Source of the DNA: Squalus acanthias
Taxonomy: Eukaryota
Length of the DNA stretch: 64,000 bases
Direction of reading: 5' to 3'
NCBI GenBank assembly: GCA_030390025.1
Contig: CM059430.1
Span: 68,200,001-68,264,000, forward strand
Shown: positions 1 through 64,000 of the stretch, in pieces
Layout: every line of letters begins with the position of its first letter
How positions within the stretch are numbered: the stretch's first letter is position 1
Notes under the pieces: model-generated
Told to the model about the DNA's origin: nothing
Database searches by the model: none
What the model saw: only the letters and a program-made list of their open reading frames with translations
Program-made: the position numbers and the translations under genes

Positions 1-72
1 GGCAATTAGGAATGGGCAATAAATGCTGTCCTTACCAGCGATGCCCACATGCCATAAACGAATAAATCAATA
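1..72 (+). mobile_element. 3' end of a CR1/L2-group LINE (same family as 76-1122)
   Basis: ggcaattagg..gggcaataaatgctg..ccagcgatgcccacat..aacgaataaa matches the 3' tail at 1051-1122 and the reverse complement of the tails at about 53763-53840 and 61142-61215. Confidence 0.75.
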
Positions 73-75
73 AAA

Positions 76-1122
76 GAAGATGGTTGTTGTGGTTGGAGGT
101 CAATCATCACAGCCCTAGGACATTGCTGCAGGTGTTCCTCAGGGCAGTGTCCTAGGCACAACCATCTTCAGCTGCTTCATCAATGACGTGCCCTCCATCA
201 TAAGGTCAGAGTGGGGATGTTCGCTGATGATTGCAGTGTCCAGGGCCATTCACAACTCCTCAGATGATGAAGCATTCCATTCCCACATGCAGCAAGACTT
301 GGACGACATTCAGGCTTGGGCTGATAAGTGGCAGGTAACATTCGTGCCACACAAGTGCCAGGCAATGACCATCTCGAACAAACGAGCGTCTAACCACCGC
401 CACTTGACATTCAACGGCAATACTATCGCCGAATCACCCTCTAACAATATCATGGGGTCACCATTGACCAGAAACTTTACTGGACCAGCCACATCAATAC
501 TGTGGCACCAAGAGCAGGTCAGAGGCTGGGTATTCTGCGGCGAGTGTCTCACCTCCTGTCTCCCCAAATCCTTTCCACCATCTACAAAGCACAAGTCAGG
601 AGTGTGATGGAACAGTCTGCACTTGCCTGGATGAGTGCAGCTCCAACAACACTCAAGAATCTTAACACCATCCAAGACAAAGCAGCCCGCTTGATTGGCA
701 CTCCATCCACAACCTTAAATATTCACTCACTCCACCACCAGCGTACAGTGGCTGCAGTGTGTATTATCTACGAGATGCACTGCAACAACTCGCCAAGGCT
801 TCTTTGGCAGCACCTCCCAAACTCGCGAACTCTACCACCTAGAAGGACAAGGATAGCAGACGCATGGGAACATCACCAACTCCAAATTACCCTCCAAGTC
901 ACAAACCATCCTCACTTGGAAGTATTTCGCCGTTCCTTCATCGTCGCTGGGTCAAAATCATGGAACCTCCTTCCTAACAGCACTGTGGGAGTACCTTCAC
1001 CACAGGGACTGCAGCTGTTCAAGAAAGCTGCTCAGCAACAACTTTTCAACGGCAATTAAGGATGTACAATGAACGCTGCCCTAGCCAGCAATGCCCACAT
1101 CCCATGAACGAATTTTAAAAAA
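76..1122 (+). mobile_element. 5'-truncated, frameshifted CR1/L2-group LINE (RT C-terminal half plus 3' UTR)
   Basis: GVPQGSVLG motif at about 131-157; ORFs 188..607 and 502..1059 (LQ..LDDIQAWADKWQV-like, IYKAQVRSVME, KSWNLLP); A-rich tail. Confidence 0.85.
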
Positions 1123-1511
1123 TTATAAAGCGGACCATTGTGTAGTACTGGTTTTATCTAATTAAACCTAGGGAGGCATCAATTTATGTTGCAGGTTGAC
1201 TTAAAGGACCAAAAATGATTGGACGCGCTCTAGAAACTGTCCAATTCAGTGAGTAGAGCCTGTGGGTATGACTGGTGGAGGTACCCCTGAGGACCGTGAC
1301 AACTTCTGGTGCCTGGAATTCGGAAATATATTACCCACATGTTGCACTGTTACTAAGAGCAAACTTGATGCAAGTACTCATACGTGGAGTATAGCAACGA
1401 GGAGTGCAGATTTCACCTTCTTTGGAGCGTTTAATGATGATTTTTGCCCAGCAACCACATAAGACTGATCGTAATTGCGTCAAAAATAGGATCGGGGCAG
1501 GAACAATAATA

Positions 1512-1975
1512 TAGAAACAGGAGTAAGACATTCAGCCCCTCGAGCTTGTTCCACCATTCAATTAGATTTTGGTTGATCTGTGTCTGAACTCCAATTACTC
1601 GGCTTAGTTCCTTATTCCTTAATATCCTTACATACCAAAAATCTAGCAAACTCAGTTTTGAAATTTTCAATTTACCTAGCCTCAACAGCCTTTTGAGGAG
1701 AGAACTCCATATTTCCACTACCCTTTGCGTGAAAAAGTGCTTCCTGAAGTCACCCCTGGAAGGTCCAGACATAATTTTAAGGTTATGCCCCCTTGTTCTG
1801 GAATCAACCCACAAAACGAAATAATTTATTTCTATCTACCCTATCAAATCATTGAATCATCTTAACGATCTCAATTAGATCGCCCCTTAACCTTCTTTGT
1901 CCAAGGGAATACAAGTCTTGTCTGTGCAGCATGCCCCCATAATTTAAGTCCTTTAATCCCGTTAACATTCTGGTT
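1512..1975 (-). mobile_element. CR1 LINE 3' fragment
   Basis: ORF 1431..1814: SRTRGHNLK...RKHFFTQRVVEIWSSL, the typical CR1 ORF2 C-terminus. Confidence 0.8.
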
Positions 1976-2692
1976 CCTACTGTTCATCTCCAGTTTTACC
2001 CGTTAACAGTTGCGCCCAGTTTACTGTGGTTAATTTCTGCCTTGTCCCTTTAATGTTATTCATATCTGAACATAGGAATGGAAGTGAATGATACCATATA
2101 GAATTCCCACTCCAGTTCGAAGAAAGGAAAATATATGAGACTGCTTACCTATCAAGATTTGTTGCCCATATAAGTAACTACAAACAAGCAACGATGTTTA
2201 ATCATACATACAAGGCCGATCTTGCTCAGACGTCACCCCCCCCCCCCCACTCCAAGATACATTACGTTCGACATTTATACTTTTGTCATAACAGACCCAC
2301 TATTGTTTGTATGATCTAACCCGAGCACCATGTGCTCTCCCTTTGTCTGAAAACGAACTCAAATCTGATTTGTCCAGCTGTGCAGTCGGTCACTTGGCTA
2401 GTCCCAACGGGAAACCATTCGGCATCTGTTTTTTCAGGTTTATTTTGTCTAATCCATCTTGTTTCTCCTATTGTATGTTCCATGATAACCCCACTCTCCC
2501 CCATCCTTAACTATTTAAACTAATACAAACCTAAAGTCATGTGATACAAGTTTCATTTATGATTCTGTTGACTAAGGCCAGTTTTACGTGAATACAGTTC
2601 ATTACTTTTTCACCAGCTGCATGTAATTCTGCTTTTATACTTTATCTTGGTCATGTTGTTTTTGTCACAGAGATTTCGTTGACACATGCTGA

Positions 2693-2695
2693 ACT

Positions 2696-2763
<68 letters not shown>

Positions 2764-2793
2764 CGCTCCCTCTATATATATATATCTCTCGCT
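2693..2793. repeat. Compound microsatellite (CT)n(CTAT)n(AT)n
   Basis: Directly visible. Confidence 0.95.
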
Positions 2794-2959
2794 CTTAGCA
2801 GCTCCTCATACCAATTAACCCGTGAAGTTATTTTCCCTATACCGGGTTGTTAACCTATTATGTGACGCAATATCGGACACGCGTCTCAGCCACCGTTTAG
2901 AATATGACTGGGTTGGACCGTCAAACGAAAAAACAATGGAAAGTTCACGATGTCTACAA

Positions 2960-3939
2960 CTCATTCGTAATGCCGTGTTTACCCTTTATGCCAGTCTAAT
3001 TATGTTCCTGAACTCCTCAGCTGCTACAGCTAAAGGGTGCTCCATGACTGAGATGGCTGGTGGCGAGGATTGGGTGGCTAGATCGGATCTGCTGGAACGC
3101 TTGAAGCCTGAAATAACTAGCATCTGAGTGAACCAAATCTTCCAGAGGGACCAGCTTCCGGCAGCCTTACTGTTTCAGAGGGTGGCGGGCCCATGTCTGA
3201 AATTCTATCATGCACAGAGATAGGATGGGACATTACGGAAGCACTTCCATTACCACTAGTTGGAGTTGCGGCATATGTGTCCCTTACTTCCATCCCCCTT
3301 TTGGCGGGAACAGACTCAGAGGCATTGGTCAGTACATTACAGAGCGAATACCCGCTTGGCGTTTGTGTTCTTCCTTTCATCCTTCGTGAGAACAGAAGAT
3401 AATGTTAAAAGATCAGTGGTAGGAGTCATTATTTTCCCCAGTTTGAGTGCATGCATCACATGATACTGTGTGGTGCAGGGGAATTATGCATTTTAAGGAA
3501 TTGTCTCTGAAGAATTCCTGCAACAGGCTATGTGATTGGACAGAGTGTTTCTCAGTTCAGATGGCGCTTCAGTACTTGAAAATGTTTTCCTATGCATGCG
3601 TGAGTTATCCTAACAACCAGGTCATCAGAGGGAAACAATATGAGGCAATACGTTGAGTGAAGGTTCTATCTGTGGTACAATTAATCTCTTCCTGTAGTTC
3701 TTGGGTGGCGAGGTTCCACAGACTTCGCCAGCAGCCTCCCTGTAAACTGCCTGAACAACCCTCCTCTGGGGAGTCCTACTCTCAAGGCTCAGCAGTCGAT
3801 CACTTCTCGCTTTGACGGGAGCTGCGGTGCGTATCAGATGAAACCCGACTAGAATGAAATGAATCCGGATCGGAGTGGTTTCGAGGGGCGGGTGGAAGTC
3901 CTGCCCTGAAGGAACACCGACCCGGAGACTAGAAGCCAT
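2960..3939 (-). pseudogene. Possible decayed Harbinger Myb/SANT-like ORF remnant
   Basis: ORF 3625..3939 segment VKARSDRLLSLESRTPQRRVVQAVYREAAGEV..KNYRKR aligns by eye to the Myb domains at 20205 and 47722; downstream 3117..3380 is Ser/Pro-rich (PEAGPSG) like Harbinger ORF2 tails. Confidence 0.35.
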
Positions 3940-4259
3940 CCTCTGATGACCCTCTTTGCCGGCCTTTGGAAATCTGCGGCATCACCGTATTCCTGCTCCG
4001 AACCCATCAGCAATGGATAATAAAGACCGAGGAAGGAAATATTGACGGGTTAGGGGCCAAATTATTTGCAGCAGACTCAGCTCAAAGTATCTTCTTTCTC
4101 AAACTTTCAGACCTTCTGTGATTGTCAATCAATCCTCCCATCCCATCCGTCTTCCCCCACCCCTTCCTTTCTGTAACTTCTATATAATATAAATTGTTTC
4201 TGCCTAATCAGGGAGTTTCATCAACGTGTTGATACCTGTTACTTCTTTAATGTTATGTC

Positions 4260-4518
4260 ATTGAGATAAACCACATACAGGCCGACCAATGGGACTTTGG
4301 TTTAACTGCAGATTACAGATCCTGTTCAGATGAGGTGCTCACGCAGTTTAAATTGCATTTACGTTCACAGCTCGCGTCTTAAAATAGATTATCGGAAACA
4401 GTTTTAGGCACACGACATGACATCTCGTCAAATCACAAATCTGATCGGATTATCTACAAACTGATATTTCCAAACCATCCGAGCCGCGGTTCAGTGGCAG
4501 AACAATTTCCATTGAACA
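4260..4518 (+). promoter_or_regulatory. Candidate proximal promoter/5' UTR of the VJ-C1 gene
   Basis: Position upstream of the leader ATG; overlapping GATA (AGATAA 4264-4269) and RUNX (AACCACA 4269-4275) motifs, octamer-like AATTGCAT 4351-4358, ETS-like CGGAAA at about 4393. Short motifs, could be chance. Confidence 0.3.
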
Positions 4519-4564
4519 ATGTTTGTGTGTCACTACATATGGGCGCTTGGGGTTATTTACAAAG
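4519..4564 (+). CDS. VJ-C1 IgSF receptor exon 1 (leader peptide, MFVCHYIWALGVIYK)
   Basis: ATG at 4519, 15 codons + 1 nt, donor AAG|gtattt; phase 1 matches the V exon; typical Ig/TCR-like leader-intron layout. Confidence 0.75.
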
Positions 4565-4726
4565 GTATTTTCCGTTATAATCAACTATTTTTCTTTCTTG
4601 CTTGCTTTTTTAATTTCTTTGTCTATCTCTATATACACATATGTCTATCTATCTATTTAGCGAGCTATCTATTCGTGTCTATTTTTTAGCTCAATTTTGT
4701 AATCAATGTTTAAAAATATTTTACAG

Positions 4727-5038
4727 TTGCTCCCGCTGCAGTTTCTCAAACCCCTGAAAGCACCAGTGTGATGGTAGGTGCAGACATTACGTTCCATTGC
4801 AAGACCAGCTCTGTCCAGGATAATTCAGATGTGAAAGTTTATTGGTGGAGACTTGGCGACAATCACTTCATACAACCAGATTCTGAAGGCAGAAAACGAT
4901 TCTTTCCTTTGAAAAACGGAGAGAATTCCTTCCAGATCCTGAGTGTCCAGTTCCCAGACTCCGGATCATATTACTGTGGCGTGAGATACAAAGGAAACAC
5001 GATGATAAAAGGAGCCGGATCGAAGCTTGTTGTGTACG
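4727..5038 (+). CDS. VJ-C1 IgSF receptor exon 2: germline-joined VJ-type V domain
   Basis: Acceptor ttttacag|, donor G|gtaagc (phase 1/1); VSQTP..ITFHC..VYWW..FQILSVQFPDSGSYYC..KGAGSKLVV (B-strand C, C-strand W, DxGxYYC, J-like GxGxxLxV). Confidence 0.93.
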
Positions 5039-5299
5039 GTAAGCGACCTTGGAGAAAGTTGCGGCCGCTGCTATTGTATGACAGTGTATACAGTATCGTA
5101 CTTTTTTGATTATTTAATGAATTGACCTCTACTGCTAGTTTATGGGAGATGATTAGGGAACATTACTTAAAATCAGCCCCCAAATCATATCACGATATAT
5201 ATATATATATATAAGTTAAGTATCTCTGGGCTCCTGGACAATATACAGAAGATGATCTGAAACCAAAGGCGCGGTATGTGGTAGCAATAAGGACCTTAA

Positions 5300-5800
5300 T
5301 TGATTGGCTATGGATAAAGAAGAAATTAGTTTGTGCAAGATATTGGTAGGACCACACCTTGAATCCTGTATGCAAATCCATCACAAAAGTGCAATGGGAA
5401 TACGCAAGCATTGAACGCAGTATAGAACCGATACTGCCAAATTGGAAACTCGCTAAGGAACCTGAGTAGCCATGAGACGTTCAGGAGTCTGGGCGTATTT
5501 ACTTTGAAGCACAGAAGGCGCATTGGAATTTTTTTTCAAGATTATTATGATAATAGATAGTTAGCTCGAGATTACCAGAAAGACGGCAAGCAGTGGACAA
5601 CTTTTCAGAGATAAGCTCAGCAGGAGGTTTAGATTTAACTGCTTTCCGCAGAAGGTAATGAATATGTGAAACGGACTCTCCAGTGGGCACAGATTACGTG
5701 TAAAATGTTGAGGGAGAATTGGATCGATATTTGAGGGAGTGGAAGACTGAGAGGTATTAGGTTTTGGGAATTGACAGATGGAATACAGGGTATTTTCGGA
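5300..5800 (+). mobile_element. Old, degenerate CR1 LINE fragment in the V-C intron
   Basis: Translates to KILVGPHLESCMQ and LGVFTLKHRR, similar to CR1 KxLVRPHLEYCVQ and LGLFSLExRR. Confidence 0.55.
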
Positions 5801-5879
5801 TCCTGCATTTCCTGTGTATTTATTACTGGGTACTTTAAAACTTTTGTCACAATGATGGCGGCTGCGTCTAATTTTATAA

Positions 5880-6525
5880 AATCATAGAATCTTACAGCAC
5901 AGAAAGAGGCCATTCCTGCCATTGGAACTGTGCCAGATCTTTGAACGAGCTATCTAATTAGTCCCATTCCCCCACTCTTTCCCCAAAGCCCTGCAAAACT
6001 TAATATTTCAAATATATATACAAATTCCCTTTTGAAAGTTACGACTGAATCTGCATCCACCAGCCTTTCAGACAGTTCAATCCAAATCATAAAAACTCGC
6101 TTGTGCAAAAATGCATTCTACACATCTCGAATCAGGGCCTTTTGCCATTTATCTTAAATTTGTGCCCTCCTGCAACCGGAAAGAGTTTCTGTGTATTTAC
6201 TATATCAAAGCCTCTCATCATTTTGCATACCTTAATACATCTCCCCCTAACTTTCCCTATTCTAAGCAGAACAATACCAGTTTCTCCAGTCTCGCCATGC
6301 AACTGAAGTCCCTCGTCCCTGGTATCATTCTGGTAAATCTCTTCTGCACCCTCTCCAAGACCTTTACATCCTTCCTAAAGCGTTGTGCCAAAATAGATAC
6401 AATACTCCAGATGAGGCCTAACCAGTGATTTATAAATGTTTAACAGAACATCCTTGCTTTTGTACTCTATGTCTCTATTTATAAAGCCATGGATACCATA
6501 TGTTTGTTCTGCCACCTTTAAAGAT
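5880..6525 (-). mobile_element. CR1 LINE 3' fragment
   Basis: Reverse complement has the LVRPHLEY region (about 6400-6425) and a CR1 tail ending ..ttctgtgctgtaagattctatgat. Confidence 0.75.
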
Positions 6526-7597
6526 TATGGTAGTCCAATTACACAATTGATCTGTATAAAAATCCTATCGGTTTGAACTCAATTCAGTGAGTAGAAGACT
6601 GAGCTGTAACTGTATCAATACTGACACTAATGACTGCAAGGTGTGACATACGAGTCTCCTGTCCGGCGAGAGTTATGTACATACATAGTTAAATATGTAG
6701 AGAACAAGGACGGCGCGAGTACAATCTATGAACATTTGAATAAACTCCTGGTAAGTTTACAATTTGGTCTAAGGGACCCTTTGATCAGTTTCGGAAACTA
6801 GATTTGATACTAGTCGGGAATTGTACTGCATGAGTATCGAACCCAGTCTGTGGAATCTCTCGCACTTCTCCGTGAACTGTGGTCCGATGATAACTCTCAA
6901 TTTAAATTGTAACTTTAACAAGTACGAATGGCGGGGGTGAGGTTGGGTGGGGTGGGGTGGTTCTTGACGGTGATAATATATTTCCAGTCTAATGTTAGGC
7001 TTGCTATGTGTCAGCATGGAAGAGGCTGGATTTTCAGCCACTTCCCTCATACTTCTCTAAGGATGATCCCCTCAACCCTCACTTGTCATCATTCCCTTTT
7101 AATTAAATTACAGCAAGTTGGGCTTTTTCTCTTTAAATTTTGGACACAGTTATTTTTCCTGCACTTACAAAGTATCCCGGGATCAATGTATCGCTTCTCT
7201 GGACGGTAATATTGTTCCCCTTTGTACCAAATTTACAAATCCTAACACGTGTTGTTTGAAATAAGTTTTGCCTATCTATTTAAACCTGCCTAATAACAAA
7301 ACTGAGCAAAAAGCTGCTGAATTGTAATATAAATATAATTCTTTGCCTGGACTAAGCGCAAAGCGGCGACGGCCTGAATGTCTAGTCGCACTGAATTGCT
7401 TTCTCCTGTTACTGCGACACGCATCTGCTCCGTCCGCATATTAGCCTAGAAAGTTATGGGAAGAATCTTATTTCGAATTGTTAAGTAACCAAAATGCGAA
7501 TTGGAATCATCGTATTATATTCAGGAAGACTGGACGCCAAACGAGAGTAAAATAGCAGAGTCTGGGCAATCAGTGTATTCTTGACCCTCTTCCACAG

Positions 7598-7906
7598 CTT
7601 CCCCGGAACCCGTGAGACTGGTCCCCAAAGTTTTCGGAACCAACTCATCTACTCTAACACTTGTGTGTGAAACGGCCGAGTTCTACCCGGAGGCTCTCAC
7701 CTTCACTTGGTATAAAAATGATACCAACATTGTGACTGGGATCAACACCATTAAAAGGCCTAATTCGGAGGGAATGTATGAAGCTTCCAGCAGATTGGAA
7801 ACGACACAGCCAGCCCAGAGCGGGGCTGTATATACTTGTGTGGTCTCTCACCTCACACTGCAGAGTCCAGCCGTGGCTGTTTACTTTGACTCCAGTACTA
7901 ACCCAG
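7598..7906 (+). CDS. VJ-C1 IgSF receptor exon 3: C1-set domain
   Basis: Acceptor cttccacag|, donor G|gtaaga (phase 1/1); TLTLVCETAEFYPEALTFTWYK...YTCVVSHLTL (CxxxxFYP, W, YxCxVxH); N-glycan sequons NSS and NDT. Confidence 0.93.
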
Positions 7907-8425
7907 GTAAGATGTTGACATTTGTACAATACTGGCAGCCACTGAGCACTTTAAATTTGCTTTATTTGCTCTCGATCCTTTTTGTTTCGGAGATACAACG
8001 AATTTTATAGAATGTCCTTTCAAAGTTTGTTTCTATCTGCTGACTTGTGAAACGGATACAAGAGACAAACGTCTCCCATCCGAGAAATGGAGTGTAATCT
8101 ATAAGAATTATAATCATCAACTGAATTAGACTATTCTTCACCAGATTCAATTGCTTGCCATTTAACAGCGAGAGAAAATTTCTCATTTATTTAATATTTT
8201 CCATTATTGAGAAGCTGCCGATCCAGATCAGTTCCTGTGTCAGCTGCCCAACTCTGCGTGAGATATCACACGGCTGTAATTTGCGCTATAGTCTTCTTAG
8301 CTACAAAGTTCATTATTGTGGTGTGAATGACATTTCAAAAGTTACATTTTAATCCAGTAATGCAAACAATTTTTGTGCCGGATTCAGCTGAAAGGAAAAT
8401 AAGAATCAATAAAATTATCCTATAC

Positions 8426-8472
<47 letters not shown>

Positions 8473-8670
8473 TGAACCAGTTTGCACAGTTAACAGTCTC
8501 AATCCTCGGCTCTTCTGTGAATAAACTCTAAATGTAAATGGGAGAACTAATACATGTTCTACAGACTGTTTGCATAACACTGCGTACAATGAAGAGCTGG
8601 TCATTGATTATTACTAATATTAGTAATAGCAATATTATGATGATTGTTTGTATTATTATTATGATTTGAG

Positions 8671-8784
8671 GCAATGGACTCCCATCCCTTCCCCTACGGA
8701 TCGCTGGATGTACAGGGGCTGCACTGATATTTTTAGCCATCATCATCCTCATTGGGAAGATTTACCAACTCAGCAAATGCAAAG
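8671..8784 (+). CDS. VJ-C1 IgSF receptor exon 4: transmembrane (GNGLPSLPLRIAGCTGAALIFLAIIILIGKIYQLSKCK)
   Basis: Hydrophobic run followed by basic residues; strong donor AAAG|gtaagg, phase 1. Acceptor is either tttgag|8671 or the in-frame tacag|8716; an in-frame TGA at 8667 excludes acceptors further upstream. Confidence 0.8.
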
Positions 8785-9263
8785 GTAAGGAGCCACATAT
8801 GTAGTTTCACTGTGATAGATTTGTAATAAAAAGGGGATCAACATGACGCCGAACAAAGTAAGGGACGTTAAATCTGGTCCTGGAATGGAATTATGTTAAT
8901 ATGTTAAACAGTTATAATTAGTTCCACAGTGTGGAAAAAAATTATTTGTCCAAGATTAATTCAAATGAACTTAAAGTAAATGATTAATGAGTACCGATGT
9001 TTGCATTTTTCGGTGTTTTATGTCGTTTTGAATCAGTGATTCCCTGTGTTATGGGGAAGGTATTTAAGGACCGTTAACTTTAGATTGTACAACCTAATTA
9101 GATTGTTCAAGGGGGCGGGAGGGGAGAGATGCGATTACATTTTCAAATCTGTTCATGAGCTTTGATCCTCAAGGCGTTATTGGCTTAGACTAAGGTGGAT
9201 TTCCTTGCTCTCGGTGGTTCACTTCTTAGTGTCTGGTCAAAGTTAAATGTTGTATTTCACTAG

Positions 9264-9307
9264 GCGCACGCGGAAACGAAGAAGGTCATCGCCACATCGA
9301 AGAACGG
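9264..9307 (+). CDS. VJ-C1 IgSF receptor exon 5: cytoplasmic (GARGNEEGHRHIEER)
   Basis: Acceptor tatttcactag|, phase 1 open frame, donor CGG|gtgcgt (phase 0). Confidence 0.65.
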
Positions 9308-9435
9308 GTGCGTTTCTCTACTACATTTTCGAAAATGTTGGAAGCATAAAATAATGAAATGCTATACTAAGCATATATAATTATGTGATGTAGACGGTTA
9401 TTTTTACGTGTTTATTGTTAAATGTTTATATGCAG

Positions 9436-9513
9436 CAGGGGCCACCATACGAACGAAAAATCCCCATATGTCCCATTCCCTGCTTCAAACATCTCCAGTC
9501 AAGTACAGAATGA
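9436..9513 (+). CDS. Candidate terminal exon A (QGPPYERKIPICPIPCFKHLQSSTE*)
   Basis: tgcag|cag NAGNAG acceptor 128 nt after exon 5; phase 0 frame open to TGA 9511-9513; alternative to candidate B. Confidence 0.35.
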   Translation, partial: QGPPYERKIPICPIPCFKHLQSSTE

Positions 9514-9524
9514 GGTGGATGCCG

Positions 9525-10105
9525 ACCTAAGTTCCCTCTACACTGCGCCATCAAACAGCCCCAGTTCTAGTGCAGTTGTGTGAGATAGAGAGTAAAGCTC
9601 CCTCTACATTGTCCCATCAAACATTCCCAGGGCAGGTACAGCACGGGAAGATACACAGTAAAGCTCCCTCTACAATGTCCCATCAAACACTCCCAGGGCA
9701 GGTACAGCACGGGTTAGATACAGAGTAAAACTCCCTCTAAACTGTCCCATCAAACACTCCCAGGGCAGGTAGAGTGCGGGTTAAATACCGAGTAAAGCTC
9801 CCTCTAAACTGTCCCATAAAACACTCCCAGGGTATGTACGGCATGGTATAGATATAGTAAAGCTCCCTCTACACACCCAGGGCTGGTAAAGCAAGGGTCA
9901 GATAAAGAGTAAAGCTCGCTCTACACTTTCCCATCAAACATTCCCATGTCTAGTGCAGTTGGTTTACATACAGAATAAAGCTCTCTCTGAACTGTCCCAT
10001 CAAACACTCCCAGGGCAGGTACCGCACGGGATAGATACAGAGTCAAGCTCCCTAAAAACTGACCATTAAGCACTCCCAGGGGAGTTACAGCACTGGTTAT
10101 ATATA
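9525..10105. repeat. ~67-bp minisatellite, about 8 degenerate copies
   Basis: Unit gtaaagctccctctacactgtcccatcaaacactcccagggcaggtacagcacgggttagatacaga recurs at 9592, 9658, 9725, 9792 and onward. Confidence 0.9.
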
Positions 10106-10479
10106 TAGTAGACCACCCTCGACCCTGGTCCATTTAACGTTCACTGTGACAGTGCAGTACGGTTAGTAACAAAGTAATATTCCATTACTCTGTTTGAATA
10201 AATTGCCTGAAGCTCCTCCTTATGAAAAAAAACCTGCAATTGGACCATGCAATTTTCTCCCCACTCTCCCGCCGTCTAATCACTGGCAGCTCTGATTGAG
10301 ATTGCTAATTCATCAATGTCGATTTTTAATTAATTGCACGTTTGATACTATAAACCAGAACACGACGAGTTAGAATGAGACGGACCAAGTAATGGAAAAT
10401 AAGCTATCAGTACAGGCTACACTCAATTCCCAGATCACGAAGAACGAAGTCACTGCGTCATCTAATTCTCGTATTCTCA

Positions 10480-11170
10480 TAAGAATATAAGAAATAGGAT
10501 CAGGAATAGGCCACAAGGCCCCTCGAGCCTGCTCCATCATTCATTAAATTCAAGGCTGATCTTCGACATCAACTCCCCATCCCCGCCCTATCCCCATATC
10601 CGTTGATTCACCTAGAGTCCAAAAATCTATCTATCTGAGCCTGGAATATACACATCGAATGAGCATCTACAGTCCTCTGGGGTAGATAATTCCAAAGATT
10701 CGCAACCTTCTGATTCAAGAAATACCTCCTCATCTCAGTCTTAAATGGCCGACCCCTTATCCTGATACTGTGACCCCTAGTTCTACACTCTCCAGCCAAT
10801 GGACACAGCTATCAGTATCTACCCTGTCAAGTCCTCTAACAAGGTTGCACGTTTCAATGAGATCACCTCTCATTCTTCTAAACTGCAGACAAATGAGGCC
10901 CATTCTCCTGAATCTCTCCTCATAGGACAACCCTCGCATCCCAGGAATCAATCTAGTGACCCTCAGGTGAAACTCCTCTAAGACGAGTATATATTTCCTT
11001 AGTTAAGGAGAACAAAACGGTACACAGTACCCCAGGTGTGGTCTCACAAAAGCCCTATATAATTGCAGCAAGACTTCCTTACTCTTATACTCCAATTCCC
11101 TTGCAACAAAGGCTAACATACCATCTGCCTTCCTAATTGCTTGCTGTACTTGCATTTTTACTTTCTGTAT
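10480..11170 (-). mobile_element. CR1 LINE 3' fragment
   Basis: ORFs 10608..10799 (RTRGHS..FLNQKVANLWNYLP) and 10757..10951 (LSYEERF..RRMRGDLIE). Confidence 0.85.
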
Positions 11171-11361
11171 CGATGGAATAATATCGATAAAACACCTCGT
11201 TTTATATTACTGCAACCGTGTCTGAAGTACACATTGTGAGAGCAGTTCAGTTGGTGACTGAATGTAGAAGAAAATTATGCTGCTTTTCCGTTCTGTTTCA
11301 TGCATCGCTCTGCTGACTAATCAAGCTAATTAGCTAACCATAAAAAGCTTCGATTTTACAG

Positions 11362-11397
11362 ACCATTGGAGGGACGTTCGAAAATAGCCTGCTTTAA
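11362..11397 (+). CDS. Candidate terminal exon B (TIGGTFENSLL*)
   Basis: Good acceptor gattttacag| with upstream ctaac/ctaat branch-like motifs; phase 0 gives 11 codons and TAA. Confidence 0.35.
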   Translation, partial: TIGGTFENSLL

Positions 11398-11571
11398 ATG
11401 GCCTCGGTTGTAACCAAAGACGAAATCCTAAAGAAGACAAAGAGCATAAGAAAACGTAGAGGCAAAAGAATAAGGAAAGAACTTAGGCTCATCGAACAGA
11501 ACAAAGAGCTAAATTATGATAATTTTGGATGTACCATATAACTGGACCGTGCTGGTCATATTAAGCCTTGT

Positions 11572-11607
<36 letters not shown>

Positions 11608-11907
11608 CAACCAGACAGCTCTGTGAATCTCAATTAAAATACAAACTGGATCAGACGGCAGGTGCTCCATCCTAGACTTCAACCTAGCTTTCTCTTTCAG
11701 ATGCTGATCTTTCTGCCGTTTGTTTCTCATTAATTGTAATGTTTCCGGTGTGTTATATGAACATTAACACGTGCGTATGTGACTTCCTGTTTAGTGAGAC
11801 AAATATTAAAGTGTAAACTGCAATGAAAGCATGCGGTAGAGCTTTATTTCAGAGATCTCCTGTTAATGTCAAAGTCATTTAGTCATCAGTGAGTAAATTA
11901 TTGAATT

Positions 11908-12470
11908 ATAGAATAGTACAGCACAGAAGGAGGCCATTCGGCCCATCGAGTATGCACCGGCACTTTCGAAGAGCAATCCATTTAGTCCCACTTCCCCGCT
12001 CTTCACCATATCCCTGAAATGTTTTCTCCTTCAAGTTTTTATCCGATTCCTGTTTGTAACCTGCAATTGATCCTGTATCCACCACCCTATCAGGCAGTGC
12101 ATTCCAAATCCTCACCACTCGTCGCGTAAAACCTTTTTTCCTCATGTCGCCTCTGGTTCTTTTGCCAATCACCTTAAATCTCTGCCGACTGGTTCTCGAC
12201 TCTTCCTCCATTGGAAACAGTTTATCTTTATTCACTCTATCTAAACCCTTCATGACTTTGAATACCGCTTTCAAATCTCCTCTTAGCCTTCTCTGCTCTA
12301 AGGAGAACAACCACAGTTTCTATAGTGTATCCACTTAACTGTATTCACTCATACCTGGAACTATTCTAGTAAATCTCTTCTCTGCCCTCTGCAAAGCCTT
12401 CACGTCCTTCCTAAGTGTGGTGCCTAGAAATGAACACGATACTCCAGCTGGGGTCGAATTACTCTTTTAT
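11908..12470 (-). mobile_element. CR1 LINE 3' fragment
   Basis: ORF 11906..12310 FSLEQRRLRGDL..FTRRVVRIWNALP; IRPQLEY upstream. Confidence 0.85.
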
Positions 12471-13069
12471 AATTCTTTAAAATATTTAGCGTTCCACAAA
12501 TAAAGCTTTGGTATTTCAATGTAAGTATATAAGTGCTGTGGAACGAAATCATTTGTCTATTTATGCCACCCATAAGAGATTCACGACATACCAGGGCAGT
12601 TACAGGTGGCAGTGGAGAGCTCACTCTATTCTATCTCAAAATATGCCGCATTAAATCAGCAGCAACAAGTGGGACATTGGCATTTCCTGTAATCACCATC
12701 CTTGTGTCCTTCCAACAAGTTTACCAATTTACTGTCAATTTTATGGTGTGATCCGACAATTGCAGTGAACTTACTCCAAGATATTCTGTCCAAGACCCTC
12801 ACCGAAGGCTGAATGGAGAGGCGTTGAGAATCAGTCCAGGTAGATTCAGTATCAAATTAGAGGTAACCGGACCGTGTGCTGTCGTAATGTATAAAACGAT
12901 TACACCTGTAACAATCTAGTCTTCACTGCATGACAGCATGCGCTCTTATTTTGAAAAAACTGACTGAAAATAAATGTTGTGAACAATGCGATGTCTCAAT
13001 GGTAGATATAGGAAATAAACTACAATCTTTGCTAAATAATTAGAAAAAAAACATATGCAGACGGAGAAC

Positions 13070-13655
13070 ATAACCAAAACATTCAGCAAGGATTTCTACA
13101 GGGAAGGTATCATGTTTAACAAAGCTTATTTAATTTTTCAAGAACTAACAGTAAGAGTAGATAAGGGCAATGCATTCGATGTGTTATACATGGATTTCTA
13201 GATCGTCTTCGCTAAGATAGGACATGAGAAACTCTTGACAATTTCAGTGAGTGTGGAGTCCTGCTCTTCAAATAATTTCCATGGGTTGTTTGACGTCCAC
13301 CTGACAGGAAAGACAGGGCCTCGGTCTAACGTCGCAGCCGATAAATGACACCTCTGACAGTGCAACACACCCTCAGCACTGGAGTGTCAGCCTAGATTAT
13401 GTGCTAAAGTCTCTGGACTGGGATTCAGTGGCAAGAGTGCTCGCGACAAGCCAATACTAACACCAGAGGAGAAAAGAGATATGGGGATTAAGGTACATGA
13501 ATCGTTTGAAGCAGCAACGCAAGTTCAGAAGGTCATAATGATTGCAAACAAAGTAATGGGGTTCATTTCTAGAGGAATAGAACAAAAAGCAGGGAGGTAA
13601 TATTGAATTTATATAGAACCTTGATAAGACCATGTTAAAGTGCTCTGCGAAGTTT
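13070..13655 (+). mobile_element. Degenerate CR1 RT fragments, interrupted by a SINE
   Basis: DKGNAFDVLYMDF at about 13160-13197 and LNLYRTLIRP at about 13602-13632. Confidence 0.55.
13260..13460 (-). mobile_element. tRNA-headed Deu-domain (SacSINE1-like) SINE fragment
   Basis: Reverse complement reads ..gcactcttgcc..cccagtccagagactttagcacataatctaggctgacactccagtgctgaggg..gacgttagaccgaggccctgtc..caggtggacgt, which I recognise from memory as the shark DeuSINE layout. Confidence 0.6.
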
Positions 13656-16600
13656 TAAACATAGAAACATAGAAGATAGGAGCAGAAGTAGTGTTGGGTG
13701 GGTAGTGTAATCTCCAGTCTACACTCACTGTGTTGGGTGGGTAGTTTAATCTCCAGCCCGCATTCACTCATTGTGTTGGGTGGATAGTGTAAACTCCAGC
13801 CCACACTCACTCACTGTGTTGGGTGTGTAATGTAATCTCCAGCCCGCACTCACTGTGTTGGGTGTGTAGTGTAATCTCCAGCCCGCACACAATCACTGTG
13901 TTGGGTGGGTTGTGTAATCTCCAGCCCGCACTCTCACCCTGTGTTGGGTGGGTAGTGAAATCTCCAGCCCACATTCACAGTGTTGGGTCGGTAGTGTAAT
14001 CTTCAGGCTGCACAAACTGAATGCGTTGGGTGGGTAGTGTAATCACCAGCCCGCACTCACTTACTGTGTTGGGTGGGTAGTGTAATCCCCAGCACGCACT
14101 CACTCACTGTGTTGGGTGGGTAGTGTAATCTCCAGCCCACACTCACTGTGTTGGGTCGGTAGTGTAACCTTCAGCCCGCACTCACTCACTGTGTTGGGTA
14201 GGTAGTGTAATCACCAGCCCGCACTCACGCACTGTGTTGGGTGGGTAGTGTAATCTCGAGCCCACACTCACCCACTGTGTTGGGGGGGTAGTGTAATCTC
14301 CAGGCCACACTCACTCACTGTGTTGGGTGGGGAGTGTAATCTCCAGCCCACACTCACTCACTGTGTTGGGTGGTCACTGTGTTGGGTGGGGAGTGTAATC
14401 TCCAGCCCACACTCACTCACTGTGTTGGGTGGGTAGTGTAATCTCCAGCCCACACTCACTGTGTTGGGTGGGTAGTGTAATCTCCAGGCCACACTCATTC
14501 ACTGTCTTGGGTGGGTAGTGTCATCCCCAGCCCACACTCAGTGTGTAGGGTGGGTTGTCTGATCTCCAGCCCGCACTCACTCACTGTGTTGGGTGGGTTG
14601 TGTAATCTCCTGTGCACTGACTGGATGTGTTGTGTGGGTAGAGTAATCTCCAGCCCACACACACTGTGTTGGGCGGGTAGTGTAATCTCCAGTCCACAAT
14701 CACTGTGTTGGGTGGTTAGTTTAATCTCCAGCCCGCACTCACTCATTGTGTTGGGTGGGCAGTGTAATCTCCAGCCCACACTCACTCACCGTGTTGGGTG
14801 GGTAATGTAATCTCCAGCCCGAACTCACTCATTGTGTTGGGTGGTAATGTAATCTCCAGCCCGTACTCACTGTGTTGGGTGTGTAGTGTAATCTCCAGCC
14901 CGCACACACTCACTGTGTTGGGTGGGTTGTGTAATCTCCAGCCCGCAATTCTCCCTGTGTTGGGTGGGTAGTGAAATCTCCAGCCCACATTCAATGTGTT
15001 GGGTCGGTAGTGTAATCTCCATGACGCACAAACTGAATGTGTTGTTTGGGTAGTAAAATCTCCAGCCCACACTCACTGTGTTGGGTCGATAGTGCAATCA
15101 TCAGCCCACACTCACTTACTGTGTTGGGTGGGTAGTGTAATCTCCAGCCCGCACTCACTCACTGTGTTTTGTGGGTAATCTAATCCCCAGCCCGCGCTCA
15201 CTCACTGTGTTGGGTGGGTAGTGTAATTTCCAGCCTACACTCACTCACTGTATTGGGTGGGTAGTGTAATCTCCAGCCCACACTCACTGTGTTGGATGGG
15301 TAGTGCAATCACCAGCCCACACTGACTGTGTTTGGTTTTTAGTGTAATCTCCAGCCCACAGTCAGTCACTGTGTTGGGTGGATAGTGTAATCTCCAGCCC
15401 GCACTCACTCACTGTGTTGGGTGGGTTGTGTAATCTCCAGCCAGCACTCACTCAGTGTGTTGGGTGGGTAGTGTAATCACCAGTCCACACTCACTCACTG
15501 TGTTGGGTCAGCAGTGTAATCTCCAACCCGCTATCAATCACTGTTGGGTGGGTAGTGTAATCTCCAGTCCACACTCACTGTGTTGGGTGGGTAGTTTAAT
15601 CTCCAGCCCGCACTCACTCATTGTGTTGGTTGGGTAGTGTAATGTCCAGCCCACACTCACTCACTGTGTTGGGTGGGTAATGTAATCTCCAGCCCGAACT
15701 CACTCATTGTTTTGGGTGGTAATGTAATTTCCTTCCCGCACTCACTGTGTTGGGTGTGTAGTGTAATCTCCAGCCTGCACACACTCACTGTGTTGGGTGG
15801 GTTGTGTAATCTCCAGCCCTCAATCTCTCCGTGTGTTGGGTGGGTAGTGAAATCTCCAGCCCACATTCACTGTGTTGGGTCGGTAGTGTAATCTCCAGGC
15901 CTCACAAACTGAATGTGTTGGGTGGGTAGTGTAATCTCCAGCCCGCAATCACTCACTGTGTTGGGTGGGTAGTGTAATCTCCAGCCCACACTCACTCACT
16001 GTGTTTGGTGGGTAGTGTAATCTCCAACCCATGCTCACTGTGTTTTGTGGGTAATCTAATCTCCAGCCCGGGCTCACTCACTGTGTTGTGTGGGTAGTGT
16101 AATCTCCAGCCCGCACTCACTCAGTGTGTTGGGTTGGTTGTGTAATCTCCTGCGCACTGACTGGATGTGTAGTGTGGGTAGTGTAATCTCCAGCCCACAC
16201 ACACTGTGTTGGGCGGGTAGTGCAATCACCAGCCCACACTGACTGTGTTTGGTTTTTAGTGTAATCTCCAGCCCGCACTCAGTCATTGTGTTGGGTGGGT
16301 AGTGTAATCTCCATCCCGCACTCACTCACTGTGTTGGGTGGGTTGTGTAATCTCCAGCCAGCACTCACTCAGTGTGTTGGGTGGGTAGTGTAATCACCAG
16401 TACACACTCACTCACTGTGTTGGGTTGGTAGTGTAATCTCCAACCCGCTATCAATCACTGTTGGGTGGGTAGTGTCATCTCCAGCCCACACTCACTGTGT
16501 TGGGTGGGTAGTGTAATCTCCAGCCCGCACTCACTGTGTAGGTTCGGTAGTGTAATCTTCAGCCCGCACTCACGCACTGTGTTGTGTAGGTACTGTAATC

Positions 16601-19600
16601 ACCAGCCCGCACTCACTCACTGTGTTGGGTGGGTAGTGTAATCTCCAGCCCACACTCACTCACTGTGTTGGGTGGGTAGTGTAATCTCCAGCCCACACTC
16701 ACTGTGTTGGGTGGGTAGTGTCATCTCCAGCCCACACTCACTCACTGTGTTGGGTGGGTAGTGTAATCTCCAGCCCGCACTCACTCACTGTGTTGGGTAG
16801 GTAATGTAATCTCCAGCCCACACTCAGTGTGTTGGGTGGGTTGTCTCATCTCCAGCCCGCACTCACTCACTGTGTTGGGTGGGATGTGTAATCTCCAGCC
16901 CGCAATGACTGAATGTGTTGTGTGGGTAGTTTAATCTCCAACCCGCTCTCTCTCACTGTTGGGTGGGTAGTGTAATCACCAGCCCACACTCACTGTGTTG
17001 GGTGGGTAGTTTATTCTCCAGCCCGCACTCACTCACTATTTTGTGTGGGTAGTGTAATCTCCAGCCCGCACTCACTGAATGTGTTTTGTGGGTTGTGTAA
17101 TCTCCAGCCCACACTCACTGTGTTGGGTCGGTAGTGTAATCTTCAGCCCGCACTCACTCACTGTGTTGGGTAGGTAGTGTAATCACCAGCCCGCACTCAC
17201 GCACTGTGTTGGGTGGGTAGTGTAATCTCGAGCCCACACTCACTCACTGTGTTTGGTGGGTCGTGTAATCTCCAGCCCACACACACTGTGTTGCGTGGGT
17301 TGTCTAATCTCCAGCCCGCACTCACTCACTATGTTGGGTGGGTTGTGTAATCTCCAGCCCGCACTGACTGAATGTGTTGTGTGTTTAGTGTAATCTCCAG
17401 CCCACACACACTGTGTTGGGCGGGTAGTGTAATCTCCAGTCCACTCTCACTGTGTTGGGTGGTTAGTTTAATATCCAGCCCGCACTCACTCATTGTGTTG
17501 GTTGGGTAGTGTAATGTCCAGCCCACACTCCCTCACTGTGTTGGGTGGGTAATGTAATCTCCAGCCTGAACTCACTCATTGTTTTGGGTGGTAATGTAAT
17601 TTCCAGCCCGCACTCACTGTGTTGGGTGTGTAGTGTAATCTCCAGCCCGCACACACTCACTGTGTTGGGTGGGTTGTGTAATCTCCAGCCCTCAATCTCT
17701 CCCTGTGTTGGGTGGGTAGGGAAATCTCCAGCCCACATTCACTGTGTTGGGTCGGTAGTGTAATCTCCAGGCCTCACAAACTGAATGTGTTGGGTGGGTA
17801 GTGTAATCTCCAGCCCGCAATCACTCACTGTGTTGGGTGGGTAGTGTAATCTCCAGCCCACACTCACTCACTGTGTTTGGTGGGTAGTGTAATCTCCAGC
17901 CCACGCTCACTGTGTTTTGTGGGTAATCTAATCTCCAGCCCGGGCTCACTCACTGTGTTGGGTGGGTAGTGTAATCTCCAGCCCACACTCAGTCACTGTG
18001 TTGTGTGGGTAGTGTAATCTCCAGCACGCACTCACTCAGTGTGTTGGGTTGGTTGTGTAATCTCCTGCGCACTGACTGGATGTGTTGTGTGGGTAGTGTA
18101 ATCTCCAGCCCACACACACTGTGTTGGGCGGGTAGTGTAATCTCCAGTCCACACTCACTGTGTTGGGTGGGCAGTGTAATCCCCAGCCCGCACTCACTCA
18201 CTGTGTTGGGTGGGTAGTGTAATCTCCAGTCCACACTCACTCACTGTGTTGGGTGGGTAATGTAATCTCCAGCCCGAACTCCCTCATTGTGTTGGGTGGT
18301 AATGTAATCTACAGCCCGTACTCACTGTGTTGGGTGTGTAGTGTAATCTCCAGCCCGCACAGACTCACTGTGTTGGGTGGGTTATGTAATCTCCAGCCCG
18401 CAATCTCTCCCTGTGTTGGGTGGGTAGTGAAATCTCCAGCCCACATTCACTGTGTTGGGTCGGTAGTGTAATCTCCAGGCCGCACAAACTGAATGTGTTG
18501 GGGGAGTAGTAAAATCTCCAGCCCACACTCACTGTGTTGGGTCGATAGTTGAATCACCAGCCCGCACTCACTGTGTTTTGTGTGTAATCTAATCCCCAGC
18601 CCGCGCTCACTCACTGTGTTGGGTGGGTAGTGTAATCTCCAGCCCACACTCACTGTGTTGGGTGGGTAGTGCAATCACCAGCCCACACTGACTGTGTTTG
18701 GTTTTTAGTGTAATCTCCAGCCCGCACTCAGTCACTGTGTTGGGTGGGTAGTGTAATCTCCAGCCCGCACTCACTCACTGTGTTGGGTGGGTTGTGTAAT
18801 CTCCAGCCAGCACTCACTCAGTGTGTTGGGTGGGTAGTGTAATCACCAGTACACACTCACTCACTGTGTTGGGTTGGTAGTGTAATCTCCAACCCGCTAT
18901 CAATCACTGTTGGGTGGGTAGTGTAATCTCCAGCCCACACTCACTGTGTTGGGTGGGTAGTGTAATCTCCAGCCCGCACTCACTGTGTAGGTTCGGTAGT
19001 GTAATCTTCAGCCCGCACTCACGCACTGTGTTGTGTAGGTACTGTAATCACCAGCCCGCACTCACTCACTGTGTTGGGTGGGTAGTGTAATCTCCAGCCC
19101 ACACTCACTGTGTTGGGTGGGTAGTGTCATCTCCAGCCCACACTCACTCACTGTGTTGGGTGGGTAGTGTAATCTCCAGCCCGCACTCACTCACTGTGTT
19201 GGGTAGGTAATGTAATCTCCAGCCCACACTCAGTGTGTTGGGTGGGTTGTCTCATCTCCAGCCCGCACTCACTCACTGTGTTGGGTGGGATGTGTAATCT
19301 CCAGCCCGCACTGACTGAATGTGTTGTGTGGGTAGTTTAATCTCCAACCCGCTCTCTCTCACTGTTGGGTGGGTAGTGTAATCACCAGCCCACACTCACT
19401 GTGCTGGGTGGGTAGTTTATTCTCCAGCCCGCACTCACTCACTATTTTGTGTGGGTAGTGTAATCTCCAGCCCGCACTAACTGAATGTGTTTTGTGGGTT
19501 GTGTAATCTCCAGCCCACGCTCACTGTGTTTTGTGGTAATCTAATCTCCAGCCCGGGCTCACTCAGTGTGTTGGGTGGGTAGTGTAATCTCCAGCCCACA

Positions 19601-20204
19601 CTCAGTCACTGTGTTGAGTGGGTAGTGTAATCTCCAGCCCGCACTCACTCAGTGTGTTGGGTTGGTTGTGTAATCTCCTGCGCACTGACTGGATGTGTTG
19701 TGTGGGTAGTGTAATCTCCAGCCCACACACAATGGGCCAGAAATTGATCTGGCTCTGTTCCCGCGGGTGTAAGGAGCAGGCGCGGTAATACATACCGCGT
19801 CTGCCGTTTCGTCTTTTCCACGGAGAAAATTCATCTTCTGGCTGATTGAGTGCAGGGCAGCGTATGACGTCACACTGCCCTGCAGCGCAGCGTGCGCGTT
19901 GCATCGCGTGCGATGTGGAGTGAAGACACGCCCATTAAGGTCTCTTTTCCATAGGCCACGCCCCCGATTTTTTTCTCCACTGAAACCATTGTACAGCTGC
20001 TGAAGACACAGTTTTCTCACTGTTTTAGGTGGAATTTGCAGTAAGTAGGATTTAAATGCATGGTTTTGTAAACTTTTAAAGATTTTTAGTATAATTTGAG
20101 TAATGTTAAACATTTGCAAAGAGATTTAAAGTAATTTAAATAGTTTTAAAAGCACAGAAATCATTTTTTTCAGAGATTTAACTGTTTATAATCAGCAAAC
20201 GAAA

Positions 20205-20861
20205 ATGGCTGCTATCAGCACTATCCAATTTATCAAAAGAACACAGAATTTCAGTGATGATGATCTCCGTACACTTCTTGACGAGGTAGAATCGAAACGT
20301 TCACGGATAATTGGAACTCAGAAGTCCAAGCCGCCGCGAAAAGGCCAAATGGCAGCGTGTAAAGAGGTTGCTCAAAGTGTGAGCGCAACCTCGACCATTC
20401 CACGTACAGCTGAGCAATGTCGCAAAAAATTCAGCGATTTATATCGAACGCTGAAGGTTTGTATAGTTATAACAAAAGTCAATGTTAAAATGTCTTAACA
20501 TTTAAAATGAAAAGCCTTGAAAAAGTGTTTGTTTGCTAAGCTGAGTTAACTGAAGTCACAAGATGCTCCCATAAATTTTTATGGCTTTTGTAGCCAGGCA
20601 AGTCTCATAAAATGCTAATGTCATCTTGATTGAAATGCTTTGAGTTGCTTACTGAGTCCTCTTGAAGGACTGTTGCAGAAACCCAATGTGGAAGTGCAGC
20701 TTAGTAAAATAAATGAGTCTCTTGAAGGACTCATGCGAATAATTTCTGCTGCAATTACTGTGACTCCATCAGAACCAACCTTACCTGCTCCCAGCGCAGA
20801 ATCAGTGCAGGTCCAAGAGCCACCAACGATGATGCAATCAAGAAAGCGCAAGAGACGTTAG
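20205..20861 (+). pseudogene. Harbinger A Myb/SANT-like DNA-binding gene (exon 1 20205-20456; C-terminal piece about 20640-20861)
   Basis: RTQNFSDDDLRTLLDEV...ACKEVAQSVS...RTAEQCRKKFSDL; donor AAG|gtttgt at the same position as the intron in element B; conserved W appears as C; middle exon not found; ends in basic RKRKRR. Confidence 0.75.
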
Positions 20862-21360
20862 GGTGTTGCATGTTCCACAATGCACATCCATTGACCCTCA
20901 GGAATAGTTTATTTGTGGTTAAATTTTTCAAGTGTTTAATTTTTAGTTTTATTTAAAACTTACATGTTTACATTTTTCTTTATTTATATATATATTTGAC
21001 ACTGAAACTGAAAGTTAGCTTTTCATTGAAAAAGTACAGCCTTTAGTCACTTTATAAAAATTCAAATTGTTTATTTTCACAAAAAAATTGAACATTTAAA
21101 CTTGTTTACATTTAGGAAAGAGTTATTTCCCATCTTGAATGTCTTTACTGCATTAACGAAGCAAAAAAGTTACTGAGAACTGTTAACAAATTTTTAAAAA
21201 ACCTATTTCTGTTTACGATTGTTTACAAAGTTGAAAAGTAGCTAGTTAACATTGAAAAGTTATAAACTATGTAAAGCAACAATGAACCTCAGAAGTCTGT
21301 AATGCTGCAATAAAAGAGCACTGTTTCACTTTAAATTGTGTCTGTACCTTTATTTGCCTT

Positions 21361-21541
21361 NNNNNNNNNNNNNNNNNNNNNNNNNNNNNNNNNNNNNNNN
21401 NNNNNNNNNNNNNNNNNNNNNNNNNNNNNNNNNNNNNNNNNNNNNNNNNNNNNNNNNNNNNNNNNNNNNNNNNNNNNNNNNNNNNNNNNNNNNNNNNNNN
21501 NNNNNNNNNNNNNNNNNNNNNNNNNNNNNNNNNNNNNNNNN
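21361..21541. other. Assembly gap (N run) inside Harbinger A
   Basis: N run. Confidence 1.
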
Positions 21542-21545
21542 GACA

Positions 21546-22696
21546 CTACCTCGTGAAGGTGTTGGCTACCAGCTGCTCCCGAGCAGCCTTACTTTGAGCA
21601 GCAGTTGGCTCTTCCCCATCATGCCTTCCCACAGGCACATTGGCATTGTCCACGTCCTCCATTTCTGCAGGTAGTTCATCTGCAGCGTTAAGGGTCAGTC
21701 CTTCCTGCAGGGCAAAGTTATGCAAAGCACAACAGGCCACCACAATCTTTGCCACTTTCTGAGGAGAATACTGCAAGGTCCCCCCTGACCTGTCCAGGCA
21801 CCGGAAGCGTGATTTCAGAACTCCAATTGTCCTCTCCACCACTTGCCGTGTGGACACGTGTGCCTGGTTGTATCTCTCCTGAGCCTCATTATTGGTCTTG
21901 CGGTAGGGAGTCATCAGCCATGGTCTTAGCGGGTAGCCCTTGTCGCCCAATATCCATGCGGATCCTGGAGGCAATGCGTTGAGGACGCCATATAAGTCAG
22001 AGTTACGGAGGACGAAGGAGTCATGATTACTTCCACGGTTACCTGCATTCACATTTAAGATCCTGAGATGCGCATCACAGACAATCTGGACATTCAGTGA
22101 ATGAAACCCCTTCCTGTTGATAAATGTCACAGGTGCAACCCTGGTGCCTTCAATGCTACATGGGTTCCATCGACAGCCCCAATCACTTTGGGGAATCCAG
22201 CAATGTTATGAAATGCAAGCGCCATCTCCTTTTGATGGCGAGCAGACAAGTCATACTTAATGAACTCAGAAGCCCTACGGAAAATGGCTTCTGTGACCTG
22301 GTGAATGCAGGCCCTCGCAGCATTCTTGGATATGTTGCAAATGTCACCGGTGCTTGCCTGAAAAGTCCCACTTGCAAAGAAGTTCAGTGCTGTGGTTACC
22401 TTCATGCTCAGTGACAATGCATTGCGGTTCTTCGTGCGTGTTTGAAGGTCCTCCTTTAACATCTCACAGATTCGGCCAATTGACTCTTTACTGAAGCGCA
22501 GCCTCCTCACACACAGCTCCTCCGACAGCATCTCAAATGACAGCCTCTGCCTGTACACTCTATTTGGTGGGTAGTAGTTTCTCCTTCTCTGGAGGAGACG
22601 GGCTTGGATCCTCCGTCTGATTAGTTGTCTGTATTCGAAAATTCTCAGATACGCAATCCCACAGAGGAGGAACAGGAATCGATTGCAAAAGGGCAT
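21546..22696 (-). pseudogene. Harbinger A DDE transposase (HARBI1-family) with one frameshift near 22135
   Basis: ORFs 22127..22696 and 21546..22130 join by a 1-nt shift (ALKAPG/APVTFINRKG); motifs AVDGTH, NRKGFHSLNVQ, HDS, GDKGY, VVERTIGVLKSRFRCL, CCALHN. Confidence 0.92.
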
Positions 22697-25600
22697 CTTT
22701 CTCTCACACAGGCTTCCTCCTCAAACTGAAAGTTGTAATGAAAAAATGGAAATAGTTGTTAAAGTAACTTTAGTTAAGTGAGTGGCTATAAAATCAGGTC
22801 AGGCTATGGTGGGATACGTGCGCTATCAGCTTGGGAACACATCTACCCGCCACACGGCCCTAGCTGATTTTCCAAAACTGTAACATTTTCATAAATTCAT
22901 ACATACATACATACATACTTACTTACTTACTCATTTTCATCTTTAAAACTTTTTGAAACGTAAACAGTTCATTTTTAAACTTTCATTTTCACAGATAGAT
23001 ACCTAAATATGCCTTGTACACACCCACAGTTGCTATACTACTCCAAATGGTCAAAACCCGTTTTAAAATTTTTTTTTTAAAACTCTTAACTTATATAAGA
23101 CTTCATTTAAAACTTTTGTGTCTTTCAGATTTAAAAAACTCACCTCAGTAGCCACACTCCCAAAGGATTTCTTCCTCCTACTATCTCGGTAAATGTATAA
23201 ATGGCTGCTGCTCCTGGTTTTAAAATGTGTAACTGCTAGGAGCTTACACACACTACTCTCATTCACAAAATACATGAATTTTCTGACGCACGCGCAGAAT
23301 CACCAGCCCACGCGATTACTCGCATATCCATGAAACTGACCAGACATGAAGTGCCGGTTTTCAGCGCATGCGCAGTGCATGCAGAAAACCGGCAATTGCA
23401 GAGGGAATACGCGAGTGTACGCAGTGCGTACTCTCGCGCACCAGGATGAATTTTTGGGCCACTGTGTTGGGCGGGTAGTGTAATCTCCAGTCCACACTCA
23501 CTGTGTTGGGTGGGCAGTGTAATCTCCAGCCCACACTCACTCACAGTGTTGGGTGGGTAATGTCATCTCCAGCCCGAACTCACTCATTGTGTTGGGTGGT
23601 AATGTAATCTACAGCCCGTACTCACTGTGTTGGGTGTGTAGTGTAATCTCCAGCCCGCACACACTCACTGTGTTGGGTGGGTTGTGTAATCTCCAGCCCG
23701 CAATCTCTCCCTGTGTTGGGTGGGTAGTGAAATCTCCAGCCCACATTCACTGTGTTGGGTCGATAGTGTAATCACCAGCCGGCACTCACTTACTGCGTTG
23801 GGTGGGTAGTGTAATCTCCAGCCCGCACTCACTCACTGTGTTGGGTGGGTAGTGTAATCTCCAGCCCGCACTCACTCACTGTGTTGGGTGGGTAGTGTAA
23901 ATCCAGCCCGCGCTCACTGGGTTTTGTGGGAAATCTAATCCCCAGCCCGCGCTCACTCACTGTGTTGGGTGGGTAGTATAATCTCCAGCCCACACTCATT
24001 CACTGTGTTGGGTGGGTAGTGTAATCTCCAGCCCACACTCACTGTGTTGGGTGGGTAGTGCAATCACCAGCCCACACTGACTGTGTTTGTTTTTTAGTGT
24101 AATCTCCAGCCCACACTCAGTCACTGTGTTGGGTGGGTTGTGTAATCTCCAGCCAGCACTCACTCAGTGTGTTGGGTGGGTAGTGTAATCACCAGTCCAC
24201 ACTCACTCACTGTGTTGGGTCGGTAGTGTAATCTCCAACCCGCTATCAATCATTGTTGGGTGGGTAGTGTAATCTCCAGCCCACACTCACTGTGTTGGGT
24301 GGGTAGTGTAATCTCCAGCCCGCACTCACTGTGTTGGTTCGGTAGTGTAATCTTCAGCCCGCACTCACGCACTGTGTTGGGTAGGTACTGTAATCACCAG
24401 CCCGCACTCACTCAGTGTGTTGGGTGGGTAGTGTAATCTCCAGCCCACACTCACTCATTGTTTTGGGTGGGTTGTGTAATGTCCAGCCCACACTCACTGT
24501 GTTGGGTGGGTAGTGTCATCTCCAGCCCACACTCACTCACTGTGTTGAGTGGGTAGTGTAATCTCCAGACCGGACTCACTCACTGTGTTGGGTAGGTAAT
24601 GTAATCTCCAGCCCACACTCAGTGTGTTGGGTGGGTTGTCTCATCTCCAGCCCGCACTCACTCACTGTGTTGGGTGGGTTGTGTAATCTCCAGTCTGCAC
24701 TCACTCAGTGTGATGGGTCGGTAGTGTAATCTCCAACCCGCTCTCTCTCACTGTTGGGTGGGTAGTGTAATCTCCAGTCCGCACTCACTCACTGTGTTGG
24801 GTGTGTAGTTTATTCTCCAGCCCGCACTCACCCACTATTTTGTGTGGGTAGTGTAATCTCCAGCCCGCACTCACTGAATGTGTTGGGTGGGTAGTGTAAT
24901 CTCCAGCCCGCACTCACTCACTGTGTTTGGTGGGTAGTGTAATCTCCAGCCCGCGCTAACTGTGTTTTGTGGGTAGTGTAATCTCCAGCCTGCGCTCACT
25001 GTGTTTTGTGGGTAATCTAATCTCCAGCCCGCGCTCACTCACTGTGTTGGGTGGGTAGTGTAATCTCCAGCCCACACTCAGTCACTGTGTTGGGTGGGTA
25101 GTGTAATCTCCAGCCCGCACTCACTGACTGTGTTGGGAGGGTAGTGTAATCTCCAGCCCACACTCACTCACTGTGTTGGGTGGGAAGTGCAATCTCCAGC
25201 CCGCACTCACTCACTGTGTTTGGTGGGTAGTGTAATCTCCAGCCCGCACTCAATCTGTTTTGTGGGTCATCTAATCTCCAGCCCGCGCTCACTCACTGTG
25301 TTGGGTGGGTAGTGTAATCTCCAGCCCACACTCACTCACTGTGTAGGGTGGGTAGTGTAATCTCCAGTCCGCACTGACTGAATGTGTTTTGTGGGTAGTG
25401 TAATCTCCAGCCCACACTTACTCACTGTGTTGGGTGGGTAGTGCAATCTCCAGCCCGCACTCACTCACTGTGTTTGGTGGGTAGTGTAATCTCCAGCCCG
25501 CGCTCACTCTGTTTTGTGGGTAAACTAATCTCCAGCCCGCGCTCACTCACTGTGTTGGGTCGGTAGTGTAATCTTCAGCCCGCACACACTCACTGTGTTG

Positions 25601-28600
25601 GGTAGGTAGTGTAATCACCAGCCCGCACTCACGCACTGTGTTGGGTGGGGAGTATAATCTCCAGCCCACACTCACTCACTGTGTTGGGTGGGTCGTGTAA
25701 TCTCCAGCCCACACTCACTGTGTTGCGTGGGTTGTCAAATCTCCAGCCCGCACTCACTCACTATGTTGTGTGTTTAGTGTAATCTCCAGCCCACACACAC
25801 TGTGATGGGCGGGTAGTGTAATCTCCAGTCCACACTCACTGTGCTGGGTGGGTAGTTTAATCTCCAACCCGCACTCACTCATTGTGTTGGTTGGGTAGTG
25901 TAATGTCCAGCCCACACTCACTGTGTTGGGTGGGTTGTGTAATCTCCAGCCCACAATCTCTCCCTGTGTTGGGTGGGTAGTGAAATCTCCAGGCCACATT
26001 CACTGTGTTGGGTCGATAGTGTAATCACCAGCCGGCACTCACTTACTGCGTTGGGTGGGTAGTGTAATCTCCAGCCCGCACTCACTCACTGTGTTGGGTG
26101 GGTAGTGTAATCTCCAGCCCGCACTCACTCACTGTGTTGGGTGGGTAGTGTAAATCCAGCCCGCGCTCACTGGGTTTTGTGGGAAATCTAATCCCCAGCC
26201 CGCGCTCACTCACTGTGTTGGGTGGGTAGTATAATCTCCAGCCCACACTCATTCACTGTGTTGGGTGGGTAGTGTAATCTCCAGCCCACACTCACTGTGT
26301 TGGGTGGGTAGTGCAATCACCAGCCCACACTGACTGTGTTTGTTTTTTAGTGTAATCTCCAGCCCACACTCAGTCACTGTGTTGGGTGGGTTGTGTAATC
26401 TCCAGCCAGCACTCACTCAGTGTGTTGGGTGGGTAGTGTAATCACCAGTCCACACTCACTCACTGTGTTGGGTCGGTAGTGTAATCTCCAACCCGCTATC
26501 AATCATTGTTGGGTGGGTAGTGTAATCTCCAGCCCACACTCACTGTGTTGGGTGGGTAGTGTAATCTCCAGCCCGCACTCACTGTGTTGGTTCGGTAGTG
26601 TAATCTTCAGCCCGCACTCACGCACTGTGTTGGGTAGGTACTGTAATCACCAGCCCGCACTCACTCAGTGTGTTGGGTGGGTAGTGTAATCTCCAGCCCA
26701 CACTCACTCATTGTTTTGGGTGGGTTGTGTAATGTCCAGCCCACACTCACTGTGTTGGGTGGGTAGTGTCATCTCCAGCCCACACTCACTCACTGTGTTG
26801 AGTGGGTAGTGTAATCTCCAGACCGGACTCACTCACTGTGTTGGGTAGGTAATGTAATCTCCAGCCCACACTCAGTGTGTTGGGTGGGTTGTCTCATCTC
26901 CAGCCCGCACTCACTCACTGTGTTGGGTGGGTTGTGTAATCTCCAGTCTGCACTCACTCAGTGTGATGGGTCGGTAGTGTAATCTCCAACCCGCTCTCTC
27001 TCACTGTTGGGTGGGTAGTGTAATCTCCAGTCCGCACTCACTCACTGTGTTGGGTGTGTAGTTTATTCTCCAGCCCGCACTCACCCACTATTTTGTGTGG
27101 GTAGTGTAATCTCCAGCCCGCACTCACTGAATGTGTTGGGTGGGTAGTGTAATCTCCAGCCCGCACTCACTCACTGTGTTTGGTGGGTAGTGTAATCTCC
27201 AGCCCGCGCTAACTGTGTTTTGTGGGTAGTGTAATCTCCAGCCTGCGCTCACTGTGTTTTGTGGGTAATCTAATCTCCAGCCCGCGCTCACTCACTGTGT
27301 TGGGTGGGTAGTGTAATCTCCAGCCCACACTCAGTCACTGTGTTGGGTGGGTAGTGTAATCTCCAGCCCGCACTCACTGACTGTGTTGGGAGGGTAGTGT
27401 AATCTCCAGCCCACACTCACTCACTGTGTTGGGTGGGAAGTGCAATCTCCAGCCCGCACTCACTCACTGTGTTTGGTGGGTAGTGTAATCTCCAGCCCGC
27501 ACTCAATCTGTTTTGTGGGTCATCTAATCTCCAGCCCGCGCTCACTCACTGTGTTGGGTGGGTAGTGTAATCTCCAGCCCACACTCACTCACTGTGTTGG
27601 GTGGGTAGTGTAATCTCCAGTCCGCACTGACTGAATGTGTTTTGTGGGTAGTGTAATCTCCAGCCCACACTTACTCACTGTGTTGGGTGGGTAGTGCAAT
27701 CTCCAGCCCGCACTCACTCACTGTGTTTGGTGGGTAGTGTAATCTCCAGCCCGCGCTCACTCTGTTTTGTGGGTAAACTAATCTCCAGCCCGCGCTCACT
27801 CACTGTGTTGGGTCGGTAGTGTAATCTTCAGCCCGCACTCACTCACTGTGTTGGGTAGGTAGTGTAATCACCAGCCCGCACTCACGCACTGTGTTGGGTG
27901 GGTAGTATAATCTCCAGCCCACACTCACTCACTGTGTTGGGTGGGTCGTGTAATCTCCAGCCCACACTCACTGTGTTGCGTGGGTTGTCAAATCTCCAGC
28001 CCGCACTCACTCACTATGTTGTGTGTTTAGTGTAATCTCCAGCCCACACACACTGTGATGGGCGGGTAGTGTAATCTCCAGTCCACACTCACTGTGCTGG
28101 GTGGGTAGTTTAATCTCCAACCCGCACTCACTCATTGTGTTGGTTGGGTAGTGTAATGTCCAGCCCACACTCACTCAATGTGTTGGGTGGGTAATGTCAT
28201 CTCCAGCCCGAATTCACTCATTGTGTTGGGTGGTAATGTAATTTCCAGCCCGCACTCACTGTGTTGGGTGTGTAGTGTAATCTCCAGCCCGCACACACTC
28301 ACTGTGTTGGGTCGGTAGTTTAATCTCCAGGCCTCACAAACTGAATGTGTTGGGTGGGTAGTGTAATCTCCAGCCCGCAGTCACTCACTGTGTTGGGTGG
28401 GTATTGTAATCTCCAGCCCACACTCACTGTGTTGGGTGGGTAGTGTCATCTCCAGCCCACACTCACTCACTGTGTTGAGTGGGTAGTGTAATCTCCAGAC
28501 CGCACTCACTCACTGTGTTGGGTAGGTAATGTAATCTCCAGCCCACACTCAGTGTGTTGGGTGGGTTGTCTCATCTCCAGCCCGCACTGACTGAATGTGT

Positions 28601-29945
28601 TGTGTGGGTAGTTTAATCTCCAACCCACACTCACTGTGTTGGGTGGGTAGTGTAATCTCCAGTCCGCACTCACTCACTGTGTTGGGTGGGTTGTGTAATC
28701 TCCAGTCTGCACTCACTCAGTGTGATGGGTCGGTAGTGTAATCTCCAACCCGCTCTCTCTCACTGTTGGGTGGGTAGTGTAATCTCCAGTCCGCACTCAC
28801 TCACTGTGTTGGGTGTGTAGTTTATTCTCCAGCCCGCACTCACCCACTATTTTGTGTGGGTAGTGTAATCTCCAGCCCGCACTGACTGAATGTGTTTTGT
28901 GGGTTGTGTAATCTCCAGCCCGCACTCACTGTGTTGGGTGTGTAGTGTAATCTCCAGCCCGCACACACTCACTGTGTTGGGTGGGTTGTGTAATCTCCAG
29001 CCCTCAATCTCTCCCTGTGTTGGGTGGGTAGTGAAATCTCCAGCCCACATTCACTGTGTTGGGTCGGTAGTGTAATCTCCAGCCCTCACAAACTGAATGT
29101 GTTGGGTGGGTAGTGTAATCTCCAGCCCGCACTCACTCACTGTGTTGGGTGGGTAGTGTAATCTCCAGCCCGCACTCACTCACTGTGTTTGGTGGGTAGT
29201 GTAATCTCCAGCCCGCGCTCACTGTGTTTTGTGGGTAGTGTAATCTCCAGCCCGCGCTCACTGTGTTTTGTGGGTAATCTAATCTCCAGCCCGCGCTCAC
29301 TCACTGTGTTGGGTGGGTAGTGTAATCTCCAGCCCACACTCAGTCACTGTGTTGGGTGGGTAGTGTAATCTCCAGCCCGCACTCACTGACTGTGTTGGGT
29401 GGGTAGTGTAATCTCCAGCCCACACTCAGTCACTGTGTTGGGTGGGTAGTGTAATCTCCAGCCCGCGCTCACTCACTGTGTTCGTTGGGTAGTGTAATCT
29501 CCAGCCCACACTCAGTCACTGTGTTGGGTGGGTAGTGTAATCTCCATCCCACACTCACTCACTGTGCTGGGTGGGTAGTGCAATCTCCAGCCCGCACTCA
29601 CTCACTGTGTTTTGTGCGTCATCTAATTTCCAGCCCGCGCTCACTCACTGTGTTTGGTGGGTAGTGTAATCTCCAGCCCACACTCACTCACTGTGTTGGG
29701 TGGGTAGTGCAATCTCCAGCCCGCACTCACTCACTGTGTTTGGTGGGTAGTGTAATCTCCAGCCCGCGCTCACTCTGTTTTGTGGGTAATCTAATCTCCA
29801 GCCCGCGCTCAATCACTGTGTTGGGTCGGTAGTGTAATTTTCAGCCCGCACTCACTCACTGTGTTGGGTAGGTAGTGTAATCACCAGCCCGCACTCACGC
29901 ACTGTGTTGGGTGGGGAGTATAATCTCCAGCCCACACTCACTCAC

Positions 29946-30128
29946 TGTGGTAACACTTTTCAGCTTCCTGTATGACATCACTTCCTGTAATCAGTCCAGG
30001 ATAAATACTGGACTGATCAGTTAGCTCTGGAAGAGGCATAGGGTAAGACCTCTTTTGTATGCAGCACCGTTTTAAGTTGATTAAAGCTTACATTAAGTTT
30101 ACCACGCGTAAGGCTCATTCTTACGACA
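29946..30128 (+). repeat. Gypsy 5' LTR (183 bp)
   Basis: tgtggtaac...cttacgaca; TATA-like ATAAATA 30001-30007; ATTAAA 30080-30085. Confidence 0.97.
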
Positions 30129-30207
30129 ATTTAATCAACTTTTGAAAAACTTCGCACTCAAACTTTTTGGACGAACTCGGAGCTAAGGATCCAGGGAATC
30201 ACCCATC

Positions 30208-33200
30208 ATGGAAAACATCCTTAAACCATCGCGTCTTGACTTGGACCCAAACACCCCAGCAGCCGGTAAGGTGTGGAAACACTGGTATCGCACGTTTGAG
30301 AATTTTCTTGAGTATTGCAAAGCGGATGATAACTCAAAGTTGCGGATACTCATCAACTGTGTCACCCCGAATGTATTTCAGTATGTGGAAGACTGGGACA
30401 GTTATGAGGAGGCAATTCAGACGCTTAAGAGACTATATACGAAGACACCGAATGAGGTCTATGCTAGACATCTACTAGCTACAGCCCAACAAGGGCCGGA
30501 GGAATCCATTGATAAATTCCTCCAAGAGCTTCGCAGACTTAGTATGGACTGTAACTTTCGGGCAGCCTCAGCTGAGCTATACCGCGAAGAAATGATCCGT
30601 GATGCGTTCATCTGCGGGCTTGCCTCCCCATTTATACGCCAGCGTCTACTGGAAAGTAAGACACTTGAGCTGCAGAGAGCTTATGACCTGGCTTGCTCTC
30701 TAGATCTAGCAAAAAGAAATGCAGACCTTTTTACAGTGCCCAGACCTCGGTCTGCTGCCTTAACTACAGTCAGGCAATTTAAGAGGCCACAGGTGAACTC
30801 TATTAGGGAGGACTTTATCCCTGACGATCGATCTGATGACTTCACCGATGAAGAGGATGATGACCCCACTGTGGCAGCCTCTTGGCAATCTAAGAAATGC
30901 TTTTTTTGTGGGGATGAGTTTCACCCTCGGAGATTCTGCCCTGCTCGCAATGCGTTTTGCAGTCATTGCAACAAAAAGGGTCATTTTGTAAAGGTTTGCC
31001 TATCAAGAGCCTCTACGAGGGCTTATCAAGCTAAGTCCTACCGAACTGCCCCAGTAAGGGCCTATCAGGATGTTCCAACTAAAAACTATCGTGCTTCCTC
31101 TCGGGTTTTTTCTCGAAGAAACACACCTAGAATTTCAGCCACTCTTTGTGCAACGACACCAATTACAGCTGCTTGTCCTCAGAATCTATTCCATGCAGCT
31201 ACAAAAGCATCAATTAAGGGACATACTTTAGATGCCTTAATTGACTCGGGTAGCACTGATAGTTTCATTAGGGAACAGACTGTTGCACAGTTAAAGCTAC
31301 ATGTTTTTCCATCGGACCAGGCAGTTGCGATGGCTCAGTCATCACTTAATACCAGAATTTCTGGCTTCTGTGTAGTTGAAATAATGCTTAAAGGTCACAG
31401 GTATCCCTCCACCCGGCTTTCGGTGCTCAAGGACTTATGTAGTGATCTTATCTTAGGGCTGGATTTTCAAAAGCAGCATAAGAAGCTTACCATTGAGTTC
31501 GGCGGATCCAAACCTGAACTCACTATTTCTAATATACGACCTCGATTACCGTTCTGTGCCTTGTCAGCAGCTTCACTGGATGAACCCTCACTGTTTGCCA
31601 GTATCCCTCCTCGATGCAAACCGATTATAACAAAGTCACGCCGTTTCAGTCAGGAAGACCAGTCTTTTATTGCGGCTGAGATTTCTCGGCTTTTAGCAGA
31701 GGATATCATCGAGCCTTGTTCGTCGCCATGGCGCGCCCAGGTCGTTATTGTTAAGAACCCTCTACAACCTCACAAGAAACGGCTGTGCATTGACTATTCA
31801 CAGACCATCAATCAGTATACGGACTTGGACGCATACCCATTGCCGCGCATCGATGATATGGTTAATAAATTGGCTGAGTACACGGTGTTCTCGACTTATG
31901 ATCTGAAAAGCGCCTATCATCAGGTACCCTTGAAGGTCTCAGACAAGCAGTATACAGCCTTTGAAGCCAATGGGCGGCTGTATCAATTTCGTCGCCTCCC
32001 CTTTGGGGTCACTAATGGAGTGGCTGTCTTCCAGCGAGCAATGGATGACCTGGTCAAACAGGAAGACTTGAAGGATACGTTTCCTTATCTGGACAATATT
32101 ACTGTCGCAGGTCGCAATCAGCAGGAACATGACGCCAATCTCCAACGATTTTGGGATGCACTCCAGCACCGTAATTTGACATTGAATGCGGCTAAATCCA
32201 TTGAGTCACAACCAACTATCAACATCCTTGGCTATTGTGTGGGCAATGGCATCATTAAACCTGACCCTGAAAGGCTTCGCCCACTCCAAGAACTCCCGCC
32301 ACCTAAGAATCCGGCCTCCTTGCGCCGGGCCCTCGGCCTGTTTGCATACTATGCGAAATGGATTCCTAACTTCTCGGACCGAATCCAACCTCTACTGAAG
32401 GCCAGCACATTCCCACTAGACACAACGGCTGTTGCAGCCTTTAACCTCCTGAAAAAGCAGTTGGAGAAAGCGGCTCTTCACTCCATTGATGAGAGTCTTC
32501 CTTTCGTGGTTGAGTGTGATGCCTCGGAGGTGGCAATCTCAGCCACTCTGAATCAGGAAGGTCGTCCGGTGGCATTTTTGTCCAGGACTTTTCAAGGGGC
32601 TGAGCTACATTATCCTCCAGTCGAGAAAGAAGCTACAGCCATCATAGAGGCAGTACGGAAGTGGAGTCATCTCCTGGCTCGCCAGCACTTTACCTTAATC
32701 ACGGACCAGCGATCGGTCGCCTTCATGCTCGATAATCGAAAACGGACCAAAATTAAAAATAATAAAATCCAGCTTTGGCGGCTGGAATTGGCCTCTTTTG
32801 GTTACACCATCCACTATCGACCTGGCAAGGAGAATGTGGCTCCGGATACCCTCACACGAGCATTCTGCTCCGCCATGGCACCCTCTACGCTCGTAGACAT
32901 CCATGATGGGTTGTGTCATCCAGGCGTTACTCGCATGCTGCACTTCGTGCGGTCCCGAAATCTCCCATTCTCTACCGGGGATGTAAAGAAGATGTGCTCG
33001 GACTGCAGAGTCTGTGCGGAATTGAAACCTCGGTTTTTCCGCCCCTCGGGTGGTATACTCATACATGCGACCCAGCCAATGCAAAGGCTTAGCATCGATT
33101 TTAAGGGGCCGTTGCCCTCTTCGACTCGCAACACTTATCTATTAACAATGGTTGATGAGTATTCTCGTTTTCCGTTTGCCTTTCCCTGCCCCAATATGCT

Positions 33201-34164
33201 GACAACCACGGTTATCAGCTGCCTTGAACAGGTATTTGCTTTCTGTGGCATGGCATCCTATGTTCATTCAGATCGGGGCCCTTCTTTTATGTCGGGAGAA
33301 CTCAAGGCCTATCTCTCGGAACGGGGTATTGCTGCCAGCAAAACGACGCCTTATCATCCGGTTGGGAATGGGCAAGTCGAGCGTTTTAACGCTATCATCT
33401 GGAATGCGGTACGTCTGGCTTTGAGATCTCGGGGCCTACCCAACCAGCATTGGGAAGCAGTACTTCCAGACGCATTACACTCCACACGGTCCCTCCTTTC
33501 GACCGCCACAAATACGACGCCTCATGAACGGTTCTTCCGATTTCAGCGTCGCTCATCCTATGGGACATCTCTCCCGTCGTGGCTGACTGCACCGGGACCA
33601 GTGCTACTCCGAAGATATGTCCGGGCGTCTAAGAATGACCCCCTGGTAGATGAGGTGGAGCTCACTGACGTCAACCCTACCTACGCCTATATTCGGTATC
33701 CTGACGGTCGGGAATCTACCGTGTCATTGCGGGATCTGGCTCCCTGCCCGCCGAAACATAGAGGGACACCAGGGGATGATATTGTACCAGGCACATCTCT
33801 GGGCTTGCCAGGTGCCTCTCATCATGATCGGGATCTGACGCCGGCTGGTACCTCACTCCAGCGTGCCGACCTGGGGCAGACTGACTATGAGCCCGTCGGG
33901 GCTCGCACGCGCAGCCACGATCAACCCTGTACCGTACGCTCAGAAACGGATCTGCCACAGCCCTGCCCGACACCCATTCGGGTACCAGTACACAGTCAGG
34001 ATCGTTCTGACCCCTCACAGAGCGGGCTGGAGCACTCGGACTCTGGTCCATGGCCCGCAGCGGGTAAACGGGCTAGGGGCCCTCTACCGCTACGAGAACC
34101 CAAACGGGTGCGGCTCTCCCTCATCCAACGGCTACGAAATGGAGGGAGCATTCCGGCCTCCTAA
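30208..34164 (+). CDS. Gypsy Gag-Pol polyprotein, 1318 aa (Gag with 2 CCHC, protease, RT, RNase H, integrase)
   Basis: CFFCGDEFHPRRFC and CSHCNKKGHFVKVC; LIDSGS; DLKSAYHQ, LPFG, YLDN; VECDAS, EKEA, TDQ; H-x4-H..C-x2-C, IDFKGP, SDRG, GQVER; domain order PR-RT-RH-IN. Confidence 0.97.
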   Translation: MENILKPSRLDLDPNTPAAGKVWKHWYRTFENFLEYCKADDNSKLRILINCVTPNVFQYVEDWDSYEEAIQTLKRLYTKTPNEVYARHLLATAQQGPEESIDKFLQELRRLSMDCNFRAASAELYREEMIRDAFICGLASPFIRQRLLESKTLELQRAYDLACSLDLAKRNADLFTVPRPRSAALTTVRQFKRPQVNSIREDFIPDDRSDDFTDEEDDDPTVAASWQSKKCFFCGDEFHPRRFCPARNAFCSHCNKKGHFVKVCLSRASTRAYQAKSYRTAPVRAYQDVPTKNYRASSRVFSRRNTPRISATLCATTPITAACPQNLFHAATKASIKGHTLDALIDSGSTDSFIREQTVAQLKLHVFPSDQAVAMAQSSLNTRISGFCVVEIMLKGHRYPSTRLSVLKDLCSDLILGLDFQKQHKKLTIEFGGSKPELTISNIRPRLPFCALSAASLDEPSLFASIPPRCKPIITKSRRFSQEDQSFIAAEISRLLAEDIIEPCSSPWRAQVVIVKNPLQPHKKRLCIDYSQTINQYTDLDAYPLPRIDDMVNKLAEYTVFSTYDLKSAYHQVPLKVSDKQYTAFEANGRLYQFRRLPFGVTNGVAVFQRAMDDLVKQEDLKDTFPYLDNITVAGRNQQEHDANLQRFWDALQHRNLTLNAAKSIESQPTINILGYCVGNGIIKPDPERLRPLQELPPPKNPASLRRALGLFAYYAKWIPNFSDRIQPLLKASTFPLDTTAVAAFNLLKKQLEKAALHSIDESLPFVVECDASEVAISATLNQEGRPVAFLSRTFQGAELHYPPVEKEATAIIEAVRKWSHLLARQHFTLITDQRSVAFMLDNRKRTKIKNNKIQLWRLELASFGYTIHYRPGKENVAPDTLTRAFCSAMAPSTLVDIHDGLCHPGVTRMLHFVRSRNLPFSTGDVKKMCSDCRVCAELKPRFFRPSGGILIHATQPMQRLSIDFKGPLPSSTRNTYLLTMVDEYSRFPFAFPCPNMLTTTVISCLEQVFAFCGMASYVHSDRGPSFMSGELKAYLSERGIAASKTTPYHPVGNGQVERFNAIIWNAVRLALRSRGLPNQHWEAVLPDALHSTRSLLSTATNTTPHERFFRFQRRSSYGTSLPSWLTAPGPVLLRRYVRASKNDPLVDEVELTDVNPTYAYIRYPDGRESTVSLRDLAPCPPKHRGTPGDDIVPGTSLGLPGASHHDRDLTPAGTSLQRADLGQTDYEPVGARTRSHDQPCTVRSETDLPQPCPTPIRVPVHSQDRSDPSQSGLEHSDSGPWPAAGKRARGPLPLREPKRVRLSLIQRLRNGGSIPAS

Positions 34165-34183
34165 TCTTTTGGGGGGGGGAGAA

Positions 34184-34366
34184 TGTGGTAACACTTTTCA
34201 GCTTCCTGTATGACATCACTTCCTGTAATCAGTCCAGGATAAATACTGGACTGATCAGTTAGCTCTGGAAGAGGCATAGGGTAAGACCTCTTTTGTATGC
34301 AGCACCGTTTTAAGTTGATTAAAGCTTACATTAAGTTTACCACGCGTAAGGCTCATTCTTACGACA
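34184..34366 (+). repeat. Gypsy 3' LTR (183 bp)
   Basis: Identical to 29946-30128; preceded by a G-run plus AGAA polypurine tract. Confidence 0.97.
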
Positions 34367-37300
34367 CTCACTGTGTTGGGTGGGTCGTGTAATCTCCAGC
34401 CCACACTCACTGTGTTGCGTGGGTTGTCTAATCTCCAGCCCGCACTCACTCACTATGTTGTGTGTTTAGTGTAATCTCCAGCCCACACACACTGTGTTGG
34501 GCGGGTAGTGTAATCTCCAGTCCACACTCACTGTGCTGGGTGGGTAGTTTAATCTCCAGCCCGCACTCACTCATTGTGTTGGTTGGGTAGTGTAATATCC
34601 AGCCCACACTCACTCAATGTGTTGGGTGGGTAATGTCATCTCCAGCCCGAACTCACTCATTGTGTTGGGTGGTAATGTAATTTCCAGCCCGCACTCACTG
34701 TGTTCGGTGTGTAGTGTAATCTCCAGCCCGCACACACTCACTGTGTTGGGTCGGTTGTGTAATCTCCAGGCCTCACAAACTGAATTGTTGGGTGGGTAGT
34801 GTAATCTCCAGCCCGCAGTCACTCACTGTGTTGGGTGGGTAATGTAATCTCCAGCCCACACTCACTCATTGTGTTGGGTGGGTAGTGCAATCTCCAGCCC
34901 GCACTCACTCACTGTGTTTGGTGGGTAGTGTAATCTCCAGCCCGCGCTCACTGTGTTTTGTGGGTAATCTAATCTCCAGCCCGCGCTCACTCACTGTGTT
35001 GGGTGGGTAGTGTAATCTCCAGCCCACACTCACTCACTGTGTTGGGTGGTTAGTGTAATCTCCTGCCCACACTGACTGTGTTGGGTGGGTAGTGCAATCA
35101 CCAGCCCACACTCACGGTGTTTCGTGGGTAGTGTAATCTCCAGCCCACACTCAGTCACTGTGTTGGGTGGGTAGTGTAATCTCCAGCCCGCACTCACTCA
35201 GTGTGTTTGGTGGGTAGTGTAATCACCAGCCCACACTCACTAACTGTGTTGGCTCGGTAGTGTAATCTCCAACCCGCTATCACTCACTGTGTTGGGTGGG
35301 TAGTTTATTCTCCAGCCCACACTCACTCACTGTTTTGTGTGGCTAGTGTAATCTCCAGCCCGAACTGACTGAATGTGTTTTGTGGGTAATGTAATCTCCA
35401 GCCTAAACTCACTGTGTTGGGTGGGTCGTGTAATCTCCAGCCCACACTCACTGTGTTGGGTCGGTAGTGTAATCTTTAGCCCGGAATCATTCACTGTGTT
35501 GGGTAGGTAGTGTAAACACCAGCCCACAATCACTCACTGTGTTGGGTGGGGAGTGCAATCTCCAGCCCACACTCACTCACTGTGTTGGGTGGGTAGTGTA
35601 ATCTCCAGCCCACAATCACTCACTGTGTTGGGTGGGGTGTGCAATCTCCAGCCCACACTCACTCACAGTGTTGGGTGGGTAGTGTAATCACCAGCCCACA
35701 CTCACTCACTGTTTTGGTTAGTAGCGTAATCTCCAGCCCACACTCACTGTGTTGGGTGGTTAGAGTCATCTCCAGCCCCCACTCACTCACTGTGTTGGGT
35801 GGGTAGTGTAATCTTCAGCCCGCACTCACTCACTGTGTTGTGTGGGTAATGTAATCTCCTGCCCACACTCAGCGTGTTGGGTGGGTTGTCTCATCTCCAG
35901 CCCGCACTCACTTACTGTGTTGTGATGGTTGTGTAATCTCCAGCCCGCACTGACTGAATGTGTTGTGTGGGTAGTGTAATCTCCAGCCCAGACACACTGT
36001 GTTGGGCGGGTATTGTAATCTCCAGTCCACACTCACTGTGTTGGGTGGGTAGTTTAATCTCCAGCCCGCACTCACTGTGTTGGGTGGGTAGTGTAATCTC
36101 CAGCACGCACTCACTGTGTTGGGTGGGTAGTTTATTCTCCAGTCCGCACTCACTCACTATTTTGTGTGGGTAGTGTAATCTCCAGCCCGCACTGACTGAT
36201 TGTGTTTTGTGGGTTGTGTCATCTCCAGCCCACACTCACTGTGTTGGGTCGGTAGTGTAATCTTCAGCCCGCACTCACTCACTGTGTTGGGTAGGTAGTG
36301 TAATCACCAGCCCGCACTCACGCACTGTGTTGGGTGGGTAGTGTAATCTCCAGCCCACACTCACTCACTGTGTTGGGTGGGTAGTGTAATCTCCAGCCCA
36401 CACTCACTGTGTTGCGTGGGTTGTGTAATCTCCAGCCCGCATTGACTGAATGTGTTGTGTGTGTAGTGTAATCTCCAGCCCACACACACTGTGTTGGGCG
36501 GGTAGTGTAATCTCCAGTCCACACTCACTGTGTTGGGTGGGTAATGTTATCTCCAGCCCGAACTCACTCATTGTGTTGGGTGGTAATGTAATCTCCAGCC
36601 CGCACTCACTGTGTTGGGTGTGTAGTGTCATCTCCAGCCCGCACACACTCACTCTGTTGGATGGGTTGTGTAATCTCCAGCCCGCAATCTCTCCCTGTGT
36701 TGGGTGGGTAGTGAAATCTCCAGCCCACATTCACTGTGTTGGGTGGGTAGTGTAATCTCCAGCCCGCACTCACTCACTGTGTTGGGTGGGTAGTGTAATC
36801 TCCACCCCACACTCACTCACTGTGTTGGGTGGGTAATGTAATCTCCAGCCCACACTCACTGTGTTGCGTGGGTTGTCTAATCTCCAGCCCGCACTCACTC
36901 ACTATGTTGGGTGGGTTGTGTAATCTCCAGCCCGCACTGACTGAATGTGTTGTGTGTTTCGTGTAATCTCCAGCCCACACACACTGTGTTGGGCGGGTAG
37001 TGTCATCTCCAGTCCACACTCACTGTGTTGGGTGGGTAGTTTAATCTCCAGCCCGCACTCACTCATTGTGTTGGTTGGGTAGTGTAATGTCCAGCCCACA
37101 CTCACTCACTGTGTTGGGTGGGTAATGTAATCTCCAGCCCGAACTCACTCATTGTTTTGGGTGGTAATGTAATTTCCAGCCCGCACTCACTGTGTTGGGT
37201 GTGTAGTGTAATCTCCAGCCCGCACACACTCACTGTGTTGGGTGGGTTGTGTAATCTCCAGCCCTCAATCTCTCCCTGTGTTGGGTGGGTAGTGAAAACT

Positions 37301-40300
37301 CCAGCCCACATTCACTGTGTTGGGTCGGTAGTGTAATCTCCAGGCTTCACAAACTGAATGTGTTGGGTGGGTAATCTAATCTCCAGCCCGGGCTCACTCA
37401 CTGTGTTGGGTGGGTAGTGTAATCTCCAGCCCACACTCAGTCACTGTGTTGTGTGGGTAGTGTAATCTCCAGCCCGCACTCACTCAGTGTGTTGGGTTGG
37501 TTGTGTAATCTCCTGCGCACTGACTGGATGTGTTGTGTGGGTAGTGTAATCTCCTGCCCACACACACTGTGTTGGGCGGGTAGTGTAATCTCCAGTCCAC
37601 ACTCACTGTGTTGGGTGGGCAGTGTAATCTCCAGCCCACACTCACTCACAGTGTTGGGTGGGTAATGTCATCTCCAGCCCGAACTCACTCATTGTGTTGG
37701 GTGGTAATGTAATCTACAGCCCGTACTCACTGTGTTGGGTGTGTAGTGTAATCTCCAGCCCGCACACACTCACTGTGTTGGGTGGGTTGTGTAATCTCCA
37801 GCCCGCAATCTCTCCCTGTGTTGGGTGGGTCGTGAAATCTCCAGCCCACATTCACTGTGTTGGGTCGATAGTGTAATCACCAGCCGGCACTCACTTACTG
37901 CGTTGGGTGGGTAGTGTAATCTCCAGCCCGCACTCACTCACTGTGTTGGGTGGGTAGTGTAATCTCCAGCCCGCACTCGCTCACTGTGTTGGGTGGGTAG
38001 TGTAATCTCCAGCCCGCACTCACTCACTGTGTTGGGTGGGTAGTGTAATCTCCAGGCCGCACTCACTCACTGTGTTGGGTGGGTAGTGTAATCTCCAGCC
38101 CGCACTCACTCACTGTGTTGGGTGGCTAGTGTAATCTCCAGCCCGCACTCGCTCACTGTGTTGGGTGGGTAGTGTAATCTCCAGCCCGCACTCACTCACT
38201 GTGTTGGGTGGGTAGTGTAATCTCCAGCCCGCACTCACTCACTGTGTTGGGTGGGTAGTGTAATCTCCAGCCCGCACTCACTCACTGTGTTGGGTGGGTA
38301 GTGTAATCTCCAGCCCGCACTCGCTCACGGTGTTTGGTGGGTAGTGTAAATCCAGCCCGCGCTCACTTGGTTTTGTGGGAAATCTAATCCCCAGCCCGCG
38401 CTCACTCACTGTGTTGGGTGGGTAGTGTAATCTCCAGCCCACACTCATTCACTGTATTGGGTGGGTAGTGTAATCTCCAGCCCACACTCACTGTGTTGGG
38501 TGGGTAGTGCAATCACCAGCCCACACTGACTGTGTTTGTTTTTTAGTGTAATCTCCAGCCCACACTCAGTCACTGTGTTGGGTGGGTCGTGTAATCTCCA
38601 GCCCGCACTCACTCAATGTGTTGGGTAGGTAGTGTAATCTCCAGCCCGCACTCACTCAGTGTGTTGGGTGGGTAGTGTAATCACCAGTCCACAGTCACTC
38701 ACTGTGTTGGGTAGGTAGTGTAATCTCCAACCCGCTATCAATCACTGTTGGATGGGTAGTGTAATCTTCAGCCCGCACTCACGCACTGTGTTGGGTAGGT
38801 ACTGTAATCACCAGCCCGCACTCACTCACTGTGTTGTGTAGGTAATGTAATCTCCAGCCCACACTCAGTGTGTTGGGTGGGTTGTCTCAACTCCAGCCCG
38901 CACTCACTCACTGTGTTGGGTGGGTAGTGTAATCTCCAGCCCGCACTCACTCACTGTTTTGGGTGGGTAGTGTAATCTCCAGCCCACACTCACTGTGTTG
39001 GGTGGGTAGTGTCATCTCCAGCCCACACTCACTCACTGTGTTGAGTGGGTAGTGTAATCTCCAGACCGCACTCACTCACTGTGTTGGGTAGGTAATGTAA
39101 TCTCCAGCCCACACTCAGTGTGTTGGGTGGGTTGTCTCATCTCCACCACCCACTCACTCACTGTGTTGTGTGGGTTGTGTAATCTCCAGCCCGCACTGAC
39201 TGAATGTGTTGTGTGGGTAGTTTAATCTCCAGCCCACACTCACTGTGTTGGGTGGGTAGTGTAATCTCCAGCCCACACTCACTGTGTTGGGTGGGTAGTG
39301 TAATCTCCAGTCCGCACTCACTCACTGTGTTGGGTCGGTAGTGTAATCTCCAACCCGCTCTCTCTCACTGTTGGGTGGGTAGTGTAATCTCCAGCCCGCA
39401 CTCGCTCACTGTGTTGGGTGGGTAGTGTAATCTCCAGCCCGCACTAACTGAATCTGTTGGGTGGGTAGTGTAATCTCCAGCCCGCACACACTCACTGTGT
39501 TGGGTGGGTAGTGTAATCTCCAGCCCGCACTCACTCACTGTGTTGGGTGGGTAGTGTAATCTCCAGCCCGCACTCGCTCACTGTGTTGGGTGGGTAGTGT
39601 AATCTCCAGCCCGCACTCACTCACTGTGTTGGGTGGGTAGTGTAATCTCCAGCCCGCACTCACTCACTGTGTTGGGTGGGTAGTGTAATCTCCAGCCCGC
39701 ACTCACTCACTGTGTTGGGTGGGTAGTGTAATCTCCAGCCCGCACTCGCTCACGGTGTTTGGTGGGTAGTGTAAATCCAGGCCGCGCTCACTGGGTTTTG
39801 TGGGAAATCTAATCCCCAGCCCGCGCTCACTCACTGTGTTGGGTGGGTAGTGTAATCTCCAGCCCACACTCATTCACTGTATTGGGTGGGTAGTGTAATC
39901 TCCAGCCCACACTCACTGTGTTGGGTGGGTAGTGCAATCACCAGCCCACACTGACTGTGTTTGTTTTTTAGTGTAATCTCCAGCCCACACTCAGTCACTG
40001 TGTTGGGTGGGTCGTGTAATCTCCAGCCCGCACTCACTCAATGTGTTGGGTAGGTAGTGTAATCTCCAGCCCGCACTCACTCAGTGTGTTGGGTGGGTAG
40101 TGTAATCACCAGTCCACAGTCACTCACTGTGTTGGGTAGGTAGTGTAATCTCCAACCCGCTATCAATCACTGTTGGATGGGTAGTGTAATCTTCAGCCCG
40201 CACTCACGCACTGTGTTGGGTAGGTACTGTAATCACCAGCCCGCACTCACTCACTGTGTTGTGTAGGTAATGTAATCTCCAGCCCACACTCAGTGTGTTG

Positions 40301-43300
40301 GGTGGGTTGTCTCAACTCCAGCCCGCACTCACTCACTGTGTTGGGTGGGTAGTGTAATCTCCAGCCCGCACTCACTCACTGTTTTGGGTGGGTAGTGTAA
40401 TCTCCAGCCCACACTCACTGTGTTGGGTGGGTAGTGTCATCTCCAGCCCACACTCACTCACTGTGTTGAGTGGGTAGTGTAATCTCCAGACCGCACTCAC
40501 TCACTGTGTTGGGTAGGTAATGTAATCTCCAGCCCACACTCAGTGTGTTGGGTGGGTTGTCTCATCTCCACCACCCACTCACTCACTGTGTTGTGTGGGT
40601 TGTGTAATCTCCAGCCCGCACTGACTGAATGTGTTGTGTGGGTAGTGTAATCTCCAGCCCACACTCACTGTGTTGGGTGGGTAGTGTAATCTCCAGCCCA
40701 CACTCACTGTGTTGGGTGGGTAGTGTAATCTCCAGTCCGCACTCACTCACTGTGTTGGGTCGGTAGTGTAATCTCCAACCCGCTCTCTCTCACTGTTGGG
40801 TGGGTAGTGTAATCTCCAGCCCGCACTCGCTCACTGTGTTGGGTGGGTAGTGTAATCTCCAGCCCGCACTAACTGAATCTGTTGGGTGGGTAGTGTAATC
40901 TCCAGCCCGCACACACTCACTGTGTTGGGTGGGTAGTGTAATCTCCAGCCCGCACTCACTCACTGTGTTGGGTGGGTAATGTAATCTCCAGCCCGCACTC
41001 ACTCACTGTGTTGGGTGGGTAGTGTAATCTCCAGCCCGCACTCACTCACTGTGTTGGGTGGGTAGTGTAATCTCCAGCCCGCACTCACTCACTGTGTTGG
41101 GTGGGTAGTGTAATCTCCAGCCCGCACTCGCTCACGGTGTTTGGTGGGTAGTGTAAATCCAGGCCGCGCTCACTGGGTTTTGTGGGAAATCTAAGCCCCA
41201 GCCCGCGCTCACTCACTGTGTTGGGTGGGTAGTGTAATCTCCAGCCCACACTCACTCACTGTGTTGGGTGGGTAGTGTAATCTCCAGCCCACACTCACTG
41301 TGTTGGGTGGGTAGTGCAATCACCAGCCCACACTGACTGTGTTTGTTTTTTAGTGTAATCTCCAGCCCACACTCAGTCACTGTGTTGGGTGGGTCGTGTA
41401 ATCTCCAGCCCGCACTCACTCACTGTGTTGGGTAGGTAGTGTAATCTCCAGCCCGCACTCACTCAGTGTGTTGGGTGGGTAGTGTAATCACCAGTCCACA
41501 GTCACTCACTGTGTTGGGTAGGTAGTGTAATCTCCAACCCGCTATCAATCACTGTTGGGTGGGTAGTGTAATCTCCAGCCCACACTCACTGTGTTGGTTC
41601 GGTAGTGTAATCTTCAGCCCGCACTCACGCACTGTGTTGGGTAGGTACTGTAATCACCAGCCCGCACTCACTCACTGTGTTGGGTAGGTAATGTAATCTC
41701 CAGCCCACACTCAGTGTGTTGGGTGGGTTGTCTCATCTCCAGCCCGCACTCACTCACTGTGTTGGGTGGGTAGTGTAATCTCCAGCCCGCACTCACTCAC
41801 TGTTTTGGGTGGGTAGTGTAATCTCCAGCCCACACTCACTGTGTTGGGTGGGTAGTGTCATCTCCAGCCCACACTCACTCACTGTGTTGAGTGGGTAGTG
41901 TAATCTCCAGAACGCACTCACTCACTGTGTTGTGTAGGTAATGTAATCTCCAGCCCACACTCAATGTGTTGGGTGGGTTGTCTCATCTCCAGCCCGCACT
42001 CATTCACTGTGTTGGGTGGGTTGTGTAATCTCCAGCCCGCACTTACTGAATGTGTTGTGTGGGTAGTTTAATCTCCAGCCCACACTCACTGTGTTGGGTG
42101 GGTAGTGTAATCTCCAGCCCACACTCACTGTGTTGGGTGGGTAGTGTAATCTCCAGTCCGCACTCACTCACTGTGTTGGGTCGGTAGTGTAATCTCCAAC
42201 CCGCTCTCTCTCACTGTTGGGTGGGTAGTGTAATCTCCAGTCCACACTCACTCACTGTGTTGGGTGTGTAGTTTATTCTCCAGCCCGCACTCACCCACTA
42301 TTTTGTGTGGGTAGTGTAATCTCCAGTCCGCACACACTCACTGTGTTGGGTGGGTTGTGTAATCTCCAGCCCGCACTCACTGTGTTGGGTGTGTAGTGTA
42401 ATCTCCAGCCCGCACACACTCACTGTGTTGGGTGGGTAGTGAAATCTCCAGCCCACATTCACTGTGTTGGGTCGGTAGTGTAATCTCCAGCCCTCACAAA
42501 CTGAATGTGTTGGGTGGGTAGTGTAATCTCCAGCCCGCACTCACTCACTGTGTTTGGTGGGTAGTGTAATCTCCAGCCCGCGCTCACTGTGTTTTGTGGG
42601 TAATCTAATCTCCAGCCCGCGCTCACTCACTGTGTTGGGTGGGTAGTGTAATCTCCAGCCCACACTCACTGTGTTGTGTGGGTAGTGTAATCACCAGCCC
42701 ACACTCACTGTGTTGGGTGGGTAGTCTAATCTCCAGCCCACACTCACTGTGTTGGGTGGGTAGTGTAATCTCCAGCCCACACTCAGTCACTGTGTTGGGT
42801 GGGTAGTGTAATCTCCAGCCCACACTCAGTCACTGTGTTGGGTGGGTAGTGTAATCTCCAGCCCACACTCAGTCACTGTGTTGGGTGGGTAGTGTAATCT
42901 CCAGCCCACACTCACTGTGTTGTGTGGGTAGTGTAATCTCCAGCCCACACTCACTGTGTTGGGTGGGTAGTGTAATCTCCAGCCCACACTCAGTCACTGT
43001 GTTGGGTGGGTAGTGTAATCTCCAGCCCACACTCACTCACTGTGTTGGGTGGGTCGTGTAATCTCCAGCCCACACTCACTCACTGTGTTGGGTGGGTAGT
43101 GCAATCTCCAGCCCGCACTCACTCACTGTGTTTGGTGGGTAGTGTAATCTACAGCCCGCGCTCACTCTGTTTTGTGGATAATCTAATCTCCAGCCCGCGC
43201 TCACTCACTGTGTTGGGTGGGTAGTGTAATCTCCAGCCCACACTCACTCACTGTGTTGGGTGGGTCGTGTAATCTCCAGCCCACACTCACTGTGTTGCGT

Positions 43301-44387
43301 GGGTTGTCTAATCTCCAGCCCGCACTCACTCACTATGTTGGGTGGGTTGTGTAATCTCCAGCCCGCACTGACTGAATGTGTGTTGTGTTTAGTGTAATCT
43401 CCAGCCCACACACACTGTGTTGGGCGGGTAGTGTAATCTCCAGTCCACACTCACTGTGCTGGGTGGGTAGTTTAATCTCCAGCCCGCACTCACTCATTGT
43501 GTTGGTTGGGTAGTGTAATGTCCAGCCCACACTCACTCAATGTGTTGGGTGGGTAATGTCATCTCCAGCCCGAACTCACTCATTGTGTTGGGTGGTGATG
43601 TAATTTCCAGCCCGCACTCACTGTGTTGGGTGTGTAGTGTAATCTCCAGCCCGCACACACTCACTGTGTTGGGTCGGTAGTGTAATCTCCAGGCCTCACA
43701 AACTGAATGTGTTGGGTGGGTAGTGTAATCTCCAGCCCGCAGTCACTCACTGTGTTGGGTGGGTATTGTAATCTCCAGCCCACACTCACTCACTGTGTTG
43801 GGTGGGTAGTGCAATCTCCAGCCCGCACTCACTCACTGTGTTTGGTGGGTAGTGTAATCTCCAGCCCACACTCACTGGGGTAAAAATTCACTTGGTTGCG
43901 CCTCCCGTTAGCGCCTTAAGAGGGCGCTAATGGGGCGTTAAGCCGCTAACGCCCGGGCGCAGCGCTGTTTGCGCCGCTCGAGAACTTAACTTGAGATTGT
44001 GCGGCGGCGCTAAAACTTACCGCTGCGACCACCTGCGCACGCAGATTGTGACGTCATTCCATGGTGCAACGCCCTTGGGGCGCCCCGTAGCGGAAATTGA
44101 GTGGCGCCCCCTGCCTTTCCGCCTGGCGCTTCCAACGACCGGAAGACTGGAACATTATCAATCGGTGTGGGGCTGGGGGGGGCGCTATTTAAAGGGGGCC
44201 TCTTCCTGTCTTTTTCTGTGGTCGACATTTATGCACCACTCGTTCTGAGAGAGAGAGAGAGATTCGGGGAGAGAGAGAGAGAGACTTCTACATTGACTCA
44301 ACGCTTTGTGAGGTAGTTTTGCCTATTCATCCTAACTTTGAAACTACTTTAGTTGCTGTACCTCATTACTTTTCTGGAAAAGAGAAT

Positions 44388-45548
44388 ATGGGGGCTGCAA
44401 TGATTGGGGGCGTCGTCCTGCTCCAGCTGAATCGGAGGATACAGAGACGCAGACAGAGAGTGGCAATGATGGCCAGACGGAGGAGGGCCATCAGGCGCAT
44501 GTACAGGAGAGCTTACCCTCCCAGGGTATATCGTGAACAGCTCTCCTACATCCATATGTCCGAGGAGCTGTGTTTGCGGAGGCTGCGATTCAGCAAGGAG
44601 GTGGTCACTGAGCTCTGCCACCTGCTGCAGCCAGATCTGCAGCCTCAGCTGAGGTCCAGGACGTCTCTGTCGGTGGCAGTGAAGGTCACAGTGGCTTTGA
44701 ACTTCTACGCCACTGGCTCATTCCAAGCTGCTGTTGGGGACCTCGCCAATATCTCCCAGTTTGCGGTGCATCGCTGCATCCGGCAGGTCACCAATGCCCT
44801 CTTCAGAAGGAGACGAGACTTCATCTCTTTCCCTATGACCCCAGACAAGCAGCGTGACCGTGCTCTGGGCTTTGCGAGGGTAGCGGGCTTCCCCATGGTG
44901 CAGGGCGCCATTGACTGCACGCATGTGGCTTTGCGTGCTCCGCGAGAGAATGCAGAGGAATTCAGGAACAGAAAGGGGTTCCATTCCTTGAATGTGCAGT
45001 TGGTCTGTGACCACAGACAGGTGATACTCGCTGTCAATGCCCACTATCCGGGCAGCTGCCACGATGCTTTCATCCTGCGCCAGACTACTGTGGCAGAAGT
45101 TTTCGAGGCACCGCATCAGCCAGTTGGTTGGCTTCTGGGGGACAAGGGGTACGCATTGAGCACCTGGCTGATGACACCGCTCCGTACGCCAAACACCCCT
45201 GCTGAGCTGCGGTACAATGAAAGCCATCAAGCAACCAGGAACATTATTGAGCGCACAATCGGCGTGCTGAAACAACGGTTCCGCTGTCTGGACCATTCCG
45301 GAGGAGCCCTGCAGTACTCGCCTGAGCAAGTTTCGAACTTCGTAGTCGTGTGCTGCATGTTGCACAACATGGCAATCCTCAGGACCCAGCCAATGCCACC
45401 AGGCCTTGTAGCACCACCAGAGGAGGAGGAGGAAGAGGAGGAAGAGGACGAGGACGATGATCATCAGCAGCACCAAGGCAGGAGGGCGGCCCACAATGGT
45501 CAAACTGCAAGGGCCGTCCGTCAACGACTAATAGCAAGCCGCTTCTAG
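44388..45548 (+). CDS. Harbinger B DDE transposase (HARBI1-family), intact, 386 aa from first ATG
   Basis: RRAYPPRVYR, RLRFSK, AIDCTH, NRKGFHSLNVQ, PGSCHDAFIL, GDKGY, IIERTIGVLKQRFRCL, CCMLHN, acidic tail. Confidence 0.93.
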   Translation: MGAAMIGGVVLLQLNRRIQRRRQRVAMMARRRRAIRRMYRRAYPPRVYREQLSYIHMSEELCLRRLRFSKEVVTELCHLLQPDLQPQLRSRTSLSVAVKVTVALNFYATGSFQAAVGDLANISQFAVHRCIRQVTNALFRRRRDFISFPMTPDKQRDRALGFARVAGFPMVQGAIDCTHVALRAPRENAEEFRNRKGFHSLNVQLVCDHRQVILAVNAHYPGSCHDAFILRQTTVAEVFEAPHQPVGWLLGDKGYALSTWLMTPLRTPNTPAELRYNESHQATRNIIERTIGVLKQRFRCLDHSGGALQYSPEQVSNFVVVCCMLHNMAILRTQPMPPGLVAPPEEEEEEEEEDEDDDHQQHQGRRAAHNGQTARAVRQRLIASRF

Positions 45549-45842
45549 GGCCCCTGCCATTGCTACAAACACTAATCAACCCAGCACGCAACCCCTAAGC
45601 CGGCCAAGGCACCAATAATTCCAAGCACCAGCCATGTATATTTTGAATACAGAAACTTATTTATTTTACAAACTCTGTGTGTGTCAATTCCTCATGACAA
45701 ACTCATAGAAATAAACACAAAAAAACAGTCAATAACATAACTGGTTCTCACAACCTGGAGATAATGTCCAAAACACTAAACAAAAGTTGGACCATGAACC
45801 TCGGCCTTTAATAAAAAAATGACCAGCATTTTGGCACACCTC

Positions 45843-47722
45843 CTACTTTTTGCCCTTCGAGGGTGATCTCCTTCCCTTGCGCACTTCCCCCCTTCTAACC
45901 CTACTGCTCCTCCGTAATGGGACCTCAGTGGCTGCAGCAAGGCTGGTGGAAGGCTGCTGCTCGTCAGACCCTGACACTGCAGATGCCCCTGAAGGACGGC
46001 CTCGACCACTTCTGGGCCTGGAGGGCCCGGCTGCAGACTGCACCAACTCTGCATGGGCGGCAGCAGTCTGTCCTACAGGCGGTGGCAAGTGCAGTGGAGA
46101 AGTGACAGTGTTGGCAGCAGGAATGCTGTCATCGTGAGAGAGGCCAGCAACTCCCTGCTCGCCCGACACACTGGCACTCCCACGGGGCAGCACTTCAGCA
46201 TCCGGAGCAATCTGCCGGAGAACAGATTGCTGGCCTGCTGCGGCGCGGTGACAGCCCCGGGGACATGTGCACGAACCATCGAGGTTGGCAGCAGTCTGTG
46301 CTCGCGTGGCCTCAATCTGAGTCTGTATGAGAGCAGTCTCAGAGGTGGGTTCACGGCAGCCAGTGACTGAATTGCAGCACTAAGCGTTAGTGTGGCATCC
46401 GCCTGTGCTACAGCGAAGTGCTCCACACTCCTTGCCAGTGACTCAATGCATTCGGGCACCCTTCCCACTGCACCCATGAGCTCAGTGTGCATGCCCACCG
46501 CCTGGGTGTTCATTTCTGCAATCAGCCGCTCCTCCTCTGCGTCCATTGCAGTAGGAGTGTCTGGCATACTCTCCCTCTGGGGAGAAGGCCCCCGTTCTTC
46601 CCTACCCCTCCCCATGGCGTTGCTGCAGCCCGCTGGGTCCTGGAGCTTCACCATCATCAGCCCCTTCCCCCCTGCTCCCCTCCGGGGAAGGCGTGTTCCC
46701 AGTGTGGGCATGGGCTTCCTCGGGAGAGGGTGGCACTGATGCTCTGGCTTCCTCTTCCTCCTCAGCTGCAGCATCACTCCCAGTGGCAGCTTCAGGGCCC
46801 GTCTCCTCAGCTGGTGAATCACCATCTGAAAGCAGGGAGGTACAAGAGTGGCTTTAGCGTGAGGACAGGGTGGCAGTAAGGGAGGAATAAGTGCAGCGAG
46901 TTAGCAAGTTGGATTGAAAGTGTCAAAGGCTGGTATTGTGAGGGACAAGTGGAAGGACAGAGGACAAAAAGGTGATGACCTTACCATTGCTGTCCACAAC
47001 GGGGTCGGCGTCTCCAGTGGCGACGGGACCGATCACCCGGCTTGCCACAATCCTGTGGACGCACTCCTCCAGATCGCTGAGGGGTTGCAGCTGAAGCCGC
47101 CCTCCACCCGTCCGTTGCTGCTGTCTCCGATTATGAGCCAGCTTAGCCTGCAAGAAAAAGGACAGCATCTGAGTAAATATACAGCCATGGTCTTGCCTGA
47201 TGTGCCTCCCATAGGTGAATAGCCCTTACAATATACAGCCATGGTCTTGCCTGATGTGCCTCCCATAGGTGAATAGCCCTTACAATATACAGCCATGGTC
47301 TTGCCTGATGTGCCTCCCATAGGTGAATAGCCCTTACTGTATGCAAAGTGTAGAATGTGTGTGTGTGTTTCATGAAAGGGCCATAGGTGTTGGATGAGTG
47401 TTGTGCATTGGGGTTTTAAGACCCTCTGGCCATAGAGTGAGGTTGAGATGGAGGGATGGAGAGGTATTGAGAAAAAGCCACTCACCCTGACGACCCGAGT
47501 GAGGTCGTTGAACTTTTTGCGGCATTGAACATGGGTCCTGGGCACCATGCTCCTGGAGGAGACGCTCTGAGCCACCTCCCTCCACACTCTTCTGAACTCG
47601 CGTGGCAAAGGCCTCCTGCCACTCTCAGGGAACAGCATACATCGTCTGCGCTCCACTGCGTCAACCAGAGCATCCAAGGCCCGCTCGGTGAAGCGATGAG
47701 CGCGTTCTCTCACCCTCTCCAT
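45843..47722 (-). pseudogene. Harbinger B Myb/SANT-like gene, 3 exons (47722-47486, 47147-46985, 46825-45843); exon 3 has frame breaks
   Basis: RAHRFTERALDALVDAV..VWREVAQSV..RTHVQCRKKFNDL; splice sites gtgagt, ttgcag, gtaag and tttcag in compatible phases (0, 1); AKLAHNRR..TGGG exon; exon 3 frame hits TAG near 46603 and continues in other frames (46073..46825, 45843..46193). Confidence 0.82.
47176..47337. repeat. Perfect 3 x 54-bp tandem repeat in intron 1 of the Harbinger B Myb gene
   Basis: aatatacagccatggtcttgcctgatgtgcctcccataggtgaatagcccttac at 47176, 47230 and 47284. Confidence 0.95.
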
Positions 47723-48989
47723 GCTTGGCAGCAAAATGGATTACAGGTCTCTCCAGGCTGAGATTCAAGGCTGCAATGAGCAGGGTGTGGCTGGGGAGCA
47801 AGTGGCCCCCCCCGCTTTAAGAAGTGGCCGGCGCCAGTGTGTCTGTGTTCCCTCGCTAACTGGCAGCAGCTGTGCTGCGCTCGTGCGCTGAGTTAGCGCC
47901 TCACTCCTTGGCCTTTGCGCCTTAAGACAGGTGTGCAGCGCCTGCTTTAGCGCTCCACTCACCTCCCGGGGCGGTAAAAGTGAAGTTTCCTGTCAGTGCC
48001 GATAATTAGCGCCAGGCGCTAATATTTGCGTCCGGACGATATTTGCACCCCAAATGGGGCGCGACCTAATTTCTACCCCACCTGTGTTTTGTGGGTAATC
48101 TAATCTCCAGCCCGCGCTCACTCACTGTGTTGGGTGGGTAGTGTAATCTCCAGCCCACACTCACTCACTGTGTTGGGTGGTTAGTGTAATCTCCTGCCCA
48201 CACTCACTGTGTTGGGTGGGTGGTGTAATCTCCAGCCCACACTCACTCACTGTGTTGGGTAGGTAGTGCAATCTCCAGCCCGCACTCACTCACTGTGTTT
48301 GGTGGGTAGTGTAATCTCCAGCCCGCGCTCACTGTGTTTTGTGGGTAATCTAATCTCCAGCCCGCGCCCTCTCACTGTGTTGGGTGGGTAGTGTAATCTC
48401 CAGCCCACACTCACTCACTGTGTTGGGTGGTTAGTGTAATCTCCTGCCCACACTCACTGTGTTGGGTGGGTAGTGCAATCACCAGCCCACACTCACGGTG
48501 TTTCGTGGGTAGTGTAATCTCCAGCCCACACTCAGTCACTGTGTTGGGTGGGTAGTGTAATCTCCAGCCAGCACTCACTCACTGTGTTGGGTGGATTGTG
48601 TAATCTCCAGCCCGCACTCACTCAGTGTGTTTGGTGGGTAGTGTAATCACCAGCCCACACTCACTAACTGTGTTGGGTCGGTAGTGTAATCTCGAACCCG
48701 CTATCACTCACTGTGTTGGGTGGGTAGTTTATTCTCCAGCCCACACTCACTCACTGTTTTGTGTGGCTAGTGTAATCTCCAGCCCGAACTGACTGAATGT
48801 GTTTTGTGGGTAGTGTAATCTCCAGCCTAAACTCACTGTGTTGGGTGGGTCGTGTAATCTCCAGCCCACACTCACTGTGTTGGGTCGGTAGTGTAATCTT
48901 TAGCCCGGACTCATTCACTGTGTTGGGTAGGTAGTGTAAACACCAGCCCACAATCACTCACTGTGTTGGGTGGGGAGTGCAATCTCCAG

Positions 48990-49189
48990 NNNNNNNNNNN
49001 NNNNNNNNNNNNNNNNNNNNNNNNNNNNNNNNNNNNNNNNNNNNNNNNNNNNNNNNNNNNNNNNNNNNNNNNNNNNNNNNNNNNNNNNNNNNNNNNNNNN
49101 NNNNNNNNNNNNNNNNNNNNNNNNNNNNNNNNNNNNNNNNNNNNNNNNNNNNNNNNNNNNNNNNNNNNNNNNNNNNNNNNNNNNNNNNN
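48990..49189. other. Assembly gap (N run) terminating the satellite
   Basis: N run. Confidence 1.
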
Positions 49190-51255
49190 TCTACGATCCT
49201 TTCAGGCAGTAAGTTCCAGACCCCCACCACTCTCTGGGTGAAAAAAGTTCTCCTCAAATCCCCTCTAATCCTTCTACCAATTACTTTAAATCTATGCCCC
49301 CTGGTTATTGACTTTTCTGGGAAGGGAAATAGGTCCTTCCTATCCACTCTATCTCGGCCCCTCATAATTTTATACACCTCAATTAAGTCTCCCCTCAGCC
49401 TCCTCTGCTCCAAAGAAAACCACCCCTGCCTATCCAATCTTTCCTCTTAGCTAAAATTCAACAGTCCTGGCAACATCCTCGTAAATCTCCTCTGTACCCT
49501 CTCTAGTGCAATCACACCTTTCCTGTAATGTGGTGACCAGAACTCTGTGCAGTACTCGAGCTGTGGCCTAAATAGTGTTTTATACAGTTCAAGCGTAACC
49601 CCCCGGCTCTTATAGTCTATGCCTCAGCTAATAAAGGAAAGTATCCCGTATGCCTTCTTAACCACCTTATCTATCTGTTCAGCTACCTTCAGGGATCTGT
49701 GGACATGCACTTCAACGTCTCTCTGTTCCTCTACACTTCTCAATATCCTACCATTTATTGTCTATTCCCTTGCCTTGTTAGCCCTCCCCAAATGCATTAC
49801 CATACGCTTCTCCAGATTGAATTCCATTTGCCAGTTTTCTGCCCACCTGACCAGTCCATTGATATTTTCCTGCAGTCTACAGCTTCCTCACTATCAACCA
49901 CATGGACAATTTTTGTATCATCTGCAAACTTCTTAATCATGCCCCTTACATTGAGGTCCAAATCATTGATATATACCACAAAAAGCAAAGGGCCTAATAC
50001 TGAGCCCTTCGGAACCTCACTGGAAACAACCTTACATGTCACAAAAACACCCGTGAACAATTACCCTTTGCTTCTTGCCACTGAGCCAATTTTGGACCCA
50101 ACTTGCTACTTTCCCTTGGATCCCATGGGCTTTTCCTTTTCTGTCCAGTCTGCCATGTGGGACCGTGTCAAAAGCCTTGCTAAAATCCATGTAGATTACA
50201 ACGATCTAGCTACCCTCATCGATCCTCCTTATTACCTCCTCAAAAAATTCAATCAAATTAGTCAGACACGACCTTCGCTTAACAAATTAATGCTGACTGC
50301 CCTTGATTAATCTGTGCCTTTCTAAATGATGATTAATACTGTCCCTCAGTACTTTTTCCAATAATTTGCCCACCACCGAGGTTCGGCTGATTGGCCTGCA
50401 GTTACTTGGTGTATCCATTTCTCCCTTTTAAACAATGGTACAACGTTAGCTGTCCTCAAACACCACACCTGTCGCCAGAGAGGATTGGCATATGATGGTC
50501 AAAGCCTCCGTTATTTCCTCCCTTGCTTCTCTTAACAGCCTGGGATGCATTTCATTCGGGCCTGGCGATTTATGATCATTCAAAGATGCTGAACCCCATA
50601 ATATTTCCTCTCTTACCATGTTTATCTCATCTAATATTTCACACTCCTCCTCAACTACAATGTCTGCATCGTCCCTCTCTTTTGTGAAGACGGACGACGC
50701 AAAGTATTCATTAAGAGCCATACCCATGTCTTCTGCCTCCACACACAGGTTACCTTTTTGGTCTCTAATAGGCCCTACTCTTTCATTAGTTATCCTCTTG
50801 CTCTTTATGTATTTATAAAACATCTTTGGGTTCTCCTTGATTTTACTTGCCAATACTTTTTCAAGCCCGCTCTTTACTCTCCTAATTTCCTTTTTAATCT
50901 CACCCCTGCACTTTCTAAACTCCTCTCGACTTTCTGCAGTATTTAGCTCATGGTATCTGACATAAGCTTCCCTTTTTTTCCCTTTATTCTACCCTGTATA
51001 CCGCTTGACATCCAGGGGGCTCTAGATTTGGACATCCCACCCTAATTCTTTGTGGGAACATATTTGCTCTGAATCCTCACTATCTCCTCCTTAGATGCCT
51101 CCCACTGCTCTGACACTGATTCACCTTCAAGTAGCTGTTTTCAGTCCAACTTTGCTAAATCAAACTCAGGTTAGTAAAATTGGCCTTTCCCCAGTTGAGA
51201 ACTTTTACACCTGGTCTATATTTGTCCTTTTCCATAACTATGCTGAATCTAATAT
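49190..51255 (-). mobile_element. CR1 LINE ORF2 fragment (end of endonuclease region through RT), frameshifted
   Basis: LNWGKANF, KIKENPKMFYKYI, KSPGP..HPRLLRE, VPKGSVLGPLLF..FADDTK, FSLEQRRLRGDLIE, FFTQRVV..WN. Confidence 0.9.
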
Positions 51256-51278
51256 CTCGGTAAAGATAAACAGACTTG

Positions 51279-53468
51279 TAGCTGCACAGGGGAGAGGGGA
51301 CCAGCAGAGGGGCGACCAGCAGAGAGGGGACCCGTAGAGGGGTGACCAGCAGAGAGGGGACCAGCAGAGAGGCGACCAGCAGAGAGGCGACCAGCAGAGA
51401 GGGGACCCGTAGAGAGGTGACCAGCAGAGAGGGGACCAGCAGAGAGGGGACCCGTAGAGAGGTGACCAGCAGAGAGGGGACCAGCAGAGAGGGGACCCGT
51501 AGAGAGGGGACCAGCAGAGAGGGGACCCATAGAGAGGGGACCAGCAGAGAGGCGACCAGCAGAGAAGGGACCAGCAGAGAGGGGACCCGTAGAGAGGGGA
51601 ACAGCAGAGAGGCAACCAGCAGAGAGGGGACCCGTAGAGAGGGGACCAGCAGAGAGGGAGAGGGAACCAGCAGAGAGGCGACCAGCAGAGAAGGGACCAG
51701 CAGAGAGGGGACCCATAGAGAGGGGACCAGCAGAGAGGCGACCAGCAGAGAGGCGACCAGCAGAGAGGGGACCCGTAGAGAGGGAGAGGGGACCAGCAGA
51801 GAGGGGACCCGTAGAGAGGGGACCAGCAGAGAGGGGACCATAGAGAGGGGACCAGCAGAGAGGCGACCAGCAGAGAAGGGACCAGCAGAGAGGGGACCCG
51901 TAGAGAGGGGAACAGCAGAGAGGCAACCAGCAGAGAGGGGACCCGTAGAGAGGGGACCAGCAGAGAGGGGACCCATAGAGAGGGAACCAGCAGAGAGGCG
52001 ACCAGCAGAGAAGGGACCAGCAGAGAGGGGACCCATAGAGAGGGGACCAGCAGAGAGGCGACCAGCAGAGAAGGGACCAGCAGAGAGGGGACCCGTAGAG
52101 AGGGGAACAGCAGAGAGGCAACCAGCAGAGAGGGGACCAGCAGAGAGGCGGCCAGCAGAGAGGGGACCCGTAGAGAGGGGAACAGCAGAGAGGGGAATAG
52201 CAGAGAGGGGACCAGCAGAGAGGCGACCAGCAGAGAGGGGACCCGTAGAGAGGTGACCAGCAGAGAGGGGACCCGTAGAGAGGTGACCAGCAGAGAGGGG
52301 ACCAGCAGAGAGGGGACCCGTAGAGAGGTGACCAGCAGAGAGGGGACCAGCAGAGAGGGGACCCGTAGAGAGGTGACCAGCAGAGAGGGGACCAGCAGAG
52401 AGGGGACCAGCAGAGAGGTGCCACTCGCAGAAGGCGCTACCCATGAAACAGAGTCTACAGGTAGAGGCTCAGTTTCCTTGACAGGTCTGAACACCAGTGT
52501 CTCAAGAGCCTCAGGATGTCATGTCACGTGGTGGCAGACATCTGCAGCCTCCTAGAGGACCTGCTGCCTGCTGGACCAGGTGGCCACGCGTTACTAGTGA
52601 CTGTCAAAGTCACTCCACCCCCCTCAACTTTTTTTGCGTCCGGATCCTTCCAGGGCTCTGCTGCAGACATATCCAGCATCTCCCAGTCGGCCGCCCACAA
52701 CTGCACAAGACAAGTCACTGATGGGTTGTTTGCCAGGGCCGGCAATTATGTCAACTTTGCCTGCGATAATACCAGTCAGAATGAGCGGACGCTCGGCTTT
52801 GCGGCTCTGGCTGGCTTCCCACAGGTGCAAGGTGCCATCGACTGCTCACATGTGGCAGTCTGGGCACTCCCAGAGCAACCAGGAATATTCGTCAACCGCA
52901 AGGGCTTCCACTCCATCAATGGGCAGCTGGTGCGCAACCACAAAAAGACGTTAATGCCGGTGTGTGCAAGATTCCCGGGCAGCTGCCATGATGCTTTTCT
53001 CCTGCGACTCTCCAAGCACCGTGATCTCTTCGGACCTGGAAGCAGACCTAAGGGATGGCTGCTAGACAACAAGGGACACACACTGCAAACGTGGCTCATG
53101 CCACCCGTCAGAAACCCCAACACTGAAGTCCAACAGCGCTACAATGAATGCCATATCACCACCAGATATGTGAATGAACAGGCCATCGGCATGCTGAAGA
53201 TGCGCTTCAGGTGCTGGATAGATCTGCAGGCGCCCTTCAGTATGCACCAACCAGAGCCTCAGGAATGGTTGTGGTTTTCTGTACGCTGCACAACACTGCG
53301 CAACAGCGAGGCTTGGATCTGCAGATGGACCAAGGCGACGAGCTCAGATCCTCCTCGGATGATTCAGACTGGGAGGAGGAAGAAGAGGAGGAGGGTGATG
53401 AGGGCGATGCACCCTCAGCTGCTCACATTGCTGCCCGGGATGTCCTTATTAATGCAAGGTTCACTTAG
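51279..53468 (+). pseudogene. Harbinger C transposase remnant (stops, frameshifts, minisatellite in N-terminus)
   Basis: AAQGRGDQQR[repeat]GATRRRRYP*NRVYR*RLSFL.., then ORF 52516.. (AIDCSH, NRKGFHSIN, PGSCHDAF) and 53211..53468 (GALQY, CTLHN, acidic tail, ARFT*). Confidence 0.88.
51293..52419. repeat. 15-bp purine-rich minisatellite (GGGGACCAGCAGAGA and variants), about 75 units
   Basis: Directly visible; produces the repetitive ORFs 51155..52444, 51238..52494 and 51342..52256. Confidence 0.95.
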
Positions 53469-53762
53469 GTTGCACCAGTAGACCCATGTCAGCAGAAAAT
53501 GCAACGGCAACTCTTCCCCCTCCCCTCCCCCACAATGCCACTGACACAAAGCAGCCTTGCAACCAACCAACCACCCCTTGAACATTCCCACATTGGTCCC
53601 CGTCAATTCATGTCTTCACACTCATCATCAAACGACTTAGAAGGCCGCTTACCACCCAGCACCCAAGAATGGACAAGGCGGGAAAGTGGTGAAAAAGAAT
53701 AACATTTATTTGACCTAAAAAAAGAACAAGAAGTTATCAAAACATTTTCTCAGACACCTATG

Positions 53763-54978
53763 TGTTTTTTTTTATTTGTTTTATGGGATGTGGGCGTCGC
53801 TGACAAGGACAGCATTTATTGCCCATCACTAATTGCCCTCGAGAAGGTGGTGGTGAGCCGTCTTCTTGAACCGCTGCAGTCCGTGTGGTGAAGGTACTCC
53901 CACGGTGCTGTTAGGGAGGGAGTTCTGGGATTTTGACCCAGCGACGATGAAGGATCGGCGATTTACTTCTAAGTCAGGATGGTGTGTGACTTGGAGGGGA
54001 ACTTGGAGGTGGTGGTGTTCCCATGCACCTGTTGCCCTTGTCCTTCTAGGTGGAAGAGGTCGTGGGTTTGGGAGGTGCTGCCGAAGAAGCCTTGGCAAGA
54101 TGCTGCAGTGCATCTTCGAGATGGTACACACTGCAGCCACGGTACGCCGGTGGTGGAGGGAGTGAATGTTTAAGGTGGTGGATGGGGTGCCAATCAAGTG
54201 GGCTGCTTTGTCCTGGATGGTGTCGAGCTTCTTGAGTGTTGTTGGAGCTGCACTCATCCAGGCAAGTGCAGAGTATTCCATCACACTCCTTACTTGTGCC
54301 TTGTAGATGGTGGAAAGGTTTTGGGGAGTCAGGAGGTGAGACACTCGCCGCAGAATACCAAGTCTCTCACCTGCTCTTGTTGCCACAGTATTTATGTGGC
54401 TGGTCCTGTTAAGTTTCTGGTCAATGGTGACCCCCAGGATGTTGATGGTGGGGGATTCGGTGATGGTAATACCGTTGAATGTCAAGGGGAGGTTGTTAGA
54501 TTCTCACTTGTTGAAGATAGTCATTGCCTGGCACTTCTGTGGTGCGAATGTTACCTGCCACTTATCAGCCCACGCCTGAACGTCATCCAGGTCTTGTTGC
54601 ATGTGGGCATGGACTGCTTCATTATCTGAGGAGTTATGAATGGCACTGAACACTGTGCAGTCATCAACAAACATCCCCATTTCTGACCTTATGTTGGAGG
54701 GAAGGTCATTGATGAAGCAGCTGAAGATGGTTGGGCCTAGGACACTGCCCTGAGGAACTCCTAAAGTGATGTCCTGGGGCTGTGATGATTGACCTTCAAC
54801 CACCACAAACATCTTCCTTTGTGCTAGGTATGACTCCAGCCAGTGGCGCGTTTTCCCCCCGATTACCATTGACTCCAGTTTTACGAGGGCTTCTTGATGC
54901 CACACTCGGTCAAATGCTGCCTTGATGTCAAGGGCAGCCACTCTCACCTCACCTCCTGGAATTCAGCTCTTTTGTCCA
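53763..54978 (-). mobile_element. CR1/L2-group LINE, 5'-truncated (same family as 76-1122)
   Basis: ORFs 54504..54947 ([26 protein letters not shown]) and 53829..54485; poly(T) tail at about 53765. Confidence 0.9.
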
Positions 54979-54979
54979 T

Positions 54980-55086
54980 TTCATCACTCAGAGGGTGGTG
55001 AAACTTTGGAATTCTCTACTCCAGAGAACTGCGGCGGTTCAGTCGTTGAGTATATTCAAGACAGAGATCGATAGATTTTTGAATAT
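54980..55086 (+). mobile_element. Short CR1 3' fragment
   Basis: (F)TQRVVKLWNSL..FKTEIDRFL motif. Confidence 0.6.
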
Positions 55087-57023
55087 TAAGGGAATCAAGT
55101 GATATGGCCATCTGCAGACTCAGCCACTGGAAGTCAGCAGCCTTCCACCAGCCATGCTGCAGCCACTGCAGGAGCACTTTGTATCAGCACTAGATTAGGA
55201 AAAGGTACACGAAAGACAGCCACTAAGGGACTGCACAAGGGTCATCAGTTGACTTTGTTCTTTTGATAAATTTATAAATGATGTTTGGAATGTGTGTTTT
55301 GTGTCATTTGAGCTTTGTGCCTAGGAGGACGTTGTGATGTTCTGTGACAGAGGGATGGTAAGATGGGGAAGCGGTGAGCAACGGGGATCTGAGGTTTCAT
55401 TCACTGGAACCGGAGTCTGATGAGACGCTCACGCACATCCCGTCCGGAATGGGGATCTGCTGCCTGCCTCCTCCCTTCCTTCTCCTCCTGAGGTGGTCCT
55501 GGAACCCGTAGTGGCAAGGGCTGCGCCTTCATGATGGGAAAGTTGTGCAGCGTGCAGCAGACCACCACAAAATGGGACAGCTGCTCTGGCGTGTATTGGA
55601 GGGCTCCCGCCAAGCGGTCAAGGCAGCGGAACCGTTGCTCGAGCACCCCGATGGTCTGCTCGATGATGTTCCTCGTGGCAGCATGGCTGTCATTATATGA
55701 GTTCTGGCCATTATATGAGTGCTGGCCTCGAGTGGTTGGGTTACGGAGGGGAGTCCTCAGCCGGGTGTGGAGCAGCCACCCTCGGGTTCGACGTGGTGGC
55801 TGGAAGATTGCAGGCACACCGGACTGGCGCAGGATGAAGGCATTATGACTGCTGCCAGGATACCAGGCATTCACCTTCATGATGTGCTGGGCGTGGTCAC
55901 ACAACAACTGCACACTAAGTGAGTGGGAGCCTTTGTGGTTGCCGTACATCTCAGGATTGATATACGGTGCCCGCAAAGCCACATGTGTGCAATAGATAGC
56001 ACCCCGCACCTGGGGAAGCCAGATATCCTGGCAAAGTCACATGCGCATTCCTCCTGCTTCTCTCCGTTGAAAGAGAAGACAATGAAGTCCCTTCTCCGCG
56101 AGTACAGAGCCTCTGTGAGCTCCCGGATGCAGCGATGGATGGCGAACTGGGAGATGTTAGCTATGTCTCCTGGTATAGACTGGAAGGATCTGGTGGCGAA
56201 AAATTGAGGGCCGCGATGACTTTGCGGGCCACTGGAGAGCTGTCGTCGTCCTGCTCTGAGGCTGCAGGTCTGGTTGCAGGAGGTGGCAGAGTTCTGTGAC
56301 CACCACCTTGATGAAGCGGAGCCTCCTAATACGCTGCTCCTGGCTTAGGTACAGGAAGGAGAAAAGCTCCCTGAAGACCCTAGGTGAGTAAGGATTCCTG
56401 CTGAGAGCCCTCTTCTTCTTCCTCCTCCCCCCTCTGTGAGCATCTTGTCTTCTTCTTCACTGCCTCCACTCCGTCTTCCTGTCATACTCCAGCGGGGGAG
56501 GGACTGCGAGTAGAGCCCTCATGACTGGGAGCAAGTGGTGTGAGCAGAACCCTTTAAATGAGAAGCAAGGCGTTCTCCACTTGCAGCAACACTCCCCGTT
56601 ACCTCAGCAACTTTAAATAACTTTAGAAAGCTCCAAACAGTTGCACAAACTTACACAGAGCCAGTAGAACTGAAAAAGCAAGTCAGCTGCAAGTTGTTTA
56701 TGATCCCTTTAAATAGCGCTCCTGGGGGGTCCTTCCTGCTGCTGAATGGAAGGTCAGCTGGTCGTGATTAGGAGAGGGTGTTAATTGGAGCGCCGAGGTC
56801 GAAAATGGCAGATCATGCGTCAAATCAGCCTTGCACACTCAATGATATCACGATCTGCCTCATCTAAATATCTGGAGTGAGCGCAGGAAACGTCAGCGCT
56901 GCCTAACTGCCCAAAATGGCAGGCGCTACAGGACCCGCCGGAAGCGGACGGAAATGAGGCCGCCGGACTTTATCTTCCAAACCGGCCTTAACAGCAGGCG
57001 CTAAAGGCTCCAACTTTGCGGCC
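55087..57023 (-). mobile_element. Harbinger D remnant: decayed transposase (56522-55401, minus), 3' tip of convergent Myb gene (about 55087-55235, plus), one TIR
   Basis: ORF 55401..56009 (AIYCTHVALRAP, ATRNIIEQTIGVL.QRFRCL, CCTLHN); QQPSTSHAAAT at about 55135 mirrors QQPSTSLAAAT of the element B Myb C-terminus; end rc ggccgcaaagtt at 57012-57023 followed by ATT. Confidence 0.8.
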
Positions 57024-58201
57024 ATTTTGTTTAAGTTAATCAAGACGACTCACTGATTTCGGCAATGATTGTGTAATGATACAAAATAATGAACACACTA
57101 AGGTAAGCTGTACTGATTAAATTGAGTGGCTGCGATTTTCCCTACCTCGGCGGGTCCGTGGCAGGCAACGTCGGTGGTGGGTCCCGGCCCTGCTGCTGGC
57201 TCCAGCCCGCTGTGTAGAATGAATTTACCTTGATTGGTCTTGTTAAGCCCGCCCAGCACGTTTCCCAGTCCAACTGAAGGAAGCGGGTCTGATGACGTCA
57301 TTTGATGATGTGTCATCAGCCGATTTCCTTAAAGGGACCATGCGCAAATTTACTTTGACATTTGTGCCGTCAGTGTTCCACAGCATTGAGGTGCTGCTGT
57401 GAAGGAATAGACAGGATTCAGAAAAATACACGATACTAAAAACAGATTTCTGAAATTATTAATAAATGACATACTGGGTTTAAAAGACATAAGCCTTAGC
57501 AGACACAGGCTGCAGGCACAATACAGGCTTCTGAGATAAAGATCAGTTATTCACAAGTTGTAAAACACCACAGGCTTTGAAATGGGAATGGGTTATTGAC
57601 CAAGAAACAAGCCCTATTGATAAAGCAAAGGTTTGCTTCCAGAGCGTCTGGACATTGGAATCAAAACAATGGAATGACTCAAGTAAAGTGTTATAATCTA
57701 ACACGTCGAACAGGTGCACAGAACATTAAAAAAACCAAGTGCCTTTGAAAAAATGACATCAAGTAAGAAATACCTGTCGTGAAATAGTTTTATGTTAAAC
57801 TTAAAGACAGGAAACACGATTAAATATGCAACCAATTGAAGTAAATTAGAAACGCATGAAGATACTGGAGAAGTGGTTTTAATTTACAAGTTGTAAAAAG
57901 TACACAAACAAGACGACTTTGAAAATATTACTTCAATGGATACATCAAGCAATCACATTGTTCTTGTATTGAACTTGGAATACCATGGAGACACAACGTC
58001 TGAAATAACCAGTTAAAGTAGTATTAGAAATTCAATAGAAAGACTTCGATAAGAATGGCATTAAACAGAAACCATTGCTGTCATTGTGTTTATGATGGTT
58101 TTGGAAACACCTAAACAAGACACAAGTCTAAAAGCTGACAGCTGAAATGACAGTAAAGAATAGAACAAAGTCAGCAAAGAATGACTTGACATAATTAGCA
58201 C

Positions 58202-59385
58202 AAGGACCCCCAGGTCCCTCTGAACTGTAGCATTTTGTAATCATTCTCCATTTAAATAATAATTTGCTTTTTTATTTTTCCTGCCAAAGTGGTAAACCTC
58301 GCACTTTCCCACATTATACTCCATCTGCCAAATGTTTGCCCACTCACTTAGTCTGTCTATATCACTTTGCAGATTATTTGAGTTTGCTGCAACAAATTGC
58401 TTTCCCACCCATCTTTGTATCATCCGCAAACTTGGCTACATTACACTCGGTCCCTTCATCCAAGTCATTAATGTCGATTGTAAATAGTTGAGGCCCCAGC
58501 ACCGATCCCTGTGGCACCCCACTAGTTACCGTTTGCCAACTGGAAAATGACCCATTAATCCCGATTCTCTGCTTTCTGTTACTTAGCCAATTCTCTATCC
58601 ATGCTAATATATTGCCCCTAACTCCGTGAGCTCTTATCTTATGCAGTAAATTTTTATGTGGCACCTTGTCGAATGCCTTCTGGAAATCCAAATACACCAC
58701 ATCCACTGGCTCAGCATTATTCACCCTCCTCGTTACATCCTCAAAGAACTCCAGCAAATTTGTTAAACATGATTCCCTTTCATAAAACCATGCTAACTCT
58801 GCTTGATTGCATTATGATTTTCCAAATGCCCTGCTACTGCTTCCTTAATGAAGGACTCCAGCATTTTCCCAACGACAGATGTTAGGCTAACTGGTCTATA
58901 GTTTCCTGCTTTCTGTCTCCCTCCTTTCTTAAATAGGGTTGTTGCATTTGCAGTTTTCCAATCTGCTGGGACCTCTCCAGAATCCAGGGAATTTTGGTAC
59001 AGTGCAACCAATGCATCCACTATCTCTGCAGCCACTTCTTTTCAGACCCTGGGATGCAGGCCATCTGGTCCAGGGGACTTGTCGTCTTTTAGTCCCATTA
59101 TTTTACCAAGTACTTTTTCCTTAGTGATGGTGATTGTCTTTAGTTCCCCCCTCCATGTGGCCCCTTGATTGTCCATTATTGGAATGTTGTTAGTGTCTTC
59201 TACCGTGTTCAGAGTCTCTGCCATTTCCCCGTTCCCCATTATTAATTCTCTATTCTCATCCTCTAAGGGACCAATGTTTACTTTAGCTACTCTCTTCCTT
59301 TTTATATACCTGTAGAAGCTCTTACTTTCTGTTTTAATATTTCTTGCCAGTTTACTCTCATAATTCATCTTCTCTCTCTTTATTA
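58202..59385 (-). mobile_element. CR1 LINE RT fragment
   Basis: ORFs 59042.., 58793.. (NYRPVSLTS), 58374.. ([25 protein letters not shown]). Confidence 0.9.
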
Positions 59386-59794
59386 TTGGAAACACTTCTT
59401 CACACAAACAGTAGTGGAAATCTGGAACTCTCTCACCCAAAAATCTGTCGAAGCTGGGGGTCAACCTCCCTGCATTGTTCCACTGGTAAATGTGAGGCCT
59501 CACCAGGGCCTGTTGTCTCCCAAAATCGACCCCCTCCCCACTCCCGTCTCCACACCTCTCATAAATGCTCTTTGGTTCCTAGTTTTTAATCCAATTCTTT
59601 CCCTCGTTCTCCCTTCTAGCCTGAATTCCAATGGATATTCCTTTAGTTAGGGCTCATTGTATATGAACCTTCCATTACTGTACCCGCTGCCCTGTACACC
59701 TCCTCTCTGGTTCCTTTCAGTAATGTCTTATAGATGGCTTCTGGGACATGGAGATTAAGGGGTTGATTCTCACCGGCTGCTAACGATAGGAAGT

Positions 59795-61138
59795 AAAAAT
59801 TAGTACTGGAGAAATTAATGGGACTGAAAGACGATAAATCTCCTGGACCTGATGGCCCGCATCCTAAGGTTTTGAAAGAGGTGGCTGTAGAGATAGTGGA
59901 TACATTGGTCGTCATTTTCCAAAATTCCATAGATTCTGGAATGGTTCCTGCAGATTGGTAGGTAGCAAATGTAACCCCACTATTTAAGAAAGGAGGGAGA
60001 GAGAAAATGAGGAACTACAGACCAGATAGCCTGACATCAGTAGCAGGGAAAATGCTAGAATCTATTATTAAGGACGTGGTAACAGGGCACTTCGACAATA
60101 ATAACAGGATTGAGCAGAGTCAACACGGATTTATGAAAGGGAATCGTGTTTGACGAATCTGTTAGAGATTTTTGAGGTTGTAACTAGCAGAATACATAAG
60201 GGGGAACCAGTGCATGCGGTGTGTTTGGATTTTCAGAAGGCTTTCGATAAGGTGCCACACAAGAGGTTATTAAACAAAATTAGGGCTCATGGGATTGGGG
60301 GTAATATACTAACATGGATTGAGGATTGGTTAACTGACAGAAAACAGATAGTAGGAATAAACGGGTCATTTTCAGGTTGGCAGGCTGTAACTAGTGGGGT
60401 AACGCAAGGATCAGTGCTTGGGCCTCAGCTATTCACAATCTACATCAATGATTTGGATGAGGGGATCAAATATAAAATATCCAGATTTGCTGATGATACA
60501 AAGCTGGGATGGAATGTAAGTTGTGAGGAGGATGCAAGGAGGATTCAAGGGGATATAGACAGGCTAAGTGAGTGGGCAAGAACATGGCAGATGGAATATA
60601 ATGGGGAGAAATGTGAAGTTATCCACTTCGGTAGGAAAAACAGAAAATCGCTGTTTTATTTAAATGGTGAGAGAATCGGTAATGTTGGTGTTCAGAGGGA
60701 CCTGGGTCCTTGTACAAGAATCACTGAAAGTTAACATGGAGGTGAGTAGGAAAGCAAATGGTATGTTGGCCTTTATTACAAGAGAATGTGTGGAAAAGAG
60801 TAAAGACGTCTTACTGCAATTTTATAGGGCCCTGGTGAGACCACATCTGGAGTATTGTGTACAGTTTTGGTCTCCTTTCCTAAGGAAGGATATACAAAGA
60901 GGGAGTGCAACGAAGGTTCACCAAGCTGGTTCCTGGGATGGGGGGATTGTCGTATGAGGAGAGATTGAGTAGACTTGCCCTATATTCTCTAGAGTTTAGT
61001 AGAATGAGAGGTGATCTCATTGAAACATACAAAATTCTTACAGGGCTTGACAGGGTAGATGCAGGGAGAATGTTTCTCCTGGCTGGGGAGTCCAGAATCA
61101 AGGGTCACAGTCTCAGAATAATGGGTCGGCCAAGTAGG
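59795..61138 (+). mobile_element. CR1 LINE RT fragment
   Basis: ORFs 60150..60734, 60664..60957 and 60905..61207 with CR1 RT and C-terminal motifs. Confidence 0.9.
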
Positions 61139-61141
61139 ACA

Positions 61142-61403
61142 TTTTTAAAATTCGTTTATGGGTTGTGGGCGTCGCTGACAAGGCCAGCATTTATTGCCCA
61201 TCACTAATTGCCCTTGAGAAGGTGGTGGAGAGCCGCCTTCTTGAACCGCTGCAGTCCATGTGGTGAAGGTACTCCCACAGTGCTGTTCGGGAGGGAGTTC
61301 CAGGATTTTGACCCAGCGACGATGAAGGATCGGCGATATACTTCAAAGTCAGGATGGTGTGTGACTTGGAGGGGAACTTGGAGGTGGTGGTGTTCCCATG
61401 CAT
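61142..61403 (-). mobile_element. 3' 260 bp of the CR1/L2-group LINE family, inserted into the CR1 copy
   Basis: AWEHHHLQVPLQVT..KSWNSLPNS..LKGN* plus the same 3' tail as 1-72. Confidence 0.85.
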
Positions 61404-62845
61404 TTACATAGAATGACATCGAATTTACAGCATAGAAACAGGCCATTCAGCCCATCAGTTCTATGCTGGTGTTTATGTTCCACATGATGACTTCAATGGA
61501 TAGTGAAATCGGGCGGGTGCAAAACCAGCGTTGGACCAAATCCCGTCAGTTTCCCGACGGGCGGCTTAGATTAAAATTGCCCCAGTGTATCTCAGGTTTG
61601 TGCTTAACCCCAGCCAGCCTCAAACAGCTTGCAGTCCATATATGGGCTCTCAACCTCGGGCCTGCATCACCCTCCACATTGTGACTGAGGAGGTTATGTC
61701 ACATGACATCACAGTGAAAACCATGGCAACACAGAGGGAAGTGAGTTTCACCAGTAGCTGAAGTGCAGATGCTGAAAAGCTCTCGACAAGTAAGGGGCAA
61801 GTTTGTTTAAACCTTACCAAAGTCTTCAGAATCTGTGCAGATCGAAATCGTTTGTTTACACAACTCAGTTTGAAACTCATCAGGAACTGTGGTGCTGAAA
61901 AACATTTGTTTCCAGAATATAGTTCGTAAATTGATCCGAATCTGTTGTGATCAATAATTGTTTGTTTACTGATTTATTTTCTTAAATTAATCAAATTAAA
62001 ACCAAAGAGATAATTCTCCCTCACAACATCAGGAAAAAGTCATCGAGGAGACAAAGAGTGACTTCAGACTGTGAGTAAATGAAAGAAGGAATCCTTAGTT
62101 GAAAATTACCCCAAGAATTAAAATGGTTTAACAGCGAGATTTCCCTTCAGATTGAACAGGAATAGTCACAGCATTTAAAACAAGGACAGGGAAATGGGAC
62201 TGAAGAGCCAGGAATGCCTCCCTGCTGCCTCGTTTCCATGGGAACCCGAGCAGGCCAAGGTCCAGGCCCAGGTCCGGCCCTTTGGGGAAGGCCCAGGTAA
62301 TCCTGGAGTGATGTAAATGGGTCATTGGCCCAGTGTTCATTGCCTCCCCTCTTACTTCCTATCATTAGCAGCCAGGGAGAATCAGCCCCTTAATCTCCAT
62401 GTCTCAGAAGGCATCTATAAAACATTGTTGAAAGAAACCAGAGAGGAGGTGTACAGGGCAGTGGGTACAGTAATGGAAGGTTCATATAAAAGGTGCCCTA
62501 ATTTGAGGAATATCGACTGGAATTCAGGCTAGAAGGTGGAACGAAAGAAGGCATTGGATTAAAAACTTGGAATTAAAGAGCATTTATGAGAGTTGTGGCG
62601 GATGGATTTTGGGAGACACCAGGCCCTGGTGAGGCCTCACATATACCAGTGTGACAAAGCTCTGGTGTCGGGTATTCAAGGAGGTTGGGAGGCAGCGTGG
62701 GTGGAGAGACAAGTGGGATAGTAAGTGCACGGCTTCTGCGTGTCGATGGGTGGGCAAATAGGTGGGGCAGAAAGCAATTCTGCACAGGCAGGCGGGCATG
62801 TTGCCAAGCACTTGGGATGGGTGAGCAACGGGTTAGGAAGTACTT

Positions 62846-63056
62846 TGTGGAAATCTGGAACTCTCTTGCCCAAAATCTGTTGCTGGGTGTCAATAGAAAA
62901 TTTCAAAACAGAGATTGAGCGATTTTTGTTAGGCAAGGGTAGTAAGGCTTAGGGAACCAAAGAGGGTTGATCGAGTTGAGAAACAGGTCAGCCATGATCT
63001 AATTGAATGGTGGAACAGGCTCAAGGGTCTGGATGGCCTGCTCCTGTTCCTATGCT
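62846..63056 (+). mobile_element. CR1 3' end fragment
   Basis: VEIWNSL..FKTEIERFL and tail ..ggcctgctcctgttcctatg. Confidence 0.7.
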
Positions 63057-63521
63057 CCTTCCTAATACATAATTTAAAAATAGTTGACTAAATGATCAGG
63101 GATCAGCCATTCCCATTTCTTAACTGTCCTATTACTGGATCCACTCGGGGTCCGTGATTGGCTCGGAGCCCCATCCAATTGCATGGTCCTAAAGCCGCTG
63201 CTGCCTAAGTTTCCTGCACTAAACCTGAAGGGTACATTTTCTGTTCTGGATGGCCAGCGGCAGTGGAGGGCATGAGGCAAATCGGAACCGGGAGATGGCC
63301 AGTCTGATGGGATCTGGCATGGGATGAGTTTCATTTCAATTTCCTGACATACTACCTTTTCCCTCGTCTGTCTCTTCTTCGTATCTACTCTAAGTCTCTC
63401 TCTTCCTTACTCAAAGCTCATCCCACTAGTCTTGTCCGTGCTCCCTCTCACCAAATTCTGAAGACCACACCCCACCACACAGCCTTTTAAGTTCTGAGAC
63501 TTTTCAACACTTCATCGAGTT

Positions 63522-63657
63522 TTCACCACCCACTCACCACCACCACCACCCCTTCCCCACTCACCACATCCGCTTCCCCACTCACCATCACGCATTCCCG
63601 ACTCACCAGCAACCAAATTCTCCACTCACCATCAATCTCTTCCCCACTCACCATCAC
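63522..63657. repeat. Degenerate C/A-rich short tandem repeat (ccactcacc core)
   Basis: About 6 copies of c(c)actcacc spaced roughly 20 bp apart. Confidence 0.6.
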
Positions 63658-64000
63658 AACATCTGGTGGTCAATCCGATCACATCAGGTTAATGCTGGGA
63701 GGGTGAGGTTAAAATTATCCCCTCTTCCCATCTAAGATAACCTGCCAGTAAGGAGGTGCATCCCTTTAAATTTGGGCTGCAGCCAACTTCCTGCATCCCG
63801 CAGTACACCAGCTACTGTCACAAACCCAAAATGATGTCAGGATTTGATGGTAATTATTGAAATGAGCTGACCATGCTGACTGTGGGCAATCAGCTTAATG
63901 CCCCTTTAGCCAGCTTTGCACAAACATCTCACCATTCCCTCCTCCACTTCATCAGTTTCACAAAATGGGCCACTCCAGAGTCCAGGATATGAGGAAATGA

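Follow-up and report, generated by a model that had tools for sequence, protein, structure and literature searches.

Eight RSS-like sites in a shark minisatellite array are most likely chance look-alikes of a 23-RSS

Cryptic RSSs, described in PMC5203794 as numbering "millions" in jawed-vertebrate genomes, and the ends of Transib transposons, given in PMC1131882 as CACAATG, a 23-bp spacer and AAAAAAATC, are the closest described counterparts of eight 23-RSS-like sites that we analysed in a shark-type genome. The window (the whole 64,000-nt stretch of DNA analysed) contained all eight where the original prediction had placed them, on the minus strand (Table 1). As in the cryptic RSSs treated in PMC5203794 and PMC12711392, an RSS-like heptamer, spacer and nonamer occur beyond rearranging loci, and the origin from the low complexity of the signal is shared; the sites are cryptic RSSs by position and sequence. 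Unlike known cryptic RSSs, they arose within a minisatellite monomer and were multiplied by higher-order duplication. They share a CAC heptamer, a 23-bp spacer and an A-rich nonamer with the terminal inverted repeats of Transib and RAG transposons as given in PMC1131882, but lie in tandem, head-to-tail, with neither paired inverted ends nor a transposase, and their A-tract is derived.

Table 1. Coordinates of the RSS-like sites, array segments and neighbouring features in the window
Feature	Position	Strand	Details
Non-rearranging VJ-C1 gene, 288 aa	4519..9349	+	leader, VJ exon 4727-5038, C1 exon 7598-7906
39/43-bp minisatellite array, segment 1	13691..19733	+	GTAG overlap with CR1 3' end at left junction
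Cryptic 23-RSS-like monomer variant	15335..15373	-	CACAGTG + 23 bp + ACTAAAAAC, 7/9
Cryptic 23-RSS-like monomer variant	16252..16290	-	heptamer CACAATG + 23 bp + ACTAAAAAC, 7/9
Cryptic 23-RSS-like monomer variant	18701..18739	-	CACAGTG + 23 bp + ACTAAAAAC, 7/9
Harbinger DNA transposon (DDE_Tnp_4 + Myb/SANT ORF)	19734..23460	-	inserted at ACT inside CACTGTG
Minisatellite array, segment 2	23461..29945	+	
Cryptic 23-RSS-like monomer variant	24090..24128	-	CACAGTG + 23 bp + ACTAAAAAA, 6/9
Cryptic 23-RSS-like monomer variant	26343..26381	-	CACAGTG + 23 bp + ACTAAAAAA, 6/9
Ty3/Gypsy LTR retrotransposon, 1,325-aa ORF	29946..34366	+	183-bp LTRs 100% identical; target duplication CTCAC
Minisatellite array, segment 3	34367..43876	+	
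Same-slot monomer, second GGG run intact	35113..35155	+	also 48494-48536
Cryptic 23-RSS-like monomer variant	38539..38577	-	CACAGTG + 23 bp + ACTAAAAAA, 6/9
Cryptic 23-RSS-like monomer variant	39964..40002	-	CACAGTG + 23 bp + ACTAAAAAA, 6/9
Cryptic 23-RSS-like monomer variant	41346..41384	-	CACAGTG + 23 bp + ACTAAAAAA, 6/9
Second Harbinger transposon	43877..48079	+	inserted at ACT of CACTGTG; same junctions in C169
Minisatellite array, segment 4	48080..48989	+	right side runs into N stretch

We compared the sites with the real RSSs of the same genome, which included light-chain-like V-12RSS and J-23RSS on contig C75 and 45 TCR-alpha-like J 12-RSSs on contig C911 (both locus labels are readings of the flanking peptides). 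Common to both were a perfect heptamer (seven of the eight sites, all of which begin with CAC) and an intact nonamer A5-A7; a spacer of 23 ± 1 bp with nonamer A5 and A6 was found in every site, in line with the claim that CAC and the central A-tract are preserved. Whereas the real RSSs vary in their spacers and adjoin coding ends of the YYC or FGxG kind, the eight sites have no coding flank and no 12/23 partner. Position 8 of the nonamer is C in 38 of the 45 real nonamers, as against A in each of the eight sites. Nonamers were scored with a simple position profile from the 45 J-segment nonamers, all from 12-RSSs; just a single real 23-RSS was recovered. On this 12-RSS profile, ACTAAAAAC scored 8.6 bits, equalling or exceeding five of the 45, and ACTAAAAAA beat only one, itself misregistered; the ACTAAAAAA score was reached by just one of 1,917 heptamer-like flank sites. 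T at position 3 occurred in five of the 45.

The eight sites are one variant of a 39/43-bp minisatellite. The heptamer belongs to the monomer: CACTGTG is present in all copies of the family monomer, and the plus strand of the window array carries it 359 times. The 43-mer differs from the 39-mer by one extra TCAC (a 4-bp slippage), which creates the 23-bp spacing; 39-mers give 19 bp. In the 23-bp register, the extra TCAC brings the preceding monomer's second GGG run to positions 5-7 of the nonamer. The ordinary monomer reads ACTACCCAC, and the A-tract consists of three G>T changes within the GGG run. With a 24-bp spacer, the sites at 15335, 16252 and 18701 also give CTAAAAACC (7/9). Monomers are head-to-tail, in a single orientation per array, and variants recur at one fixed slot within the larger blocks that were duplicated (higher-order repeats). 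The sites at 24090 and 26343 share a 2,253-bp duplication (97% over 1 kb), and those at 38539 and 39964 a 1,425-bp duplication (99.7% over 1 kb). Since all eight share the heptamer-bearing monomer and one higher-order slot with the same neighbours, they count as one event, and the caution that the copies are not independent was well placed.

The left junction of the array does not lie at a heptamer, and the right end is N. At the left, the CR1 3' end runs on unbroken in a 94%-identical paralogue, and the array is younger than a duplication (~94% identity) of the gene unit next to it. A search of 681 kb of masked sequence gave no match to a parent of the monomer.

The distribution of the A-tract variant was assessed in nine arrays with 4,078 monomers on four contigs; arrays with 463 of 1,460 exact cores were screened by pattern, without decomposition. 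The consensus core GGGTGGG was identical in all nine. GGG>TTT with an intact downstream core occurred in 21 places genome-wide, eight here and 13 on contig C169, and was confined to the window array and its sister array on C169 (12 variant copies among decomposed monomers). In C262 and C2889, the most homogeneous arrays (1.5-1.9% divergence), no monomer had more than one G>T in the core. Among 21 copies of the lineage in the decomposition, CAC was lost in four and nine read ACTGAAAAA; the sister-array copies on C169 lose CAC or drift from the nonamer. CAC positions were no better conserved than other monomer positions, so no sign of conservation by selection was found. G>T was the commonest change in the window array (303 of 1,323 differences), and a separate lineage arrived at ACTAAACAC (6/9) with a spacing of 19 bp, which is not that of an RSS. 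A block tree built from 24 slot neighbourhoods and a consensus outgroup, with the G-tract masked, was scrambled by recombination; it left the changes within the slot unordered and was not used for polarity. The slot copies at 35113 and 48494, with GGG intact, could be recombinants. The tree did speak against reading C169:49187 as an intermediate of ancestral type, since it shares identical flanks with a full T-tract copy, and a back-change is likelier. Judged by its distribution, the A-tract variant is derived, not ancestral. The original prediction had offered "ancestral" or "striking convergence" and named a recent derived tip as an outcome that would count against it; two sister arrays set against GGG in nine describe such a tip.

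Convergence was likewise overstated. Dinucleotide shuffles of the sequence produced no such sites, but as the heptamer is part of the monomer and the eight sites are one event, a shuffle is the wrong null. In the window array, 11 of the 39 spacer lengths tried gave the true nonamer a score of at least 7/9 (8/9 with spacer 30), and at spacer 23, 60 of 84 permuted nonamers reached at least 7/9, both controls being conditional on the A-tract existing. Assuming independent changes, only ~0.05 such triple changes are expected in 1,057 distinct monomer cores, which makes this one a mildly lucky event; clustered changes were common (25 distinct runs of at least three adjacent substitutions). CACAGTG+23+ACAAA occurred at 1,591 sites genome-wide, including another satellite and a dispersed repeat. 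In an unrelated 44-bp satellite on contig G000:C3751, also CA-rich and away from any Ig domain found, the monomer itself reads CACAGTG + 12 + ACACAATCC (7/9). There, the typical monomer reaches 7/9 (153 of 372 heptamers), with one perfect 12-RSS copy, whereas in the window array the mimic is a rare variant. Other CA-rich satellites of this genome thus mimic RSSs equally well or better. A literature search covering few subscription journals found neither this satellite nor RSS-like shark satellites in print, which does not establish their absence.

The search for a 12-RSS partner, suggested with the original prediction, yielded none: no 12-spacer nonamer of at least 6/9 among 3,419 CAC-intact monomers, while 362 kb of flank outside the satellite held four weak sites (6/7+6/9), with none inside the window. 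The sequence covered around the window was 58 kb to 194 kb, part of the cluster. Contig C6 had no perfect 12-RSS; the nine found genome-wide were all on other contigs, and in eight cases the site was that of a genuine V or J segment. No V, D or J coding segment lay beside the sites, the flank being the next monomer. By eye, its frames read LGG-stop, WVGSVISS and GWVV-stop, with neither FGxG nor WGxG, and WVGSVISS was rejected as a J-like peptide for want of WGxG. With no gene segment flanked and no partner signal, the sites are most likely ordinary accidental look-alikes.

Around the array, contig C6 (61-77 Mb) carries over 100 unsplit VJ-C1 receptor genes in a cluster. The gene in the window has a transmembrane exon with Arg and a short tail, and no RSS in or beside it. 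V exons near the array already contain J. As for split V genes, the 13 short V matches inspected out of 14 (all but the C2 match) proved to be frameshifted, deleted or partly duplicated VJ exons, none of them followed by an RSS; a stretch of contig C3243 held C1 exons only and no RSS. A structure search with a horn-shark homologue gave generic V-C1 matches only (antibody chains, CD276, UrIg2), and databases label the cluster homologues "immunoglobulin lambda-1 light chain-like". VJC1 genes are reportedly the subject of Ohta et al. 2019. Our search, which covered few subscription journals, found no description of this cluster, and its absence from print is not established.

Taken together, these data make it very likely that the eight sites are a neutral minisatellite variant and a cryptic RSS by chance, although their position within an immune-receptor cluster counts against chance. 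One monomer acquired GGG>TTT, presumably by ordinary G>T mutation and recombination between monomers, and unequal exchange spread the variant-bearing block to eight places here and to the 12 decomposed monomers of the sister array. Had amplification of a genuine 23-RSS, or of a Transib/RAG-transposon end, given rise to the satellite instead, GGGTGGG would be the derived state. The long monomer invites the idea, with heptamer, spacer and nonamer making up 39 of its 43 bases in the arrangement of the Transib ends (PMC1131882), as does the setting among unsplit VJ genes, the kind of gene that the RAG transposon is believed to have entered (PMC12227049). An ancestral A-tract is nevertheless highly improbable and already contradicted by the distribution: the variant occupies a single slot in two sister arrays, against GGG in every array consensus; one array, made up mostly of 39-mers (322 of 450), has a 19-bp spacing; the array edges lack the A-tract, and no inverted partner end was found. 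The transposases in the window are of Harbinger type, and the only RAG1-family match (PF12940) was the intact gene on C10, in a strict search that weak matches can escape. Selection for a non-RAG reason, such as breaking a G-quadruplex-prone GGGTGGG or shifting nucleosome phasing, is extremely improbable. The G-rich strand does have two GGG runs per monomer, and G>T reaches 0.057 per site in these runs, somewhat above the 0.043 at other G, but this excess is small and the variant makes up 21 of 4,078 monomers.

We also consider it very unlikely that RAG in lymphocytes or germ cells now actively targets sites derived by chance, occasionally causing deletions or inversions in the VJ-C1 cluster. 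ACTAAAAAC falls within the low tail of real nonamers; CTAAAAACC is the Pax3 cryptic nonamer of a 12-RSS assay (PMC9723617) and is among the top-1000 predicted nonamers in Table S2 of PMC12711392, a table without ACTAAAAAC and ACTAAAAAA. Arrays of opposite orientation lie ~100 kb away, and germ-cell Ig rearrangement has been reported in sharks (PMC2193156). The lack of a nearby 12-RSS partner speaks against active targeting, as do the assembly, which showed no signal-joint-like junction, and the array junctions seen, which were not heptamer-precise. RAG targeting is described as tracking H3K4me3 (PMC5203794), a mark that would be unlikely on satellite DNA. Returning to the neutral variant, we infer that antigen-receptor assembly makes no use of the sites and that RAG probably cannot reach them in vivo. 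By our own estimate, the chance is a little above even that, placed on a plasmid, the three ACTAAAAAC copies would show weak recombination exceeding that of a scrambled control; this would show cryptic RSS status only.

In sum, the resemblance to RSSs holds at the sequence level, and in the most likely case, it adds one more cryptic RSS of little consequence. It also cautions that CA-rich satellites of sharks can pass for RSSs, and that a shuffled null is not the right control for repeats. If RAG does cut the sites, tandem repeats would be an amplified source of recombination signals inside an immune-receptor cluster. It is a long shot that shark satellites, as they turn over, continually generate and amplify signals of RAG grade (23-type here, 12-type in C3751) which, occasionally cut and with germ-cell RAG, would reshape the VJ-C1 cluster, a transposon-free route to new rearranging substrates. 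The VJ-C1 cluster around the array is of more interest than the RSS-like sites: a cluster of unsplit VJ-C1-transmembrane genes bears on the search for relatives of the gene into which the RAG transposon moved.

The original prediction of eight 23-RSS-like monomers in the minisatellite was borne out at every position, and the resemblance is real. All eight sites lie on the minus strand, with a heptamer, a spacer of exactly 23 bp, and a nonamer that reads ACTAAAAAC in the first three and ACTAAAAAA in the remaining five. The minisatellite is split in four by two Harbinger transposons and one Gypsy element; the C169 contig array carries a relative of the latter (94–96% identical), inserted at a different position and reversed in orientation. 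As had been cautioned, the eight copies are not independent: their neighbours are the same and the blocks holding them are duplications (97–99.7% identity, measured in two pairs), which makes them one event. Several 39/43-bp arrays are bordered on their right by the 38-bp unit of a further array, and the words AATCTC and CACTCAC occur in both kinds of unit.

Features and their coordinates (positions in the window unless a contig of the same genome, G000, is named)
Feature	Location	Size	Remarks
Unsplit receptor gene	4519-9349	288 aa	Leader, VJ, C1, transmembrane with Arg, short tail
67-bp tandem repeat	9529-10110		Found alongside the VJ-C1 unit in each of three paralogues
39/43-bp minisatellite	13691-48989	542 monomers	Four segments
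23-RSS-like monomers (starts)	15335, 16252, 18701, 24090, 26343, 38539, 39964, 41346		Minus strand
Harbinger elements	19734-23460, 43877-48079; C169; C6 67.15/67.26 Mb		Different elements, inserted at identical ACT inside CACTGTG
Gypsy element	29946-34366	1,325-aa open ORF	LTRs 100% identical
15-bp tandem repeat	51292-52418		
38-bp minisatellite	C6 about 68.286-68.31 Mb	>20 kb	
44-bp satellite	C3751 467594-473357		Shorter arrays near 455.7, 460.2, 493.8 kb
TCR-alpha-like J cluster	C911 676-720 kb	45 segments	With 12-RSSs
C1-type exon run	C3243 60-130 kb	At least 21 exons	Repeating units

The heptamer word CACTGTG is built into the monomer (359 copies on the plus strand). The 43-mer is a 39-mer with one added TCAC, which shifts the spacing from 19 to 23, and at 23 bp an ordinary 43-mer reads ACTACCCAC, a 4/9 nonamer match. 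The A-tract was produced by three G>T changes within the second GGG run, G>T being the commonest change in the window array (303 of 1,323 differences, 541 monomers). A separate lineage reached ACTAAACAC (6/9) at the 19-bp spacing, useless for an RSS. If changes were independent, ~0.05 triples would be expected at the A-tract positions in the 1,057 distinct cores that do not belong to the lineage; 25 distinct runs of at least three adjacent substitutions were seen, so changes cluster. Once the A-tract is present a 7/9 match is cheap, because at least 7/9 is attained at 11 of 39 spacer lengths in the array and by 60 of 84 nonamer letter permutations, both conditional on the A-tract existing. Genome-wide, CACAGTG+23+ACAAA occurs at 1,591 sites, and the reversed control gave 732. 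A 20-bp satellite on contig C1 and a dispersed repeat are among the first 100 of the 1,591 sites listed.

That the sites are an ancestral RSS or a transposon end is highly improbable. Exact 30-base cores of the satellite family number 1,460 across the genome, in arrays at C6 67.09–68.35 Mb (both strands), C169, C262, C2889 and further places; the arrays retrieved hold 997 of these cores and were decomposed into 4,078 monomers in nine array groups. The consensus core with GGGTGGG is common to all nine, and at least four G>T changes were seen only in the window array (nine monomers) and C169 (13). In a genome-wide pattern search, TTT replaced the second GGG at 21 places, eight in the window and 13 on C169; ancestral status, one of the two options proposed for the variant, is thus not upheld. 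The C169 array is sister or allelic to the window array, since the second Harbinger's junctions are common to both. A proposed phylogeny was built for the slot neighbourhood, the place in the higher-order repeat that holds the variant, and gave no information on the order of changes because of recombination; the polarity, with the A-tract derived, comes from the distribution of the variant. The array arrived at the locus later than a gene-unit duplication: a paralogue at C6 75.53 Mb matches at 94% identity as far as 13691, beyond which it runs on as a CR1 3' end, and the 20 kb read there contained no satellite. The array is also missing from two further close paralogues, with 0 and 1 core matches. 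Paired inverted ends were not found in the arrays examined, nor a Transib-like transposase in a strict genome search, whose one RAG1-family match was the intact RAG1 gene on C10 (Transib features as in PMC1131882).

An active in vivo target, somewhat less improbable but still quite unlikely, has the quality of the signal on its side. A profile was made from the genome's own 45 J-segment nonamers, a donor site and a CAC being present at 45 of 47 FGxGT motifs. On it, ACTAAAAAC scored 8.6 bits, at or above five of the 45 real nonamers, and ACTAAAAAA 5.9 bits, above one; 5.9 bits was reached by only one of 1,917 heptamer-like flank sites. Given these scores, the three ACTAAAAAC copies are credible as putative cryptic RSSs. 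In the C911 J cluster, nonamers ending in CT were almost as frequent as those ending in CC. The three copies also read CTAAAAACC at a 24-bp spacer, which is row 462 of the top-1000 predicted nonamers in Table S2 of PMC12711392 and the Pax3 cryptic nonamer in PMC9723617 (both mouse RAG data); ACTAAAAAC and ACTAAAAAA are absent from that table. No coding segment abuts the heptamers at the eight sites, and no signal-joint-like junction was found in the assembly. The suggested 12-RSS partners did not emerge: none of 3,419 CAC-intact monomers had a 12-spacer nonamer of at least 6/9, and four weak 12-RSS-like sites lay in 362 kb of non-satellite flank, none inside the window. The 21 lineage copies of the decomposition kept a perfect heptamer in 12 cases, lost CAC in four and drifted to the nonamer ACTGAAAAA in nine, and variation at CAC positions among distinct cores equals that elsewhere.

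The eight sites do not qualify as a bona fide RSS or Transib end. They very probably represent a cryptic RSS that arose by chance within a minisatellite: derived, of single origin, unpartnered, unselected and multiplied by higher-order duplication. One monomer gained three G>T changes in its second GGG run, placing an A-tract at 23-bp spacing, and higher-order duplication then multiplied the block. On a plasmid, the variant may behave as a weak 23-RSS.

The genome holds nine perfect 12-RSSs, on C75, C911 and C3751. The last contig carries an unrelated 44-bp satellite that is 12-RSS-like at 153 of 372 heptamers, its usual monomer reading CACAGTG + 12 + ACACAATCC; its one perfect copy has the same first 15 bases as a light-chain V RSS on C75. 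No V, C1 or other Ig domain match was found in the 60 kb around it, and the likeness may be either fortuitous or RSS-derived. The C1-exon run on C3243, a 70-kb stretch in which no RSS was found, is possibly, at a guess, a UrIg2-like multi-domain gene.

The receptor gene beside the array returned only two homologues, from Heterodontus (73%) and Mustelus (61%), auto-named lambda light chain-like. Its transmembrane Arg may resemble that of NKp30 and its C1 domain that of SIRP. The gene belongs to a cluster at C6 about 61–77 Mb. V matches number 120, of which C6 holds 115, and C1 matches well over 100; 106 V matches extend through the J strand, and none of the 13 read among the 14 short ones is followed by an RSS. 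Unsplit VJ genes of this type are discussed in PMC12227049 and PMC10751288, the available parts of which do not describe this cluster; a literature search returned no description either. The cluster is likely a large innate-type receptor family, and one that deserves separate study.
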